Under the pieces are notes generated by a model. That model made no database searches, had not been told where the DNA came from, and saw only the letters and a list, made by a program, of their open reading frames with translations. Below are positions 1 through 64,000 of a stretch of DNA of 64,000 bases, one piece after another (position 1 is the stretch's first letter; the number at the start of each line of letters is the position of its first letter). The position numbers and the translations under genes are program-made. Origin of the DNA: Gemmatimonadaceae bacterium (GTDB taxonomy: Bacteria; Gemmatimonadota; Gemmatimonadetes; Gemmatimonadales; Gemmatimonadaceae); contig DASURL010000147.1 in assembly GCA_036280075.1 (NCBI GenBank), positions 95 to 64,094 on the forward strand. Direction: 5' to 3'.

Positions 1-111
1 GCCGCCGGCCTCGGCGCGCTCGACACACGGACGGCGCGTGCGCTCGGCGAGGACATCACGGTGATCCGGAAGATGCTGTTCAAGCTGCGGAAATCGCTGC
101 AGCAGCGGTAA
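1..111 (+). CDS. 3' end of a CDS starting upstream of the window (last 36 aa ...GEDITVIRKMLFKLRKSLQQR); function unknown
   Basis: Frame 1 is open from base 1 to TAA at 109-111 with GC3-rich codons, and a long hairpin element follows immediately. The tail only loosely recalls four-helix-bundle (bAvd-like) proteins; I cannot verify this. Confidence 0.35.
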   Translation, partial: AAGLGALDTRTARALGEDITVIRKMLFKLRKSLQQR

Positions 112-112
112 A

Positions 113-228
113 GACCACCGACCGTAGACTCCAGACCAGAGACCACGAGCCATCAGACCGGCTCTCCCGTCAGAGAGAGCCGGTCTGATCGCTGGGAGTC
201 TGTAGCCCCTGGTCCATGGTCGGTGGTC
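113..228. repeat. Intergenic palindromic element, copy A (nested hairpin; likely terminator/REP-like)
   Basis: Outer 11-bp stem GACCACCGACC (113-123) pairs with GGTCGGTGGTC (218-228). Inner perfect 15-bp stem ATCAGACCGGCTCTC (152-166) pairs with GAGAGCCGGTCTGAT (175-189) across an 8-nt loop. It shares GAGCCATCAG...CTGATCGCT with copies at 1856-1936 and 3407-3443. Confidence 0.7.
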
Positions 229-241
229 CTTTCCGGCCCGC

Positions 242-1165
242 CTAGCGCAGTAGCACCGTCGAAGCCAGCACATGCCCCAGCTTGTCCGGATTGCGCATGA
301 TATGGATGGCCTCGATGCGACCATCGGACACCACCACCGACATCGTCGAGATCACCGCGGCGTGATCGAACGAGACCAGCGCCGGTTCGCCGTTCAGATA
401 CCTGATCCGGTGCGAATAGGATGGCGCGAACTTGCGTCGCACGCCGAGGAGGAAGCGCGCGACGTGGTCGCAGCCGCGGATCACGTTGCGTGCGGCCGCT
501 GCGCGGCCACCGCCGTCGCCTGCCAGCACCACGTCGGGGGCGAGCAGTGCCATCACCCCCGCGGCGTCATCGGCGATGACGGCGTCCAGGAAGCGCTCGA
601 GGAGCCGCTCGTGCTCGCCGGGGTCTGTCTGCACGCGCGCGCGGTCCTGCTGCACGCGCGTGCGCGCGCGGCTCACCATCTGGCGCACGGCGTCCGCACT
701 GCGCTCGAGGATGCGCGCGATGTCGGCATAGTCGAAGTCGAAGACGTCGCGCAACAGGAAGGCGGCACGTTCCTCGGGGGCGAGCCGCTCGAGCAGGAGC
801 AGCAGCGCCACCGACAGGTCGGACGAGAGCTCCGCGCGCCGGTCCGGTGACGGCATCGGCGACGGGGCGAACGGACCATCGGTGCGGATCGGCTCGGGGA
901 GCCACGGACCGGGATACGACGCGCGCTCCGTCTTCAGCCGTCGCAGGCGGTCCACCGCCAGCCGCGTCACGACCGTGACGAGCCATGCTTCAGGGACTCG
1001 AATGGCCTCCTGGTCGGCCAGGTGCCAGCGAAGGAGCGCCTCCTGGACCACGTCTTCCGCCTCGTCCACGTCACCGAGCATGCGGTAGGCGAGGCCCAGC
1101 AGTCGCGGGCGATGGGAGACGGCACTGTCGGGCGCTGGCTCACGCATGGGTGTGCGGGTAATCAT
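242..1165 (-). CDS. ECF41/SigJ-type RNA polymerase sigma factor with fused C-terminal SnoaL/NTF2-like domain
   Basis: 307 aa. Sigma-70 region 2 (DVDEAEDVVQEALLRW) and region 4 (ADIARILERSADAVRQMVSRAR) are followed by a ~100-aa extension ending DGRIEAIHIMRNPDKL. No anti-sigma gene is adjacent. An alternative Met lies 6 codons downstream (ATG at 1147). Confidence 0.85.
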   Translation of the reverse strand: MITRTPMREPAPDSAVSHRPRLLGLAYRMLGDVDEAEDVVQEALLRWHLADQEAIRVPEAWLVTVVTRLAVDRLRRLKTERASYPGPWLPEPIRTDGPFAPSPMPSPDRRAELSSDLSVALLLLLERLAPEERAAFLLRDVFDFDYADIARILERSADAVRQMVSRARTRVQQDRARVQTDPGEHERLLERFLDAVIADDAAGVMALLAPDVVLAGDGGGRAAAARNVIRGCDHVARFLLGVRRKFAPSYSHRIRYLNGEPALVSFDHAAVISTMSVVVSDGRIEAIHIMRNPDKLGHVLASTVLLR

Positions 1166-1174
1166 GCAGGCGAA

Positions 1175-1200
1175 GACGGACGAGCCAGCGGGATGTGACA
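1175..1200 (-). promoter_or_regulatory. Putative ECF41-type promoter for the sigma factor gene (autoregulation)
   Basis: The minus strand reads TGTCACA (1200->1194), 15 nt, CGTC (1178->1175). The -10 element lies only ~10 nt upstream of the ATG at 1165, implying a leaderless or near-leaderless mRNA, or use of the Met at 1147. Confidence 0.5.
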
Positions 1201-1222
1201 GGAGCGATATTCAGGAGTGCGT

Positions 1223-1248
1223 TGTCACAGGCGACACGCGCGCACGTC
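1223..1248 (+). promoter_or_regulatory. Putative ECF41-type promoter for the CMD-family gene
   Basis: TGTCACA at 1223-1229, a 15-nt spacer, then CGTC at 1245-1248, 63 nt upstream of the ATG at 1311. It mirrors the minus-strand motif 23 nt away. Confidence 0.6.
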
Positions 1249-1310
1249 TGAACTGGTGAGGCCGGCCCATTGTCCGGCGATGCACTCACGCCAACGGAGA
1301 CGACGTCACG

Positions 1311-1847
1311 ATGACTGAAACTACCATACATCTCGGAACGCAGGCCATGGAAGAGAACATTCTCGAGCAGCCGACGCCCCGCATCAACCTCGCGCACGTC
1401 TCGCCAAGGGCGATGCACGCGCAGCTCGGGATGGAGGCGTACGTCCGGGGATCCAGTCTCGAGCATTCGCTCGTCGAGCTCGTCAAGCTGCGGGCCTCGA
1501 TGATCAACGGCTGCGGCTACTGCGTGGACATGCACACCAAGGACGCCCGCTTCGAGGGGGAAGCGGAGCAGCGCCTGTATGCGGTGTCGGTCTGGCGGGA
1601 AACGCCCTTCTTCAGCCCGCGCGAGCGGGCGGCGCTGGCGTGGACCGATGCGCTGACCGACATCGCACGCACCGGCGTGCCCGACGCGCTGTACGAGGTG
1701 GTGCGTTCGCAGTTCAGCGAGAGCGAGATCGTGGACCTCACGATGGCTGTCGTCACGATCAACGGCTGGAACCGGCTCGCCGTGAGCCTGCGGGCGCCGG
1801 TCGGGGACTACGTGGCGGGGCAGCGGGGAGGTACGACGAAGCCGTAG
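1311..1847 (+). CDS. Carboxymuconolactone decarboxylase (AhpD-like) family protein
   Basis: 178 aa with the CxxC motif NGCGYCVDMH typical of the AhpD/CMD fold. CMD genes are a classical genomic partner of ECF41 sigma factors. Confidence 0.85.
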   Translation: MTETTIHLGTQAMEENILEQPTPRINLAHVSPRAMHAQLGMEAYVRGSSLEHSLVELVKLRASMINGCGYCVDMHTKDARFEGEAEQRLYAVSVWRETPFFSPRERAALAWTDALTDIARTGVPDALYEVVRSQFSESEIVDLTMAVVTINGWNRLAVSLRAPVGDYVAGQRGGTTKP

Positions 1848-1855
1848 TGTCCCTC

Positions 1856-1936
1856 GACCAGGAGCCATCAGTCCGGCTCTCGTCGCAATGAGAGCCGGAC
1901 TGATCGCTCATGGACCATGGTCCGTAGTCTGGAGTC
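1856..1936. repeat. Intergenic palindromic element, copy B
   Basis: Perfect 15-bp stem ATCAGTCCGGCTCTC (1867-1881) pairs with GAGAGCCGGACTGAT (1890-1904) across an 8-nt loop. Relative to copy A, A->T in the left arm is compensated by T->A in the right arm. Flanked by the GGACCATGGTCC palindrome and a CGTAGTCTGGAGTC module. Confidence 0.7.
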
Positions 1937-2041
1937 AATGCTCCCGGACGCGCAGCTGAAAGGGAAGCCGGCCGCCGCCACGGCGCGACCTCGCCAAGCA
2001 CGATCATTGCTACCGAGCACGACTGTCTTCGAGCTCGGTAC

Positions 2042-3361
2042 ATGACACGAATCCTCGCCGTCTTCTGGATCCTCCTTCTCGGCCTCGGCGCCCTCTGGGT
2101 AGCCGCCGATCCGGTGCTCCTGGGCGTGCACCCATTCAAGGAGCTGCAGCAACCGCTCATCCAGGTCACCGGCATCCTCGCCATGGGGGCGATGAGCGTG
2201 GCGATGCTGCTTGCCCTGAGGTCGGTGTCCGTTGAGCCATACGTCGGTGGGCTCGACAAGAGTTACCGCCTGCACAAGTGGCTCGGCGTGACGGCGCTCG
2301 TCATGGCTCTCGCGCACTGGCTGCTCATTTCGGCGCCGGGCTTGTTCGGCGGCGCCACCGAGCGTCGCGGGCGCGGCGCCGCGCGATTCGTGCCACCGGG
2401 TCCGTCGTGGCTGCGCGCGCTGCAGGGGCCGGCGAAAGGTGTCGGCTCATGGGCGCTGTGGGGAACGGTGATTCTCGTGGTGTTGGCGCTGCTGCGCTGG
2501 TTCCCGTACCGCTGGTTCCTGCGCACGCATCGGCTGCTGGCCCTCGTGTTCCTCCTGCTCGTCTTTCACGCCGCGGTGCTGCTGAAGCTCGCGTACTGGA
2601 AGCACAGCGTGGCGTACGTGCTCGCGCTGCTGATGGTGGCGGCGGTGATGGCGGCGCTCTACATCCTCGTGCGACGGGTGGGTCGCACGCGGCAGGCGGT
2701 GGGCGAGATCACGAACGTGACGTCGCACCAGGACGGACAGGTGCTCGGCGTGGAAGTCTGCCTCAAGGACCGATGGCCCGGGCATGAACCAGGGCAGTTC
2801 GCCTTCGCCACCTTCGACGCGGCGGAGGGCCCGCATCCGTTCACCATCTCGTCGCGATGGAACGACGACGGGCGCCTCGTCTTCCTGATCAAGGGTCTCG
2901 GCGACTACACGCGAGCGCTGCCGTTGTCGCTGCGCACGGGATCACTGGTGACGGTGGAGGGGCCCTACGGTCGCTTCAATTTCCGCGGCGCGCGCGAGCG
3001 GCAGATATGGGTGAGCGCCGGCATCGGCATCACGCCCTTCATTTCACGCATGCAGGAGCTGGCGGCGAATCCCGACTTGCGAGCGGTGGATCTATACCAT
3101 GCCACGGCGGACCGCAACACACACGAGGTGAAGCAGCTCCGACGTCTCGCCGCGGCGTCGCGGATCCGGCTGCACGTGTGGGTGGGAAAGGAGCAGGGGC
3201 GGCTCACCGCGCCGAAGATCATGGAGGAGCTCCCCGACTGGCGCTCGGCCGACGTGTGGTTCTGCGGGCCGGTGGTGTTCGGGAAGGAGCTGCGGAAGGA
3301 GTTCGCCCACGCTGGACTGCCCTCGAGCGCGTTCCACCAGGAGCTGTTTCACTTGCGGTGA
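2042..3361 (+). CDS. NOX/FRE-like flavocytochrome: ferric-reductase transmembrane domain fused to an FAD/NAD(P)H-binding FNR-like domain
   Basis: 439 aa with ~6 N-terminal TM helices. His pairs are HKWLGVTALVMALAH (H-x13-H) and HRLLALVFLLLVFH (H-x12-H). FAD motif HPFTIS, NAD(P)H motifs GPYG and SAGIGITPF, and a C-terminal WFCGP. Confidence 0.8.
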   Translation: MTRILAVFWILLLGLGALWVAADPVLLGVHPFKELQQPLIQVTGILAMGAMSVAMLLALRSVSVEPYVGGLDKSYRLHKWLGVTALVMALAHWLLISAPGLFGGATERRGRGAARFVPPGPSWLRALQGPAKGVGSWALWGTVILVVLALLRWFPYRWFLRTHRLLALVFLLLVFHAAVLLKLAYWKHSVAYVLALLMVAAVMAALYILVRRVGRTRQAVGEITNVTSHQDGQVLGVEVCLKDRWPGHEPGQFAFATFDAAEGPHPFTISSRWNDDGRLVFLIKGLGDYTRALPLSLRTGSLVTVEGPYGRFNFRGARERQIWVSAGIGITPFISRMQELAANPDLRAVDLYHATADRNTHEVKQLRRLAAASRIRLHVWVGKEQGRLTAPKIMEELPDWRSADVWFCGPVVFGKELRKEFAHAGLPSSAFHQELFHLR

Positions 3362-3406
3362 GTCGAAGTGACGACCATCGACCCTCGATGAACGACACTC
3401 AACCGT

Positions 3407-3443
3407 GAGCCATCAGACTCGCTCTCCTCGCAGCGAGACCACG
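3407..3443. repeat. Intergenic palindromic element, degenerate copy C
   Basis: GAGCCATCAGAC (3407-3418) is identical to the copy A 5' module. A short CTCGCT/AGCGAG stem (3418-3423/3432-3437) replaces the 15-bp stem. It sits directly after the NOX-like gene stop. Confidence 0.45.
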
Positions 3444-3460
3444 TCCACCGCTCATCGACC

Positions 3461-4288
3461 ATGACGCGCACGCGCTCGAAGACGTTCCCCTTGCTGCTCG
3501 GTGCGGCCCTCATCTGCGCCGCACTGCCCCTCGCCGTTCAGGCTCAGGTCGAGCACGAGCATGGCGACCACGAGCACGAAGGCCTGCACTTCTCCCACCC
3601 GCTGCTCAACGAGTCGCCGTCGCCGGACACCAAGTTCCGCCTCGACTTCCTGTGGGGACGCACCGGCGACGGCGACGAGCGGGTGACGGAGCGCGGCGCG
3701 CGCCTCGAGGGGGAGTTCGAGTTCATGGAGGGGATGAGTGTCGCCGTCACCGTGCCCTGGGTGCGCCGCGAGTCGGCGCTCGGCAACGTGCAGGGAACCG
3801 GGAGCACCGAGCTCTCGCTGAAGGCGTCGAGCCTGCGCTGGGGACGACAGGGTGTGGTGGTGGGGGGCGGCCTCTCGGTCGGCCTTCCCACGGGGAGCGA
3901 CGAGAAGGCAATCGGCAGCAGCCGCTCGGTGGAGCTCGAGCCCTTTGCCGACGTCGGCGTGCAGCTCGGCGCGCTGGAGCTCGTCGCCTTCGGTCACTAC
4001 GGCGCCACCGTGCACAATCCCGTTGGCGTGGAGGCGGAGCACGAGCTGTCCCTGGTCGGCTCGGTGCTCTATCCCGTGAGCCGCCTGGCGGAAGTGCTGA
4101 TGGAGGTGGAGACGGTGCATCCCATCGGCAGCGACGAGTCGGCGACGACGCGCATTGCACCAGGGCTCAAGCTGTATCCGTTTCCCAACCGGCACGTCAT
4201 GGCGGGCGTGAGCGCGCCGATCGCGCTCACGCGCAACGGGCAGCCGGACTCGCACGAGGTCATCGCGTCGATCTTCTACCACTTCTAG
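3461..4288 (+). CDS. Secreted protein, probably an outer-membrane beta-barrel, with a His-rich N-terminus
   Basis: 275 aa. Signal peptide (LLLGAALICAALPLAVQAQ), then HEHGDHEHEGLHFSH. Alternating beta-strand-like pattern and a C-terminal ...SIFYHF ending in Phe, typical of OMPs. It resembles MetA-pathway-type 'transporter' barrels in architecture only. Confidence 0.55.
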   Translation: MTRTRSKTFPLLLGAALICAALPLAVQAQVEHEHGDHEHEGLHFSHPLLNESPSPDTKFRLDFLWGRTGDGDERVTERGARLEGEFEFMEGMSVAVTVPWVRRESALGNVQGTGSTELSLKASSLRWGRQGVVVGGGLSVGLPTGSDEKAIGSSRSVELEPFADVGVQLGALELVAFGHYGATVHNPVGVEAEHELSLVGSVLYPVSRLAEVLMEVETVHPIGSDESATTRIAPGLKLYPFPNRHVMAGVSAPIALTRNGQPDSHEVIASIFYHF

Positions 4289-4434
4289 GGAGCATCCGTC
4301 AGGACGACAGACCGCCCGAGTACGCTGTCAGGTATTACCGGGCGGACGAGCCGGCTGAGTCGGCATAAGATCGGCGCCGTCGGGCTGCAGATGCGCGCGC
4401 CGACAGCTGCGCCGCTTGAACCGAGGAGGCGTCG

Positions 4435-6192
4435 ATGGTCGGCACCGTCGCCGGATGGTCTGGTCTGTCGCAGTCCACAGTCAGCTCACGGCCGCCGGAG
4501 CAGGCCGAGCACCCTCTCTCCTGTTTCATCGAGGGGCATCCTCGGTGGGGCGAGCCGCAGTTGGCGCGGATCGCGTGCGCGCGCGGGGACCGGGCCGCGC
4601 TCGCCGATGGGTTCGCCCTGTATGGTACCGGCGTGCTTCGCTTCGTCGGCGGGCGATACCGGCTCGCGGTCGTCGAGCGCCATCGCGTCTTCCTCGCCGT
4701 GGATCGCCTGGGCACCCTTCCATGGTACGTGTCGTCGCCCGTGAGGGGGGGGATCGTGTTCGCGTCCTCACTCGACGAGCTGGTCGCACATCCGGCCGCG
4801 GCTGGCGGACTCTCGGCGCAAGCCATCGCCGAGTACTTCCACTTTCAGGTGTTGTACGGCCGCCGCACGCCCTACCGTGGCGTGGAGCGGCTCCGTCCTG
4901 GCGAATGCCTGCTGGTCGACGAGCATGGCATCACCAGAGAGGAGCATGGCCGGCTGTCGTACGCCGCACCGAGGCGCTGCTCGCGCAGGCAGGAACGCGA
5001 GCTCCGGGAGGAGCTGCGCCGCGTGCTCCGCGATTCCGTGCAGCGCGAGATCGCCGATGCCGGAGGCCACATCGGCGCCTTCCTCAGCGGCGGACTCGAC
5101 AGCTCCACCGTCGTCGGACTTGCGACGGAGGTGCTCGGCCGATCGGTGGACACCTTCACCGTGCGCTTCGACGTGCCTGGGTACGACGAGAGCGCGTACG
5201 CGACGATCGCGGCGCGACGATTCGGTGCCCGTCAGCACATCCACACCGTCACGCCGAGCGACATGGCGGAGGACCTGGAGCGGATCGCCGAGCTGTTCGA
5301 CGAGCCGTTCGGCAACTCCTCGGCCGCCGGCAGCATCCACTGCGCGAAGCTCGCCCGGCAGCATGGCGTGCACACCATGCTCGCCGGAGACGGTGGTGAC
5401 GAGCTGTTCGGTGGCGGGGAGCTGTTCGTGCTCATGCAGCGCTTCGAGCTCTTTCAGCGGCTGCCGGCGCCTGCACGGACGGCGATCGAACGCGCGCTGG
5501 CGGTGCCCGGTGTGTCCGCCCTGCCATGGCTGCACCGGGCAAGCAGTTACGTTCGGCGCGCGAAGATCCCGATGCCGGCGCGAGCACGCTCCTACGAATA
5601 TCTCGCACCCGCGACCTGGTCTGAAGTCTTCGAGCCGGCGTTCATCGAGGCGATCGATGCCGATGAACTGGCGTCGGTAGTGGAGAACGCGTACGTGGCG
5701 CCCCCGGACGCCGACAGCCTGCAGCGCCATCTGCGCTATGCGCTGCGCACGGTGAGCGCCTCCGACGACCTGCCGAAGGTGCTGCGCACCTGTGCAGCCC
5801 ACGGCGTGGAGGCGCGCTTCCCCCTGCTCGGAGACGACGTGATGTCCTTCGTGGCCAGCGTGCCGTCGAACGTGCTGGTGAAGCACCTTCACGAGCGGGC
5901 CTTCTACCGGGAGGCATTGCGCGACTTTCTCCCGTCGGCCATCCTCTCGAAGCGCAAGCATTGCTTCTCACACCCGCTCGCCGCGTGGATGACCGGCCCG
6001 ACGCCGCTGCGGTACGCCATCGTCGAGGCGCTGCGCAGCTTCGCGAATCGCGGCATCGTCCGTCGCGACCTCCTGTCGCGACTCATTGCCGAGCCCACGC
6101 TCCTGCGGCGTCCGGAGCTGACGGCACTCGTGTGGTACATGGCCGTGCTGGAGCGCTGGCTGTCGGTGCGGAAGCTGGAGTCATGGTCCTGA
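4435..6192 (+). CDS. Asparagine synthetase B-like ATP-dependent amidotransferase homolog lacking the N-terminal catalytic Cys
   Basis: 585 aa with the PP-loop motif AFLSGGLDSS of the AsnB synthetase domain. An N-terminal Ntn-like domain is present but begins MVGTVAG (Val where AsnB has Cys). SD GAGGAGG lies 5 nt upstream of the ATG. Confidence 0.8.
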   Translation: MVGTVAGWSGLSQSTVSSRPPEQAEHPLSCFIEGHPRWGEPQLARIACARGDRAALADGFALYGTGVLRFVGGRYRLAVVERHRVFLAVDRLGTLPWYVSSPVRGGIVFASSLDELVAHPAAAGGLSAQAIAEYFHFQVLYGRRTPYRGVERLRPGECLLVDEHGITREEHGRLSYAAPRRCSRRQERELREELRRVLRDSVQREIADAGGHIGAFLSGGLDSSTVVGLATEVLGRSVDTFTVRFDVPGYDESAYATIAARRFGARQHIHTVTPSDMAEDLERIAELFDEPFGNSSAAGSIHCAKLARQHGVHTMLAGDGGDELFGGGELFVLMQRFELFQRLPAPARTAIERALAVPGVSALPWLHRASSYVRRAKIPMPARARSYEYLAPATWSEVFEPAFIEAIDADELASVVENAYVAPPDADSLQRHLRYALRTVSASDDLPKVLRTCAAHGVEARFPLLGDDVMSFVASVPSNVLVKHLHERAFYREALRDFLPSAILSKRKHCFSHPLAAWMTGPTPLRYAIVEALRSFANRGIVRRDLLSRLIAEPTLLRRPELTALVWYMAVLERWLSVRKLESWS

Positions 6193-6384
6193 GCAGGACC
6201 TGAGCGTCAGTGACGTCCGTCCGAGGCGATCGACGGCCCGGATCTCGCTTCATGGCTGGCACACGACGCAGGCATGCGACCATCACCGGTCAGCTCCTCC
6301 TTCCCCTCGCCGGCGACCCGACGCGCGCAGCCGCCGGAGCACGGCGCCCATGACGAATGACTTCATCCCCCAGGGAAGCAGAAC

Positions 6385-7407
6385 ATGAAGGGAGCAATTC
6401 TCTACGGCCCGCGTGACGTCCGCTACGTGGCGCGCGACGACCCGAAGATCATCGAGCCGACCGACGTCATCCTGCGCCTCTCGGCCACCTGCGTCTGCGG
6501 GTCGGATCTCTGGCCGTACCGTGGTCTCCAGCCGATCAAGGGACCGTCGCCGATGGGCCACGAGTACGTCGGCATCATCGAGGAAGCGGGGAAGTCGGTG
6601 AAGACGGTGAGGAAGGGACAGTTCGTCGTCGGCTCCTTCTTCGCGTCGGACGACACCTGCCCCATCTGCCGGGCAGGCTATCAGTCGCGCTGCGTGAACG
6701 CCGTGCCGATGGGCGCGCTCGGCGCGCAGGCGCCGCTGCTGCGTGTCCCTCTTGCCGACGGCACCCTGGTGGCGACGCCGGAGCTGCCCCCCGACGACAT
6801 GATCCCGAGCCTGCTTGCCGCGTCGGACGTCCTCGGCACAGGCTGGTTCGCCGCGGATGCCGCCGCCGTCGCGCCGGGCAAGACGGTGGCGGTCGTCGGC
6901 GACGGTGCCGTGGGCCTGCTCGGCGTGCTCGCCGCGAAGCAGATGGGCGCCGAGCGCGTCGTGCTGATGAGCCGCAATGCGGACCGGCAGAAGCTCGGCG
7001 GGGAGTTCGGCGCGACGGACGTCATCAGCGAGCGCGGCGACGAAGGCGTCGCCCGGATCAAGGAGCTGACGGACGGCCTCGGCGCGCACAGCGTGATCGA
7101 GGCGGTGGGAACGCAGGAGGCGATGATGCAGGCCATCCGCTCCACGCGCCCCGGTGGGCACATCGGGTTCGTGGGCGTGTCGCACGGCGTGGAGATCCCC
7201 GGCCGCGAGCTGTTCTTCGCCGAGGTGCACCTGCTCGGCGGGCCGGCACCGGTGCGACGCTTCCTTCCCGAGCTGATCGGCCTCATCTGGAACGGGACGA
7301 TCAACCCGGGAAAGGTGTTCGACCTCGCGCTGCCCCTCTCCGAAGTCGCCGAGGGCTACAAGGCGATGGATGAACGGCGCGCGATCAAGACGTTGCTGAT
7401 GCCCTGA
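6385..7407 (+). CDS. Zinc-dependent alcohol dehydrogenase family oxidoreductase
   Basis: 340 aa. Catalytic-Zn motif GHEYVGIIEEAG, Cys cluster CPICRAGYQSRC, Rossmann VAVVGDGAVG. Confidence 0.9.
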   Translation: MKGAILYGPRDVRYVARDDPKIIEPTDVILRLSATCVCGSDLWPYRGLQPIKGPSPMGHEYVGIIEEAGKSVKTVRKGQFVVGSFFASDDTCPICRAGYQSRCVNAVPMGALGAQAPLLRVPLADGTLVATPELPPDDMIPSLLAASDVLGTGWFAADAAAVAPGKTVAVVGDGAVGLLGVLAAKQMGAERVVLMSRNADRQKLGGEFGATDVISERGDEGVARIKELTDGLGAHSVIEAVGTQEAMMQAIRSTRPGGHIGFVGVSHGVEIPGRELFFAEVHLLGGPAPVRRFLPELIGLIWNGTINPGKVFDLALPLSEVAEGYKAMDERRAIKTLLMP

Positions 7408-7939
7408 ACCGCCGCGCCCGTGGCACCGTCGGCAGCAGCGTCACTCCCGCGATGAACAGCACGGCGAGGGCAACGGCGACGATCATCGGCGGGAGGTGGA
7501 GCATCCCGAACAGCGTGATCTTCCCGTAGCTCATCGGCTTGATGAGCGGCGCCTCGATCAGCGTGTAGACGAGGGTGAACAGCAGTGCACCGGCGATGCC
7601 GCCGACCACGGCGGCGATGGCATCGCGGCGTCCTTCACCGACGCCCACCACGCAGGTGCCGGGGCAGTAGCCACCGACGGCGAACCCGGTGCCGAAGATC
7701 AGGCCACCGACCACCACGCCGATCACGTACGTCGGCTTGACGTCGAAGTGCATCGGCACGAAGTAGCTCATCGCATAGGCGACGACCGTGCCGACGGCGA
7801 TCGTCGTCGCCATGAACTTCATGATCGCCACGTTCTCCAGTCGGAGGCTGGCGAGGATCATCCGTGGGCTCGACGCACCGACGCGCTGGATGAGCGCGCC
7901 CATGGCGATGCCGACGAGCAGTGCGTAGAAGAGTGACAT
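7385..7939 (-). CDS. YeeE/YedE (DUF395) sulfur-compound transporter, second half-gene
   Basis: 184 aa, polytopic, with the conserved GGYCPGT motif. Its start lies 1 nt after the stop of the upstream half-gene (TGACATG). Confidence 0.8.
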   Translation of the reverse strand: MSLFYALLVGIAMGALIQRVGASSPRMILASLRLENVAIMKFMATTIAVGTVVAYAMSYFVPMHFDVKPTYVIGVVVGGLIFGTGFAVGGYCPGTCVVGVGEGRRDAIAAVVGGIAGALLFTLVYTLIEAPLIKPMSYGKITLFGMLHLPPMIVAVALAVLFIAGVTLLPTVPRARRFRASATS

Positions 7940-7940
7940 G

Positions 7941-8480
7941 TCAGCGCCCTCCCTTGATCAGCCGCGCCGTGACGATGCCGCTGGCGAACACCGCGGCGCC
8001 GAACAGGATGCTGCTCACCGCGAGCTGGGTGATGCCGGAGATGATGTGTCCGCTGGTGCAGCCGCCGGCGAGGCGCGCGCCGAACACGATGAGCACGCCG
8101 CCGGTGAACGCGTTCAGGTAGCGGCGGGCCGGCGTGACCTCGTTGGCATGGACGTATTCCACTGCCGGTGCCGAGGACGCGCCGCTCAGCTGCGCGGCGA
8201 CGAAGCCGCCGACGAGCAGGCCGATGACGAGCATCGTCTCCGGGGTGACGAGGCTTCCCATCTTCACGAGGTACGGATTCGCCGCCGCATACGCGGGAGC
8301 CACGCCACGCAGGACGGCGCCGACGAATCGCGGGTAGGTGCCCGATACGCCGATCGGGCCATAGAGCGCGATCGCCGCCGCGCTCACGAGGCCGAAGATG
8401 ATGCCCAGGCTGGCCCATGGGGGCAGCGACACGGCGCTCCGCCTGGCGGGCAGCTCCGTAGTGATCGTGGCATTGGTCAT
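7941..8480 (-). CDS. YeeE/YedE (DUF395) sulfur-compound transporter, first half-gene
   Basis: Only the last 179 codons (MTNATITTELP...) of the 597-aa track ORF look coding; the upstream part is Arg-rich shadow. Conserved GGCTSGH motif. ATG at 8480. Confidence 0.75.
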   Translation of the reverse strand: MTNATITTELPARRSAVSLPPWASLGIIFGLVSAAAIALYGPIGVSGTYPRFVGAVLRGVAPAYAAANPYLVKMGSLVTPETMLVIGLLVGGFVAAQLSGASSAPAVEYVHANEVTPARRYLNAFTGGVLIVFGARLAGGCTSGHIISGITQLAVSSILFGAAVFASGIVTARLIKGGR

Positions 8481-8642
8481 GGCGGCTCTCCGCGTGCGAG
8501 GTAGCATCTTCCTGCAACCGTCCGCAATGTCGCCCGAGCGCCGGCGGCCGACTGTCGGTGATCGCCCGACAGCATCTCTCCACGCTCCACCTATCGTGCA
8601 GGGGTCGCCCGCGTCGCGACGCGGCGATGCTGGACCTCGCGC

Positions 8643-9683
8643 ATGGAGGATGGTCCGATGCTCACGCGCCCGCTCGTCCGCCGAATCGCCCTCGCTGCCT
8701 GTACGATCGCCGCCGGCGCCGCGGCCGCCTGCGGAGCACCGAGCACCGACTCTCCGGCGGTGCGGCAGGAAGGCGCGGCGCGCCCGGATGCTTCCGCCGC
8801 CTTCAATCCGGCAGCGTGGCAGCCTCCCGCCGAATCGGCGATCACGCACGACTCGCTCGGTGACGCCGTGCGCCGCGGGCTCGCGCTCGTGATGCACACG
8901 CACGACAGCCTTCCCGCCTACGCGCCAGGGCGGCTCGCCTGCACCAACTGCCACATCAATGGGGGACGCACCGTGGACGCCGCGCCGCTCGCCGGCTCGC
9001 ACGCGCGCTTTCCCAAGTACATGGACCGGACGGGTGCCGTCATCGGGCTCGCTGATCGCGTGAACTACTGCTTCACGCGGAGCCTCGGCGGCAACCGGCT
9101 CCCGGTGGAGAGTCGCGAGATGCAGGACATCCTTGCCTACATCGCGTGGCTCTCCTCGGGAGTTCCGGTCGGGGAGGGGAAGGAGCTGCCGGGCGCGGAA
9201 GGGCTGCATGCGATGCCGGCGGGAATGACGGGAGACAGCGCGCGCGGCGCAATGGTTTTCGCCGCGAAGTGTGTCGCCTGCCATGGCGCGGATGGCCAGG
9301 GCAACGCGGCCATCCCGCCGGGAATTCCCCCACTGTGGGGGCCGCAGTCGTTCAGCGTCGGCGCGTCGATGGCGCGCAAGGGGAAGGCGGCATCGTTCAT
9401 CTGGTACAACATGCCCTACCTGCAGGGAAAGACGCTCACCCAGCAGCAGGCGTTCGACGTCGCCGCGTACATCACGAGCCAGCCGCGGCTCGACTCGCCG
9501 GGAAAGGAGCACGACTGGCCGGCTGGCGGCACTCCCGCCGACGTGCCGTACGCTACCGCCGGCCATTCGGCGTACCTGCCGCCGCCGCTGCTGCCGCGCG
9601 CGAATGCCAGCCAGGCGCTCGTGCCGTCGCCGTCCCCCGCGCAGCGCGCGCGTGGCACGAACAGGGCGCGCCGCGGTCAATGA
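8643..9683 (+). CDS. tsdA: Dihaem c-type cytochrome, TsdA-like (putative thiosulfate dehydrogenase)
   Basis: 346 aa. Lipoprotein-like signal (AAGAAAAC). Two CxxCH motifs (CTNCH, CVACH). A conserved Cys lies downstream of haem 1 (RVNYCFTRS), and an NMPY Met region lies after haem 2. The start could instead be Met6 (8658). Confidence 0.65.
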   Translation: MEDGPMLTRPLVRRIALAACTIAAGAAAACGAPSTDSPAVRQEGAARPDASAAFNPAAWQPPAESAITHDSLGDAVRRGLALVMHTHDSLPAYAPGRLACTNCHINGGRTVDAAPLAGSHARFPKYMDRTGAVIGLADRVNYCFTRSLGGNRLPVESREMQDILAYIAWLSSGVPVGEGKELPGAEGLHAMPAGMTGDSARGAMVFAAKCVACHGADGQGNAAIPPGIPPLWGPQSFSVGASMARKGKAASFIWYNMPYLQGKTLTQQQAFDVAAYITSQPRLDSPGKEHDWPAGGTPADVPYATAGHSAYLPPPLLPRANASQALVPSPSPAQRARGTNRARRGQ

Positions 9684-10978
9684 GCGAACGGCCGACACCC
9701 GATCATCAGCACGCCGCCGACGCGAAGATCTCACGGCGCGCCCTCATCTCCAGCGCGGCCGTCGGCGCGGGTGGCCTGCTGATGCGGAAGATCGCCGGGC
9801 CGGCGGCTGCGCAGGCGTCCGGACCCACACCGCAGCAACCCGGTGCCACCCCGCCCATGGTGCCGGACGATCCCACGCTGGTGCCCGGCGGCGGGACCAC
9901 TGCGGTGAGCGCGCGTTCGCCGTTCGAGTCGCCGGCGCGCACGCCACTCGGCGTCATCACGGGGCCCGCGTACTCGCCGCTGCAGGATCTCACCGGCACC
10001 ATCACGCCGAACGACCTGCTGTTCGAGCGCCATCACGCCGGCGTGGCCATGATCGACCCGAAGCGCTGGAAGCTGCTCGTGCATGGGCTCGTCGACCGGC
10101 CGATGATGTTCACCCTCGATGACCTGAAGCGCTTCCCGAGCGTGTCGCGCGTCCACTTCCTCGAGTGCTCCGGCAATGGCCGCGCCGCCTATCGTGAGCC
10201 GAGGCCCGACATGACGCCGCAGATCGTGGACGGCCTCACCAGCAACGGCGAGTGGACGGGCGTGCCCCTTTCGGTGCTGCTCGGCGAAGTCGGCGTCCGC
10301 GACGGTGCGAGCTGGTTCCTCGCCGAAGGCGGCGACGCCGCGAAGCTGTCGCGGAGCATCCCGATGGAGAAGGCGCGGGAAGACGCGCTGGTCGTCTACG
10401 CCTTCAACGGCGAGCCGCTGCGTCCGGCGAACGGCTATCCCGTGCGGCTCTTCCTCCCCGGCTACGAAGCCAATACCTGCGTCAAGTGGCTGCGCCGGAT
10501 CAAGCTGATCGACCAGCCGAACATGTCGCGCGACGAGACGTCGAAGTACACCGATCCGCTGCCTGACGGTACGGCGCGACAGTTCAGCTTCGTGATGGAC
10601 GTGAAGTCCGTCATCACGCAGCCCGCATATCCGGCCAGGCTCACGCGCGGGTGGAACCGGATTTCCGGGCTGGCGTGGAGTGGCCGCGGCAGGATCTCCC
10701 GCGTGGACCTGAGCACCGATGGCGGGCGCTCGTGGAGCGTTGCCGACCTGCAGGAGCCCGTGCTGTCGCGGGCACACACGCGCTTCGCGATGATGTGGGA
10801 GTGGAAAGGCGCTCCCTCCGTGCTCATGAGCCGCGCCGTGGACGAGACGGACGCCGTGCAGCCCACGCGGGCCGAGTTCCAGAAGGTTCGCGGGCGCGGC
10901 ACCGACTTCCACTTCAACCACATCCGCGCATGGAAGGTCGCCGCGGACGGCGGCGTCACGTTCGAGGGAGGCGTATGA
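9680..10978 (+). CDS. sorA: Sulfite dehydrogenase molybdopterin subunit (SorA/SoxC family)
   Basis: 432 aa starting MSERPT, with Tat-type signal SRRALISSAAVGAGG. Mo-ligand Cys motif HFLECSGNGR. ATGA overlap with the upstream cytochrome gene. The N-terminal 178 codons of the track ORF are rejected. Confidence 0.85.
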   Translation: MSERPTPDHQHAADAKISRRALISSAAVGAGGLLMRKIAGPAAAQASGPTPQQPGATPPMVPDDPTLVPGGGTTAVSARSPFESPARTPLGVITGPAYSPLQDLTGTITPNDLLFERHHAGVAMIDPKRWKLLVHGLVDRPMMFTLDDLKRFPSVSRVHFLECSGNGRAAYREPRPDMTPQIVDGLTSNGEWTGVPLSVLLGEVGVRDGASWFLAEGGDAAKLSRSIPMEKAREDALVVYAFNGEPLRPANGYPVRLFLPGYEANTCVKWLRRIKLIDQPNMSRDETSKYTDPLPDGTARQFSFVMDVKSVITQPAYPARLTRGWNRISGLAWSGRGRISRVDLSTDGGRSWSVADLQEPVLSRAHTRFAMMWEWKGAPSVLMSRAVDETDAVQPTRAEFQKVRGRGTDFHFNHIRAWKVAADGGVTFEGGV

Positions 10979-11544
10979 GACGCGCGCTGCTCACCGCGCT
11001 CGTGGTGCTCGCCGCCTCGTGCTCGGTGGAGCGGCAGTCCGACCACACGGTGCAGGTGATGGGCATCGGGCGCGCGGCGACGCCGGCCGAGATTCACGCG
11101 TGGGACATCGACGTCAATCCCACGGGGAGCAGCCTTCCACCGGGCAGCGGCACCTATGCCGCCGGCGCTTCGGTGTTCGCGCAGAAGTGCGCGGCGTGCC
11201 ACGGCGCGCATGGCGAGGGGATCGGCCCGTACCCGCGCCTCATCGGCCGCGATCCGCGCACCGGCTTTCCCTTCGGACAGGATCCAGCGTACGTGAAGAC
11301 GGTCGGCAACTACTGGCCGTACGCCACCACCCTGTTCGACTACGTGCGGCGGGCGATGCCCCTCACGCAGCCAGGCTCGCTCCGTAACGACGAGGTGTAC
11401 AGCGTGGTCGATTACCTGCTCGCCGAGAACCAGGTCGTGGGGCGCGATGCGGTGATGGACGCGCAGACCCTTCCCCGCGTGCAGATGCCGGCACGAGGCA
11501 GGTTCGTGCCCGACGACCGCGCGGGGGGCAGGACCTTCCGCTGA
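10975..11544 (+). CDS. sorB: Monohaem cytochrome c subunit of sulfite dehydrogenase (SorB-like)
   Basis: 189 aa. Lipoprotein signal (VVLAASC), a single CAACH motif, and a distal Met in RRAMPL. ATGA overlap with sorA. Confidence 0.75.
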   Translation: MRRALLTALVVLAASCSVERQSDHTVQVMGIGRAATPAEIHAWDIDVNPTGSSLPPGSGTYAAGASVFAQKCAACHGAHGEGIGPYPRLIGRDPRTGFPFGQDPAYVKTVGNYWPYATTLFDYVRRAMPLTQPGSLRNDEVYSVVDYLLAENQVVGRDAVMDAQTLPRVQMPARGRFVPDDRAGGRTFR

Positions 11545-11607
11545 GCAGCGCGTCCCGGCCGCGGCAGCCTCGGGTCTATCGCCTCCTTCGGCACGCCCCT
11601 CGCAATC

Positions 11608-12996
11608 GTGGCAGGTGGCCCTCGCGCCACCTGTTCCATGCCACGCGCTCCGACCGGCACCTACTTCATGTTCGCCACGGGGATAGAGAACTCCTATCCC
11701 ACCGTGGACGGTGGCCGCACGCGAATGGACGAGATGGCGCTCTGCCGGCACTACGATCTCTGGCGCCGCGACTTCGACCTCGTGCAGGAGATCGGGGTCA
11801 ATCACCTCCGCTACGGGCCACCCCTCTACACCACCTGGCTCGGCCACGATCACTACGACTGGGCGTTCGCCGACGAGACGTTCGGTGAGCTGAAGCGCCG
11901 CGACATCACGCCGATCACCGACCTCTGCCACTTCGGTGTCCCGGACTGGATCGGCAACTTCCAGAACCCGGAATTTCCCGAGCTGTTCGCCGAGTACGCG
12001 CGCGCTTTCGCCACGCGCTTTCCGTGGGTGCAGTTCTACACGCCGGTGAACGAGATGTACGTCTGCGCGCTCTTCTCGGCGCGCTACGGGTGGTGGAACG
12101 GACAGTTCACGAGCGACCGCGCCTTCGTCACCGCGCTCAAGCACATCGTGCGCGCCAACGTGCTCGCCATGCGCGCCATCCTGCAGGTGCGCCCGGACGC
12201 GATCTTCGTCCAGAGCGAGTCGTCCGAGTATTTCCATGCCGAGTGCCCGGCGGCCATCGGGCCGGCCGAGATGCTCAACGAGATCCGCTTCCTCTCGCTC
12301 GACCTCAACTACGGCCGGCGGGTGAGCTCGGAGATGTACATCTACCTGCTCGACCACGGCATGACGCGCGAGGAGTACCAGTTCTTCCTCGGCAAGTCGC
12401 TGAAGCACCACTGCATCATGGGGAACGACTACTACGTCACCAACGAGCACCTCGTGAACGCCGAAGGAGCAACGCGGCCAGCGGGCGAGATCTTCGGCTA
12501 TCACGTGATCACCAGCGAGTACTACGAGCGCTACGGGCTGCCGGTGATGCACACGGAGACGAACGTCGACCAGGGCGCGCGCGGCGACGAGGCGGTGAGC
12601 TGGCTGCGCAAGGAGTGGGCGAACGTGCTGCGCGTGCGCAACGACGGCGTGCCGATCCTGGGCTTCACCTGGTACTCGCTCACCGACCAGGTGGACTGGA
12701 ACAACGCCCTGCGCGAGCGGCGGAACTGCGTCAACCCGCGTGGCCTGTACGATCTCGACCGCAACATCCGCCCCGTGGGCACGGCGTACCAGCGGCTCAT
12801 CAAGGAGTGGCGTGACGTGCTGCCGACGCAGAGCGTGGTGCTGTCGCTGCCCGCGTTTCCGCCCAGCCGTCAGGACGACCCGCTGGTGGCGGCGATGGCG
12901 GCTCACGCGCGCAGCCGGCGCACGGACGCCGAGAAGTCCGAGGGTGCGCAGGTGAGCACCGGCGCGCCGCGCGCCGGCGGGAGGGGGGGAGCATGA
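11608..12996 (+). CDS. Glycoside hydrolase family 1-like protein (beta-glucosidase fold)
   Basis: 462 aa. FATGIENSYP N-terminus, acid/base-like TPVNEMY, nucleophile-like MHTETN, and an Arg/Gly-rich tail. The start is either GTG 11608 or ATG 11638. Confidence 0.7.
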   Translation: MAGGPRATCSMPRAPTGTYFMFATGIENSYPTVDGGRTRMDEMALCRHYDLWRRDFDLVQEIGVNHLRYGPPLYTTWLGHDHYDWAFADETFGELKRRDITPITDLCHFGVPDWIGNFQNPEFPELFAEYARAFATRFPWVQFYTPVNEMYVCALFSARYGWWNGQFTSDRAFVTALKHIVRANVLAMRAILQVRPDAIFVQSESSEYFHAECPAAIGPAEMLNEIRFLSLDLNYGRRVSSEMYIYLLDHGMTREEYQFFLGKSLKHHCIMGNDYYVTNEHLVNAEGATRPAGEIFGYHVITSEYYERYGLPVMHTETNVDQGARGDEAVSWLRKEWANVLRVRNDGVPILGFTWYSLTDQVDWNNALRERRNCVNPRGLYDLDRNIRPVGTAYQRLIKEWRDVLPTQSVVLSLPAFPPSRQDDPLVAAMAAHARSRRTDAEKSEGAQVSTGAPRAGGRGGA

Positions 12997-13733
12997 ACCG
13001 CTTCGATGGCAAGGTGGTGATCGTCACGGGCGCGGCGAGAGGGATCGGCCTCGCCACGGCGCAGCGCTTCGGCCGCGAAGGTGCCCGCGTCGTCATCGCC
13101 GACCGTGACATGGATCATGCGAACGCCGCCGCGGAGCAGGTCAAGCAGGCCGGCGCCCCCGACGCGTGGGCCTCCGTCTGCGACGTCTCGAACGAGGACC
13201 AGGTCTCCCGGTGCGTGGGCGACACGCTGGCGCGCGCCGGCGGCCTGCACGTGGTGGTCAACAACGCCGGGCTCATGACGTTCAAGGCCATCACCGATCT
13301 TGCCGCCGCCGACTGGACACGGGTGCTCGCCGTGGATCTCCTCGGCGCCTTCTTCTTCATCAAGCAGGCCTTCCAGCACATGAAGCCCGGAGGCACGGTG
13401 GTGAACGTGGCCAGCATCCACGCGCGGGAGACGGAGCCGATGGTGGCGCCATACGCGGCGGCGAAGGCGGCGCTCGTCTCGCTCACCAGGTCGGCGGCGC
13501 TGGAGGGACGTCCGCGCGGCATCCGGGTGAACGCCGTGCTCCCGGGCGCCGTGGACACACCCATGCTCTGGGACAATCCCAACGTGAAGGCGGGGATCGA
13601 GAAGGTGGACCGCGCGGACGTCGGTGAGCCGGCGGACATCGCCGCCGCCATCGCCTTCCTCGCCTCGGAGGATGCGAAGTTCGTCCAGGGGTCGGCGCTC
13701 GTCGTGGACGGAGGCCGGCTCGATCGTCTCTGA
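12993..13733 (+). CDS. Short-chain dehydrogenase/reductase (SDR)
   Basis: 246 aa with VTGAARGIG cofactor motif, NNAG, and catalytic YAAAK. ATGA overlap with the GH1-like gene. Confidence 0.9.
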   Translation: MNRFDGKVVIVTGAARGIGLATAQRFGREGARVVIADRDMDHANAAAEQVKQAGAPDAWASVCDVSNEDQVSRCVGDTLARAGGLHVVVNNAGLMTFKAITDLAAADWTRVLAVDLLGAFFFIKQAFQHMKPGGTVVNVASIHARETEPMVAPYAAAKAALVSLTRSAALEGRPRGIRVNAVLPGAVDTPMLWDNPNVKAGIEKVDRADVGEPADIAAAIAFLASEDAKFVQGSALVVDGGRLDRL

Positions 13734-13760
13734 GCGGCGTGGCGGCTATGTTCATCCGCA

Positions 13761-15230
13761 ATGCGCCGCCTCTCCCTCTTCGCATTCTTCCTTTCCCTCG
13801 CCGCTTGCCAGTCGGCGCCAGTCCCCGCCGCCAGCGCGAAGGCGCTCCGCTGGGGCGGCGACGCCGAGGGGGGCGCGCCGTTCGTCGAGGCCGATCCCGC
13901 CGATCCGTCCAGGGTGCGCGGCTTCGACGTGGAGATCGCCGGCATGATCGCCCACGGTCTCGGCAGGCAGCCGCAGTTCGTCCAGGTCGCATGGGCGTCC
14001 ATCGAACAATCGGTGGAGCGCGGCGACTTCGACCTCGGCATGTCGGGTGTGGAGGACCGCGCCGACCTGCGCGAGCGCCATGCGGTGAGCCTCCCGTACT
14101 ACGAGTTCCGCGAGGTGCTCGCCGTGCGGCCCGCCGACTCGGCGCGGTTCCGCACGCTCGCCGACCTTGGCGGGCACCGCGTCGGCACCCTCGCCGCCAC
14201 CGGCGCCTGGCGACTCCTGCTCGATGCCAGGGCGAAGTACGGTGTGGTGCCGGTGTCGTACGACGACGACGTCCATCCATACGAGGATCTCGTATCCGGC
14301 CGGCTGGATGCGGTCCTGCTCGACCACATCATCGCCCAGCGCTCGCTGCGCCGCACCGGAGGCTTCGTCATCCAGCCGGCGCCGGTGGCACTCGGCCACT
14401 ACGTGGTGGTGCTGGCGCACGACCGCACCGCGCTGCGCGACAGCGTGAACGCCATCCTGCTCGCCCGCATGCGCGACGGCTCGCTGGAGAAGACCTTTCG
14501 CGCCTGGGACTCGTGGGACGACGGCGAAGCGGCGTACTTCGCGCGCATGCTGGGCAACCCGCCGATTGCAGAATCACGAACGGCGTCCGCGCCGCGCTCG
14601 ATCGCGTCGTACCTGCCGAGCCTCGGCCGCGCGGCGGTGGTGACACTCGTGCTGTCGCTGCTCTCGATGACGCTCGCCGTGTGCGCCGGCGCGCTCATCG
14701 CCGCCGGCCGCGTGTACGGCGCCGCGCCGTTGCGCGTCGCACTTGCCGCGTACGTGGAAGTAGTGCGCGGCACGCCCGTGCTCCTCCAGCTCTTCGTCCT
14801 CTACTATGGGTTGTCGAGCGTCGTGCGCCTCCCCGCCTTTGCCGCCGCGGTGATCGGGCTCGGGCTCAACTATGCGGCGTACGAGTCGGAGATCTACCGG
14901 GGCGCGCTGCAGGCCATCGCACGCCCGCAGCTCGAGGCAGCGCGCACCCTTGGCCTGTCGGAGCTGCAGATCCTTCGCTTCGTGCGCGGCCCGCAGGCGC
15001 TGCGCCTCGCGCTCGCGCCCATGACCAACGACTTCGTCGCCCTGCTGAAGGACTCCTCCCTCGTGTCGGTCATCACGGTGGTGGAGCTGACGAAGCAGAC
15101 GGCGATCTACGCCACCAACATCGGAAGCTGGGTGGTGCCCGGGGCGCTGTGCGCCGCCATCTACCTCATGATGTCGCTCCCGCTCGCCCACCTCGCGCGG
15201 CGGCTGGAGCGGCGATGGAGCGCGGCGTGA
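13761..15230 (+). CDS. Polar amino-acid ABC transporter, fused periplasmic substrate-binding and permease protein
   Basis: 489 aa. Lipoprotein signal (SLAAC), an SBP type 3 domain, then a HisM/GlnP-type permease with an EAA-like loop (LEAARTLGLSELQILRFVRGPQA). Confidence 0.85.
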   Translation: MRRLSLFAFFLSLAACQSAPVPAASAKALRWGGDAEGGAPFVEADPADPSRVRGFDVEIAGMIAHGLGRQPQFVQVAWASIEQSVERGDFDLGMSGVEDRADLRERHAVSLPYYEFREVLAVRPADSARFRTLADLGGHRVGTLAATGAWRLLLDARAKYGVVPVSYDDDVHPYEDLVSGRLDAVLLDHIIAQRSLRRTGGFVIQPAPVALGHYVVVLAHDRTALRDSVNAILLARMRDGSLEKTFRAWDSWDDGEAAYFARMLGNPPIAESRTASAPRSIASYLPSLGRAAVVTLVLSLLSMTLAVCAGALIAAGRVYGAAPLRVALAAYVEVVRGTPVLLQLFVLYYGLSSVVRLPAFAAAVIGLGLNYAAYESEIYRGALQAIARPQLEAARTLGLSELQILRFVRGPQALRLALAPMTNDFVALLKDSSLVSVITVVELTKQTAIYATNIGSWVVPGALCAAIYLMMSLPLAHLARRLERRWSAA

Positions 15231-15931
15231 GCCACGCGCTCGTCGTGCGCGAGCTGCACGTCGCCCGCGGCGGCACGCCGGTGCTGCGCGGGCTCGACCT
15301 CGACGTGGAGCCGGGGGAGCTGGTGGCGCTGATGGGGGAATCCGGAGCAGGGAAGTCCACCGCTCTGCGCGCCATCATCGCCCTCGAGCCGTTCACTGCC
15401 GGCACCGTTCGCGTCGGCGACGTCGAGCTCGCAGCCGGCCCCCTTCCGCCGGAGTCGCGGCTGCGCGCGCTTCGTCGCGCCGCAGGGATGGTCTTCCAGG
15501 CGCACTCCCTGTTCGAGCACCTGCCGGCGCTGGAGAACGTGACGCTGGCCCTCGTGCACGCCAAGCACATGTCACCCGACCGCGCGCGCGAACGGGCGAT
15601 GTCGCTGTTCGAGTCGCTCGGCGTCGCGCATCGCGCGACAGCGCTGCCGCGTCAGCTCTCCGGCGGCGAGGCACAGCGCGTGGCCATCGCCCGGGCGCTC
15701 GCCCTCGATCCGCGCGTGCTGCTCATGGACGAGCCCACCGCCGCGCTCGACCCGCAGCGGCGCGATGCCCTCGGCCGCACCCTGCGCGCGCTGGCGGAGG
15801 AGGGACGCGCGCTCCTCGTCGCCACCCACGACCTGGAGTTCGCGCGGAGCTGGGCGGACCGCGTAATCGTCCTCGAGCGCGGCGTGGCGGTGCGAGAAGG
15901 ACCGGCGGCGGCCGTGCTCAGCGACGACTGA
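15215..15931 (+). CDS. Amino-acid ABC transporter ATP-binding protein
   Basis: 238 aa from ATG 15215. Walker A GESGAGKST, signature LSGGEAQR, Walker B LLMDEPT. It overlaps the permease 3' end by 16 nt. Confidence 0.9.
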   Translation: MERGVSHALVVRELHVARGGTPVLRGLDLDVEPGELVALMGESGAGKSTALRAIIALEPFTAGTVRVGDVELAAGPLPPESRLRALRRAAGMVFQAHSLFEHLPALENVTLALVHAKHMSPDRARERAMSLFESLGVAHRATALPRQLSGGEAQRVAIARALALDPRVLLMDEPTAALDPQRRDALGRTLRALAEEGRALLVATHDLEFARSWADRVIVLERGVAVREGPAAAVLSDD

Positions 15932-16205
15932 GCCGCGTCAGGACCGCGGGCGCGAGGGTGAAGGGCGACCCTCTTCGCTCGCCTCCTCTGGCAGAGTGCA
16001 ACAACTCTGGCGATCTGCACGAGTCGCAGGCTGGAAGCTCGCCGACACTCTGTCTCGAATGAATCGGTCCAGATGACCGATACATCCTGGTGATGGGCGA
16101 TTGTCAGGCAGGGTGACGAGTATCGACAATCCTGTCCATTCGGCTCCTGGCTTGCCAGAGGGAGTGGTGTTCACGTCTCCTCCCCTGGACCAGAGAGTCC
16201 CTCCA

Positions 16206-16874
16206 ATGCGACTGCCGACGATGGCACGTTCGAGAGCGAAGACGCTCGTTACGCTGGCTGCGGCGAGCCTGATGCTTGCCGCGTGCGCCGATGAGGCCAC
16301 CGCGCCGGCGGCGTCGACGCCCAGCACGCAGGAGCGCGCCTCGCGCTTCGCACCCACCGACGCCCAGCTCGACCTGGTAGGCGTCTCCGATGGTGTCTAC
16401 ACCTTCACCTTCGACCCGAGCAAGGACCAGTCGTTCGACCTCGGCCCGAACCACCTCGACATCCCGCGCAACGCGGTGTGCGACCTGGAAACGTCGTCCT
16501 ACGGCACGCAGTACTGGGACGACCGCTGCTCGCCCGAGCGCGGAACGGTGACGATCACCGCCACCATCTCGCACGCGAAGAGCGACCACCCGCGCATCGA
16601 CTTCCAGCCGGCGATGCGGTTCAACCCGAGGACCGAGGTGGTGCTGTACCTCTACGCGAAGAAGGCGTCGAAGAGCGATGCCGAGATGCTCGTCATGAAG
16701 TACTGCAGCGGTCTCCATGGCAAGTGCGTGGACGAATCGCTGACGGACAGGGACCTCGTCACGAGCGTCGACCGGCGCCACAACGTCGTCTTCCGCCGCA
16801 TCAAGCACTTCAGCGGCTACGTGGTGGCCGAGCGCGGCGGTTCGTTCAGTGATGGTTCGCTGGGCGCCTACTGA
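16206..16874 (+). CDS. Hypothetical lipoprotein
   Basis: 222 aa from MRLPTMARSRAK with lipobox LMLAAC. No recognisable domain. Confidence 0.55.
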   Translation: MRLPTMARSRAKTLVTLAAASLMLAACADEATAPAASTPSTQERASRFAPTDAQLDLVGVSDGVYTFTFDPSKDQSFDLGPNHLDIPRNAVCDLETSSYGTQYWDDRCSPERGTVTITATISHAKSDHPRIDFQPAMRFNPRTEVVLYLYAKKASKSDAEMLVMKYCSGLHGKCVDESLTDRDLVTSVDRRHNVVFRRIKHFSGYVVAERGGSFSDGSLGAY

Positions 16875-16892
16875 TCTGGAGGCGACCAGGCC

Positions 16893-17033
16893 ATGACGCG
16901 CCGCTTCACGGTCCTCGCCTTGAGTGCCATCATCGCATTCGGCTTCTTCAGCAACGCGCTCCGCGCGGTGAAGTTCGGCCGCCGCTCCGGCTACATCGTC
17001 GCCTCGAGCCGAGCGCACGAAGGTCAGATGTGA
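16893..17033 (+). CDS. Small (46 aa) single-TM protein, absent from the ORF track
   Basis: MTRRFTVLALSAIIAFGFFSNALRAVKFGRRSGYIVASSRAHEGQM. GGAGG lies 10 nt upstream of the ATG, and a strong hairpin terminator follows directly. Confidence 0.4.
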   Translation: MTRRFTVLALSAIIAFGFFSNALRAVKFGRRSGYIVASSRAHEGQM

Positions 17034-17040
17034 ACGAAGT

Positions 17041-17076
17041 GAACACGGCGGCTGCCCTCGGGCAGCCGCCGTGTTC
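17041..17076 (+). terminator. Intrinsic-terminator-like hairpin
   Basis: GAACACGGCGGCTGCC / GGCAGCCGCCGTGTTC form a 16-bp perfect stem around a short loop, followed by GTTCTT. Confidence 0.65.
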
Positions 17077-17253
17077 GTTCTTGCGCGTGCGTGAGCAGGC
17101 GCCTCACGGCGCCGTACCGAGCGAGGCGTCCTGCCAGCTTGGGCCAGTGACGACACGCACCCATGTACCGGGAAAATCCCCGCGCCCGTCATGCTTCTCC
17201 CGATTGTGACCGTTCGCCTCGCCTGACATATTCGCGCATCTCCACTCACGGAC

Positions 17254-18219
17254 ATGCGCTTCCGCATTCTCGCCGCGCTCGCTCTCGCCGCACTTCCGGC
17301 CTGCCATCGAAACGCGCCCGACGACCTGTCCGGCGTCGGCACGGTGGAGATGGTCGAGGTTGACGTCGCGCCCACGTCTCCCGCGCGCGTCGAGCGCGTC
17401 ATGCCGCGCGAGGGTGCCACGGTCAAGCAGGGCGACGTCGTCGCGCAGCTCACCCAGGCGACGATGTCCGCCGACCTCGACGCGCGCCGCGCACGGCTCG
17501 CCGGCGCCGAGGCGGTGCTGCGCGACCTCACCATGGGTCGCTCCTCCCCCGATCGTGCCCGTGCCGCCGCCGAGCTGCAGGGCGCCGAAGCCGAGGTCGC
17601 GCGGACATCGGCCGACCTGCGCCGCCTCACGCCGCTCGCCGAGAGCGGCACCGTGAGCCGGCAGCAGCTCGACGCGGCACGCAACGCCGCCGCACAGGCG
17701 GTGAGCCGCCGCGACGCCGCGCGCGCCAACCTGCGGCTCGTCTCGCAGGGCGCACGGCCCGAGGCCATCGCCCAGGCGCAGACCGAAGTGCGCGCCGCCA
17801 GTGCCGCGCTCCGTGCCCTCGAGAGCAGCGCCGCGGAACTCGTCCTGCGCGCGCCGATCAGCGGCGTGGTCAGCAGCCGCAACGCCGAGCCGGGCGAGGT
17901 GCTCGCCGCGGGCCAGCCCGCCGTCACCATCGCCGACGCGAGCCGCCCCTTCGTCCGCGTGTATTTGAACGAGCACGCCTTCTCGCGCGTGCGCGTCGGG
18001 CAGCAGGCGGACGCGCGACTCGACGCGTTTCCCGACACGCCCATTCCCGGCCGCGTGTCCGCCGTGGCCACGCGCGCCGAGTTCACCCCGCGCGTCGCGC
18101 TCACCGAGAACGAGCGCGCCGACCTGCTGTTCGCCGTGCGCGTCGAGCTGAGCGACACCACCGGTCGCCTCAAGGCCGGACTGCCGGTCACCGTGCATCT
18201 CCTCGGCACGCCCCCATGA
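17254..18219 (+). CDS. HlyD-family membrane fusion protein
   Basis: 321 aa. Lipoprotein signal (ALPAC), coiled-coil Ala/Arg-rich hairpin, and a barrel-sandwich C-terminus. Overlaps the downstream ABC ATPase gene. Confidence 0.8.
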   Translation: MRFRILAALALAALPACHRNAPDDLSGVGTVEMVEVDVAPTSPARVERVMPREGATVKQGDVVAQLTQATMSADLDARRARLAGAEAVLRDLTMGRSSPDRARAAAELQGAEAEVARTSADLRRLTPLAESGTVSRQQLDAARNAAAQAVSRRDAARANLRLVSQGARPEAIAQAQTEVRAASAALRALESSAAELVLRAPISGVVSSRNAEPGEVLAAGQPAVTIADASRPFVRVYLNEHAFSRVRVGQQADARLDAFPDTPIPGRVSAVATRAEFTPRVALTENERADLLFAVRVELSDTTGRLKAGLPVTVHLLGTPP

Positions 18220-18968
18220 CCGTCACCGCGGCGATCCATACGCGGGCGCTGCGGAAGGTGTTCGGCGCACTCGTCGCCGTGGATGCGCTCGACCTCGACG
18301 TGGCGCGCGGCGAGGTATTCGGGCTCCTCGGGCCCAACGGCTCGGGAAAGACGACGACGATCCGCATGCTGTGCGGGCTGCTCGCCCCGACTTCGGGGGA
18401 GGCGGTGGTGGTGGGACTCGACGTCCGCCGCGAGGCGGAGGCGTTGCGCAGCCGCATCGGTTACATGTCGCAGCGCTTCGGGCTGTACGATGACCTCACC
18501 GTGTACGAGAACCTGCGCTTCTACGCCACCGTATATGGACTGCACGGCGAGGAGCGCCGCGCGCGGCTGGAGTCGCTGCTGCAGGATCGTGGTCTCGCGC
18601 CGCGCCGCGACCAGCTCGCGGGCACGCTGTCCGGTGGCTGGAAGCAGCGGCTCGCCCTCGCCTGCGCCACGGCGCACGAGCCGCCGCTGCTCTTCCTCGA
18701 CGAGCCCACGGCAGGCGTCGATCCGGCGTCGCGCCGTCGGTTCTGGGAGCTGATCCACGACCTCGCGCACGCCGGCACCACCGTGCTCGTCACCACGCAC
18801 TACATGGACGAGGCCGAGCGGTGCGACCGGCTCGCCTTCCTCTCGCGGGGGCGGCTCATCGCCCAGGGAACGCCCACGGAGATCACGACGCAGTTCGGGA
18901 AGCCGTCGGTGGAGGACGTGTTCATCGACCTGCAGCTGCAGGACGAAGGCCGGGAGGTCGGGACGTGA
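18216..18968 (+). CDS. ABC transporter ATP-binding protein (ABC-2/drug-export type)
   Basis: 250 aa. Walker A GPNGSGKTT, signature LSGGWKQR, Walker B LFLDEPT. Confidence 0.9.
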   Translation: MTVTAAIHTRALRKVFGALVAVDALDLDVARGEVFGLLGPNGSGKTTTIRMLCGLLAPTSGEAVVVGLDVRREAEALRSRIGYMSQRFGLYDDLTVYENLRFYATVYGLHGEERRARLESLLQDRGLAPRRDQLAGTLSGGWKQRLALACATAHEPPLLFLDEPTAGVDPASRRRFWELIHDLAHAGTTVLVTTHYMDEAERCDRLAFLSRGRLIAQGTPTEITTQFGKPSVEDVFIDLQLQDEGREVGT

Positions 18969-20095
18969 GGCTGTCGAACGCGATTCGCGCGTCGCGCTTC
19001 TGGCCGATGCTCTCGAAGGAGTTCATCCAGATGCGCCGCGACCGGCTCACGCTCGGCATGATGGTCGTGATCCCCGCCGTGCAGCTCATGCTGTTCGGCT
19101 ATGCCATCCGCACCGAGGTGCGACACCTCCCCGCCGTGGTGCTCGATCGGTCGAACAGCTCGGAGAGCCGCGCTCTCGTGTCCACGCTGCGCAACACGGG
19201 GAACTTCGACGTCGTGGAGTACGTGGCCGACCGCCACGCCCTGGAGGATCGCATCCGGCGCGGCAGCGCGCGCGCTGCCTTCGTCATCCCGCCGGAGTTC
19301 ATGCGCGACATCAAGCGCGGCCGCACCGCGCAGGCGCAGGTGATCGTGGACGCCGCCGATCCCCTCGCATCGTCGGCGGCCATCGCCGCGGCGTCGCAGG
19401 CGGGACAGTACCGGGCCCTGCAGATGGTACGAGCCTCCTCGCCCCGGGTCATTCCCCTCGACCTGCGCGTCCGCCCGTGGTACAACCCGTCGCTCCGCAG
19501 CTCGGCGTACATCGTCCCCGGCATGGTGGGGATCCTCCTCATGATGACGCTGGTGCCGATCGCCAGCATGGCGGTGGTGCGCGAGCGCGAGCGTGGCACC
19601 CTCGAGCAGCTCGTCGTCACCCCCATCAGCCGCACGAGCCTGATGCTCGGGAAGCTCGTGCCGTTCGTGCTCGTCGCCTACGTGCAGATGACCGTGGTGC
19701 TCCTGCTCGGCAAGCTGCTGTTCGACATCCCGATCCGCGGCAGCCTTGTGCTCCTCTACGCGGTGACGCTGACCTATGTCATCGCGAATCTGGCGCTCGG
19801 CCTGCTCGTCTCGGCCCGCGCGCGCACGCAGGTGCAGGCGATGCAACTGGGGATGTTCTTCATCCTGCCGAACATCCTGCTCTCGGGATTCATGTTCCCC
19901 CGCGACGCGATGCCGGTGGTCGCGCAGTGGATCGGCCTGCTGATCCCGCTGACGTACTATCTCGAGCTCGTACGCGGGATCCTGCTCAAGGCCAACGGCA
20001 TCGCGTACGTCTGGCCGGATGTCCTCGTGCTGGCGCTGTTCGGCGTGGTGCTGATGACGGTCGCGACCCGGCAGTTCTCGAAGACGATCGAGTGA
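18965..20095 (+). CDS. ABC-2 type transporter permease
   Basis: 376 aa from GTG 18965 (GTGA overlap with the ATPase stop). A large extracytoplasmic loop after TM1 is followed by 5 TM helices. Alternative start at MLSKEF. Confidence 0.8.
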   Translation: MRLSNAIRASRFWPMLSKEFIQMRRDRLTLGMMVVIPAVQLMLFGYAIRTEVRHLPAVVLDRSNSSESRALVSTLRNTGNFDVVEYVADRHALEDRIRRGSARAAFVIPPEFMRDIKRGRTAQAQVIVDAADPLASSAAIAAASQAGQYRALQMVRASSPRVIPLDLRVRPWYNPSLRSSAYIVPGMVGILLMMTLVPIASMAVVRERERGTLEQLVVTPISRTSLMLGKLVPFVLVAYVQMTVVLLLGKLLFDIPIRGSLVLLYAVTLTYVIANLALGLLVSARARTQVQAMQLGMFFILPNILLSGFMFPRDAMPVVAQWIGLLIPLTYYLELVRGILLKANGIAYVWPDVLVLALFGVVLMTVATRQFSKTIE

Positions 20096-20097
20096 GC

Positions 20098-20445
20098 CTA
20101 CGCCACCTCGATCTTCCACGATACCGTCGAGCAGCACAGCAGGCAGGTGGCGTGACCGCCGGGCTGCAGTGCCATCTCCGACACGAACTCGCACTCCGGG
20201 CAGACCGCCGTCACCGTGCGCAGCCCCTCCAGCGGGATGCCACTGTGCATGAGCCGGCGGACCATGTCGTCGGGGGCGGCGGCGCCGAGCGGGCAGAGGC
20301 TGCCGGTGCAGTGGTCCCCGATCTCGAGGCAGACCACCTCCGAGTCGTGCAGCGGTGCCTGGCCCTCCGTGACCGAAGGAGGGTTGGTGATCAGGACGCG
20401 CACGTTCCGGTCGCATGCGCCGCAGTAGACCTTCTGGCTTCTCAT
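20098..20445 (-). CDS. Cys-rich (10 Cys) hypothetical protein, last gene of the Rnf operon
   Basis: 115 aa from MRSQKVYCGAC, with GGGAGG SD 6 nt upstream. CxxC pairs (CGAC, CPEC), plus CTGSLC and CLLCC. No recognisable family. Confidence 0.55.
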   Translation of the reverse strand: MRSQKVYCGACDRNVRVLITNPPSVTEGQAPLHDSEVVCLEIGDHCTGSLCPLGAAAPDDMVRRLMHSGIPLEGLRTVTAVCPECEFVSEMALQPGGHATCLLCCSTVSWKIEVA

Positions 20446-20477
20446 GGCTGCCTCCCGAGGGTGCCCCGTGCGGTCCC

Positions 20478-21470
20478 TCACGTCAGTGGAATCACCTCGG
20501 CGGTTTCGTCGAGACGGCGTGCGATGGTCAGCGCGGCGGCGCGCGGAAGGCCGAAGACGGCGGTCGACGCGGCGTCTGCGTCGATGCAGTGGCTCGCGAG
20601 CACCGTGGCGCTGTGGAAGGGCGTCCGCCGCGGTGCGGCGGTCGCTGGATCGATCAGGTGGTGGTAGCGCACTCCCCGATAGCGGAAGAAGCGCTCGTAA
20701 TCCCCTGACGTGGCCACGGCGCGGTCGCGGATCCGCAGCGTGCCGGCGATGCCGCCCAGGTCGTGCGGGTCGCGGATGCCGACGGTCCAGTCGTCGCCAT
20801 CCGGCGCACTGCCGAGCGCGAACAGGTCGCCGCCCACGGTGACGATCGCGTGGCCGACCCCGCGGTCGCGCAGCACCTGCGTCGCGCGGTCGATACCGTA
20901 CCCCTTGGCGATGGCGCCGAGGTCCAGGTGCAGGTCGCGGTCCTCGAAGCGAAGCCGCGCGCCACCGGGCTCGGTGCTCATGTCCACCTTGCGCCAGAAG
21001 CCGCGATTGGCGAGCCGGTGCACGCTCGGCTCCGGCGGCGGCTCGTGCCGCTCGAGCACGTTCCAGAGCTCCGACGCCGCGCCCACCGCCGGGTCGAAGC
21101 GGCCGTCGCTCCTGGACGACGCGCGCAGCGCGGCCGCGACCACGGTGGCCGTCTCTGTGCTCACGCGGACCCCGTCGCGCGCCGCGCCCGCGTTCGCGCG
21201 GCCCACGTCGCTGTCGGTGCGGAAGCGCGTCATCAGCCCTTCCACGCGCTGGAGCTCGCGGATCGCGTCGTCTATCGCGTCTTCCGCGAATCGCTCGTCA
21301 CTGTGTGCCACCTGCAGCTCGGCAATGGTCCCCATGAGCGGGACGGTGCGGCGCACCAGTCGCACGCGCCGCCGCAGCGAGAGCGGCATCGAGAGCGCGA
21401 CGAACATCCCCACGCCAAGGGTGAGGAACTCGCGCCGGTCCGGATGGCGCGACCACAGGCTATCGGACAT
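20478..21470 (-). CDS. apbE: ApbE-family FAD:protein FMN transferase
   Basis: The ATSGDYERFF motif, a Tat-like N-terminus (DRREFLTLGVGMF), and the classical Rnf/Nqr context. The start is uncertain (21470, 21488 or 21518). Confidence 0.85.
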   Translation of the reverse strand: MSDSLWSRHPDRREFLTLGVGMFVALSMPLSLRRRVRLVRRTVPLMGTIAELQVAHSDERFAEDAIDDAIRELQRVEGLMTRFRTDSDVGRANAGAARDGVRVSTETATVVAAALRASSRSDGRFDPAVGAASELWNVLERHEPPPEPSVHRLANRGFWRKVDMSTEPGGARLRFEDRDLHLDLGAIAKGYGIDRATQVLRDRGVGHAIVTVGGDLFALGSAPDGDDWTVGIRDPHDLGGIAGTLRIRDRAVATSGDYERFFRYRGVRYHHLIDPATAAPRRTPFHSATVLASHCIDADAASTAVFGLPRAAALTIARRLDETAEVIPLT

Positions 21471-21609
21471 CCCTGGCCTCCTCGTCATGGCGCCCGCAGG
21501 CGCCGGTACAGCCGGCACAGTGTCCCGTGCAGCCGCGATACTTGATCGCTCCGAAGAGCACGAACAGCAGGGCCATGGCGCCCATGGCCACGACGGCGTC
21601 GATGATCAT
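21460..21609 (-). CDS. Small (49 aa) TM + Cys-cluster protein, NqrM / FeoB-associated-like; absent from the ORF track as a separate gene
   Basis: MIIDAVVAMGAMALLFVLFGAIKYRGCTGHCAGCTGACGRHDEEARDVR has one TM helix followed by C-x3-C-x2-C-x3-C. Its ATG (21609) overlaps the rnfA stop in ATGA, and its 3' end overlaps the apbE start. Confidence 0.55.
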   Translation of the reverse strand: MIIDAVVAMGAMALLFVLFGAIKYRGCTGHCAGCTGACGRHDEEARDVR

Positions 21610-22181
21610 TGGCTGCCCATCCCGGCGAATCCCATGAAGGCGAGTGACAGGCAGCTCGCCGCGACGAGCACGAGCCCCATTCGGCGCGCCACCACCGGGA
21701 CGTCGGCCACCTCCATCCGCTCGCGGATGGACGCCAGCAGCGACAGCGCCAGCGTCAGTCCGAACCCCGCGCCCAGCGCGAAGACGAGCCCTTCGCTCAG
21801 GGTGTAGTGCCGGCTTGTCTGGAACAGCGCGAGGCCGAGGATGGCGCAGTTGGTGGTGATGAGCGGCAGGTAGATGCCGAGCTGCCGGAAGAGCACGGGG
21901 AAGTACTTCTTCACCGCCATCTCCACGATCTGCACCGCGCTGGCGATGACGACGATGAAGGCGATCGTGCGCAGGTACGGCGTCCGTACGAGCACGAAGG
22001 TGTTCAGCACCCACGCGCTGAACGCGGTGATGATCAGCACGAACGTGTTGGCGAGCCCGAGCCGCCACGCCGTGCCGATCTTCGCCGTGACGCCGAAGAA
22101 GGAGCACAGCCCGAGGAACATCACCAGCGTGAAGTTGTTCACCACCAGCGTGGAGACGAAGATCCAGGCGAGGTTGCTCAT
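21606..22181 (-). CDS. rnfA: Rnf complex subunit A
   Basis: 191 aa from MSNLAWIFVSTLVVNNFTL. Polytopic and NqrE/RnfA-like (ITTNCAILG). ATGA overlap with rnfE. Confidence 0.9.
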   Translation of the reverse strand: MSNLAWIFVSTLVVNNFTLVMFLGLCSFFGVTAKIGTAWRLGLANTFVLIITAFSAWVLNTFVLVRTPYLRTIAFIVVIASAVQIVEMAVKKYFPVLFRQLGIYLPLITTNCAILGLALFQTSRHYTLSEGLVFALGAGFGLTLALSLLASIRERMEVADVPVVARRMGLVLVAASCLSLAFMGFAGMGSQ

Positions 22182-22894
22182 GCCAGTGCCTCCCGGCGAC
22201 GGCGGCGGAGCTCGGCGACCCACGCGACGGTGATGAGCAGCAGCCCGAGGGTGAAGAACCCGCCCGGCGGCAGCACCATGAACACCCAGGGCTCCCAGTG
22301 CGGCCCCATCACGTCGATGCCGAGCAGCGAGCCACGGCCGAGCAGCTCGCGAATCGCGCTCATCGCCGAGAGCGAGAGCGTGAAACCGAGTCCCATGCCG
22401 AGCCCGTCGGCCACGGCACGCACCGGACCGACCTTCGCCGCGAACGCCTCGGCGCGGCCGAGCAGCAGGCAGTTGGCGACGATGAGCGGGATGAACGGGC
22501 CGAGTGCCTTGCTGATCTCGGGGAAGCTCGCCGCGAGGAGCAGGTCGGCGAGCGTGACGAACGTCGCGATGATCAGGATGTACGAGGTGATCCGCACCTC
22601 GTGGGCGATGTACTTCCGGAAGAGCGAGACGAAGAGCCCCGAGCCGACCAGCACGAAGGTGGTGGCGAGCCCCATCGCGATGCCGTTCGCCATCACGTTG
22701 GTGACGGCCATCGTCGGGCACATGCCGAGCATCTGCACGAGCACCGGGTTCTCCTTCGCGATGCCGCGCCAGGTGTCCGCCCACAACGGGGCCGGGGGGG
22801 GCGCGCCCGGCACGAACTCGGGCGCTGGCGTCGCAGGTGGAGTCGGCGCGGGTGGCTCGTAGACTGGGCGTGGGGGTGCGACGGTCGTGCTCAT
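22178..22894 (-). CDS. rnfE: Rnf complex subunit E
   Basis: 238 aa. ENPVLVQMLGMCPTMAVT and IVANCLLLGRAEAFA are typical of RnfE/NqrD. The N-terminus is Pro-rich. ATGA overlap with rnfG. Confidence 0.9.
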   Translation of the reverse strand: MSTTVAPPRPVYEPPAPTPPATPAPEFVPGAPPPAPLWADTWRGIAKENPVLVQMLGMCPTMAVTNVMANGIAMGLATTFVLVGSGLFVSLFRKYIAHEVRITSYILIIATFVTLADLLLAASFPEISKALGPFIPLIVANCLLLGRAEAFAAKVGPVRAVADGLGMGLGFTLSLSAMSAIRELLGRGSLLGIDVMGPHWEPWVFMVLPPGGFFTLGLLLITVAWVAELRRRRREALA

Positions 22895-23589
22895 GCGCCA
22901 CCTCGGCGCTCGTACGCGACGAGCAGGGGCCGCCACTGCTCGATCGCGTGGTCGATGATGCGGATGACGGCGCGCGACGAGATGGTCGCGCCGGTGATGG
23001 TCTGCACCTCGTGCTCGCCGGACGGCGCGCGTCCCTTCACGCCGGTGAGTGGCGCGATGCGGCCGGCGAACTGTCTGCCGAAACTCGAGTCGCGCTCGAT
23101 CTTGTCACCGAGGCCCGGCGTCTCCTTCTGGTCCAGCACCTTGAAGCCGATCAGCCGCCCGCTCGCCGGCTCGAAGCCGATCATGAGCAGCACCTCCTCC
23201 TGGAAGCCGGGCTCCTGGGCCGTGATCGCGGCGCCGGTGGGCTTGCCCGACGCGTCGAAGCCGAGGTAGGCGTGCGGCAGCGTCTTCCGTTCGTCGGCGG
23301 TGACGCGCTTCGTCAGCGCGCCCTTCACCAGGTAGACGGTGTCCCACCGTGCCGGAGCGGCGAGCACCTCGCGCACCGCGCCGGCCTCCTTCTGCGCGGC
23401 ATAGCGCTCGATGGTCGGGAGCGTCGCGCGGTAGACGGCGACGACGAGCAGCCCCGCCGCCGCGCCGGCGATGCCGAGGGTGGCGAGCAGCCGCCATGAC
23501 GACACCTCGGGCGCCTTTGCGCTCTCGGGAGGCGCGACCGGCTCCGTGGGGGCTGCCGGCGGCGCGCAATGCGGTGCGACGGATGTCAT
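22891..23589 (-). CDS. rnfG: Rnf complex subunit G (FMN-binding)
   Basis: 232 aa with one N-terminal TM helix. FMN_bind domain with flavinylation motif TITGATISS. ATGA overlap with rnfD. Confidence 0.9.
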   Translation of the reverse strand: MTSVAPHCAPPAAPTEPVAPPESAKAPEVSSWRLLATLGIAGAAAGLLVVAVYRATLPTIERYAAQKEAGAVREVLAAPARWDTVYLVKGALTKRVTADERKTLPHAYLGFDASGKPTGAAITAQEPGFQEEVLLMIGFEPASGRLIGFKVLDQKETPGLGDKIERDSSFGRQFAGRIAPLTGVKGRAPSGEHEVQTITGATISSRAVIRIIDHAIEQWRPLLVAYERRGGA

Positions 23590-24581
23590 GCGACGCTCCG
23601 GACCCGGGTGCCGAACACGCGCGGCTGCGTCGCGCGGTTGATGAATGGCGTGAGCGCGTTCATGAACAGCACGGCATACATCATCCCCTCGGGGAGCCCG
23701 CCCCACACGCGAATGACGACGACGAGGATGCCGATGCCGACGCCGAACACCCAGCGTCCGCGGTTCGTCACCGGCGACGTCACCATGTCGGTGGCCATGT
23801 AGACAGCGCCGAGCATCAGCCCGCCCGAGAAGAGCATGAACAGCGGATCGGGCTTCGACGGATCGATGAGGTGCAGCACCGCACTGACCATGGCGACCGT
23901 GATGAGGATGCTCGCCGGGATGCGCCAGTTGAGCCACCCCCGCCAGGCGAGATAGAGCCCGCCAGCGAGGATCACCAGCGCCGCCGTCTCGCCGACCGAG
24001 CCACCCGTGGTGCCCAGCACCAGATCGCGCAGCGCCGTGCCGTGGTGCTCGAACTTGAGCAGGCCGAGCGGCGTGGCCGACGTGATGGCGGCGGGGCGTG
24101 GATGCGTGAACGGCATGGCGAACAGGTCGCCGCGCAGGGCGAAGAAGCTCCCTCCCTCCTGCGGCCAGGTGGTGATGGCCACCGGGAATGCCGCCTGGAG
24201 GAAGGCGCGCCCGACCAGCGCCGGGTTGAAGACGTTCTGCCCGAGCCCACCCCACACCGACTTGCCGAACACGATGGCGAATGCCGAACCGAGCGCCGTC
24301 ATCCACAGGGGGAAGCCCGCCGGCAGGGTGAGCCCGAGCAGGAGTCCCGTGATCGTTGCCGATCCGTCGCCGATCGCACCCCCTTTGCCCGTCGCCCGTT
24401 CGGCGAGGAGGGCGAACACCACGGCCACCGTCACCTGGAGCAGCGCGCTCACCCCGAAGAAGAGCGCCGACGCGGCGACGACGGGAACGAGGCTCGCCAC
24501 CACGTGCCACATGATGCGCGGCACCGAGTCCTGCGACCGCAGATGCGGCGACGCCGAGACGATGAGACGGTCGTGCGTCAT
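23586..24581 (-). CDS. rnfD: Rnf complex subunit D
   Basis: 331 aa, polytopic, NqrB/RnfD-like with AITSATPLG flavinylation motif. ATGA overlap with rnfC. Confidence 0.9.
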   Translation of the reverse strand: MTHDRLIVSASPHLRSQDSVPRIMWHVVASLVPVVAASALFFGVSALLQVTVAVVFALLAERATGKGGAIGDGSATITGLLLGLTLPAGFPLWMTALGSAFAIVFGKSVWGGLGQNVFNPALVGRAFLQAAFPVAITTWPQEGGSFFALRGDLFAMPFTHPRPAAITSATPLGLLKFEHHGTALRDLVLGTTGGSVGETAALVILAGGLYLAWRGWLNWRIPASILITVAMVSAVLHLIDPSKPDPLFMLFSGGLMLGAVYMATDMVTSPVTNRGRWVFGVGIGILVVVIRVWGGLPEGMMYAVLFMNALTPFINRATQPRVFGTRVRSVA

Positions 24582-25912
24582 GCGGCACCTCTCGCCGGCG
24601 TGCGGCGCAGGGCGAGCTTGCTCGCCTGGAAGAGCTGCGAGAGCGGGATGTTCGACGGGCAGACGTACGCACACGACCCGCAGAGCATGCAGTCGGCCAG
24701 GTGCAGCTCGGCCATCTCCTCGTAGCGCTGCACCCGGGCGTAGTCGCCGAGCAGCGACGGATTCAGGAACACCGGGCAGGCGTCGAGGCAGCGACCGCAG
24801 TGAATGCACGGATAGACCGTCTCCGCGCGCGTCTCGCTCCGGTCGAGCACGACCACTCCCGTCGTCCCCTTGATCACCGGGGCGTCGAGGTTGGCCTGCG
24901 CCTGGCCCATCATCGGCCCGCCGATGATCACCTCCGCCGCCGTCGGCGTCACGCCGTCGCAGTACGCAAGCAGGTCGCGCAGCTTGGTCCCCACGGGCAC
25001 GATCAGGTTGGCCGGCCGGCGCAGCCCGTGTCCAGACACCGTGACGATGCGCTCGATCAGCGGCAGGCCGGTGTCGAACACTTCGGCGATCGCCGACACC
25101 GAGCCGACGTTCTGCACCACCACGCCCACGCTCACCGGCAGCTTTCCCGACGGCACCTCCACGCCGGTGACGGCGTGGATCAGCATCTTCTCTGCACCCT
25201 GCGGATACTTCACCGTCAGCGGCAGGATCTGGATGTCCAGGTCGTACGGGCGCGTGCGGTCCAGCGCATCGATCGCATCCGGCTTGTTGCGCTCCACCCC
25301 GATCACGCAGCGCGAGACGCCGAGGCACGCCATCATGATGCGGATGCCGAAGTGCACGCGCTCCGGCAGCTCCGCCATCACGCGATGGTCCGACGTGAGA
25401 TAGGGCTCGCATTCCGCGCCGTTGATGATCAGCGTGTGCACGGAGAAGTCCTTCGGCGGCGCGAGCTTCACGTGGGTCGGGAACGCCGCCCCGCCGAGCC
25501 CGACGACGCCGGCGTTCTGCACGGCGGCAATTACCTGCTCGGTGCTGAGCCCCTCCCACTTCGGTACCATCCGCGGCCGCAAGATCTGTGGTGCATAGCG
25601 ATCCACCTCGATGCGCACCGCTTCCGCCATCGTGCCGTCGGGGTGGGGCCACCAGTCCACATCCACCACGGTGCCCGCGGCCGAGGCGTGAATCGGCACC
25701 GACATGAACCCGTCGGCCAGGCCGACCGGGTCGCCCCGCTCCACCCGCTCACCGACGCGCACGCAGAGCTTCGCCGGCTTGCCCGCATGCTGGCGAAGCG
25801 GGAGCACGATCTCGTCGGGGAAGGGCATCCGGCGGATGGGGAGGTGGCTCGTGAGTTCCTTCTCCTCCGGCGGATGGACGCCGTGGCGGAAGCCCGGGAA
25901 GACGGCAGTCAT
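24578..25912 (-). CDS. rnfC: Rnf complex subunit C (NADH-binding, 2x[4Fe-4S])
   Basis: 444 aa from MTAVFPGFRHGVHPP. Two CxxCxxCxxxCP motifs (CIHCGRCLDACP, CMLCGSCAYVCP). Its ATG shares 1 nt with the PFOR stop (TGATG). Confidence 0.9.
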   Translation of the reverse strand: MTAVFPGFRHGVHPPEEKELTSHLPIRRMPFPDEIVLPLRQHAGKPAKLCVRVGERVERGDPVGLADGFMSVPIHASAAGTVVDVDWWPHPDGTMAEAVRIEVDRYAPQILRPRMVPKWEGLSTEQVIAAVQNAGVVGLGGAAFPTHVKLAPPKDFSVHTLIINGAECEPYLTSDHRVMAELPERVHFGIRIMMACLGVSRCVIGVERNKPDAIDALDRTRPYDLDIQILPLTVKYPQGAEKMLIHAVTGVEVPSGKLPVSVGVVVQNVGSVSAIAEVFDTGLPLIERIVTVSGHGLRRPANLIVPVGTKLRDLLAYCDGVTPTAAEVIIGGPMMGQAQANLDAPVIKGTTGVVVLDRSETRAETVYPCIHCGRCLDACPVFLNPSLLGDYARVQRYEEMAELHLADCMLCGSCAYVCPSNIPLSQLFQASKLALRRTPARGAA

Positions 25913-28900
25913 CAGGCGAACCTCTCGGCGCGCTTGACCCACTTGGCGAGATCCTTCTCGTGTGGATCCAGCGGCGTGCCTGGATGGATGATGGACACCG
26001 GACACCGTTCGGCGGCGAGGACGAGCTGCTGGAAGGTGCCAGCCGAGGCGTCCTTGACGTACGCCTGCTTGTCGGCGTTGTAGGCGAACATCCGGTTGTT
26101 GATCCCCGTGCACTCATTGCAGCTCGTGCAGCGGATGGAGTCGATGTACGGCTCGATGACGAGCGGTTCGTCGTCGGTTGCCGTGGCGGCGGGCGTCGGC
26201 TCGGCCGCTGCCACGGGCTCCGCGATCGGCGGCGGTGCCGGTGGTGTCGCGGGCGGCGCAGCCGGAGATGGCGTCGCGGCGGGCATTGCAACCGGCGGTA
26301 GCGACGCCAGCAGCTCGGCCACCGCGGCCGATCCGCCCGCCGTGCGCATCAAGCCCTGCGCGAGGCGCTGCGCCAGCTTCGCCGGCAGCGTCGCATTCAG
26401 CTCCGCCACCTTCGCGTCGTACTCGGCACGCAAGGCCTCCGCGCGCCGCGCGAGATCCGCCTCGAGCTCGGCCGCCACGGCATCGTGCACCGCCATCGGA
26501 ATCTCGATCCCTGCGAGCTGGCGGAGCTGCGACCAGAACTGCTGCCGCTCCTCGGCGAGCGTGACGATCTCCGGTGCCACGGCGAGGCGGCGCAGCGTGC
26601 GGTCCTTCGTCAGCGTGTAGATGAAAGGCGTGTGCCCCTCACGCTGCGCGGCATCCCGCCCGACGTACTCGTGGAACGGCATCGGCGACGGCGCATCCTC
26701 CGCCAGCGGACGGAAGTGCTGCTTGAACCGCGCTTCCGTGGCCGCCCAGTCGGCTACCGTCACCGGCAGCTCCATGGTCCGCGACGCGCCCGTGTCGTCC
26801 ACGTACTCGAGCGTGTACGTCGGCCATGGATCTGACGGTGATGGATTCCCCTCGAGGCTCAGGCAGTCCGCGAAGCTCCTTCCCGCATCCGGATCATACG
26901 TGAGGAACGGGAACGCGCGGCTCTCGAGCGCGAGACGCGCCGCATGCTGCGACCAGTCGTCCGCCAGCCCGTGTTCCACGGGGCAGGGAGTGTATACGTT
27001 GATCAGCACCGGCCGACGCTTGTGCAGGCCCTTGAGCACCCCGGCGAGCAGGTGCGACGCCGCGGCCTGCGACGTCTGGTGCACGTACGCGCCGCGGTGC
27101 GCGATGGCGATCAACGCGAGCTCCTTGCGTGCCTCCGTCTTCCCGTGCTGCGACTTGCCGTACGCGGACATGTCCGCCACCTGTCCCGTGTAACCCGAGG
27201 TGCACGCCTGGCCGCCGGTGTTGGAGTAGACCTGCGTGTCCAGCACCACGACCCGGATCGGCTTCCCGCTCGCCAGCAGCCGCGACAGGTTCTGGAACCC
27301 GATGTCGAGCATGGCCCCGTCGCCGCCCATGGCGACGATCGGCGGACAGAGCGCGAACTCGTCGTCGGTGAACTGCTTCCAGTCCAGTGCGGCGAGCGCC
27401 GGTTCGTCGCGCTCCGCGTCGTATGTGCCAGCGGCCAGCAGCTCGGCGCGGCGGACGGTGACGAATTCGTCGGCCATCTTCCGCATGTGCGCCTCGAACA
27501 GCCCGATGGCGATCGACGGCGAATCCTGGAAGAGATGATTGACCCAGGGGAAGGGATACGGGTTGTACGGATACGTGCTTCCCCACACCGAGGAGCAGCC
27601 GGTGCTGTTCGCCATCCCCAGCGGGGCGCGGCCGTTGCCGCTTGGCCCTTCCACATAGCGCCACTTCAGGTCGCGCAGCCGATGCAGCGTGCCGTCCAGC
27701 AGCTCGCGCTCTCCTGGCTCCTGTGCCTCCAGCGCGGCGATCAGCTCGTCCAGGTGCGCCACCTGCTTCGCCACGCGTGGCTGCATCGACGCGCTGATCG
27801 CCGAGACGATCAGGTGCACGGCCGTCTTCTCGCCGCACCCCATGCACGCACCGTCGCCGCCGACCATCGAGCGGTAGGTGTCCTTCTTCAGCAGCAGCGA
27901 GGGAAGCACGCCGATCCCCTCATCCACGTCCGCCACGTTCACGTAGCGGTCGTGCGTGTCGGGAAGACGCTCGTGCACCGCCCAGTCATGCCGCAGCTTC
28001 TCGAGCGCCGGCGGGTCCTGCTGCACGGTGACGAGCGCTCCGTCCGGACAGACGGCGACACACAGGTTGCATCCCTTGCACGCTTCCGGATTCACGAAGA
28101 TCGAGAGCAACCCGCCGTTCCCCTTCTCGCGCCCCTCGACGGCATCGTAGAATGGCCGCGTTCGTGCGACCGGCAGCGCGACGAGCCGCGCGTTGACGAC
28201 CTGGAACTCTCCCTCAGCCGCTGCCTTGCGATCGGTGTCCCACCCGAGCTTGTCGGTCACGCTCCGGTACGCCGCGCTCCAGGCGTCGTTCAACGGAAGT
28301 GGCGGCTTCGCGTCGAGCAGCTTGCGGACTTCCTTTGCCCAGTGCTTCACGATGGGGCGCAGGCGCTCCATGCGTACCCCGTTCTCCGATGCATCGAGCG
28401 CGGTCGCCAGCAGCTGGTCCACCGTGTTCACCACCGCGGGGAGCGCCGCGTCGGGGCACTGCGTCCAGCACTGTGCACAGCCGGTGCACTTGTCGGCGAT
28501 GAAGTGCGGGATCTCCATCCGGACGCCACTCATGTCGCGCACCGCGCCGGTCGCAGCCGGAATGACGCTCATTGCCGCGAAGGGATCGGCGATGCCATCC
28601 TGGCCGAGCTGACACATCGAGCAGACCTGCTCCCAGAATCGCCCAGCATTGGCCGGCCCTTCCTCCGCGGCCTTCACCGCCAGCGACGCGGGCATGCGCG
28701 GCACCGCACCCGGCTCGTCGGTGGTGGCGAGCTCCCTCACCTCCACCGCCTTCACTTCGTCGAACCCGCGACGGATGACGCGCAGGTTGTCCTCCACCAC
28801 GCGCTCACCCTTCGCACCGAACTTCTTCGCGAGCTGCTGGCGAACGCCGCTGAACAGGGCTTCCGAGGTCACCTCCTCGCGCGCCATCAGCGACGAGGTG

Positions 28901-30858
28901 GCGAAGAAGGCGCCCATGAACGCCGCACCCTGCATGCGATAGCGCAGCTCGGCATCCGACGCTTCCTCCCGCGCGATCGCGAACGCGTCGAGCACGTGCA
29001 GGCGGACGTTGCGTTCCACGATTGCACGGCGTGCGGTCGCGGGGAGGGATTCCCAGAACGCCTCCGGGGAGAGGTCGCTCTGGATGACGAACGTGCCCCC
29101 CTCGGCCAGCCCGGACAGTGGATCGCTGTGCCGGAAGACGTTGGGATCGGGGGACAGGACGACATCCACGTGCTTCAGCTCGCAGTTGAGCCGCACCGGC
29201 TCGTGCGCGAGCACCGCATAGAAGGTGGTGGGCTGTCCCTTCTTCTCCGAGCCGTACTTCGGGTTGGCCTTGATGTGCAGCCCGAACAGCTCGAACGCCG
29301 TCATCGCCAGGTTCTTCCCCATCGTGATGGCGCCCCATCCACCCACGGAGTGGATGCGCACCGCCGTCGAGCCCTCGGGCAGCAGGTCGATGTTTCCCAC
29401 CGAGCGCACGGCGAGCTGCCGCAGCTTCGGATAGGCCTCGAGCAGTGACTCCTGCCAGATCTGGAGCTTCGGGACCTTCGTCCGCTCGCGCACGAAGTCG
29501 ATGCCGAGGTAGAACTGTCGCGTGCGCGCATGACCGGGGAGCATGTTCTCCACCGCACCCACGATGTCGCCCGGCTGGAGGTCGCGGCTGCCAAGGCCGA
29601 AGCACCCGCTGAAGAAATCGGGAATGTCGTCCGCCTGTACACAGGACACGCCAGGGTACGGGAAGTCGGACATCGCGCGCCCGTTCTCCGCCGCCTTGGA
29701 CATCGCCGCGCGGATCTCCCGCAGGAGGGGCGGGTCGACGGCCAGCGGCTGGTCGGTGCGCTCGAGCACGAGCACGCACTTCTTCCCGGCGAGCATGGTC
29801 GCCACCAGGTCGGCGGGGAAGGGGCGGAACATCGTGAGGTTCACGACCCCCGTCTTCACCCCCCGCTTCTCACGCAGCCAGTCGGCCGCCGCTTCGGCAT
29901 TCGAGACCACCGAGCCCTGGCCGACGATCAGATAGTCGGCGTCGTCTGTCCGGTAGCCGCCCAGCCGCGCGTAATGCCGGCCGGTGAGCGCGCCGAACTG
30001 CTGCATCGCGCTGTCGGTGATCTCGGCGATGTGGTCGAAATAGAACGGCCGCTGCGCCGCCACCCCCTGTGCGTAGCTGTCCTGGTTCTGCACCACGCCC
30101 AGCATCGCCGGATAGTCGAAGTCGAACGACTCGGGGATGCGCCGCCGGCGCTCGCCGAACACCAGCCGCTGCGCCGGCGTCGGGCAGTCGATGATGTCGG
30201 CCGGGTCGCCGAGGAACGCCTTCACGAGCTCGCGCTCCGGGAGGCGGAGCGTCTCGATCACGTGGCTCGTGAGGAAGCCGTCCTGCGCGACGATCCCCGG
30301 GTTGAGCGACAGCTCGGCGATGTGGTGCGCGAGCAGGTTGAGGTCAGCCGCCTCCTGCACGTCCTTCGCGAAGAGCTGGAAGAAGCCGGTGTCGTCCACC
30401 GCGTGGTAGTCGTCGTGGCCCGCGTGCACGTTGAGCGCATGCTTGGTGATCGCCCGCGCCGCGATGTTGAGCACGTACGTCAGACGCTTCCCGACCGCCG
30501 GGTAGAGCGACTCGTGCATGTAGACGATCCCCTGGCCGCTGGAGAAGTTCGTCGCGCGGAGCCCGCTCATCGACATCCCTGCCGTGACCGCCGCGGCCGC
30601 GTGCTCCCCTTCGGGCTCGAAGAAGAGGAGGCGACGATCGTTCACGTTGCGCTTCCCCTCCGCGACCGCCGCGGCCCACCCTTCGCCCATCTGGGTGGAA
30701 GGAGTGATGGGATACGCACCGGCCGCCTCGCTGCCCGCGGTCTCCATCGCGACGACGGCCGCACTGCCGTCCATCGCCGAGAGCACGCCGGGGAACGGGG
30801 GGGCGACGGAGGTGGTCGATGCGACCTCCTCGTGCTTGCGCTGGGTCCAGAGCTTCAT
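25912..30858 (-). CDS. Giant pyruvate:ferredoxin (flavodoxin) oxidoreductase homolog (1648 aa) with C-terminal coiled-coil, Pro/Ala linker and ferredoxin-like domain
   Basis: PFOR domain I (GAYPITPSTQMGE), a 2x[4Fe-4S] domain (CTGCAQCWTQCP ... CKGCNLCVAVCP) split by a ~100-aa insert, and a TPP domain (GGDGAMLDIG). It then has ~250 extra C-terminal aa ending in CTSCNEC...ERCP. ATGA overlap with the rnfB stop. Confidence 0.9.
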   Translation of the reverse strand: MKLWTQRKHEEVASTTSVAPPFPGVLSAMDGSAAVVAMETAGSEAAGAYPITPSTQMGEGWAAAVAEGKRNVNDRRLLFFEPEGEHAAAAVTAGMSMSGLRATNFSSGQGIVYMHESLYPAVGKRLTYVLNIAARAITKHALNVHAGHDDYHAVDDTGFFQLFAKDVQEAADLNLLAHHIAELSLNPGIVAQDGFLTSHVIETLRLPERELVKAFLGDPADIIDCPTPAQRLVFGERRRRIPESFDFDYPAMLGVVQNQDSYAQGVAAQRPFYFDHIAEITDSAMQQFGALTGRHYARLGGYRTDDADYLIVGQGSVVSNAEAAADWLREKRGVKTGVVNLTMFRPFPADLVATMLAGKKCVLVLERTDQPLAVDPPLLREIRAAMSKAAENGRAMSDFPYPGVSCVQADDIPDFFSGCFGLGSRDLQPGDIVGAVENMLPGHARTRQFYLGIDFVRERTKVPKLQIWQESLLEAYPKLRQLAVRSVGNIDLLPEGSTAVRIHSVGGWGAITMGKNLAMTAFELFGLHIKANPKYGSEKKGQPTTFYAVLAHEPVRLNCELKHVDVVLSPDPNVFRHSDPLSGLAEGGTFVIQSDLSPEAFWESLPATARRAIVERNVRLHVLDAFAIAREEASDAELRYRMQGAAFMGAFFATSSLMAREEVTSEALFSGVRQQLAKKFGAKGERVVEDNLRVIRRGFDEVKAVEVRELATTDEPGAVPRMPASLAVKAAEEGPANAGRFWEQVCSMCQLGQDGIADPFAAMSVIPAATGAVRDMSGVRMEIPHFIADKCTGCAQCWTQCPDAALPAVVNTVDQLLATALDASENGVRMERLRPIVKHWAKEVRKLLDAKPPLPLNDAWSAAYRSVTDKLGWDTDRKAAAEGEFQVVNARLVALPVARTRPFYDAVEGREKGNGGLLSIFVNPEACKGCNLCVAVCPDGALVTVQQDPPALEKLRHDWAVHERLPDTHDRYVNVADVDEGIGVLPSLLLKKDTYRSMVGGDGACMGCGEKTAVHLIVSAISASMQPRVAKQVAHLDELIAALEAQEPGERELLDGTLHRLRDLKWRYVEGPSGNGRAPLGMANSTGCSSVWGSTYPYNPYPFPWVNHLFQDSPSIAIGLFEAHMRKMADEFVTVRRAELLAAGTYDAERDEPALAALDWKQFTDDEFALCPPIVAMGGDGAMLDIGFQNLSRLLASGKPIRVVVLDTQVYSNTGGQACTSGYTGQVADMSAYGKSQHGKTEARKELALIAIAHRGAYVHQTSQAAASHLLAGVLKGLHKRRPVLINVYTPCPVEHGLADDWSQHAARLALESRAFPFLTYDPDAGRSFADCLSLEGNPSPSDPWPTYTLEYVDDTGASRTMELPVTVADWAATEARFKQHFRPLAEDAPSPMPFHEYVGRDAAQREGHTPFIYTLTKDRTLRRLAVAPEIVTLAEERQQFWSQLRQLAGIEIPMAVHDAVAAELEADLARRAEALRAEYDAKVAELNATLPAKLAQRLAQGLMRTAGGSAAVAELLASLPPVAMPAATPSPAAPPATPPAPPPIAEPVAAAEPTPAATATDDEPLVIEPYIDSIRCTSCNECTGINNRMFAYNADKQAYVKDASAGTFQQLVLAAERCPVSIIHPGTPLDPHEKDLAKWVKRAERFA

Positions 30859-31694
30859 GATGCCTCACTCCCGGCCATGGCCGGCACACGTGCGAACTGC
30901 GCTCCCGTGAGCCACACGATCGCCCCCGTGGGGCAGCGCTCCGTCGCGCGCGGCTCGGCCAACGCGATCCTGTCCCAGTCGATGACGGCCACGCCGCTGG
31001 CGACGCTGATCAGTCCGTCCGGGGCGTCCATCACGCACTTCCCGCACGCCGTGCAGGCCACGCGGCACTGCGCGAGCGCGTCGTCGCCCGCGATCAGGTT
31101 GCGGCATTGCACCAGCAGTCCGGCGTTCAGAGGATGCAGCTCGAACAGTCCCTTCGGGCAGGCGACGACGCAGTCTCCGCACGCCGTGCACCTCTCCACG
31201 TCCACCACCGGCAGCCCGTACTCGTTCATCGTGATGGCGTCGAAGTCGCAGGCGCGCACGCAGTCAGCGAGGCCGAGACAGCCCCACGCGCACCCTTTTC
31301 CGCCGCCCGCCACCGCCGCCGCCGCGGCGCACGTGGCCAGCCCGCGATACTCCGCCTGCATCTCGGCCACGTGGGTGCCGCCAGCGCACAGCACCCGCGC
31401 CACGCGCTTCACCGCCTCGCCGGCGTCCACGCCGAGGTAGGCGGCGATCTGCGCACGCGCCGCATCGCCTGACACGGTGCACTGCGCCGGTGACACCTGG
31501 CCCGCCACCGCCTGCTCGGCAAAGGCGCGGCATCCCGGCAGCCCGCAGGCGCCGCAGTTCGCGTTCGGGAGCATCTGCGACACCACGTCGATGCGCGGAT
31601 CCTCCCACACCCAGAGGCGCTTGTTGGCGAAGGCGATGAACACGCCGAATACGAGGCCCACGCCGCCGAGGATGAGCACCGCGTCGAGGATCAT
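30855..31694 (-). CDS. rnfB: Rnf complex subunit B (polyferredoxin)
   Basis: 279 aa from MILDAVLILGG, with an N-terminal TM helix. CGACGLPGC cluster motif and ferredoxin motifs CTACGDCVVACP and CTACGKCV. ATGA overlap with the upstream unknown gene. Confidence 0.9.
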   Translation of the reverse strand: MILDAVLILGGVGLVFGVFIAFANKRLWVWEDPRIDVVSQMLPNANCGACGLPGCRAFAEQAVAGQVSPAQCTVSGDAARAQIAAYLGVDAGEAVKRVARVLCAGGTHVAEMQAEYRGLATCAAAAAVAGGGKGCAWGCLGLADCVRACDFDAITMNEYGLPVVDVERCTACGDCVVACPKGLFELHPLNAGLLVQCRNLIAGDDALAQCRVACTACGKCVMDAPDGLISVASGVAVIDWDRIALAEPRATERCPTGAIVWLTGAQFARVPAMAGSEAS

Positions 31695-32698
31695 GCGGGC
31701 ACCTCCGGCGGGGACGACTGCGCCACCAGCCATGCCGCGATCCGCTCGGCCGCATCGTCGGCGCCCAGCGCGCGTTCGGCTTCCTGGCCTGACGGCGCAG
31801 GCACGGTGAACGGCGTCGTCGCCAGGCTGGCGAGCACGCGAAGGTCCTGCGTCATCTGCCAGACACTCTGGCCGCCGATCGCTCGCCTGGGCGGGTCGGG
31901 CAGGTGCTGCACGGTGAGACGCTGCCAGGGCTCGCGCCCTCCGGCGGGATCGTGCATGAACACCGCGGCGCCAGCGGGAACCAGTGCTGCCACGGAGGGG
32001 CCGTCATGGGCAGCGAACCGATCGAGCCCGCTGCCATCGGCTGTCTGCAGCACGAAGGTGTTCGGGCTGATGCACCGCGCGAGCGGCGCTGGCGGCGAGG
32101 CGCCGCGGATGACGAGCACGATCTTCTCACGCCCGTCCGTGTAGTCCAGCAGCGCGCCCGGTTGCAGGTCGGCCCCGTCCACCAGCAGCACCAGCGGTGG
32201 TGCCGCTCGGCGCTCGGCGCTCGACCAGGTGCGGAAGTACTGCGTACGGAGCAGCCGCTCCTGGCCACTCTCGTAGCGGCCGGCGCGGATCTGTTCTTCC
32301 ATCAGGACGGCGCCGAGCGCCGCGCCGACCCTCTCGAACGCGCTTTCCAGCGCGCCTCCGAAGCGTCCGCCAGGCGGCACGTCGCTCACGAAGAATTCGT
32401 CGCTGCGCGACTGCACGGCGCGCAGCACGAGGAGCGCGTGCTCCAGCGCGGCGACGGCGTCCGGCGCCAGCGGGGGAATCGCACGGAAGAGCGCGGCGAA
32501 TCGGCCGGCATCAACCCGTGCGTCGGCGAAGTGGCCGAGCGAGAGCGAAGCCGCTGCGGCGCGCTGTCCGGCGTCGGCGTGCTGCGCGGCGAGCACCGTC
32601 TCGCCCTGCACGATGGCGTCCCCGACGAGCGCATGGAACTCGGCGATCGGCCGTGCGAGCGCGGCCAGCGCGAGGCCGAGCGGCGTGTCAGACGGCAT
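31691..32698 (-). CDS. Hypothetical protein (335 aa) embedded between korB and rnfB
   Basis: Ala/Leu-rich, with no TM helix, no Cys motif and no recognisable domain. GC3-rich coding signal. It overlaps the korB stop by 11 nt and the rnfB start by 4 nt. Confidence 0.65.
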   Translation of the reverse strand: MPSDTPLGLALAALARPIAEFHALVGDAIVQGETVLAAQHADAGQRAAAASLSLGHFADARVDAGRFAALFRAIPPLAPDAVAALEHALLVLRAVQSRSDEFFVSDVPPGGRFGGALESAFERVGAALGAVLMEEQIRAGRYESGQERLLRTQYFRTWSSAERRAAPPLVLLVDGADLQPGALLDYTDGREKIVLVIRGASPPAPLARCISPNTFVLQTADGSGLDRFAAHDGPSVAALVPAGAAVFMHDPAGGREPWQRLTVQHLPDPPRRAIGGQSVWQMTQDLRVLASLATTPFTVPAPSGQEAERALGADDAAERIAAWLVAQSSPPEVPA

Positions 32699-33635
32699 AG
32701 CGGTCGAGCTCCTTGTTCAGGAGGGCCACGCGCTCCGCCGCGGTGCGCGGCGTGACACGGCGCGTCTCCTCGTAGCGCGGGCGCGACGGGTCCACGAAGA
32801 ACAGCCCGAGGTTGATGTGCTCCCGGTCCGTGGCGAGACGGCGGGCGGCATGGATGTCGTGCGGGTCGTGCGGCACGTGGTTCGTGTAGAGCTTGCCCAG
32901 CTCGGGCACGACCACTCCGTCCTCGTGCATCAGCAGTGCGATGCGCGCCGGATCGGTGACGAGCTTCTGGTAGACCGGCCCCGCGTAGATGGGGCAGCGC
33001 TGGAGGATGCGGACGAAGCTCAGCCCCTTGTGCCGGTACGCGGCGCGCAGCGTGGCGAAGAGATGCGCCGGGGCCCACTCCGCCGTCTGCGCCACGAACG
33101 AAGCGTTCGTCACGCCGAGCGCGACCTGCAGCGGATCGAGCGGTGGGAGGAGTGAGCCGTGCGGCTGCGTGTTCGTCGGGAATCCCTGCGGCGTCGTCGG
33201 CGACGTCTGGAGCTTGGTGAGCCCGTAGATGCCGTTGTCGAGCAGGAGTACGGTGAGGTCCGGGTTGTAGCGCAGCGCGTGGATCCAGTGCGCGGCGCCG
33301 ATGGACGTGCAGTCACCGTCGCCCATCACCACGAACACCGTGAGGTCGGGGCGGTGGAGGCGGATGCCCGTCGCCACCGGGAGCGCGCGACCGTGGATGC
33401 CGTGGAAGCCGTATGTCTTCAGGTAGTGCGGAAATCGGCTCGAGCATCCGATGCCCGAGACGAACACCGTCTGCTCTGGAACGAGCTGCTCCTGGGTGAG
33501 GAGCTTCTGTACCGCGGCGAGGATCGAGTGGTCGCCGCAGCCGGGGCACCACCGCGCGCGCGCGCCCTCGTAGTCGCTGAGCTCGTACTCGTGATCGTCC
33601 TGCTCGGGCAGGAGCGGAAGGGCGCAGTGGCTCAT
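32688..33635 (-). CDS. korB: 2-oxoglutarate:ferredoxin oxidoreductase beta (TPP-binding) subunit
   Basis: 315 aa from MSHCALPLL. WCPGCGDH motif and TPP motif GDGDCTSIG. ATGA overlap with korA. Confidence 0.9.
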   Translation of the reverse strand: MSHCALPLLPEQDDHEYELSDYEGARARWCPGCGDHSILAAVQKLLTQEQLVPEQTVFVSGIGCSSRFPHYLKTYGFHGIHGRALPVATGIRLHRPDLTVFVVMGDGDCTSIGAAHWIHALRYNPDLTVLLLDNGIYGLTKLQTSPTTPQGFPTNTQPHGSLLPPLDPLQVALGVTNASFVAQTAEWAPAHLFATLRAAYRHKGLSFVRILQRCPIYAGPVYQKLVTDPARIALLMHEDGVVVPELGKLYTNHVPHDPHDIHAARRLATDREHINLGLFFVDPSRPRYEETRRVTPRTAAERVALLNKELDRYAV

Positions 33636-35542
33636 GTGTCGGCTCCGCGCGGCAGGCGGCCGCGAATCGCGTCGAGGATCGCGCCGGGGCGGAGGGGCTC
33701 GCCCGGCACGCGCGTCCAGCAATCGATGTCGGCGAGTGTGGACGCTCGCAACAGCATCGCGAGCTGCCCGCGTCGGCGGTTCTCGTCCGTGATGTGCGGG
33801 TCGCCGGGCTCGTCGCTGTAGTTGATCTCCACCGTCATCACCCGGCGGAAGCGTCGGAAGATCTCCCTGAGCCCCGGCTCCATCGGCGAGAGGAAGCGCA
33901 GGTGCAGCGAGGAGACGGCGAGTCCGTCGGCACGCGCGCGATCCACCGCTTCCTCGATCGCTCCCTTCGTGCTCCCCCACCCGACGACGAGCAGGTCGCC
34001 CTCCTCCGTGCCGTACGGCGCTGGTGGAACGAGCAGCTCGCTCAACACCGCCAGCTTCCGGCTGCGCATCGTGGACGCGCGCTGATGGATTCCCGAGCTG
34101 TACGCCACCTTGCTTCCCTCGTCGTGCGAGAGCCCGGTCAGCGTGAACATGCCGCCGGGCCGGCCGGGGATGATGCGCGTGGAGAGTCCGGTGTCCGGGT
34201 TCCACGCGTACGGCCTCAGCCCGTCGGGAACGGGCGAGAGGTCGAGCGGCGCCGCCTGCCAGCGCGCGTCGGGTTCGGGTCGCGCGAACGGCGTCACGCC
34301 GGTGGCGAGGTTGGCGTCCGACAGCACCATCACCACCGTGCGGAACGTCTCGGCGATCCGCCGCGCGGCGATCATCACGTGGAAGCATTCCTCGATCGTC
34401 GCCGGGGCGATGACCACGTGCGGCGCATCCCCCGGGCTGGCGAACAGCGCGGCGAGCAGGTCGGACTGCTCCACCTTCGTCGGCAGGCCCGTGCTCGGGC
34501 CACCGCGCTGCACGTCCACCACGACGAGCGGCGTCTCCGTCATCACGGCGAGGCCGAGGAACTCCGTCTTCAGCGCGAGCCCCGGTCCCGACGTCACCGT
34601 GAACGCCACCTTCCCGGAGTAGGAGGCGCCGATCGCCACTCCCGCGGCGGCGATCTCGTCTTCCGCCTGGTGCACCAGCCCGCCGAACTTCTCGAATGCC
34701 TCGCTGAGGTAGTGCGAGACGGAGGTCGCCGGCGTGATGGGATACATGGCGCACAGCTCCATCCCGGAGGCGATCGCGCCGAGCCCGATTGCCTCGTTCC
34801 CGTTCATGACGACGAGGTCACGGTCGATCCGCTGCACCGGCACGTCGATGCGGAAGTCGAGGTGCTCGTCCGCCCACGACCAGCCGAGCTCCATCAGGCC
34901 GACGTTCCTGGCGTAGACGGCCTCGCTCTTCTTCCGGAAGGTCTGGGCGATCTGCTCCTTCACCCGCGTCAGGTCGCGCGCATAGAGGCAGGACAGCATG
35001 CCGAGCGCGAACATGTTCTTCCCCTTCTTCGCGTCGTCCACGATGGTGAGGCAGAGCGCCTCCATCGGCACGGGCACGATGCGATAGCTGCGCTGCGAGA
35101 GCTCCTCCATGCCGCGCTGCCAGGCCTCGCGGATGCTCTCGTCGTCGTGCGCCGCCCACTTGTCCTCGACGAGGAGGACCGCGTCCTCGGCCAGCGCGCC
35201 CACGCGATGCCGCGCGAGGAGGACCTGTTCGTTGAAGGCAACGACGAGGTTGGTCGCGTCGCCCCAGTTGGTGATCGGGCGGTCGCCGAGGCGGATGCGG
35301 AAGCCGCTCGCGCCCTCCGGCACTCGCGCCGGCGGCTGGATCTCGGCGGGGATGATCTCCACCGTCCAGACGCCGTTGCCCATCTTCGCCGACACGGCGC
35401 CGAACACCTGACCGCACTTCTGGGCGCCCTCGCCGGAGTCGGAGACGATCTCCACCGTGTGCTCGTGCAGCCGGCGGATCGTTCGCGAAGGTGCGGGGGC
35501 AATGCCCGCTTCGAGCGGCGACGGAGACGGCAACGTGGGCAT
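33632..35542 (-). CDS. korA: 2-oxoglutarate:ferredoxin oxidoreductase alpha subunit (gamma domain fused at the N-terminus)
   Basis: 636 aa. An N-terminal POR gamma-like domain (VSDSGEGAQKCGQVFG) is followed by the pyrimidine-binding domain (AMYPITPATS). This is the architecture of actinobacterial-type KorA. Confidence 0.9.
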   Translation of the reverse strand: MPTLPSPSPLEAGIAPAPSRTIRRLHEHTVEIVSDSGEGAQKCGQVFGAVSAKMGNGVWTVEIIPAEIQPPARVPEGASGFRIRLGDRPITNWGDATNLVVAFNEQVLLARHRVGALAEDAVLLVEDKWAAHDDESIREAWQRGMEELSQRSYRIVPVPMEALCLTIVDDAKKGKNMFALGMLSCLYARDLTRVKEQIAQTFRKKSEAVYARNVGLMELGWSWADEHLDFRIDVPVQRIDRDLVVMNGNEAIGLGAIASGMELCAMYPITPATSVSHYLSEAFEKFGGLVHQAEDEIAAAGVAIGASYSGKVAFTVTSGPGLALKTEFLGLAVMTETPLVVVDVQRGGPSTGLPTKVEQSDLLAALFASPGDAPHVVIAPATIEECFHVMIAARRIAETFRTVVMVLSDANLATGVTPFARPEPDARWQAAPLDLSPVPDGLRPYAWNPDTGLSTRIIPGRPGGMFTLTGLSHDEGSKVAYSSGIHQRASTMRSRKLAVLSELLVPPAPYGTEEGDLLVVGWGSTKGAIEEAVDRARADGLAVSSLHLRFLSPMEPGLREIFRRFRRVMTVEINYSDEPGDPHITDENRRRGQLAMLLRASTLADIDCWTRVPGEPLRPGAILDAIRGRLPRGADT

Positions 35543-35903
35543 GATCGCACGTACCTCGCTCGGTTCGCCACGGCGGGGCAGGCGGCCGCCCGGGAGTCGG
35601 GCGTGCGGTCATCCTCGTCGCTCGGCGACGCGTTTCGTGGTGGCCCCAATCTTCGGCGGCGTCGCTCGCCCGTCTGTCGGGGAACCGTTGTGACGTGTGG
35701 CGGGGGTTTTCCCTACAGGTCGTGGGAGGAACGACGTCGGTGCAGGCACTGTGGCACCGGCGGCGGGGTCGCCTGCTGCGTGGCACCTGCTTGTGAATCG
35801 CGGGTACGCCGCGCAGAATTCGTGAGCCCGTCGAGGCCGCCGCTCCCCTGCCGGCGCCGGCGGCGGGTTCCCATCACATCATCTGTCTGGAAGACGTCGC
35901 AGC

Positions 35904-37082
35904 ATGCTGAACACGCCCGACGATTCGCGCGTGCCCGTGCCACCCTGGGACGCTCATCCCGCCAAGTGGCTCGCTGCCCTCGTGCAGGCGTCGGACGACG
36001 CCATCGTCAGCAAGACCCTGGACGGCACGATCCGCACGTGGAACGCCGGCGCCGAACGGATCTTCGGGTACGCTCCCGACGAGATCATCGGCCGCTCCAT
36101 CCTGACGCTCATTCCTCCGGAGCTGCACGAGCAGGAGCAGGCGATCGTCGCGCGGCTCGTCCGTCGCGAGCGGGTGGAGCACTTCGAGACGGTGCGCATG
36201 CGAAAGGACGGCACGCGCATCCAGGTCTCACTCAGCGTCTCACCCATCTGTGACGACGAGGACGCGGTGCTTGGCGCGGCGAAGATCGCCCGGGACGTCA
36301 CGCACTCCAACGCCGCGCTGCAGCGGGCGATGGACGCGGCGCGTGACGCGCGCGAACACGCCGAGCGCGCCAGCCTGGCCAAGAGCCGCTTCCTGGCCAC
36401 GATGAGCCACGAGCTGCGTACGCCGCTCAACGCCATCGGGGGCTACGTGGACCTGCTCGAGCTCGGAATCCGCGGCGAGCTCCGCGAGGACCAGCTCGCC
36501 GACCTGGAACGGATCAAGCTCAATCAGCGCACGCTCCTCCGCCTCATCAACGACGTGCTGGATTTCGCGAAGCTCGAGTCCGGGCGCTTCCGCTTCACGC
36601 TGGCGCCGCTGCGCGTGGACGAGCTGCTCTGCACGCTCGAGTCGTTCGTGTCGCCCCTCCTTCGCAAGAAGGGGCTCGACTACCACTTCCAGGAATGCGG
36701 CCCCGACGCCGTCGCGTATGCCGACGGGGACAAGGTGCAGCAGATCATGCTCAACCTCCTTTCCAATGCGCTCAAGTTCACCGACGAGGGGCGGATCGCG
36801 GTGCGGTGCATTTCCCTCGCCGACACCCTCGAGGTCGAGGTGACGGACACCGGTCGCGGCATCCCGCCCGAGCTGCACGAGACGATCTTCGAGCCCTTCG
36901 TGCAGGGGGAGCAGCAGCTCACCCGCACCGCGGCGGGAACCGGCCTGGGATTGGCGATCAGCCGCGAGCTCGCGCGCGGCATGGGAGGCGATGTTCTGGT
37001 GCGCAGCCGGCCGGGCAGGGGATCCACCTTCACCCTCGTGCTCCCTCGCGTGAAGGGAATCTCGACGCCCCTCGGCCGCTAG
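35904..37082 (+). CDS. PAS-domain sensor histidine kinase (no adjacent response regulator)
   Basis: 392 aa. PAS domain (IVSKTLDGTIRTWNAGAERIFGY), H-box MSHELRTPLN, N box LSNALKFT, and G boxes DTGRGIP / GTGLGLAIS. Confidence 0.9.
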   Translation: MLNTPDDSRVPVPPWDAHPAKWLAALVQASDDAIVSKTLDGTIRTWNAGAERIFGYAPDEIIGRSILTLIPPELHEQEQAIVARLVRRERVEHFETVRMRKDGTRIQVSLSVSPICDDEDAVLGAAKIARDVTHSNAALQRAMDAARDAREHAERASLAKSRFLATMSHELRTPLNAIGGYVDLLELGIRGELREDQLADLERIKLNQRTLLRLINDVLDFAKLESGRFRFTLAPLRVDELLCTLESFVSPLLRKKGLDYHFQECGPDAVAYADGDKVQQIMLNLLSNALKFTDEGRIAVRCISLADTLEVEVTDTGRGIPPELHETIFEPFVQGEQQLTRTAAGTGLGLAISRELARGMGGDVLVRSRPGRGSTFTLVLPRVKGISTPLGR

Positions 37083-37113
37083 TGCAGCCGAGGGGCGCTG
37101 CGCGCCGTCCTGG

Positions 37114-37560
37114 CTACGGGGTGTCGTGCATCGCGCGCCGCAGCGCGACCGCCTCGCGGGCTGCGTTCGCCGCGATCGCGAGCGTCTGCTCCACGCGGAT
37201 CAGCTCTCCCGTGTCGAGGGACGGGGCAGGGCGCATCTCGCACACTTCGTCGAGCACCTGCGCCAGCACGGCCTGCACGTCGGCCGCGCGCTGTGGGGCC
37301 GCGTCCGCCGCGCGTCGTCCACGCGTCCGCGCCGGCACCACGACCGCTTCGCCACAGAGGCGCGCGAGCTCGCCGTCGGGCAGCTCCTCCCAGTCCTCCG
37401 GAATCGGCGCCAGCCGGCGCCGTTCGGCATGGCACTCGAACACGAGCCACCCGTCGCGGAATGCCTCGGGCAGAACCTTTTCGCGTCCGGAAGGGGACGA
37501 ATGGGGAATCGCGCGGAAGACCTTCCACGCGACACCGGCGGCATCGCTGAACTCACGCAC
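37114..37560 (-). CDS. Hypothetical protein
   Basis: 148 aa with a balanced composition (W/E/D-rich N-terminal half), unlike the overlapping Arg-rich shadow ORFs. No known domain. Confidence 0.45.
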   Translation of the reverse strand: MREFSDAAGVAWKVFRAIPHSSPSGREKVLPEAFRDGWLVFECHAERRRLAPIPEDWEELPDGELARLCGEAVVVPARTRGRRAADAAPQRAADVQAVLAQVLDEVCEMRPAPSLDTGELIRVEQTLAIAANAAREAVALRRAMHDTP

Positions 37561-37646
37561 GTGGCTGCTCCAGGTGACCGGCTCGAAATCGGTGAGCTAC
37601 CGCCGTCTGATGCCAATTCCGCGCCAGCTCCGGTCGGCGTGCGACG

Positions 37647-38180
37647 TCATCGAAGCTCCGGCCAGCGCGGCCGGGCGAGTCCACCCGCATCGTCATAGAA
37701 CCGGATCGCGCCCGGGGCGTGCATCTTGGCGGCCCAGATGATCTGGCCAAGGTGAAGCGAGAAGTGCTCGACCACGTGATAGATCGCCTCGAGCACCGTC
37801 ACCTCCTCGCCCTGGATCACGCGCCCGGAGGGCAGGGCATCAGGCGTGAGTGCTGCCAGCACGGCGTCCGCCTCCCGCAGCGTTCCCTCGAGTCGCGCCA
37901 GCAGCTCGCTCGCCGACGGGCCCGACTGCGCCGCAAACTCGCCCGCCCGATCGCGTTCGCCCGGCGCGCTGGTTGACGCCGAACCCACGCCGCGCACGAT
38001 CCATTGCCGCACGTTGCCGTCCAGGTGGAGAAGCAGGTTGCCCACGCTGTTCGACTGGTCGTTCGCTCGCCACCAGAGCGCGTTCGCGGGAAGTGCCTGC
38101 ACCGCGGCGCGCAGCTTGGTCGGGTACTCGATGCCGAGGTACTCACGGGACATGGAGAGGAACGCGATCGCGGGATCCAT
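37647..38180 (-). CDS. DinB/DUF1572-family four-helix-bundle protein
   Basis: 177 aa from MDPAIAFL, with GAGGAG SD upstream. His triad context (LLLHLDGNVRQW, HVVEHFSLHLGQ). Confidence 0.75.
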   Translation of the reverse strand: MDPAIAFLSMSREYLGIEYPTKLRAAVQALPANALWWRANDQSNSVGNLLLHLDGNVRQWIVRGVGSASTSAPGERDRAGEFAAQSGPSASELLARLEGTLREADAVLAALTPDALPSGRVIQGEEVTVLEAIYHVVEHFSLHLGQIIWAAKMHAPGAIRFYDDAGGLARPRWPELR

Positions 38181-38188
38181 GGGTCTCC

Positions 38189-38566
38189 TCAGCGGCTGTG
38201 CCGGAACATCATTTCCACGAGCTCGTCGTACATCGCCTCGGCTTCCTCGTCGCTCGAGCGGATCGCCGACGCGGCGCAATGCTTCAGGTGGTTGCGCATC
38301 AGCTCGCGCCCCACCGACCGCAACGCCTCGTTCACCGACGAGATCTGGGTGAGGATGTCGGCGCAATAACGGTCCTCCTCCACCATCTTCTGCAACCCGC
38401 GCACCTGTCCCTCGATGCGACGCAGCCGCTTGAGGTTGCGGTCCTTGATGTCGGCATCCACCGCCACCGCCTTGCGCCCGTCGCCGGCGTCGTGCGCACC
38501 GCAGCCGCAGCTCGCGCCGTGCGCGAGCGGCAACGTGTCACGCCTCGTCTTCGTCGTGGCCATCAC
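38189..38566 (-). CDS. csoR: CsoR/RcnR-family metal-sensing transcriptional repressor
   Basis: 125 aa. RLRRIEGQVRGLQKMVEEDRYCADILTQISSV...HLKHC gives the C-H-C ligand pattern of Cu(I)-sensing CsoR. The N-terminal extension has extra Cys/His. Confidence 0.85.
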   Translation of the reverse strand: MMATTKTRRDTLPLAHGASCGCGAHDAGDGRKAVAVDADIKDRNLKRLRRIEGQVRGLQKMVEEDRYCADILTQISSVNEALRSVGRELMRNHLKHCAASAIRSSDEEAEAMYDELVEMMFRHSR

Positions 38567-38628
38567 TTCCCTCCTGTCACGAGTGCTCGCATAGTCTCAC
38601 CTTCCGGCATTCCCGCCGTCCCCGTTTC

Positions 38629-41022
38629 TCAGGCGATCCGCGCGCCGCGCAGTCGCAGGCTGTTCGTCACCACGCTCACCGAGCTGAACGCCATCGCCGC
38701 GCTGGCGAGGATGGGGCTCAGCAGCACGCCGAACGCCGGGTAGAGCGCCCCCGCCGCCACGGGAATGCCGACCACGTTGTAGATGAACGCCCAGAAGAGG
38801 TTCTGCTTCATCGTGCGCATCGTGCGACGCGAGAGGTGCACCGCGCGCGCGGCGGCCCGCAGGTCGCCGCGCATGAGCACGACGTCTCCCGCCTCCACGG
38901 CGATATCCGTCCCGGTGCCGATCGCCATCCCGACGTCGGCCTTCGCCAGCGCCGGTGCATCGTTGATCCCGTCGCCCACCATGGCGACGACCTTCCCTTC
39001 GCCCTGCAGCCGCGCAATCTCCGCCACCTTCCCATCCGGCAGCACCTCGGCGACCACCCGGTCGATCCCCGCCTCACGAGCCACCGCCTCCGCCGTGCGT
39101 CGGTTGTCCCCCGTGAGCATCACCACCTCGAGTCCCATCTCGTGGAAGCGCCGGATCGCTTCACGTGAAGTGTCCTTGATCGGGTCCGCCACGGCGACCA
39201 CCGCCGCGAGTGCGCCATCGATCGCCACGTACATCGGGGTCTTCCCGTTCGTCGAGAGGCGTTCGGCGTCGCCGGCGAGCGGCGCGACGTCCACCGCCCA
39301 CTCGGACATCAGCGCCGCGTTGCCCACGGCGAGCGCTGCGCCGTCCACCGTGCCGGTGGCCCCGCGGCCGGTGACGGACTGGAATCCTTCCGGCGCGGCC
39401 AGCGGGATCGCGCGCTCCTGCGCATGACGCACGATGGCGTCGGCCAGTGGATGCTCGCTCATGGACTCGAGCGAGGCCACCAGCCGCAGCACGTCGTCGG
39501 TGGTGCGAGTCGCTCGCGGCGCGAGCACCGTGTCCGTCACCGTCGGACGGCCCTCGGTGACGGTGCCCGTCTTGTCGAGCACGATCACCTCCAGGTCGCC
39601 GGCGCGCTGCAGCGCCTCGCCACCCTTGATCAGCACGCCGAGCTCGGCGCCCTTGCCCGTCGCCACCATCACCGCCGTGGGGACGGCGAGACCCATGGCG
39701 CAGGGGCAGGCGATGATGAGCACGGCCACTGCGGCGGCGAAGGCGCGTCCGAGCGGTGCGACGTCCGCCATCAGGTACCACGCGACGAAGGTGAGGAGGG
39801 CGATCGAGATCACCACCGGGACGAAGATCGCACTGATCCGGTCCGCGAGCTTCTGGATCGGCGCTCGGCTCCCCTGCGCGTCGCGCATCAGCTTGACGAT
39901 GCGCGCCAGGACCGAGTCGGCGCCGAGTGTCGTCGCGCGATAGCGGAACGCGCCCGTGCGATTGATCGTGCCGCCGATGACGGCGTCCCCCGCCTGCTTC
40001 GAGACGGGAAGCGACTCGCCGGTGAGCATGCTCTCGTCCACCGCGCTCTCGCCACTCAGCACGGTGCCGTCCACCGGGATCCGCTCCCCGGGGCGCACGA
40101 TCACCGTCTCGCCGGTCTCCACCGTCTCGATCGGTGCATCCACCTCCAGGTCACCATCGGGACCGCTCCGCACCACGCGTGCCGTCTTCGGCTGGAGGTG
40201 CACGAGGGCGCGCAGCGCATTGGCCGTGCGCGTCTTCGCCCGTGCCTCGAAGGCGTTGCCGGTCAGGATGAGGGCGATGATGATGATCACCGCCTCGTAG
40301 TAGACGTCGGGGGCCATCCCGCGCTGGAAGAAGAACGCCGGCGCGACGGTGGCGAACACGGAGTAGAGGAATGCCGCACCCGTGCCGACGGCGACGAGCG
40401 TGTTCATGTCCGCCGACCGATGGCGGAATGCCGCCCATGCGCGGGTGTAGAAGTGGCGTCCGGCCCACAGCATCACGAATAGCGTGGCCACGAGGAGCGA
40501 CCCCGTCACCACCTGCAGGGGCAGCCGGTAGAGCCAGGGAAAGGCATCGTGGAAGACCGGGTGCAGCGCGCGCGTCGACCAGCGGATGAACGGATCGCTG
40601 ACCCCGATGTGGCTCATGATCGGCATGGACACGATCATCGCGATCGCCCCGATCACCCCGCTCACGATCGCCTTGCGCTTCAGCTCGCGAAACTCGGAGG
40701 CCGTGGCGCGGTCGCGTGCGTCCTGCTCCTCGAACGCCGTCTGGTCGGGGGACGCGAGCTGGGCGCCGTACCCTGTCTCGCGAATCGCCTCGGCGAGCTG
40801 CTCCGGGCTCACCGAGCGCGGGTCGAAGCGCACCGTGGCCGTCTTCATCATCAGATTGACGTTGGCGTCGGCGACGCCGGGTTGCTTCTGCAGGGTGCGC
40901 TGGACGCGCGCCGAGCAGGCGGCGCAGGTCATTCCCGAGACGGGGATGCGGATGGACTCCGTGGTGGCGTCCGGCGCGGCGGCGCGCGGCTCGCGTGTCC
41001 TGCTGCTGGTGGCGCTGCTCAT
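38629..41022 (-). CDS. copA: Copper-translocating P1B-type ATPase
   Basis: 797 aa. HMA domain [16 protein letters not shown] motif, DKTGTVT phosphorylation site, and GDGINDAP. Confidence 0.95.
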
Positions 41023-41056
41023 GCGACCCTCTCACGCTCGATTCGTCGGGGTGAAG

Positions 41057-41100
41057 ATACCCCGCACGGGTATCAAGCTACATACCCCCACCCCCTATGT
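41057..41100. promoter_or_regulatory. Putative CsoR operator(s) upstream of copA
   Basis: ATACCC-CGCAC-GGGTAT inverted repeat at 41057-41073, 35 nt upstream of the copA ATG. A second C-rich pseudo-palindrome ACATACCCCCACCCCCTATGT sits at 41080-41100. Both fit the GC-rich TACCC...GGGTA style of CsoR boxes. Confidence 0.55.
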
Positions 41101-41151
41101 CAAGCGATGCACCAGCCCGTGGGCCGCGGTGTGAGCCGTGGAAGCACGACG

Positions 41152-41174
41152 GCCCCGCCGGAGAGGCGGGGCCG
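41152..41174 (-). terminator. Hairpin after yceI
   Basis: GGCCCCGCC-GGAGA-GGCGGGGCC is a 9-bp GC stem 28 nt downstream of the yceI stop. It has no clear U-tract. Confidence 0.45.
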
Positions 41175-41201
41175 CATGAGGAACCATGGCGGTGCAGGGG
41201 C

Positions 41202-41759
41202 CTATGCCTTCACCGCCTGGACGTCGATGTGGATCTTGATCTCGTTGCTCACCAGCACCCCGCCCGTCTCGAGCGCGGCGTTCCAGGTGAGCCCCCATTC
41301 GCGGCGATCGATCTTGGTGTCGGCGCTGAAGCTCACGCGCTCGCCACCCCAGGGATCCTTGCCGCGTCCCTCATAGGTCACGTCGAGGGTGATCTCCTTC
41401 GTGACGTCCTTGATCGTGAGGTCACCGACGACCTTGAACTCGGTGCCGGGGCGGGCGCGGGCACCCTCCACCTTCTTCGAGCGGAAGGTCACGTGCGTCC
41501 ACTTCTCGACGTCGAGGAAGTCCGCCGAGCGCAGGTGCTGGTCGCGCTGCTCGTTGCGGGTGTCGATCGACTTCGCCTCCATCGCCACCTCGGTGCGCGA
41601 GGCGTTGGGGTCGGTCTCGTCCACCTCGATCGTCCCGCGCAGGTCGGCGATGCGGCCGCGAACGGTGGTGATCATCATGTGCTTGGCGGCGAACTCGATC
41701 GTGGTGTGGGCGGGATCGATGTTCCAGGTCGAGACCTTGGTTTCGGCAGCGGTGCTCAT
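41202..41759 (-). CDS. yceI: YceI-family (polyisoprenoid-binding) protein
   Basis: 185 aa. WNIDPAHTTIEF and the YceI lipocalin-like pattern. GAGGAG SD upstream. Confidence 0.85.
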   Translation of the reverse strand: MSTAAETKVSTWNIDPAHTTIEFAAKHMMITTVRGRIADLRGTIEVDETDPNASRTEVAMEAKSIDTRNEQRDQHLRSADFLDVEKWTHVTFRSKKVEGARARPGTEFKVVGDLTIKDVTKEITLDVTYEGRGKDPWGGERVSFSADTKIDRREWGLTWNAALETGGVLVSNEIKIHIDVQAVKA

Positions 41760-41785
41760 GGCAGGCTCCTCATTGATTGGTGATT

Positions 41786-41801
41786 ATCACAGAACTAAGA
41801 T
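41786..41801. promoter_or_regulatory. Operator-like box, copy 2 (marR-yceI intergenic)
   Basis: ATCACAGAACTAAGAT matches the perfect palindrome at 42321-42336 at 14 of 16 positions. It lies 27 nt upstream of the yceI ATG. Confidence 0.5.
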
Positions 41802-41818
41802 ACAACGGCAAGCAAGTC

Positions 41819-42322
41819 TCACTCCACGTCGCTCGACACCGGCAGGGCCTCCGCGGCGCGGCCCAACTGCTTCATCAGCGCGGCCGCACGGTCGCGGTCG
41901 CTTCGAGTCAACCCGCTCATCGCACGCTCGATCGTGCGGGCATGGTCCGGGAAGATCCGCGCCACCAGCCGCTTTCCCTCCGTGGTGAGTGCAGCATAGC
42001 GCGCCCGGCGATCCTCGGGGCAGGGCTCACGGCGCACGAGCCCACGCTTCTCCAGGCGGTCCACGAGGTACGTCACGCCGCCACTGCTCACGAGGATCTT
42101 CCGCTGCAGCTCGCCGAGCAGCATCGGGCCCACGTGATACAGCGCCTCCAGGATGCCGAACTCGGCGATCGTCAGTCCATGCCGTGCCACGTCGGCCTCG
42201 GCATGGCGCGCGATCGCTTCATGGGCCCGCGACAGGATCACCCACAGCCGCAGCGCGCCGGCCTCCGACGCATCGAGCGTCGGTGGCTTCTTCGTGGCGG
42301 TCGGGCGGGTGGCGTCAGGCAT
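41819..42322 (-). CDS. MarR-family transcriptional regulator
   Basis: Winged-helix core (LTIAEFGILEALYHVGPMLLGELQRKILVSSGGVTYLVDRLEKRGLVRR). I chose the start at MPDATRP (42322) because the longer ORF would run through the operator palindrome. Alternatives are 42349 and 42469. Confidence 0.8.
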   Translation of the reverse strand: MPDATRPTATKKPPTLDASEAGALRLWVILSRAHEAIARHAEADVARHGLTIAEFGILEALYHVGPMLLGELQRKILVSSGGVTYLVDRLEKRGLVRREPCPEDRRARYAALTTEGKRLVARIFPDHARTIERAMSGLTRSDRDRAAALMKQLGRAAEALPVSSDVE

Positions 42323-42336
42323 CTTAGAACTAAGAT
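42321..42336. promoter_or_regulatory. Operator-like perfect palindrome at the marR start
   Basis: ATCTTAG-AA-CTAAGAT has 7-nt perfect arms, sits in an unusually AT-rich patch, and abuts the proposed marR ATG. Confidence 0.55.
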
Positions 42337-42411
42337 AATTGGGATCCATCGCGGAGGCAAGAGGGCGCGCCGACCGAGCGCCTGGCCTGGCGAGCCTCCA
42401 GCGGAACGCGC

Positions 42412-43638
42412 CTACCGCACCTTCACGGCCTCCGATGCGCCTCCGCGCTTCACGCCGCCGTCGCCCCACGTGCCCTTGCCGCTCAGGCCATCGAACACCA
42501 GCTGCACCGGCACCGGTCCCGGGATGTGGATGTCGTAGCGCAGCGTGTCCCCCTGCATGACCACGTCGTACAGGGAGTGCACGTCGTCCTCGCCCACGTC
42601 GCGCGCTCCAGCCACGAGCTTGCCGTTCTCACGGCGGATCTCCATCACCCCCGTGTTCGCTCGCGACCCCACATGCGTCGTCGTGCGGTACACGCCGACC
42701 GGGTCGCGCGAAGGGGGGGTCGGCACCACGCCTCCACCACCCGCGTCGGTGAGCACCGTGATCGGGGCGATCGGGCCCACCCAGAGCCTGCCGTGCGCGA
42801 GGTCCACCGTCCACACCGCACGCTCGATGAATCCCGCGCTCAGTACGCCGTCGTGGATCATGTTCCCCTTGGTCATCATCGGGATCATCACTTCCAGGCC
42901 CGGAGCGAGCGCCACGGGCAGGTCGGTCATCCGGCTCGTGCTGTCGCCGCCGAGCAGCGCGAGCGCCTCCGGCGACACCAGCGTGGAAGCGTTGTTCTCC
43001 GAGTCCCACTCGAACCAGAGCATCGCGCCATTGCGCGCGCGAAGACCCACGTACACCGTGAGCTGGCCGCCATGCTCGCCCGTCGCAAGGCGCATCGGCA
43101 GCGGCGTCATGTGACGCACCCGTGCCGCCAGGCTCGTCGGCGTCTCGACGACCATTCGCTCGCGCGCCAGGTCCAAGGTGAGCGCCCGCCCCTCGAACGC
43201 ATTGAGCGACACGAGCCCGCGCACCGCGGGCGCACCGGGACCGAGCAGCCTGGCGAGGTCCATCACGCCGGCGTCGGTCGTCACGCTGAACGGGCCGACG
43301 CCGAGCGTGACGTTCGCACAGGTGCGCCCCGACAGCGCCTCGCCGGTGAGCCGCACGCCGAATCCTCGGCCGCCCGGCGTGCACCCGAGCCGTGCGGAGT
43401 CCTGGGGCGAGATGACGGTGACGCCGCCCCCGGTGTCGAACAGGTAGTCCGCGCTGTCGGCGCCGACGGACACCCTGATCGTGCGGAGGTGGCCCGGCCC
43501 GCGCGTGAACGGTATGGCCACCGGCGCCGACAGCGACGCCGTGGACGTCGCAGCAGTCAGGTTCTGCTGCGCCACCGCGCGTGCCGGCAGCAGGCAGGAG
43601 AGCAGGGCGCCGACCGCGCCCGACATGATCGATCGCAT
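42412..43638 (-). CDS. Secreted retropepsin-like (clan AA) aspartic protease-domain protein
   Basis: Signal peptide (LLSCLLPARAVAQQ), a YLFDTGGGVTVISP D-T-G motif, and a C-terminal beta-rich domain. Start at MRSIMSG (43638) or 43665. Confidence 0.6.
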   Translation of the reverse strand: MRSIMSGAVGALLSCLLPARAVAQQNLTAATSTASLSAPVAIPFTRGPGHLRTIRVSVGADSADYLFDTGGGVTVISPQDSARLGCTPGGRGFGVRLTGEALSGRTCANVTLGVGPFSVTTDAGVMDLARLLGPGAPAVRGLVSLNAFEGRALTLDLARERMVVETPTSLAARVRHMTPLPMRLATGEHGGQLTVYVGLRARNGAMLWFEWDSENNASTLVSPEALALLGGDSTSRMTDLPVALAPGLEVMIPMMTKGNMIHDGVLSAGFIERAVWTVDLAHGRLWVGPIAPITVLTDAGGGGVVPTPPSRDPVGVYRTTTHVGSRANTGVMEIRRENGKLVAGARDVGEDDVHSLYDVVMQGDTLRYDIHIPGPVPVQLVFDGLSGKGTWGDGGVKRGGASEAVKVR

Positions 43639-43746
43639 GGGAGAATGAATGACGGGGGTGCACACGAAGTGGCTGTGCCCCTCTCGGACAGCCCGTTCAC
43701 GAAATTGGTTGACCGCGCCTGTCTTCTCCCCTTCTCCCCTTCTCCC

Positions 43747-44820
43747 CTACCGCCGTATCGCCACCCCCCACGGCGATCGACCCACCGGGATCCGGTGCAC
43801 GACTTCCATCGCCTTCGTGTCGATCACGCTCACGTCGTTCCCCGGTCCGTTCGCCGTGTACAGCCAGCGCCCGTCGTTCGACAACGCCAGTCCCCACGGA
43901 CGCACGCCAACCTGCACGGTGTTCAGCACCGAGTCGCGGCCGGCGTCGATCACCGAGACCGTGCCGCCGCGGCCGTTCGACACGTACACGCGCTGGCCGT
44001 CGCGAGACACGGCGATGCCCATCGGGCGCGCGCCAGCGGGGAGGGCGATCGTGTGGCGCAGGCTGCGCGTGACGGCGTCGATCACCGACACCGTACCCGA
44101 CTGCTCGTTGCTCACGTACGCCTTGCTTCCGTCGGGGAGGAAGCCCACGGCGCGCGGCCGCTTGCCGCCGGTGACGACCGTCGCCAGCGCCTTGCCGCTC
44201 GCGACCTCCACCACCGTCACGGTGTGGTCGCCTTCGCTCGTCACCCACACCGTCCTGCCGTCCGGGGAGACGGTCACTCCTTCCGGCTCCCGTCCCACCT
44301 TCACGTTCGAGGTGGGCCGCCCGCTCGCGATGTCCACGATGGTGAGGGAATCGGCGTCTTCGTTCGACACGAACAGCGTACGGCCGTCGGCGCTCACGTC
44401 GAACGTCTCCGGGTCGAGCCCGGCCGGGAGGACCTGCGTCGTCTTTCGCGAAGCGGCGTCCACCACCGCGATCCCATCCAGCCTCCGATCGGGGATCTTC
44501 CTGGCGCACTCGGCATCCGACATCGTCGGCGGGCATTTGGGCGATCCGCTCAGCGCGACGTACACCGCGCGGCCATCCGGACTGACCTTCACTCCTCGCG
44601 GCCGCGTGCCGACCTCGATCGTCGCGACGACGGCGTTGGTCCCGCCGTCGATGACGCTGAGGTCGCGGGTGTCCTCGTTCGAGACGTAGATCATCTGGCC
44701 TGCGGCGAGGGCCGGGTTCGCGCGCGCCGCATCCGCGGGCCGCGCCGAGTCCGCCCGGTCGCTGCGTGCGCTACAGGCCGCGAGGACAGGAAGGAGCAGG
44801 ATCGAGGATCGAAAGGCCAA
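43747..44820 (-). CDS. YVTN-family beta-propeller repeat lipoprotein
   Basis: 357 aa with lipobox VLAACS. Seven-fold repeats of the type G..P.G[VI]..SPDG...YV.N....VSVID. Confidence 0.8.
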   Translation of the reverse strand: MAFRSSILLLPVLAACSARSDRADSARPADAARANPALAAGQMIYVSNEDTRDLSVIDGGTNAVVATIEVGTRPRGVKVSPDGRAVYVALSGSPKCPPTMSDAECARKIPDRRLDGIAVVDAASRKTTQVLPAGLDPETFDVSADGRTLFVSNEDADSLTIVDIASGRPTSNVKVGREPEGVTVSPDGRTVWVTSEGDHTVTVVEVASGKALATVVTGGKRPRAVGFLPDGSKAYVSNEQSGTVSVIDAVTRSLRHTIALPAGARPMGIAVSRDGQRVYVSNGRGGTVSVIDAGRDSVLNTVQVGVRPWGLALSNDGRWLYTANGPGNDVSVIDTKAMEVVHRIPVGRSPWGVAIRR

Positions 44821-44950
44821 GTGAGTTCTCCCTGTGTTTCGTGATCTTCCCCTGACGACGCGGAGCGTCGACTCGAGCTCTGGCGGACGGAGAGCGCACG
44901 ACGACAGCTCGTCCCGTCGACGGCTTGACCCCGATCATACGGCAAAGCAC

Positions 44951-44984
44951 GAGCCCCCGGCAGCCGATCGGCTGCCGGGGGCTC
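44951..44984 (-). terminator. Intrinsic-terminator-like hairpin after the nuclease gene
   Basis: GAGCCCCCGGCAGCC-GATC-GGCTGCCGGGGGCTC is a perfect 15-bp stem 20 nt downstream of the stop at 45004. Confidence 0.65.
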
Positions 44985-45003
44985 GAGGTGCGTCGATCCG
45001 GAT

Positions 45004-47541
45004 CTATCGGATGCTGGCGATCACTCGCTGCGCGTACGTCAGCAGCGCCGCCGCATCGGCCTCACTCACGCGGCCCGAGCGGACCATCGCATTGAGCTCG
45101 TTCACGAACGCCTCCACCTGGTTCGCGGCCGGCGTCCCGTTGCCCTTGCCGAGCTGGTTCGCCGCGGCGTCGAGCTTCGCCTGGAGCGAGTTCGCGTTCG
45201 GCAGCTCCGCCGCCGCGAGCATCGCCGCCAGGTTCTGCACGCCCTGCAGCGACGACTGCACCGTGACCGTGGCGCTCGCCGAGCCGGTGGCGCCGGAGTT
45301 GTCACGCACCGTCGCCGTGACGGTGAAGCTCCCCGACCGCGAGTAGCTGTGCGACAGCGAGAAGCTCATTCCGCTGATGGCGAGGGACGTGATGCTGCCG
45401 TCGCCGTAGTTCGCCGTCCCCGTCCAGCTGTCACCCGGCTCGTCGGTGAAGCTGCCGGTTGCCGCGTACGTCTCGCCGACGAGGATCGTCGCGCCGGCGA
45501 AGGCATTCACCACCGGAGCGCAGTTGCGCTGCTCCACCTTGCACTGGATCGCCTCCGGCAGCGACGACAGGAAGTCATAACCCGTGGACGTCTGGATCTT
45601 CGCCACGGTCGTGCGGAAGTCGCGCCAGTCGTTGCTTCCGGGGTTGTCCACGTTCGGCATGTTCACGGCGAAGACGTTCACGTCGCTCGCCGACGTCACG
45701 TCGTCGAGCCCTTCGCCAGCCGGCATCATCACGACGATCTTCCAGGTGGAATCCGGGATCGCGATCTTGCCGAGATTGTTCACCGTGCCGAGGCCGGTGC
45801 CGCCGGTGAAGATGCCGCCGGCGATGATGTACGCCTCGCGGCCCGTGCGCACCGAGTCGCGCAGCTCGTTCTCGAGGTCTTCCCACGGGCCGGCGTTGAG
45901 GCCGTGCTTCTGCGGCAGGAAGTTGGTGAGGAAGAAGGTTGCCGCGTTCTCGCCGTCCGTCGTCGTCTGGTCGGCTGACGGCTCCATGTGCCCGCGATCG
46001 TAGCCCGATCCGATGTAGTCGAGCGTCGTGTACATCTGGCTGGCAAAGCCCAGGCGCACGAGCGCCGTGTCGGCGGAGTAGCAGTCACACCGGTTGCGGC
46101 TGCCGAGGTGGGTGGCGCTCAGGTCCCAGCTCACCCAGTTCGGGCCGCCGCGCTGCGGGTTGTAGGAGATCGTGTACTGCTTCCGCGCGATGATGACGTC
46201 GTTGCTCGCGTCGTGGTCCGTCGGGACGCCGAACTCCACGTTGTGGCCAGCGCGCGCGCTGCTCGAGTAGAAGGGCACCTCGGTGCTCAGCGAGACGGTG
46301 GCGAAGCTGCCGTCGGGCGCTGTCGCCTTGAGCGTCACCCTGCCGTCGCCCGCGGCGGTCACCAGGCCCCGCGAGTCCACCGTCGCGATGGCCGGATCCG
46401 AGCTGCTGAAGGTGACGGTGTTGAAGTTGATCGGCTGGTCGGAGTCGTCCGTGCCGCCGACGAACAGCACCGCCTGGTAGCCGATGACGAGCGGCGACGT
46501 GCTGACGGTCATCGTCATGTGGCCCAGCACGCGGGGGATCACCGTGAGGTCGGCGCTGCCACCGTGCGTGTGGCCCTTCGAGGTAGCGCTCACCGAGATC
46601 GTCACCGGTCCGCCCTCGGCGAGGCCGGTGACGGTGGCCTGGTTGCCGCTCGTGGCGGTCACCTTGGCGATGCTCTCATCGCTCGACGTCCACACGTAGG
46701 TCGCGGCGGCGTCGTCGATCGGGATGTTGCGCGCGTCCTGCAGGGTGGCGGTGAACGTCACCGTGCGGCCGCGCTCCACCGTGCTGCCGCCGGAAACGGC
46801 CACGTGGTCGAATGGGCCGGCCACCACACCGCCGCCATTCGGCGGGCTGCTGCTGTTGCGCGGCGCGACCGTCGCCGCCGCGAAGTCGTCGGCGTTGTCG
46901 TCGGTGTCCTGGTTGCCGTCCTGCTTGCGGAAGATGGCCTTGTCGTTGCCGCCGGCACCCGGCGCCGCGGCCGTGCCCTCGTAGTAGTTGGCGCTGCCAA
47001 AGCCGACGAGGTCGATGATGTGCGCTGCCTGGGTCGCGGAGCAGGGGGTGGAACCGCCGTTGCAGCCGAGGCTCGTCGCCTGGTCGGCGAGGGCCACCTT
47101 GCCCGCGCTCGCGCTCAGGTTCAGGCCACCGGTGGCGTCCGGTGCCGGGAGATCGGTGCCGGTGGATCCACCAGCGAGCTGCACCAGGTAGTAGCCGCCC
47201 GGGGCGATCGAGCCGTGCAGCGCGGCGGGCTGGAAGGCGCCGGTGCCCGTGGCGCTCGCATACTGGACCGACCACCCCTCGACGGAGACCGTCGCCGGTC
47301 CCGCGTTGTGCAGCTCGACGAAGTCGTGGTTGTAGGTGGCGGCGCTGTTGCCGCCGCCACCGTAGATCTGGCTGATGACGACACCGCCGCCCTTCGACAG
47401 GTCGAGGGCGGCGCGGTCCTGCGGCCTCAGCCCGCTGATGCGGTCAGCGGAGACGCAGGCGACGAAGAGCGCGGCCGGAGCGACGGCAAGAAGCCACTTG
47501 CGGCGCGCCGAGGATGGCGAGCCGGTTGGAATCGACGACAT
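45004..47541 (-). CDS. Secreted multidomain DNA/RNA non-specific endonuclease (LTD + Big_2-like + NUC + PKD-like + helical C-terminal module)
   Basis: 845 aa. Lamin-tail-like domain (VISQIYGGGGNSAATYNHDFVELHN...WSVQYASATG) and Ig-like repeats. Serratia-type nuclease motifs GYDRGHMEPS and NFLPQKHGLNAGPWEDLE. PKD-like GSFTVTATVRDNSGATG, and a C-terminal LQAKLDAAANQL...AFVNEL helical module. Confidence 0.85.
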   Translation of the reverse strand: MSSIPTGSPSSARRKWLLAVAPAALFVACVSADRISGLRPQDRAALDLSKGGGVVISQIYGGGGNSAATYNHDFVELHNAGPATVSVEGWSVQYASATGTGAFQPAALHGSIAPGGYYLVQLAGGSTGTDLPAPDATGGLNLSASAGKVALADQATSLGCNGGSTPCSATQAAHIIDLVGFGSANYYEGTAAAPGAGGNDKAIFRKQDGNQDTDDNADDFAAATVAPRNSSSPPNGGGVVAGPFDHVAVSGGSTVERGRTVTFTATLQDARNIPIDDAAATYVWTSSDESIAKVTATSGNQATVTGLAEGGPVTISVSATSKGHTHGGSADLTVIPRVLGHMTMTVSTSPLVIGYQAVLFVGGTDDSDQPINFNTVTFSSSDPAIATVDSRGLVTAAGDGRVTLKATAPDGSFATVSLSTEVPFYSSSARAGHNVEFGVPTDHDASNDVIIARKQYTISYNPQRGGPNWVSWDLSATHLGSRNRCDCYSADTALVRLGFASQMYTTLDYIGSGYDRGHMEPSADQTTTDGENAATFFLTNFLPQKHGLNAGPWEDLENELRDSVRTGREAYIIAGGIFTGGTGLGTVNNLGKIAIPDSTWKIVVMMPAGEGLDDVTSASDVNVFAVNMPNVDNPGSNDWRDFRTTVAKIQTSTGYDFLSSLPEAIQCKVEQRNCAPVVNAFAGATILVGETYAATGSFTDEPGDSWTGTANYGDGSITSLAISGMSFSLSHSYSRSGSFTVTATVRDNSGATGSASATVTVQSSLQGVQNLAAMLAAAELPNANSLQAKLDAAANQLGKGNGTPAANQVEAFVNELNAMVRSGRVSEADAAALLTYAQRVIASIR

Positions 47542-47961
47542 CGAGGCGGGGGCGAGGGGACGAGGGACGGCGGCGCGGACGCGAGCCGCAGGAGTGAGCG
47601 CAGAAACTAATGATTATGGTCCGGCTCGCGACAGAGTGATCTTGACACGAGCCAGCCGTCGACGCGCGATGCAATGGCAGCGCCGACCGTGAATTACGCG
47701 CGCGGGTGCGCCAAACTCATGCGGCACCACGGGTTCCGTGTCCACCCCGGCGTCACGACGGGCGCCGGCGGACTGAGGTGTGTGGCGCGCCCGCGACACC
47801 CGGAGTGGCTGCCGCGCCACAGGTGCCGCAGCACTTCCATTGGCGATGGCTCAGCGATGCCCGCGCCTACGCACGCCTGGCGTGACATCCGTCACGCGCA
47901 CCGGCCGAACGAGCCGGTACGGTTCGTGATCGCTCCAGTCTCTCAACCAGTTGCCATCATC

Positions 47962-48225
47962 ATGTCCCACGCCCATCTGCATCTTCAGGCCGATCGCCTC
48001 TACCACTTCGACGCCCGCGGCATCGCCAAGCGCTTCCGGCACGCCGCCATCTTCGGCGCCCTCGATGCGCTCACGCCCGGTGAGACGATGCGCTTCTGCA
48101 ACGATCACGATCCGATCCCGCTCCTTCGCCAGCTCCAGGAGCGGTACGGCGACAACGTGCAGATCAACTACGTGCAGAAGGTGCCGGGTGAGGTGGTGAT
48201 CGATTTCGCGCGGGTAGGGGGCTGA
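47962..48225 (+). CDS. DUF2249-domain protein
   Basis: 87 aa from MSHAHLHLQ. YHFDARG...HAAIFGALDAL.PGETMRFCNDHDPIPLLRQL is typical of DUF2249. The upstream 96 codons of the track ORF are rejected. Confidence 0.7.
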   Translation: MSHAHLHLQADRLYHFDARGIAKRFRHAAIFGALDALTPGETMRFCNDHDPIPLLRQLQERYGDNVQINYVQKVPGEVVIDFARVGG

Positions 48226-48240
48226 TTCGCCGGTACGACA

Positions 48241-48396
48241 ACTACCGTACTTCGTACCACGTACGGCGTACGGCGATTGGCATGCTGGCCCCAGGAATGT
48301 CCCGTTGCGATCGCGATACGGCTGGCCGGTGTGCCGAGATCGCGCATCGGCACATTCCTGGGCAGTGAATGCAATTCGCGGTACGAAGTACGTAGT
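48241..48396. repeat. Long imperfect inverted repeat rich in GTAC motifs, between convergent genes
   Basis: Outer arms ACTACCGTACTTCGTACC (48241-48258) pair with GGTACGAAGTACGTAGT (48380-48396). Inner arms CCCAGGAATGT (48290-48300) pair with ACATTCCTGGG (48352-48362), with further partial pairing inside. It contains seven GTAC-containing motifs (six GTACG plus one GTACT) in total. Confidence 0.65.
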
Positions 48397-48417
48397 ACGA
48401 GGTACGCGCAGTCGTAG

Positions 48418-49575
48418 TCAAAGCGTCTCCAGGCTCGCCCCGCTCGACGCCTCGCAGACGTATACCGCGGGCGCGAGTCCCACTGCACTCTCGTACCGCG
48501 TCGCGACCGCACCGACGAATCGGTCGGCCGCCTCGCGCGCCACGAGAGCCACCGCGCAGCCACCGAATCCCGCGCCCGTCATGCGCGCTCCGTAGCAGCC
48601 GTCCTGCGCAAGGGCGATCTCCACCATCGCATCCAGCTCGACACGCGAGACCTGGAAGTCGTCGCGCAGGCTGCGATGGCTCTCCGCCATCAGCTCGCCC
48701 ACGCGATGGGCATCGCCCTGGCCGAGCGCGTCCGCCGCGGCGAGGACGCGCGCGTTCTCGGTCACCACGTGGCGCGCGCGGCGGCGCGTCACCTCGTCCA
48801 GCATCCCCGCCCGCTCGGCGAACAGGCGCTCGTCCACGTCGCGCAGGGCGCGGACCCCGAACTGTTTCGCTGCACTCTCGCACCGGGCGCGCCGCTCATT
48901 GTACTCCGAGTCCACCAGCCCGCGTCGGGTCGCCGTATCCAGCACCACCACCGCCACGTCACCGGGCAGTGGCACGGCGCGCATGTCGAGCGAGCGACAA
49001 TCGATCAGCAGCGCGTGACCGCTCACCCCGGCCGCCGAGATCAGCTGGTCCATGATGCCGCAGTTCACCCCGACCCAGACGTTCTCCGCGCGCTGCGCGA
49101 GTCGCGCCATCTCGGCGGGGTGCCAGGGCAGGCCGCTCACGGTGGCGAGTGCGCGCGCGGTGGCCAGTTCCAGTGCCGCGCTGGATGACAACCCCGCGCC
49201 GAGCGGCACGTCGCCGGCCACGACGCCCTCCCAGCCCCGGAGGCTGCGACCGTCGCGCTGCGCCCGCTCGCCGAGCGCCCACGTCACGCCGCGCACGTAC
49301 TCGCCCCATCCCCGTTCGCCGTGCTTCACGTCGCTCGCGTCGAACGCGATGTCGCTCTCGAAGTCCAGCGAGTGCGCGCGCACGTGCGAATCGTCGCGCG
49401 CGCGGAGGGCGATCCAGACGGCACGGTCGATCGCCATCGGCAGCACGAAGCCGTCGTTGTAGTCGGTGTGGTCGCCGATGAGGTTGACGCGTCCTGGTGC
49501 ACGGGCGAGCAGCGTTGCCGTCGCGCCACGTCGACGCTCGAATTCGTCCAGGACGCGCTCACGCGGTGTGCTCAT
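48418..49575 (-). CDS. galK: Galactokinase
   Basis: 385 aa from MSTPRERV. Signature [13 protein letters not shown] and GHMP motif [15 protein letters not shown] overlap with galT. Confidence 0.95.
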
Positions 49576-50648
49576 GCGGACGCGCGGCGCTGGAGCGTCT
49601 CCGGCAGCTCCCGCAACCGCGCGGCGGCGGCTTCCGCGGTGAGGTCGCGCTGCGGCTCGCCGAGCATCTCGTAGCCGACGAGGAACTTGCGGACCGTGGC
49701 CGACCGAAGGAGCGGCGGGTAGAAGTGGAGGTGCAGGTGCCACTCCGGGTGCGCGGTGCCGTCGGTGGGGGCCTGGTGGATGCCCGCCGAATAGGGGAAG
49801 GAGATGTCGAACAGGTTGTCGTAGCGCGCGGTGAGGCGTTTCACGATGTCGGCGAGCTGATCGCGTTCGGCGTCCGTCAGCCCGCCGAGATGCGGGACCG
49901 GCCGGCGGCTGATCACGATCGTCTCGAACGGCCATACCGCCCAGAACGGCACGAGGGCGACGAAGCCCTCGTTCGCGCAGACGACCCGTTCGCCACGCGA
50001 CAGCTCCAGGGCGAGATAATCGCCGAGCAGCGTGCGGTGATGCCGCTCGAGGTGCTCGCGCTGGCGCTGCAGCTCGAGCGCCGGCTCGCGCGGAATGCTC
50101 GACTGCGCCCAGACCTGGCCATGGGGGTGCGGGTTGCTGCATCCCATCATCTGGCCCTTGTTCTCGAACACCTGCACGTGCGTCACGTCATCGCGAGCGC
50201 CAAGTTCCAGGTATTGTTCGGTCCACACCTCCACGACCCGCCGCAGCTCGGCTGCGGACAGCTCGGGCAGCGAGAGGTCGTGTCGCGGCGAAAAGCAGAT
50301 CACCCGACACAGGCCGCTCTCGGCGCGGGCGACGAGGAGGCCCTCCGCGTCGAACGACTGTGCTGCCTCGGTACCCAGGGGACGCAGGGCCGCGAAGTCG
50401 TTGTCGAAGACGAAGGTGCTCGTGTATGCCGGGTTCCGGACGCCGCCGGCCCGCTCGTTGCCCGGACAGAGGTAGCAGGAGGGGTCGTACTGCGGGCGCG
50501 ACTGCGGCGCGCGCGCTTCCACCTGTCCCTGCCAGGGGCGGCTCATGCGCTGTGGCGACACGAGCACCCATTCGCCGGTCAGCAGGTTGCGCCGGCGGTG
50601 CGGCTCGTCGATGAGCATGGATTGAGCGGAGAGCGAGGGAGACGACAT
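49572..50648 (-). CDS. galT: Galactose-1-phosphate uridylyltransferase
   Basis: 358 aa from MSSPSLSAQ. Zn motif CYLCPGNER and active site HPHGQVW. Confidence 0.95.
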
Positions 50649-50705
50649 GGCGGTGATACAGTGAAGCGTGCGGGGCGGAGCGTTGCAAGCGGGCGGCCAC
50701 CCGCC

Positions 50706-51755
50706 GTGGAGGAACGGCCGTTCGGTGCCCTCCCCGATGGCCGGCCAGTGCAGGCCTTCGTCCTGCGCAACGGCGACGTGGAGGTCGAGGCGATCACGTA
50801 CGGGGCGATCATCACGCGCGTGCTCGCGCCTGATCGGCGAGGCGAGCCGGGCGACGTCGTCCTCGGCTTCGATACGCTGGATGAATACCTCGAGCACTCC
50901 CCGTACTTCGGCGCCGTGGTTGGCCGCTACGCGAACCGCATCGCGCACGGGCGCTTCGCGCTCGACGGCGTGACGTACCAGTTGGCGTGCAACGACGGCG
51001 CGAACCACCTGCACGGCGGCGTGCGCGGCTTCGACAAGGTGCTCTGGACGGCAACGCCCCTGTCGGACGACGCCATGCCCGGGGTGACCTTCCTGTACGA
51101 CAGCGCGGACGGCGACGAGGGGTATCCGGGTACGCTGTCGGCTCGGGTGACCTACCGGCTGTCAGGCGACGGCGCGCTGCACGTGCGCTATCACGCGACG
51201 ACCGATCGCGCGACGATCGTGAATCTCACGCAACACAGCTACTTCAACCTCGCCGCTGGCGAGGGGAACGTGCTCGGTCATCAGGTGGTGGTAAACGCGA
51301 GCCGGTTCACCCCGGTGGACGCTGGACTGATCCCGACGGGTGAGCTGCGCCTCGTGGAAGGAACGCCGTTCGACTTCCGCACCCCGGCTGCGCTTGGCGC
51401 GCGCATCGACGAGCCGGACGGCCAGCTCGAGACCGCCGGCGGCTACGACCACAACTTCGTGCTGGATAGTGTCGGTGACCGGGCACTGGTGCTCGCGGCG
51501 CGGGTGGTCGAACCGATGTCGGGCCGCACGCTCGAGCTCCGGACGACGGAGCCCGGCCTTCAGCTTTACTCCGGCAACTTCCTCGACGGCAGCATCATCG
51601 GGAAGGGTGGCCGGCGGTATGCGCACCGCAGCGGATTCTGCCTGGAGACGCAGCACTTCCCGGACTCTCCCAATCACCCGGAGTTTCCGTCCGCAGTCCT
51701 TCGCCCGGATGGGCAATACGAGTCGGAAAGCGTGTTCGTCTTCGGGGTGACGTGA
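50706..51755 (+). CDS. galM: Aldose 1-epimerase (galactose mutarotase)
   Basis: About 349 aa. [15 protein letters not shown] and [14 protein letters not shown] motifs. The start is GTG 50706 or GTG 50661. Divergent from galT. Confidence 0.85.
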
Positions 51756-51788
51756 GGAGGTCGTGACACGAGGCGAGCGAACGCAGGA

Positions 51789-51815
51789 AGCCGGATCGAG
51801 CCGACCGATCCGGCT
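51789..51815. terminator. Hairpin between convergent galM and the DUF4142 gene
   Basis: AGCCGGATCG (51789-51798) pairs with CGATCCGGCT (51806-51815) across a 7-nt loop, followed by CTTCGTCT. Confidence 0.5.
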
Positions 51816-51846
51816 CTTCGTCTACGTCGCCTTGTCGCCGCGAGCG

Positions 51847-52467
51847 CTACGGACGGCCGGGTCGCATGCCGTTCATCCCACGGCGTCCCATGCGTCCGCT
51901 GTCGGCGGGAATGCCCATCTGCGCTGCGAGGCCGCGGGCGAGGGCGAGGTGGCGCTCGAGCACGGGGCGAGTGGCATCGATGTCCTGCTGCAGGTCGTCG
52001 TCCTTCGCCACCGCGCGCAGCGAGCCGAGCTCGGCGAGGGCACGCATGTGGTGTCGGATCTGCTGGCTCACGAACATGCGGTCGAAGGTCGAGTCAACCG
52101 CCATCGCCTGCATGCGTGACACCATGCGTCCGGTGAACATGCCCATCGAGTCGGCGGGGTTCGCGGCGCGGCCGATGTCGCGCTTGCCGGCCAGCTTGTG
52201 CAGTGCCGCGAGGTGCTTCGTGTGATCGGTGACGAGGACGTTGGCAAAGTTCCGCACCGCGGCGCTCTTCGTGCGTGCGGCGGCGAGCTGCGCCATCTGC
52301 ACCTCGAGCGAGTCGCCGACGATCAGGTGGTCGACGACCTGCTTCTGGTTGGCCATCACCGGCGCGTTCATCATCCGCCCGCGGGCCGGATTCTGGGCGC
52401 TCGCCGCGAGGGGCGCCATTCCGAGAGCAAGGGTAGCGATTCCGGTAACCAGTCGGCTGCTGTGCAT
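51847..52467 (-). CDS. DUF4142-family secreted protein
   Basis: 206 aa from MHSSRLV, with GGAGGA SD upstream and a signal peptide. Repeated D....E...A..A motifs with FANVLVTDHTKH are typical of DUF4142. Confidence 0.7.
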   Translation of the reverse strand: MHSSRLVTGIATLALGMAPLAASAQNPARGRMMNAPVMANQKQVVDHLIVGDSLEVQMAQLAAARTKSAAVRNFANVLVTDHTKHLAALHKLAGKRDIGRAANPADSMGMFTGRMVSRMQAMAVDSTFDRMFVSQQIRHHMRALAELGSLRAVAKDDDLQQDIDATRPVLERHLALARGLAAQMGIPADSGRMGRRGMNGMRPGRP

Positions 52468-52615
52468 GGTTCCTCCATGGCTGGGAGTCACGCACGCGTG
52501 TGGTGGGAGCACCGTGCCACACGCACGAGTGCGCAAGCGATGAGCCAATGGGGAACCGAGGAGGTGAGAAGCTGAGGAGGTCGACAGCGGCTTCCGACTT
52601 CCCACCTTCCGACCT

Positions 52616-53182
52616 TCAGATCGCCACTCTCGCCAGCCTGATCGCCAGGTCGCGCATCTTCTGCATCACCACGTCCCGCGACACCGAACCGAACGCGGAA
52701 TCCGGCACCGACGGCTCCTGGACGAATCGGGCAAGCGCATTGATCAGCTCCACGTCCTCGCGGGAGAACCGCGGTCCATCGCCCGTGTTCGAGGCGACGG
52801 ATGCACCTGCGGCGCTGGGCGTCGCCGATGAGCCCGGAGCGCCGAGCGGGCCGCCGGCCGCCGTCGTCGGGATGGCAGACGAGCCCTGGTAGGGCGTGCC
52901 GCCGCTCGCCATCGAATCCTGGACGAGGTGGCCGTCCTCGTCGAACAGGCGCACGGTGCCGCTCTGTCGGCCCCAGAGCTGCTTCGCCGCGCTGGAGGCC
53001 TGCCACGAAGAAGGGGAAAACTGGCAATAGAGCGGCGCCGTCACGGACAGCCCGTCGGAGTCACGCACGAACTCCACGACGAAGCGCTTGTACTCCAGGT
53101 GGCGGAGCTTCTGGTGCAGTGCAGGCTGGACTTCCTCCAGCTCGCTGGTGCCATTCCGGTGAAGGACGACGCAACGGTACAT
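52616..53182 (-). CDS. Hypothetical protein
   Basis: 188 aa. The N-terminal ~90 aa look globular, followed by a Gly/Ser/Ala/Pro-rich linker and a short C-terminal helical region. No known domain. Confidence 0.5.
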   Translation of the reverse strand: MYRCVVLHRNGTSELEEVQPALHQKLRHLEYKRFVVEFVRDSDGLSVTAPLYCQFSPSSWQASSAAKQLWGRQSGTVRLFDEDGHLVQDSMASGGTPYQGSSAIPTTAAGGPLGAPGSSATPSAAGASVASNTGDGPRFSREDVELINALARFVQEPSVPDSAFGSVSRDVVMQKMRDLAIRLARVAI

Positions 53183-53285
53183 CGCTGGGTTGTGCGGATG
53201 ACGGAGGGAGGGAGCTGCCGAGTCGAATCGCGTCGTTCGTAATGTGCGTGAGGTGATGGCGCGCGCGCCACTGCTTACTCAGTGG

Positions 53286-53438
53286 GGCTCCATGTCGAGC
53301 TACCACGCTTCGGCGGGACTCCTCCTTCTGTACGGCTCCGTGTCGAGTTGGTGCAACTCGGCAGGCCTCCTCACGGCGCAGCGCTCCCTGTCGAATGGGA
53401 ACGCCGATCACCGCAGAAACGACACGGATCACCGCAGA
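53286..53438. repeat. Tandem ~48-nt repeat (2.3 units) followed by a 12-nt direct repeat with 21-nt period, in a 455-bp non-coding spacer
   Basis: GGCTCC[A/G]TGTCGAG-N10-TCGGC[G/A]GG[A/C]CTCCTC units start at 53286 and 53334, with a partial third unit (GCTCCCTGTCGAA). GATCACCGCAGA occurs at 53406-53417 and 53427-53438. Confidence 0.6.
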
Positions 53439-53637
53439 TCTTCCCGCGCCCGGGAAAGCTCCTCGCGCCCCGGCACGTCCTGGGGCCGTTCCAAGAGAGT
53501 CAATGCTCTTGGGCTGCAGGGGACGGACTCGGTGCGCCGCCGCCTGCCCGAGGCCGGAATCTGCGTCGCATCGAAGGACCGGGAAGGGCTCCCCTCGCTG
53601 GTTGCCGCCCGTCGCGGCGGACGCTCCGTGGGCGGCG

Positions 53638-54183
53638 CTAGTGCAGCACCCCGCACGCGATGCGTGCACCCGAGTTGCCGGCTGGATCGGAGCGATAGTC
53701 GTCCGGGCCGGAATGCACGACGATCGCCGCGCCGTCACCGTCGAGGAGCCCACCGGGCCCGCGCAGGAATCCGCCGCCACGGTTGCTCACCGCCACCTCG
53801 GCCGAGCTGTCGGCAGCGACCGTGATGTTCTGCAGGTCGCCCATGTGCGGGCCCATCGGGTTGTCGAAGCCGTGCTGGCGGCCGGTCGGATTCCAGTGGC
53901 CCCCTGCCGACGTGAAGCTCCCCGTGCAGGAGCCGACCGCGTGGATGTGGATGCCGTGAATGCCCGGCGGCAGGTGCTCGAGCGTGCCCGAGATGATGAA
54001 GCCTTGGCCCGACTCGTTCACCGACAGCGTGCCCACGTCACGCCCGGACTGGTCGTGCAGTGTGGCCTGCGCCGTGCCGGGTGAGCTGCTGGCGCTGCTG
54101 CTGGCGGAGCTGCCGCCCGAGGAGCTGGTAGTAGCGCACCCGGCGGCGATGGCGAGGGCGAGCAACGGGAGAGCTGGACGCAT
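53638..54183 (-). CDS. sodC: Cu,Zn superoxide dismutase (lipoprotein)
   Basis: 181 aa from MRPALPLL with lipobox IAAGC. GIHGIHIHAVGSC, GGHWNP and GNSGARIACGVL motifs. Confidence 0.9.
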   Translation of the reverse strand: MRPALPLLALAIAAGCATTSSSGGSSASSSASSSPGTAQATLHDQSGRDVGTLSVNESGQGFIISGTLEHLPPGIHGIHIHAVGSCTGSFTSAGGHWNPTGRQHGFDNPMGPHMGDLQNITVAADSSAEVAVSNRGGGFLRGPGGLLDGDGAAIVVHSGPDDYRSDPAGNSGARIACGVLH

Positions 54184-54302
54184 GACGTGCCTCGTTGAAA
54201 CGGTTGGATGGTGAGCGAAGGGGCGGGCCGCACGATCTGCGCCACCTTCGGTGATGCACATGCATTATCGTCATCTCATACCCGATCACGCTCGAGGAAC
54301 GA

Positions 54303-55151
54303 ATGACACGAGTCGCACTGCTGGGAACCGGCCTGCTGGGAAGCGGCTTCGCCGACGGGATGCTGTCGCGCGGAGGCACTGAGCTCACGGTATGGAACCG
54401 CACCCGCGCGCACGCCGAGCCGCTGGCCGCGCTCGGCGCGCGGGTGGCGGATAGCCCAGCGGAGGCGGTGCGCGGTGCCGAGCGCGTGCACATGGTGCTC
54501 TTCGACGACGCCACGGTGGACGAGACCATCGGGAAGCTGAAGCCGGGACTCGCCGATCGCGCCGTGCTCATCGATCACACCACGACGCTGCCGGCGGCGA
54601 CGGCGGCACGCGCGAAGCGCCTGGCGGCCGACGGCGTCCAGTTCCTCCACGCGCCGGTGTTCATGTCACCGGCCGCGGCGCGGTCGGCACAGGGGATGAT
54701 GCTCGTGGCCGGCGATGCGGACCTCTTTGCGAAGGTGCGCGACTCCCTCGAGCGCATGACGGGAGAGCTCTGGCACGTGGGCGAACGCCCCGATTTGGCG
54801 GCGGCGTACAAGCTGTTCGGGAATGCCATGCTCGTGGCGATGGGGGGCGGCCTCGCCGACATCTTTCACATGGCCGACGCACTCGACGTTTCGCGCGCCG
54901 ACGCGCTCGGGGTGTTCGACCGCTTCAAGATCGAGGGCGGCATCCGGAACCGCGGAACGAAGATCGTCGACCAGGACTTCTCGCCGAGCTTCCATCTCGA
55001 GACGGCGCGGAAAGATGTGCGACTGATGGTCGAGTCGGCCGGGAAGGAGCCCGTGCCCGTGCTCCGCGCGGTGGCGTCCCGCATGGACGACCTGATCGCC
55101 AGGGGGCTGGGCAACGACGACCTCGCCGTCCTGGCGAAGAAGGGGGTGTAG
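54303..55151 (+). CDS. NAD(P)-dependent oxidoreductase, 3-hydroxyisobutyrate/6-phosphogluconate dehydrogenase-like
   Basis: 282 aa. Rossmann motif VALLGTGLLGSGFA and a C-terminal all-helical domain. Confidence 0.8.
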   Translation: MTRVALLGTGLLGSGFADGMLSRGGTELTVWNRTRAHAEPLAALGARVADSPAEAVRGAERVHMVLFDDATVDETIGKLKPGLADRAVLIDHTTTLPAATAARAKRLAADGVQFLHAPVFMSPAAARSAQGMMLVAGDADLFAKVRDSLERMTGELWHVGERPDLAAAYKLFGNAMLVAMGGGLADIFHMADALDVSRADALGVFDRFKIEGGIRNRGTKIVDQDFSPSFHLETARKDVRLMVESAGKEPVPVLRAVASRMDDLIARGLGNDDLAVLAKKGV

Positions 55152-55177
55152 GTCGAGCGAGCTGTGGTGTAATCCCG

Positions 55178-55819
55178 GTGACCGAGGTCACAGGCGGCAC
55201 TACTGTTGCTCTCGCTAGCGGTGTGAACCCGCGTCCCGAGATCGTGCTGCCGCCGGGCTTCGCGCTGCGCATCGATTATGACCCGGAGTCGAGCCCCGCG
55301 AGCCTGCTGATCACCGCGTATCGTGACGACGCGCCGGTGGGGCAGGCGCATGTCGATCCGCGGGAGGTGGGCCAGCGCTTGCGCCTCGAGGTCGAGCCGG
55401 GCGGCGACGGCGCCCGGGATGAACCGGGCGCACGCCTGCGCCTCACTCCGCAGCGCGCCATGCGCGCCATCATGATGGACGCGGTGACGTCGTCGGTGCC
55501 GCCTCACGAGCCGCCGCCATCGGCCGAGGCGCCCTCGCCGCACCCTGCCATGGCCGCGCTGCACGAGCTGGCCCGCGAGGGCGAGCTGGTGGACGAGTGC
55601 CACTACGACACGGACAACCCCCGCGCCATGAATGCGCTCGTCTGGCTGAAGGGTGGCATGGCCGTGGTGCTTCCTGACGATGTGATGGAGGAGGAAGCGC
55701 GGTGGGCGCGGATGCAGCGGGTGCTGCGCTCCTTCTCGGTCGCCGCCGTGGACCTGCTGGGGATCCCGCTGCGGAATCCGCTGCGGCTGCGCGACGTGGA
55801 CGGGCTCGCGGAGAGCTGA
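55178..55819 (+). CDS. Hypothetical protein
   Basis: 213 aa with a GTG start and acceptable codon bias. No recognisable domain. Confidence 0.4.
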   Translation: MTEVTGGTTVALASGVNPRPEIVLPPGFALRIDYDPESSPASLLITAYRDDAPVGQAHVDPREVGQRLRLEVEPGGDGARDEPGARLRLTPQRAMRAIMMDAVTSSVPPHEPPPSAEAPSPHPAMAALHELAREGELVDECHYDTDNPRAMNALVWLKGGMAVVLPDDVMEEEARWARMQRVLRSFSVAAVDLLGIPLRNPLRLRDVDGLAES

Positions 55820-55820
55820 C

Positions 55821-56072
55821 CTAGCTGACGAGGACCAGGGTGGGTCGTGTGCCGCGCGCGCGGCGTACGGGCCCGGTGCGCTCGCGGCGACGTGCGCGAC
55901 GCACGATGGCCAGCTCTTCCTCCAGCTTGTGCTTCGCCATGCGCTCGATCATCGCGCACAGCTCTTCGTCCGACAGGTGGGGACACACGCGCCGCATCGG
56001 GGGCGTGTAGTGGTGCATGATCTCGTGTAGTCGCGTCGAGCTGTTGCCAGTCGGTTCACGTACGATCTGCAT
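55821..56072 (-). CDS. Small hypothetical protein
   Basis: 83 aa with a helical, charged C-terminal half. Weak support. Confidence 0.35.
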   Translation of the reverse strand: MQIVREPTGNSSTRLHEIMHHYTPPMRRVCPHLSDEELCAMIERMAKHKLEEELAIVRRARRRERTGPVRRARGTRPTLVLVS

Positions 56073-56148
56073 GCCGGACCTCGCGTCAGTTGGTCATGGC
56101 ACACGGACGCGCCGGCCGGAATTCGGTCACTGGATGGGGCCGGTTCCC

Positions 56149-56913
56149 CTACAGCGCCCCCGCCTTGTTGTGCCCCGCCAGCTTCACCCCGGCCCCGCCG
56201 AGACCGGCCAGCCCGAGCGCGCCGACGATCAGGACCGGGAGCGGATTGCTCTTCACCGGCGGCCTGCGCAACGCCGTGACCCCCGAGGCCGCAATCGAGT
56301 CGGCGCGGTGACGCGCGAGGCGGGTGGCCTTCTCCATCGCGGTGACCGAGTCCAGCAGCGCCGCGTACGGCTCGAACTGCGGCGCGAAGACGGCGACATG
56401 GAAATGCGACGGGTGATGCTCCCGCGTCACGTCCAGCATGCCCGCCTTCTCCATCGACAGCAGTGCATGCTCGAGGAAGGCGCGGTCCTCCTCGCTGGCC
56501 GGCACGCGGAGATCCACGGCCATCCCCGCCGGATGCACGGAGAGGACGTGGGCGTTCCGCGGCTGGGTGCTCAACGGGCGCGTCAGGCTGGTCACCACCA
56601 GCCGGTCGCCGGTGGCGGCCCGATAGCTGGCCGCGAAGTGCTCGATGAACGAAAGGACTTCGGGCCGCGTATAGGGGTAGGAAACGTTGCTGAGCGCGAA
56701 ATCCGCGGTCGCCTTAACAGGGAGCAGCTTTCCGGCGTCTACGAGGCGGCGGACGTCGGTCGGCGTCCGAAGAAACGAGTAGTCCTCCTCGACGGCGATG
56801 GCGTGCTGGTGGACCATGGATGCCGGCGAGCCTCTGAGCTCGGCAGCGAAGAGCGAGCGGCCCGGAAGGGCGAGAAACGCGGCGAGTATTGCAGCACGAA
56901 CGACTGACTTCAT
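56149..56913 (-). CDS. LAS/M15-like zinc peptidase-fold protein with a C-terminal membrane anchor
   Basis: 254 aa from MKSVVRAAIL with a signal peptide. H-x6-D (SVHPAGMAVD) and HFHV motifs fit the VanY/M15 zinc site. C-terminal hydrophobic segment PLPVLIVGALGLAGLGGAG. Confidence 0.5.
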   Translation of the reverse strand: MKSVVRAAILAAFLALPGRSLFAAELRGSPASMVHQHAIAVEEDYSFLRTPTDVRRLVDAGKLLPVKATADFALSNVSYPYTRPEVLSFIEHFAASYRAATGDRLVVTSLTRPLSTQPRNAHVLSVHPAGMAVDLRVPASEEDRAFLEHALLSMEKAGMLDVTREHHPSHFHVAVFAPQFEPYAALLDSVTAMEKATRLARHRADSIAASGVTALRRPPVKSNPLPVLIVGALGLAGLGGAGVKLAGHNKAGAL

Positions 56914-56998
56914 GGCTCGGCACCTCCAGAACCAGTAGTACTCCTCATCACGGACGAAGTTCACATGCACGTCACCAATTCTTCGGAGTCCGGCTCAC

Positions 56999-58429
56999 AT
57001 GGTTACTAGCGTCGCGCCCGCCAGCCGGCCGCGCGCCGAGCAGCCGCAGCCCGCATCGCCGCCGCCGCCGCAGGGGTCGCCCATCAGGTCGTGGGCGACG
57101 CGTCCGCGCGTGCTCATCGCCGCGGCGGTGGTCGTCGTGGTCGCGCTCCTCGCCTGGTATTTCATGCACGACAGGGGCGCGGGTGCGACCTCGTATCGCT
57201 TCGGGGCAGTGGAGCGCGGCGACGTGCAGCAGACGGTGTCATCCACGGGCGCGCTGAGCGCGGTGAAGACGGTCCAGGTGGGCACGCAGGTGTCGGGCAA
57301 GGTCGTGGCGCTCTACGTGGACTTCAACGACCATGTGACCCAGGGACAGCTCCTCGCCCGCATCGATCCCACGCTGCAGGAGCAGGCGGTGACGGATGCG
57401 CAGGCGGGGCTCGCGCGCGCCCAGGCGCAGCTCGCGCAGGCGCGTGACGAATACAACCGCAACCTGCCGCTCTATCAGGAGAAGTTCATCAGCGCGTCCG
57501 AGTTCGGCACGGTGCAGGTGAACCTCTCGGTCGCGCAGGCACAGGTGAAGTCCGCGCAGGTCACGCTCGATCGCGCGAAGCAGAATCTCTCCTACACCAA
57601 CATCTACGCGCCGATCAACGGCGTCGTCGTCGAGCGCAACGTGGACGTCGGCCAGACGGTGCAGGCGAGCTTCTCGGCGCCGCAGCTCTTCCTCATCGCG
57701 CAGGACCTGTCGCAGATGCAGATCATCGCCGCGGTGGACGAGAGTGACATCAGCAGCATCAAGCAGGGGCAGGAAGTGAAGTTCACCGTGCAGTCGTACC
57801 CCAACCGCACCTTCACCGGCGCAGTGGACCAGGTGCGGCTGCAGTCGAAGACCACTGACAACGTGGTGAGCTACTCCGTCGTGGTCGCGGTGCAGAATCC
57901 CGACGGCACGCTGCTCCCGGGCATGACGGCGACGGTCGAGTTCGTGACGGGGAGCGCCAAGGACGTGCTGACCGTGCCGAATGCGTCGCTGCGCTTCCGG
58001 CCCACGGAAGAGGAGCTGGCCGCGGCCGGATTGCCGGCGAACGCCGGGCAGGACACGACGCGTCGCCGACCCGGCGCGGGCGGGTCCACTGGCGCCGCGC
58101 GCCGCCCACAGGGCGGCGGCCAGGGCGGGCAAGGGGGCTTCGGTGGTGGCTTCGGCGGCCAGGGTGGCGGCCAGGGCGGACAGGCACGCCAGCGTCCGCG
58201 CACCGGTGGGTTCGGCACCATCTGGACGGAGGATGCCGCCGGCAAGCTCGCGCCAGTCCGGGTGCGCACCGGGCTGAGCGATGGCCAGCGCACCCAGGTC
58301 ATGAGCCAGAACCCCGCGCTCAAGGAAGGGATGAAGGTCATCATCGGCAGCAGTCTCGGCACGGCCGGCCAGGACGCGCCCACGCGCAGCCCGCTCACGC
58401 CGCAGCGCGGCGGACCGCGGGGCTTCTGA
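56999..58429 (+). CDS. macA: MacA-type periplasmic adaptor (HlyD/RND MFP family)
   Basis: 476 aa with one TM helix, a coiled-coil hairpin, barrel-sandwich and beta-barrel domains, and a Gly/Gln-rich C-terminal tail. Confidence 0.85.
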   Translation: MVTSVAPASRPRAEQPQPASPPPPQGSPIRSWATRPRVLIAAAVVVVVALLAWYFMHDRGAGATSYRFGAVERGDVQQTVSSTGALSAVKTVQVGTQVSGKVVALYVDFNDHVTQGQLLARIDPTLQEQAVTDAQAGLARAQAQLAQARDEYNRNLPLYQEKFISASEFGTVQVNLSVAQAQVKSAQVTLDRAKQNLSYTNIYAPINGVVVERNVDVGQTVQASFSAPQLFLIAQDLSQMQIIAAVDESDISSIKQGQEVKFTVQSYPNRTFTGAVDQVRLQSKTTDNVVSYSVVVAVQNPDGTLLPGMTATVEFVTGSAKDVLTVPNASLRFRPTEEELAAAGLPANAGQDTTRRRPGAGGSTGAARRPQGGGQGGQGGFGGGFGGQGGGQGGQARQRPRTGGFGTIWTEDAAGKLAPVRVRTGLSDGQRTQVMSQNPALKEGMKVIIGSSLGTAGQDAPTRSPLTPQRGGPRGF

Positions 58430-59207
58430 TGAGCGACGGTTCGGCGCGGGACGCACGTCCCGTCATCCAGGTGCGGGGCGTGACGAAGGTCTACACGATG
58501 GGAGAGACGAAAGTCTACGCCCTTCGTGGCGTGGACCTCGACGTCTATCCCGGCGACATGATCGCCGTGATGGGATCGTCCGGGTCCGGCAAGTCCACCC
58601 TCATGAACATCCTTGGCTGCCTCGACGTCCCGACGGGGGGCAGCTACGTGCTGGACGGCGTACGCGTGGACGGCCTGAGCGCCAATGCGCTCGCCGACCT
58701 GCGCAACCAGAAGCTCGGCTTCGTCTTCCAGGGCTTCAACCTGCTGGCGCGCACCACCGCGCTCGACAACGTGGAGCTGCCGCTGCTCTACGACCGGTCG
58801 CACCGCTGGACGAACACCCGCGCGCTCGCGGCCGAGGCGCTCGGGCGCGTGGGCCTGGGGCAGCGACTGGATCACGTGCCGAGCGAGCTGTCCGGTGGGC
58901 AGCAGCAGCGCGTGGCCATCGCGCGTGCCCTCGTCACGCAGCCCACCCTGCTGCTCGCTGACGAGCCCACGGGCAACCTGGACAGCCACATGACGGTGGA
59001 AGTCATGTCGCTCTTCCAGGAGCTGAACGACCAGGGCATCACCATCCTGATCGTCACGCACGAGCCGGACGTGGCGAAGTACGCGAAGCGGATCGTCGAG
59101 GTGCGCGACGGTCACATCCTCCGCGACCATCCGGTGGAGGGTCGCCGCCGCGCGGCCGACGACCTGCTGCGCCTGGAGATCGAGGACCCGCTCGAACCGG
59201 TCGGCAC

Positions 59208-59211
<4 letters not shown>
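58429..59211 (+). CDS. MacB-type ABC transporter ATP-binding protein
   Basis: 260 aa. Walker [10 protein letters not shown], signature LSGGQQQR, Walker B LLLADEPT. Confidence 0.9.
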
Positions 59212-60421
<1,210 letters not shown>

Positions 60422-60425
<4 letters not shown>

Positions 60426-61843
60426 ACGAGAGAATGGCACTTTCTTCCGTGCGGCGTTGGTCGCCCCGTCGCGCGCGGGGGACCCGCGCGCTCGCGGCCG
60501 CGGCTGCGCTCGCCGTCGGGCTGCCGGCGATGGTCGGCGCGCAGGATACCACGCGCACCAAGCTCCCACCCGGCGGCGTGATCACCCTGCAGGACGCCAT
60601 CCGCATCGCGCTGGCGCAGAACACCCAGGTGCGCTTCGCCCGCAACTCGCTCGTCCTCGACTCGCTCGCCATCCGGCAGGCGAGGAACGCCTTCCTCCCC
60701 AACCTGTCGGCGAGCAGCTCGGCGTCGCAGGACGTGGCCAACGGCTCGGGGGACAACCCGTTCTCGGCGAGCATCGGCGCGTCGAGCGGCGTGACGATCT
60801 ACAACGGTGGCCAGAACCGGAACATCCTGCGCCAGGCGCGCACCAATGCGGCGGCCGGCGCGGCGGACGTCGTGCGGACCCGACAGTCGCTCGTGTTCAC
60901 CGTCGCGTCGGACTACCTCGCCCTGATCACGCAGCAGCAGCAGCTGCGCGTGCAGCAGGAGAACCTCACGGCGCAGGAGCAGGAGCTGACGCAGCTCCAG
61001 GAGTTCGTGCGCCGAGGCACCCGTCCCATCGGTGACCTCTACCAGCAGCAGGCGGCCGTCGCCTCCACGCGCCTCGCGATGGTGAATGCACGGCGTGGGA
61101 CCGAGGTGGCCAAGGTGAACCTCATCCAGGAGCTCGTCCTCGATCCGCGGCTCGAGTACACCTTCGCCACCCCGGTGGACAGTACCGCACCCGTGCCCGC
61201 GGACACCACCGCCCCGCCATTGCAGGCGTTCAACCTGGACAGCCTGATCAGCGTGGCCTTCCAGCAGCGCGTCGACCTGCGCGCGCAGGCGCTGCGCGTG
61301 CAGGCGGCGCAGACTGAGATCGCCATTGCCGAGGGAGGGCGAAAGCCGACCGTGTCCGGGAGCGCCGGATACGGCACCGGGTACAACAGCGGCTCCGATC
61401 AGGGATTCGCCACGCAGCTCAACCAGCGGCGAGGCGGGTCGGTCGGAGTGAACGTGTCGGTGCCGATCCTCGATCGCGGCGCCGTGTCCATCGCGAAGCA
61501 GCGCGCACAGGTGCAGCTCGACAACGAGCTGCTCACGATGCGCGACCTGGAGCAGAGCGTCGCCCTCGACGTGCGGCGCGCGTACCTGGACTACGTCTCC
61601 GCCGGCGAGCAGTTCTCCACCGCGACCGCCCAGGAGCGCGCGGCGGCGCTGGCGCTGCAGGCCGCCCAGACACGCTACCGGGTGGGGCTCGCGACGCTGG
61701 TCGAGGTGACGCTCGCCCGGGCATCGCTCATCCAGGCGCAGAGCGCCGTCGTGAGTGCGCGCTCCAGCCTGATCTTCCAGCAGGCGCTCATGTCGTACTA
61801 TACCGGCGCGCTCGACCCGAGCAACGTGAATATCGGCGCCTGA
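60422..61843 (+). CDS. TolC-family outer membrane efflux protein
   Basis: 473 aa from MNERMALSS with a signal peptide. Two OEP repeats (LQDAIRIALAQN..., SLISVAFQQRVDLRAQ...). Confidence 0.85.
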
Positions 61844-61914
61844 TCCCCAACCGTTTGCAAAATGCCGGCGGAATCGCCAGACTCGTGGGGTCGTTTCCCT
61901 CCACCCCACGAGTC

Positions 61915-62670
61915 ATGAGCGACCTCTCCGCCTCGACGTCGGGGAGCGGCCTCGACGCCGCTCCCGCGCCCAGCAAGCCTGCGTCCCGCTGGGAAGACTT
62001 CATCGACATCTTCTACGCGCCGTCCAGCGTGTACGAGCGACGCCGCAACTCCGGCTTCGGGATCCCGATGGTCGTCGCGACGCTGCTCGTCGGCGTGATC
62101 TTCATCGCCAACAGCGGCGCCATGCAGCCGATCATGGACGCCGAGTTCGCTCGTGGGGCCGCGCAGGCGATGAAGCAGAACCCGCAGATCACGCCCGAGG
62201 CGATGGAGAAGATGCGCTCGGTCGGCGAGACGTTCGCGAAGGTCGGCGCCTTCGTCATCGTCCCGATCGCGATGTTCCTCACGGGCCTCGTGCTCTGGAT
62301 CGTCGGGAAGTTCTTCGACGCGAAGCAGACGCTCGCCGCGGCGATCATGGTGGCCGCATTCGCGTACATGCCGCGCGTGCTGGAGAGCATCGTGAACGGC
62401 GTCCAGCTTCTCCTGATGGATCCGGCCTCCCTCGATGGCCGCTATCGCATCTCGCTTGGCGTCGGGCGCTTCCTCGATCCCGCGACCGCGTCGCCGATGC
62501 TCCTCGCGCTGTTCGGGCGACTGGACCTGTTCACGATCTGGGTGACCGTCCTGCTGGCGATCGGCCTCTCGGTCACCGGGCGGATCCCGCGCTCGAAGGC
62601 GGCCATCGCCGCCGTGATCGTCTGGCTGGTGGGCGCGCTGCCGGGGGTGCTGCAGGCGGCGAGAATGTAG
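61915..62670 (+). CDS. Yip1-domain membrane protein
   Basis: About 251 aa. WEDFIDIFYAPSSVYERR N-terminus followed by 5 TM helices. Start at 61915 or 61855. Confidence 0.7.
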   Translation: MSDLSASTSGSGLDAAPAPSKPASRWEDFIDIFYAPSSVYERRRNSGFGIPMVVATLLVGVIFIANSGAMQPIMDAEFARGAAQAMKQNPQITPEAMEKMRSVGETFAKVGAFVIVPIAMFLTGLVLWIVGKFFDAKQTLAAAIMVAAFAYMPRVLESIVNGVQLLLMDPASLDGRYRISLGVGRFLDPATASPMLLALFGRLDLFTIWVTVLLAIGLSVTGRIPRSKAAIAAVIVWLVGALPGVLQAARM

Positions 62671-62673
62671 AAG

Positions 62674-62725
62674 GTCGGAAGGTCAGGATGTCGGGCGATC
62701 GGAATCGTGCTCCTGACCTTCCGAC
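62674..62725. repeat. Perfect 15-bp inverted repeat between convergent genes (likely bidirectional terminator), carrying the GAAGGTCGGAAGGT motif
   Basis: GTCGGAAGGTCAGGA (62674-62688) pairs with TCCTGACCTTCCGAC (62711-62725) across a 22-nt loop. A related single arm is present at 52591-52617. Confidence 0.6.
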
Positions 62726-62922
62726 ATCCCGGCATCCTCTGATCCGTCTCCGCCCTCCGGGCATCCGCCCCGATGTACCACCCTCTGCACGAGGATCCTG
62801 ATGTCCGCGTCCTCGAACCGTTCGATCTTCCTCCCGCAACGATGGCAGTGCGGGAAGAGCGCGAAGGTGTCGCGGGCGACCTGCTCGAGGATCGGGTCGT
62901 CGTAACGGCTGGAGATGGGCAT
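62683..62922 (-). CDS. Small hypothetical protein
   Basis: 79 aa from MPISSRYDD with an HCHRCG motif and an acidic tail. Its 3' end overlaps the hairpin, so support is weak. Confidence 0.35.
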   Translation of the reverse strand: MPISSRYDDPILEQVARDTFALFPHCHRCGRKIERFEDADIRILVQRVVHRGGCPEGGDGSEDAGMSEGQEHDSDRPTS

Positions 62923-63016
62923 CACTGGACAAGATAGAGCGGCCCGGGGCGTGACCGCGAGGGCGCGGTTCGAGTCAGGAGGAAACACCGCGCATCGCGC
63001 CTATCCCATCGCTGCC

Positions 63017-64000
63017 ATGCCAATTCGTCGTCGCCGCTGGACCGTGATGTCCCTGCTGGGTCTCGTCGTCGCCTGTCACGACGGCGTGACCCCGCCCGAC
63101 AGCGGGATCGATGTCGGCGAGTCGTTCGCGGTCACGGGCGCGCAGCGCGTCAAGCTCGAGCCCGGGGAGCGCGGCGGCGACTACGTGGCCGTGCTCGTCA
63201 ACACCTCCACCACCGCCGGGGCGGAGGAGAGCTATTCGCTGCGCGCCAGCGGCGTCCTCAATCCGGCCGTGGCTGCACTGGTCCCCGCGTCTGCGGCGCG
63301 TGCCACGCGTGCGCAGGTGCCCGTCGCGCCAACTCGCGACGTCGCCTTCGAGAGCCGGCTGCGCGACCGCGAGCGTGCCGGGCTGACGCCGCGCATCGCC
63401 GCCGCCCGGCAGGTGATGCAGGCGCGGAGATCCGCGTCCGCCACCGGCGCAGCGCCTGAGCCGCGGCGTTCCGCGCTCCCCGCCACCGTGAAGCTGGGGG
63501 ATATGGTGACGGTGAACGTGAACGGGACGCAGAACTGCACGAACGCCATCTATCACCGCGCGCGCGTGGCGGCCATCAGCACGCATGCCATCGTCCTCGC
63601 CGATTCCCTCAACCCCACCGGCGGCTTCACCGATGCCGACTACGCCCGCTACGCGGCACGCTTCGATTCGCTAGTGTATCCGCTCGACGTCGGCGCCTTC
63701 GGCGCGCCGACGGACATCGACGGGAATGGGCGGATCGGCCTGATCTTCACCCTCGAGGTGAACCGGCTCACCCCCACGGGCAGCCCGATGTACATCGGTG
63801 GGTTCACCTTCTCGCGGGACCTGTTTCCCGTGACGCAATCCAGCCGCGCCGAGGCGTGCCCGACGAGCAACGAGGGGGAGTTCTTCTACCTGATGACGCC
63901 CGATCCCCTGGGCCTCGTGAACGGCAATCGGCGCACGGCCGGGTTCGTGGACACGAACACCACGGCAGTGATCGCCCACGAGTTCCAGCACCTCATCAAC
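63017..64000 (+). CDS. Partial CDS (runs off the window): secreted lipoprotein with an HExxH zinc-metallopeptidase motif
   Basis: Hand translation from ATG 63017 is open for 328 codons to the window end, and it is not in the ORF track. MPIRRRRWTVMSLLGLVVAC lipobox. It ends ...TAVIAHEFQHLIN (HExxH). Confidence 0.65.
   Translation, partial: MPIRRRRWTVMSLLGLVVACHDGVTPPDSGIDVGESFAVTGAQRVKLEPGERGGDYVAVLVNTSTTAGAEESYSLRASGVLNPAVAALVPASAARATRAQVPVAPTRDVAFESRLRDRERAGLTPRIAAARQVMQARRSASATGAAPEPRRSALPATVKLGDMVTVNVNGTQNCTNAIYHRARVAAISTHAIVLADSLNPTGGFTDADYARYAARFDSLVYPLDVGAFGAPTDIDGNGRIGLIFTLEVNRLTPTGSPMYIGGFTFSRDLFPVTQSSRAEACPTSNEGEFFYLMTPDPLGLVNGNRRTAGFVDTNTTAVIAHEFQHLIN

Follow-up and report, generated by a model that had tools for sequence, protein, structure and literature searches.

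In the FCB type of Rnf operon (Chlorobi/Bacteroidetes lineage), the published order is rnfBCDGEA, without an oxidoreductase inside (PMC4014512). In the nqr operon of Vibrio, nqrABCDEF is followed by apbE and nqrM, and NqrM is needed for the intramembrane Fe-S centre of NQR (review PMC12174285). Clusters for rTCA in tubeworm symbionts and Thioflavicoccus hold korABCD, flx-hdr, pntAB and rnfABCDGE, and direct electron channelling has been proposed for them (PMC6315080). Here, we analysed a window of 64,000 nucleotides (the whole stretch of DNA studied) from a soil Gemmatimonadaceae MAG, in which 2-oxoacid oxidoreductase genes stand both before and inside an Rnf operon.

Gene content and layout of the operon

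The block comprises 13 minus-strand ORFs (20098-35542), all with ATG starts and without internal stops, in the 5' to 3' order korA-korB-unk335-rnfB-PFOR-rnfC-rnfD-rnfG-rnfE-rnfA-small ORF-apbE-cys115. The initial annotation had read it as a translationally coupled operon in which a PFOR-type gene stands between rnfB and rnfCDGEA; the order, the coordinates and that placement were borne out, as was every claimed overlap, base by base.

35543..35903, no strand: intergenic region from which korA and a PAS-histidine kinase gene diverge, presumed operon promoter region
33632..35542, minus strand: korA, 636 aa, gamma-alpha fusion type of alpha subunit, two-subunit 2-oxoacid:acceptor oxidoreductase (TIGR03710)
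32688..33635, minus strand: korB, 315-aa beta subunit; TPP/Mg motif GDGD...LLDNG; CPGCGDH, GIGCSS and QRCP as Cys ligands
31691..32698, minus strand: unk335 ("KorX"), 335 aa, N-terminal helical bundle and an alpha/beta domain paralogous to PFOR-like domain VI
30855..31694, minus strand: rnfB, 279 aa, N-terminal membrane helix, FeS (PF04060) domain and several 4Fe-4S motifs
25912..30858, minus strand: long PFOR-like protein of 1648 aa (2-oxoacid:acceptor oxidoreductase), comprising domains I, II, III, V and VI, large insertions and a C-terminal extension
24578..25912, minus strand: rnfC, NADH/FMN-binding, 2x[4Fe-4S] (TIGR01945, 518 bits, cut-off 246)
23586..24581, minus strand: rnfD, membrane subunit, flavinylation motif TSAT (TIGR01946, 326 bits, cut-off 207)
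22891..23589, minus strand: rnfG, FMN-binding subunit, motif TGAT (TIGR01947, 106 bits, cut-off 102)
22178..22894, minus strand: rnfE, membrane subunit (NF009070, 230 bits, cut-off 184)
21606..22181, minus strand: rnfA, membrane subunit (Pfam Rnf-Nqr, 172 bits)
21460..21609, minus strand: 49-aa protein between rnfA and apbE, one membrane helix then a four-Cys motif (CTGHCAGCTGAC)
20478..21470, minus strand: apbE, FAD:protein FMN transferase with a Tat-type signal (DRREFL) (PF02424, 255 bits)
20098..20445, minus strand: cys115, nine invariant or near-invariant Cys (C8, C11, C39, C46, C51, C82, C85, C101, C104)

Eleven junctions overlap and a single one, apbE/cys115, leaves a gap, of 32 nt. ATGA overlaps of 4 nt join korA/korB, unk335/rnfB, rnfB/PFOR, rnfC/rnfD, rnfD/rnfG, rnfG/rnfE, rnfE/rnfA and rnfA/small ORF; PFOR/rnfC share 1 nt (TGATG), and korB/unk335 and small ORF/apbE overlap by 11 nt. 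A clear GGAG/GAGG-type Shine-Dalgarno sequence lies within the 25 nt upstream of 12 of the 13 starts, the small ORF having only a weak GGGA. Sites resembling terminators are no more frequent than expected by chance (2 against an expected 4.3), and this tight packing argues for one functional unit. The promoter scan covered sigma-70-like sites, so that internal promoters of another type may be present; in the divergent region neither a sigma-70-like site nor an Rfam match was found.

Pfam and NCBIfam profile searches confirmed the annotated gene identities, the PFOR call alone needing refinement. RnfB, the presumed electron entry point of Rnf, reaches 72.6 bits against TIGR01944 (cut-off 68.7), RnfA scores slightly below the TIGR01943 cut-off (208 versus 229 bits), and the annotated flavinylation motifs can be read in RnfG (TITGATISS) and RnfD (AITSATPLG). 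KorA passes TIGR03710 (525 bits, cut-off 483) and matches Pfam POR, POR_N and PFOR_II, while KorB matches TPP_enzyme_C (95 bits) and scores under the TIGR02177 cut-off (231 versus 262 bits). The two-subunit OFOR assigned to korAB thus stands, in a generic sense; 2-oxoglutarate is a plausible substrate, given that the best solved relative of KorA is the Magnetococcus OGOR (6n2n, E 2e-79).

The long PFOR-like enzyme and the accessory proteins

Every PFOR domain is present in the 1648-aa protein, yet its match to the PFOR equivalog TIGR02176 reaches just 413 bits (cut-off 911), and we rejected it as a canonical NifJ-type PFOR. NCBI names it only a "2-oxoacid:acceptor oxidoreductase family protein". 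The annotated PFOR identity therefore survives at the level of domains but not of type: judged from its domains and score, the protein is a member of a long (about 1650 aa), uncharacterised and divergent PFOR-like subfamily with a tethered ferredoxin.

28081..28455, minus strand: between the two CxxCxxCxxxC motifs of the internal ferredoxin domain, an insert of some 70-100 aa (residues 802-926)
26305..26871, minus strand: C-terminal extension, partly helical/coiled-coil-like (residues about 1330-1518)
26164..26304, minus strand: Pro/Ala-rich linker (residues about 1519-1565), poorly conserved
25915..26163, minus strand: C-terminal single-cluster ferredoxin (Fer4_13), the tethered ferredoxin, with Cys 1577, 1580, 1583 and 1619 invariant

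The catalytic motifs (YPITPST; AARA; CxxC with STGCSS and TPCP; GDG...SNTGGQ) are intact and conserved, at 0.89-0.96 by block around the motifs and 97-100% for the cluster Cys in the window protein and Gemmatimonadota. The two CxxCxxCxxxC motifs lie at residues 791 and 927 (about 691 and 736 for their counterparts in Moorella PFOR), and the 1171-aa Moorella enzyme has almost nothing past the start of the C-terminal extension. In the 40-aa segment richest in proline and alanine, these two residues account for 72.5%, and conservation in the linker is 0.34-0.47; the ferredoxin tail as such (linker plus four-Cys domain) is invariant within the phylum. Pyruvate is probably the substrate, although this is only assumed, from conserved Thr, Arg and Asn active-site positions, because the protein falls short of the NifJ equivalog threshold.

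The 335-aa protein, left unassigned by the initial annotation, could now be placed. It has no Pfam or NCBIfam match, no conserved Cys cluster and no GDG motif, and its AlphaFold2 model (mean pLDDT 90) gave just weak TPP-enzyme matches in Foldseek. Profile-profile comparison (hhalign) aligned it with the PFOR-like domain VI family at 98.2% probability (E 3e-14).

31895..32347, minus strand: unk335 residues 118-268, aligned with PFOR-like residues about 1122-1340

On this alignment, unk335 and the TPP-binding domain VI of the long PFOR-like protein are paralogues, unk335 being the degenerate, cofactor-less one and travelling with korAB; in Gemmatimonadota as in other lineages it always follows korB. 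Most likely it would serve as an adaptor subunit letting KorAB share the tethered ferredoxin or RnfB, a role that is a guess because unk335 of Gemmatimonadota has no redox cofactor ligands.

In 45 of 47 loci, rnfA and apbE are separated by an ORF with the architecture of the 49-aa protein, and in the distant locus L088 a 49-aa ORF follows rnfA. Its only profile match is sub-threshold (PF12669, E 2e-3). We consider it a candidate factor in the maturation of RnfA/E, whose intramembrane Fe-S centre it would probably help to insert as NqrM does for NQR, and the Tat-exported ApbE would flavinylate RnfG and RnfD. At the end of the operon, cys115 is found downstream of apbE in 34 loci; its C-terminal half resembles a zinc ribbon, its AlphaFold2 model has low confidence (mean pLDDT 66), and its Foldseek matches, to zinc-ribbon ribosomal proteins, were all non-significant.

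Conservation in Gemmatimonadota and recurrence in other lineages

Loci were picked by PFOR similarity, so that the counts refer to loci having a PFOR homologue rather than to all Gemmatimonadota: all 11 core genes occur in 39 of the 42 loci with enough sequence, 38 of them colinear. The order korA-korB-unk335-rnfB-PFOR-rnfCDGEA-(small)-apbE-(cys115) is thus kept from Gemmatimonadaceae to Longimicrobiales in 38 of 42 informative loci, and because of this the arrangement is not due to chance. The flanking genes are not conserved, being common to the nearest relative only; a block conserved as a unit while its flanks change supports the dedicated OFOR-Rnf module suggested at the outset. The rnfB-PFOR-rnfC adjacency with korAB upstream, sought in other genomes, was found widely in the phylum and beyond it, so that the cluster is no peculiarity of this genome; no description of an embedded-OFOR Rnf operon was found in the searchable literature.

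Recurrence at low identity elsewhere further supports the module. In loci of 35-67% GC from other lineages, PFOR identity is 28-38% and Rnf and Kor identity about 46-62%; L087, L088 and L089 keep the same gene order, and in L085, a permuted locus, korAB-korX stands behind rnfA. Genes resembling rnfB (about 55% identical) precede the long PFOR-like gene in unrelated lineages, also in loci that lack an adjoining rnfCDGEA (Methylococcaceae L081 and L082, and L086). In Propionibacteriaceae and Leptospiraceae, relatives with intact catalytic motifs adjoin GltD/Nfn-like NAD(P)H oxidoreductases instead of Rnf, with Fer4_20 plus Pyr_redox_2 (GltD/NfnB-like) and NfnB-NfnA-like genes downstream, and the recurring partner of the family would hence be a ferredoxin:NAD(P)+ oxidoreductase.

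Several lineages retain a protein between rnfB and rnfC that has lost all catalytic motifs, and the long PFOR-like protein appears non-catalytic in Methylococcaceae, L085, L086, L087 and L089. Such pseudo-enzymes in the same genomic position would fit a non-catalytic scaffold or electron wire here too, with KorAB as the sole active enzyme; this is very improbable for the window protein and its Gemmatimonadota relatives, given their complete and highly conserved catalytic and cluster motifs.

The ferredoxin tail is located on the long PFOR-like protein in Gemmatimonadota, on KorX (a version of 863-875 aa in the slot after korB) in L087-L089, and on both in L085. A tail moving between the genes of two enzymes is Rosetta-stone-type evidence for one shared output. 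It also weighs against mere co-expression for convenience, in which the OFORs would reduce a free ferredoxin pool that Rnf re-oxidises, with no hand-off, tether function or physical association. PFOR and Rnf cooperate in this way from unlinked genes in Prevotella and Bacteroides (PMC10542786). Here, however, the ferredoxin domain is covalently attached and invariant, the operon contains no free ferredoxin gene, and a motif-less protein kept between rnfB and rnfC is hard to explain without a structural or electron-transfer role near Rnf. Convenience alone is therefore a possible explanation, but a rather doubtful one.

Proposed electron path and comparison with known systems

We propose, with moderate confidence, that the operon works as a single functional unit: its two TPP-dependent 2-oxoacid oxidoreductases would feed low-potential electrons directly to Rnf or draw them from it. 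The best reading of the sequence is a dedicated module running from 2-oxoacid through the tethered ferredoxin and RnfB to NAD+ and pumping ions. The long PFOR-like enzyme (probably on pyruvate) and KorAB (probably on 2-oxoglutarate) would oxidatively decarboxylate their substrates, and electrons would pass along the [4Fe-4S] chain of the former to its C-terminal ferredoxin domain. Swinging on the roughly 45-residue Pro/Ala linker, this domain may hand them to the polyferredoxin RnfB, from which they would reach NAD+ through RnfCDGEA, coupled to the export of Na+ or H+. The module would therefore yield NADH and ion-motive force, whereas the PDH and OGDH complexes give NADH only; its layout suggests a so far undescribed system that conserves energy in place of the usual pyruvate and 2-oxoglutarate dehydrogenases.

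OFOR reactions are reversible, which counts for the same module working backwards: respiration-built ion-motive force and NADH would drive Rnf to reduce RnfB and the tethered ferredoxin, and the OFORs would act as pyruvate synthase and 2-oxoglutarate synthase in reductive carboxylation that would serve anaplerosis or (photo)mixotrophic CO2 assimilation. This direction is a live alternative because the closest solved relative of KorA is an enzyme of the rTCA autotroph Magnetococcus and because Rnf reverses in aerobes, as with A. vinelandii Rnf1 and E. coli Rsx (review PMC12174285); korABCD also occurs together with rnfABCDGE in rTCA clusters of tubeworm symbionts and Chromatiaceae (PMC6315080). 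Yet the cluster and the genes adjoining it, in the window and in 80 loci, include neither ATP-citrate lyase nor fumarate reductase nor any other rTCA marker, and the motif-intact relatives pair with soluble GltD/Nfn-like enzymes, offering no energy input for uphill ferredoxin reduction unless these are bifurcating. Cultured Gemmatimonadota are, to our knowledge, organoheterotrophs or photoheterotrophs, which also speaks against reductive operation, and we regard it as the less likely direction.

With regard to the oxidative module that we favour, a first counterpart is PNO (pyruvate:NADP+ oxidoreductase) of Euglena and Cryptosporidium, in which PFOR is fused to an NADPH-cytochrome P450 reductase-type domain. 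In PNO and here, PFOR is tied, covalently or genomically, to an NAD(P)+-reducing partner, and the Propionibacteriaceae/Leptospiraceae relatives with GltD/Nfn-like neighbours resemble a split version of such an arrangement. Here a membrane ion pump is the partner, and what is attached covalently is a ferredoxin, unlike the flavoprotein reductase of PNO.

The PFOR and Rnf redox loop of Prevotella/Bacteroides and clostridia shares the proposed chemistry (2-oxoacid to reduced ferredoxin to NADH and an ion gradient), with a NifJ-type PFOR of roughly 1170-1230 aa, unlinked to rnf, and a free ferredoxin (for example PMC10542786). In contrast, the enzyme here is of the long subfamily, carries its ferredoxin tethered and is encoded inside the rnf operon, in hosts that include lineages regarded as aerobes. 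The tubeworm symbiont and Thioflavicoccus rTCA clusters co-localise OGOR and Rnf as here, but their KorABCD has four subunits, their rnfABCDGE is uninterrupted, and they include ATP-citrate lyase and TCA genes; the setting is clearly reductive, and neither a PFOR-like gene inside rnf nor a tethered ferredoxin is present (PMC6315080). KorAB itself is like Magnetococcus marinus KorAB (OGOR, 6n2n) and the two-subunit OFORs of Mycobacterium and Sulfolobus in its alpha (gamma-alpha fusion) and beta subunits, its single [4Fe-4S] and its lack of a delta ferredoxin subunit; it differs in that a third gene, unk335/KorX, with its origin in PFOR domain VI, always comes after it, a gene unreported for those enzymes.

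As in the nqr operon, the structural genes are followed by a flavin transferase and a small one-helix, four-Cys membrane protein (PMC12174285), and this parallel in maturation genes counts for one functional unit. The 49-aa protein is NqrM-like in architecture and position, yet without an NqrM family match, and it precedes apbE, whereas apbE precedes nqrM in Vibrio. Finally, the six subunits, hallmark domains and flavinylation motifs are those of canonical Rnf operons (PMC4014512; review PMC12174285), and B-then-CDGEA corresponds to the FCB-type rnfBCDGEA order (PMC4014512). Unlike in these operons, a 5-kb OFOR gene lies here between rnfB and rnfC, korAB and a domain VI paralogue lie upstream, and the downstream genes are apbE and one for a small Cys-rich membrane protein, with translational coupling throughout.

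Organization and spread of the gene block

The thirteen consecutive minus-strand genes described in the initial annotation (20098-35542) were all recovered as ATG-initiated ORFs without internal stops, in a window of ~69% G+C. The order is korA-korB-korX-rnfB-PFORlong-rnfC-rnfD-rnfG-rnfE-rnfA-49-aa ORF-apbE-cys115, in which four genes carry working names:

31691-32698 (-), gene of a 335-aa protein, whose family we named KorX because it always follows korB
25912-30858 (-), gene of a 1648-aa PFOR-like 2-oxoacid:acceptor oxidoreductase (PFORlong)
21460-21609 (-), 49-aa ORF following rnfA
20098-20445 (-), gene of a 115-aa Cys-rich protein (cys115)

The start/stop overlaps were checked base by base and stand as first reported: eight ATGA overlaps (korA/korB, korX/rnfB, rnfB/PFORlong, rnfC/rnfD, rnfD/rnfG, rnfG/rnfE, rnfE/rnfA, and rnfA/49-aa ORF), a 1-nt TGATG overlap at PFORlong/rnfC, and 11-nt overlaps at korB/korX and 49-aa ORF/apbE. 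The last gene, cys115, is set off by a 32-nt gap. A clear GGAG/GAGG-type ribosome-binding motif precedes 12 of the 13 starts, the 49-aa ORF having only a weak GGGA. Its neighbours are a convergently transcribed ABC-2 transporter gene on the downstream side and a divergent PAS-histidine kinase gene on the upstream side, and there was no sign of internal terminators splitting it, with two terminator-like sites, both weak 5-bp stems within genes, against 4.3 expected. A sigma-70 consensus scan of the block, uninformative on promoters in Gemmatimonadota, returned 0 sites against 0.7 expected, and an Rfam scan of 19000-37500 gave no match.

Two features were recorded upstream of the block:

35904-37082 (+), PAS-domain histidine kinase gene, divergent from korA
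38189-41022 (-), adjacent genes for a CsoR-type metal-sensing repressor and a CopA-type heavy-metal P-type ATPase (HMA domain)

The kinase might sense redox state or O2 for the operon; as a conserved regulator it was rejected, being present only in the closest relative (L001). The CsoR/CopA pair is ordinary copper resistance.

At 100% identity, PFORlong matches HEX5972025.1, which is annotated as a "2-oxoacid:acceptor oxidoreductase family protein" and comes from a Gemmatimonadaceae MAG. With one genome scanned per GTDB species, its relatives were found in 342 genomes, the best 80 of which (61-92% identity) are nearly all labelled Gemmatimonadaceae, Gemmatimonadales, Gemmatimonadota, or Longimicrobiales. 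The 13 window proteins were compared by tblastn with these best 80 loci, picked via PFOR-like gene similarity, so that the counts cover carriers of that gene: all 11 core genes were present in 39 of the 42 loci whose sequence extended far enough to either side and were colinear on one strand in 38 of the 42, with extrapolated intergenic distances at medians of -40 to +38 nt. Six flanking genes were tested as well, and conservation of these did not reach beyond L001. Altogether, colinear core genes and unconserved flanks argue that the 13-gene block is a cohesive evolutionary unit, widespread in the phylum. The co-occurrence first noted in a single genome thus extends to others; the gene order is common in Gemmatimonadota, but no description of it was found in the open-access literature. 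Variants of the arrangement were also seen:

L013 and L015 (Gemmatimonadales/Gemmatimonadetes), about 17300-18750, ~1.4-kb insertion between rnfD and rnfG
L062, rearranged cluster, rnfB-rnfC-rnfD moved downstream of cys115
L040, rearranged cluster, apbE placed between rnfG and rnfE

The 2-oxoacid oxidoreductases and KorX

PFORlong carries the POR_N, PFOR_II, POR, two-cluster ferredoxin, and TPP_enzyme_C domains, and among solved structures it matches Moorella PFOR best (6cin, E 5e-91). As to its initial naming as a PFOR, the domains and catalytic motifs are present, but the NifJ/PFOR equivalog TIGR02176 was not reached (413 bits over 3 stretches versus a cut-off of 911). The protein is ~420-480 aa longer than solved PFORs through several insertions, including ~70-100 residues between the CxxCxxCxxxC motifs at residues 791 and 927, and through a C-terminal extension of ~320 residues. 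At the end of this extension, a poorly conserved Pro/Ala-rich stretch (72.5% P+A in a 40-residue window) leads into a single-cluster ferredoxin domain of the Fer4_13 type. The catalytic apparatus comprises GDG...SNTGGQ, the Thr of ITPS, the Arg of AARA, the four Cys of the proximal [4Fe-4S] cluster, and two ferredoxin-type clusters. In an alignment of 40 family members, Longimicrobiales included, three sets of Cys were conserved at 97-100%: all eight in the internal ferredoxin domain, those of the proximal cluster (1005, 1008, 1088, and 1292), and those of the terminal ferredoxin (1577, 1580, 1583, and 1619). Blocks containing the TPP/Mg motif and the Thr and Arg of the active site scored 0.89-0.96. 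Given these conserved motifs, the linker, and the Fer4_13 domain, PFORlong looks catalytically competent, with a ferredoxin on a flexible tether; that the window protein is a pseudo-enzyme was rejected on the conservation of its catalytic motifs. Pyruvate is suggested as the substrate by just three positions, the ITPS Thr, AARA Arg, and SNTGG Asn, which correspond to positions known from the D. africanus and Moorella PFOR structures; at the Ile123-equivalent position, PFORlong has Val. One further site was noted:

28611-28622 (-), PFORlong residues 746-749, CxxC pair (VCSMCQ) on the N-terminal side of the internal ferredoxin domain

This pair is 93-100% conserved in Gemmatimonadota and missing from the distant relatives, and may form a disulfide or an additional site for a metal or redox centre.

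KorA passes the model of the two-subunit 2-oxoacid:acceptor oxidoreductases (TIGR03710, 525 bits versus a cut-off of 483), and KorB has TPP_enzyme_C, the TPP motif, and cluster Cys, with a TIGR02177 score of 231, below the cut-off of 262. The best solved match of KorAB is the OGOR 6n2n, and NCBIfam equivalog models for 2-oxoglutarate enzymes stayed far under their cut-offs. A multiplied arrangement was seen in one distant, non-Gemmatimonadota locus:

L089:175-9943, three korA/korB-like pairs in tandem (one on the opposite strand), directly upstream of korX-rnfB-PFORlong-rnfCDGEA-apbE

The 335-aa KorX matches nothing in Pfam or NCBIfam, scanning its 41 family members against Pfam gave no hit either, and its homologues are all annotated "hypothetical." Its AlphaFold2 model (mean pLDDT 90) shows an N-terminal helical bundle and an alpha/beta domain, for which Foldseek against the PDB gave nothing with E < 1e-3, the top matches being the TPP enzymes DXS (7.7e-3) and Moorella PFOR (8.6e-3). 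Other lineages have long KorX forms (863-875 aa) after korB:

L087:8001-10628, long KorX after korB
L088:10001-12625, long KorX after korB
L089:10001-12592, long KorX after korB
L085:20019-20785, long KorX after korB

In these, an N-terminal region of ~370 aa without matches precedes a degenerate TPP domain, from which a linker leads to a 4-Cys ferredoxin at the C-terminus; the JGI annotation of one is "ferredoxin." Residues 370-874 share 33% identity (E 1e-69) with PFOR-like residues 1120-1647; the GDG motif is absent, and the linker and terminal ferredoxin are retained. The profile of the 335-aa family aligns with the same region of the 875-aa KorX (hhalign E 1.5e-4) and weakly with the domain VI sequence of the window's own PFOR (E 0.012). 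With enriched alignments (78 KorX-family and 127 domain VI-family sequences), profile-profile hhalign gave 98.2%, E 3e-14 (local), and 98.8%, E 7e-16 (global), over KorX residues 118-268 and PFOR-like residues ~1122-1340. From these profile comparisons, the 335-aa protein is identified as a truncated, cofactor-less paralogue of PFOR domain VI, and several hundred "hypothetical proteins" become definable as such paralogues.

The Rnf complex and its putative maturation proteins

All six Rnf subunits (A, B, C, D, E, and G) are encoded according to Pfam and NCBIfam: C, D, G, E, and B pass subfamily or Pfam models, and RnfA passes Pfam Rnf-Nqr, with a TIGR01943 score of 208, slightly below the cut-off of 229. 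For covalent FMN attachment, we looked for S/TGAT in RnfG and xxAT in RnfD, together with an ApbE flavin transferase. The flavinylation motifs quoted in the initial annotation are indeed present (TGAT in RnfG and TSAT in RnfD), the ApbE domain PF02424 scores 255.5 bits, above the Pfam threshold, and ApbE has a twin-arginine (Tat) motif, DRREFL, that fits flavinylation at the outer membrane face. The complex is predicted to be a ferredoxin:NAD+ oxidoreductase that translocates Na+ or H+. Two subunits have Pro/Ala-rich N-terminal extensions:

22769-22894 (-), RnfE residues 1-42
23500-23589 (-), RnfG residues 1-30

They are matched in the closest relatives only and reflect either tails specific to the lineage or start codons called too far upstream.

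By tblastn, the 49-aa ORF was detected in only 20 loci. When the rnfA-apbE intervals were searched directly, 45 of 47 loci had an ORF in which a four-Cys motif follows one hydrophobic helix, and this shared architecture indicates a real gene, which is also found after rnfA in the distant locus L088. The protein has no match to NqrM (DUF539), the only hit being PF12669 at 18.7 bits (cut-off 27), and is NqrM-like in architecture and position, with one TM helix and four conserved Cys, encoded after the last membrane-subunit gene and beside apbE. The nqr operon ends in apbE and nqrM, and NqrM is required to insert the intramembrane Fe-S centre (PMC12174285). By analogy, we propose the 49-aa protein as a candidate Rnf-specific factor for Fe-S centre insertion in RnfA/E. 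cys115, found in 34 loci, has invariant Cys at 8, 11, 39, 46, and 51 and at 82, 85, 101, and 104; its low-confidence AlphaFold2 model (mean pLDDT 66) hints at a zinc ribbon, all fold matches being non-significant zinc-ribbon ones.

The block is a conserved and translationally packed unit encoding two apparently active OFORs (2-oxoacid:ferredoxin oxidoreductases), a tethered single-cluster ferredoxin, a complete Rnf, and predicted maturation proteins.

Proposed electron route and relation to known systems

Searching cluster representatives with the C-terminal 689 residues of the PFOR-like protein returned many long relatives (1500-1780 aa, 33-45% identity) and ~30 representatives (50% level clusters) of the 810-875 aa KorX type; family names were obtained for members in Methylococcaceae, Propionibacteriaceae, and Leptospiraceae.

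Gene contexts of PFORlong in distant, non-Gemmatimonadota loci
L087 and L088, G+C 66%: korA-korB-KorX(863-875 aa)-rnfB-PFORlong-rnfC-D-G-E-A, with the 49-aa ORF after rnfA in L088
L089, G+C 55.5%: same order, then apbE
L085, G+C 39%: rnfB-PFORlong-rnfCDGEA-korA-korB-KorX
L081, L082 (Methylococcaceae), and L086, G+C 35-38%: only an rnfB-like gene directly upstream of PFORlong
L083 (Propionibacteriaceae), G+C 67%: PFORlong overlapped by a Fer4_20 + Pyr_redox_2 (GltD/NfnB/SudA-like) gene
L084 (Leptospiraceae), G+C 37%: PFORlong, then a Fer4_20 + Pyr_redox_2 + NAD_binding_1 + DHODB_Fe-S_bind (NfnB-NfnA-like) gene

The rnfB-like genes of L081, L082, and L086 are ~55% identical to the window RnfB. 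Across these contexts, the recurrent neighbour of the PFORlong family is in every case a ferredoxin:NAD(P)+ oxidoreductase, Rnf in some loci and a soluble enzyme in others. Several side features of these loci were noted:

L083:15022-17041, GltD/NfnB-like fusion gene after an intact PFORlong gene
L084:15548-18400, NfnB-NfnA-like fusion gene after an intact PFORlong gene
L088:19342-21075, RnfD and RnfG called as a single 577-aa product
L088:13781-18014, PFOR-like gene divided into two calls
L081:15053-15810, IS1-family transposase gene directly downstream of PFORlong (Methylococcaceae contig), with a Y1 transposase upstream

The L088 calls reflect either a genuine fusion/frameshift or an assembly error.

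Motif-by-motif alignment showed all catalytic motifs kept in PFORlong of Gemmatimonadota, Propionibacteriaceae, and Leptospiraceae, and the gene pairs of the latter two suggest a soluble pyruvate:NAD(P)+ oxidoreductase system. ITPS, AARA, the proximal-cluster Cys, GDG...SNTGGQ, and TPC are lost in Methylococcaceae (L082), L085, L086, L087, and L089, where most of the proteins retain ferredoxin-type clusters and the gene still lies beside rnfB, usually between rnfB and rnfC. The retention of a catalytically dead PFORlong at this position argues for a structural or wiring role beside Rnf, and these proteins look like an enzyme turned scaffold or electron-wire subunit. The ferredoxin tail changes its host protein: Gemmatimonadota carry it on PFORlong, L085 has it on both PFORlong and KorX, and in L087-L089 it belongs to KorX, with PFORlong stopping at a position equivalent to residue ~1508. 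A clear case of an enzyme (PFOR) becoming pseudo-enzyme subunits is offered by KorX and by the degenerate PFORlong found in other lineages.

We propose a model in which the PFORlong clusters would carry electrons from 2-oxoacid oxidation to the tethered ferredoxin, which would deliver them to RnfB; from there, RnfCDGEA would pass them on to NAD+ with export of ions. That the OFORs and Rnf are functionally coupled at all we consider likely, and direct coupling is argued for by the rnfB-PFORlong adjacency, kept even with the rest of rnf elsewhere, by the tail being interchangeable between PFORlong and KorX, and by the catalytically dead PFORlong that other lineages retain between rnfB and rnfC. 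The oxidative direction is only somewhat favored, since no rTCA marker was found in or near the cluster and the catalytically intact relatives are paired with soluble NAD(P)H enzymes. Both observations speak against a serious rival, in which ion-motive force and NADH would reduce ferredoxin for reductive carboxylation. For this reverse mode, the closest solved relative of KorA is an rTCA enzyme, backward operation of Rnf occurs in aerobes (PMC12174285), and an rTCA cluster with korABCD and rnfABCDGE has already been described (PMC6315080). Oxidative operation would add an ion-pumping step to pyruvate and 2-oxoglutarate oxidation, changing estimates of growth yield and low-oxygen physiology; reverse operation would represent an unrecognised CO2 route into central metabolism.

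A stronger version of the oxidative model, which we hold as tentative and rather doubtful, is a hitherto unrecognised respiratory machine, a membrane-bound, ion-pumping 2-oxoacid:NAD+ oxidoreductase supercomplex, in which PFORlong and KorAB-KorX would dock on RnfB and transfer electrons via the tethered ferredoxin with no free carrier involved. The PFOR-like subunit would then have decayed to a structural or electron-wire Rnf subunit in other lineages. Gemmatimonadota are among the more abundant soil phyla and, to our knowledge, the cultured ones are aerobes; such a supercomplex, if real, would provide these abundant soil aerobes with an energy-conserving substitute for the PDH and OGDH steps. 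The module is also a natural system in which to study donor recognition by RnfB.

Rnf and OFORs are textbook parts of anaerobic energy metabolism, and the chemistry proposed here matches the PFOR + Rnf loop known from anaerobes; in Gemmatimonadota, one operon unites the two and supplies the electron carrier as well. FCB-type rnf operons have the order rnfBCDGEA without any inserted gene (PMC4014512), whereas here the PFORlong gene interrupts it between rnfB and rnfC. A 2025 RNF/NQR review makes no mention of PFOR or 2-oxoglutarate enzymes in rnf operons (PMC12174285), and no description of the cluster was found in the open-access text of Gemmatimonadota genome surveys, though one may exist in a subscription journal. 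For rnfB with PFOR or korAB with rnf, the open-access literature yielded only a partial precedent, which is also the nearest one, the rTCA cluster of tubeworm symbionts (PMC6315080). The components each belong to known families, and what appears to be undescribed is the integrated OFOR-Rnf architecture, the long PFOR subfamily with its tethered ferredoxin, the KorX pseudo-enzyme family, the Rnf-associated small Cys protein, and the presence of an OFOR-Rnf module in lineages regarded as aerobic.
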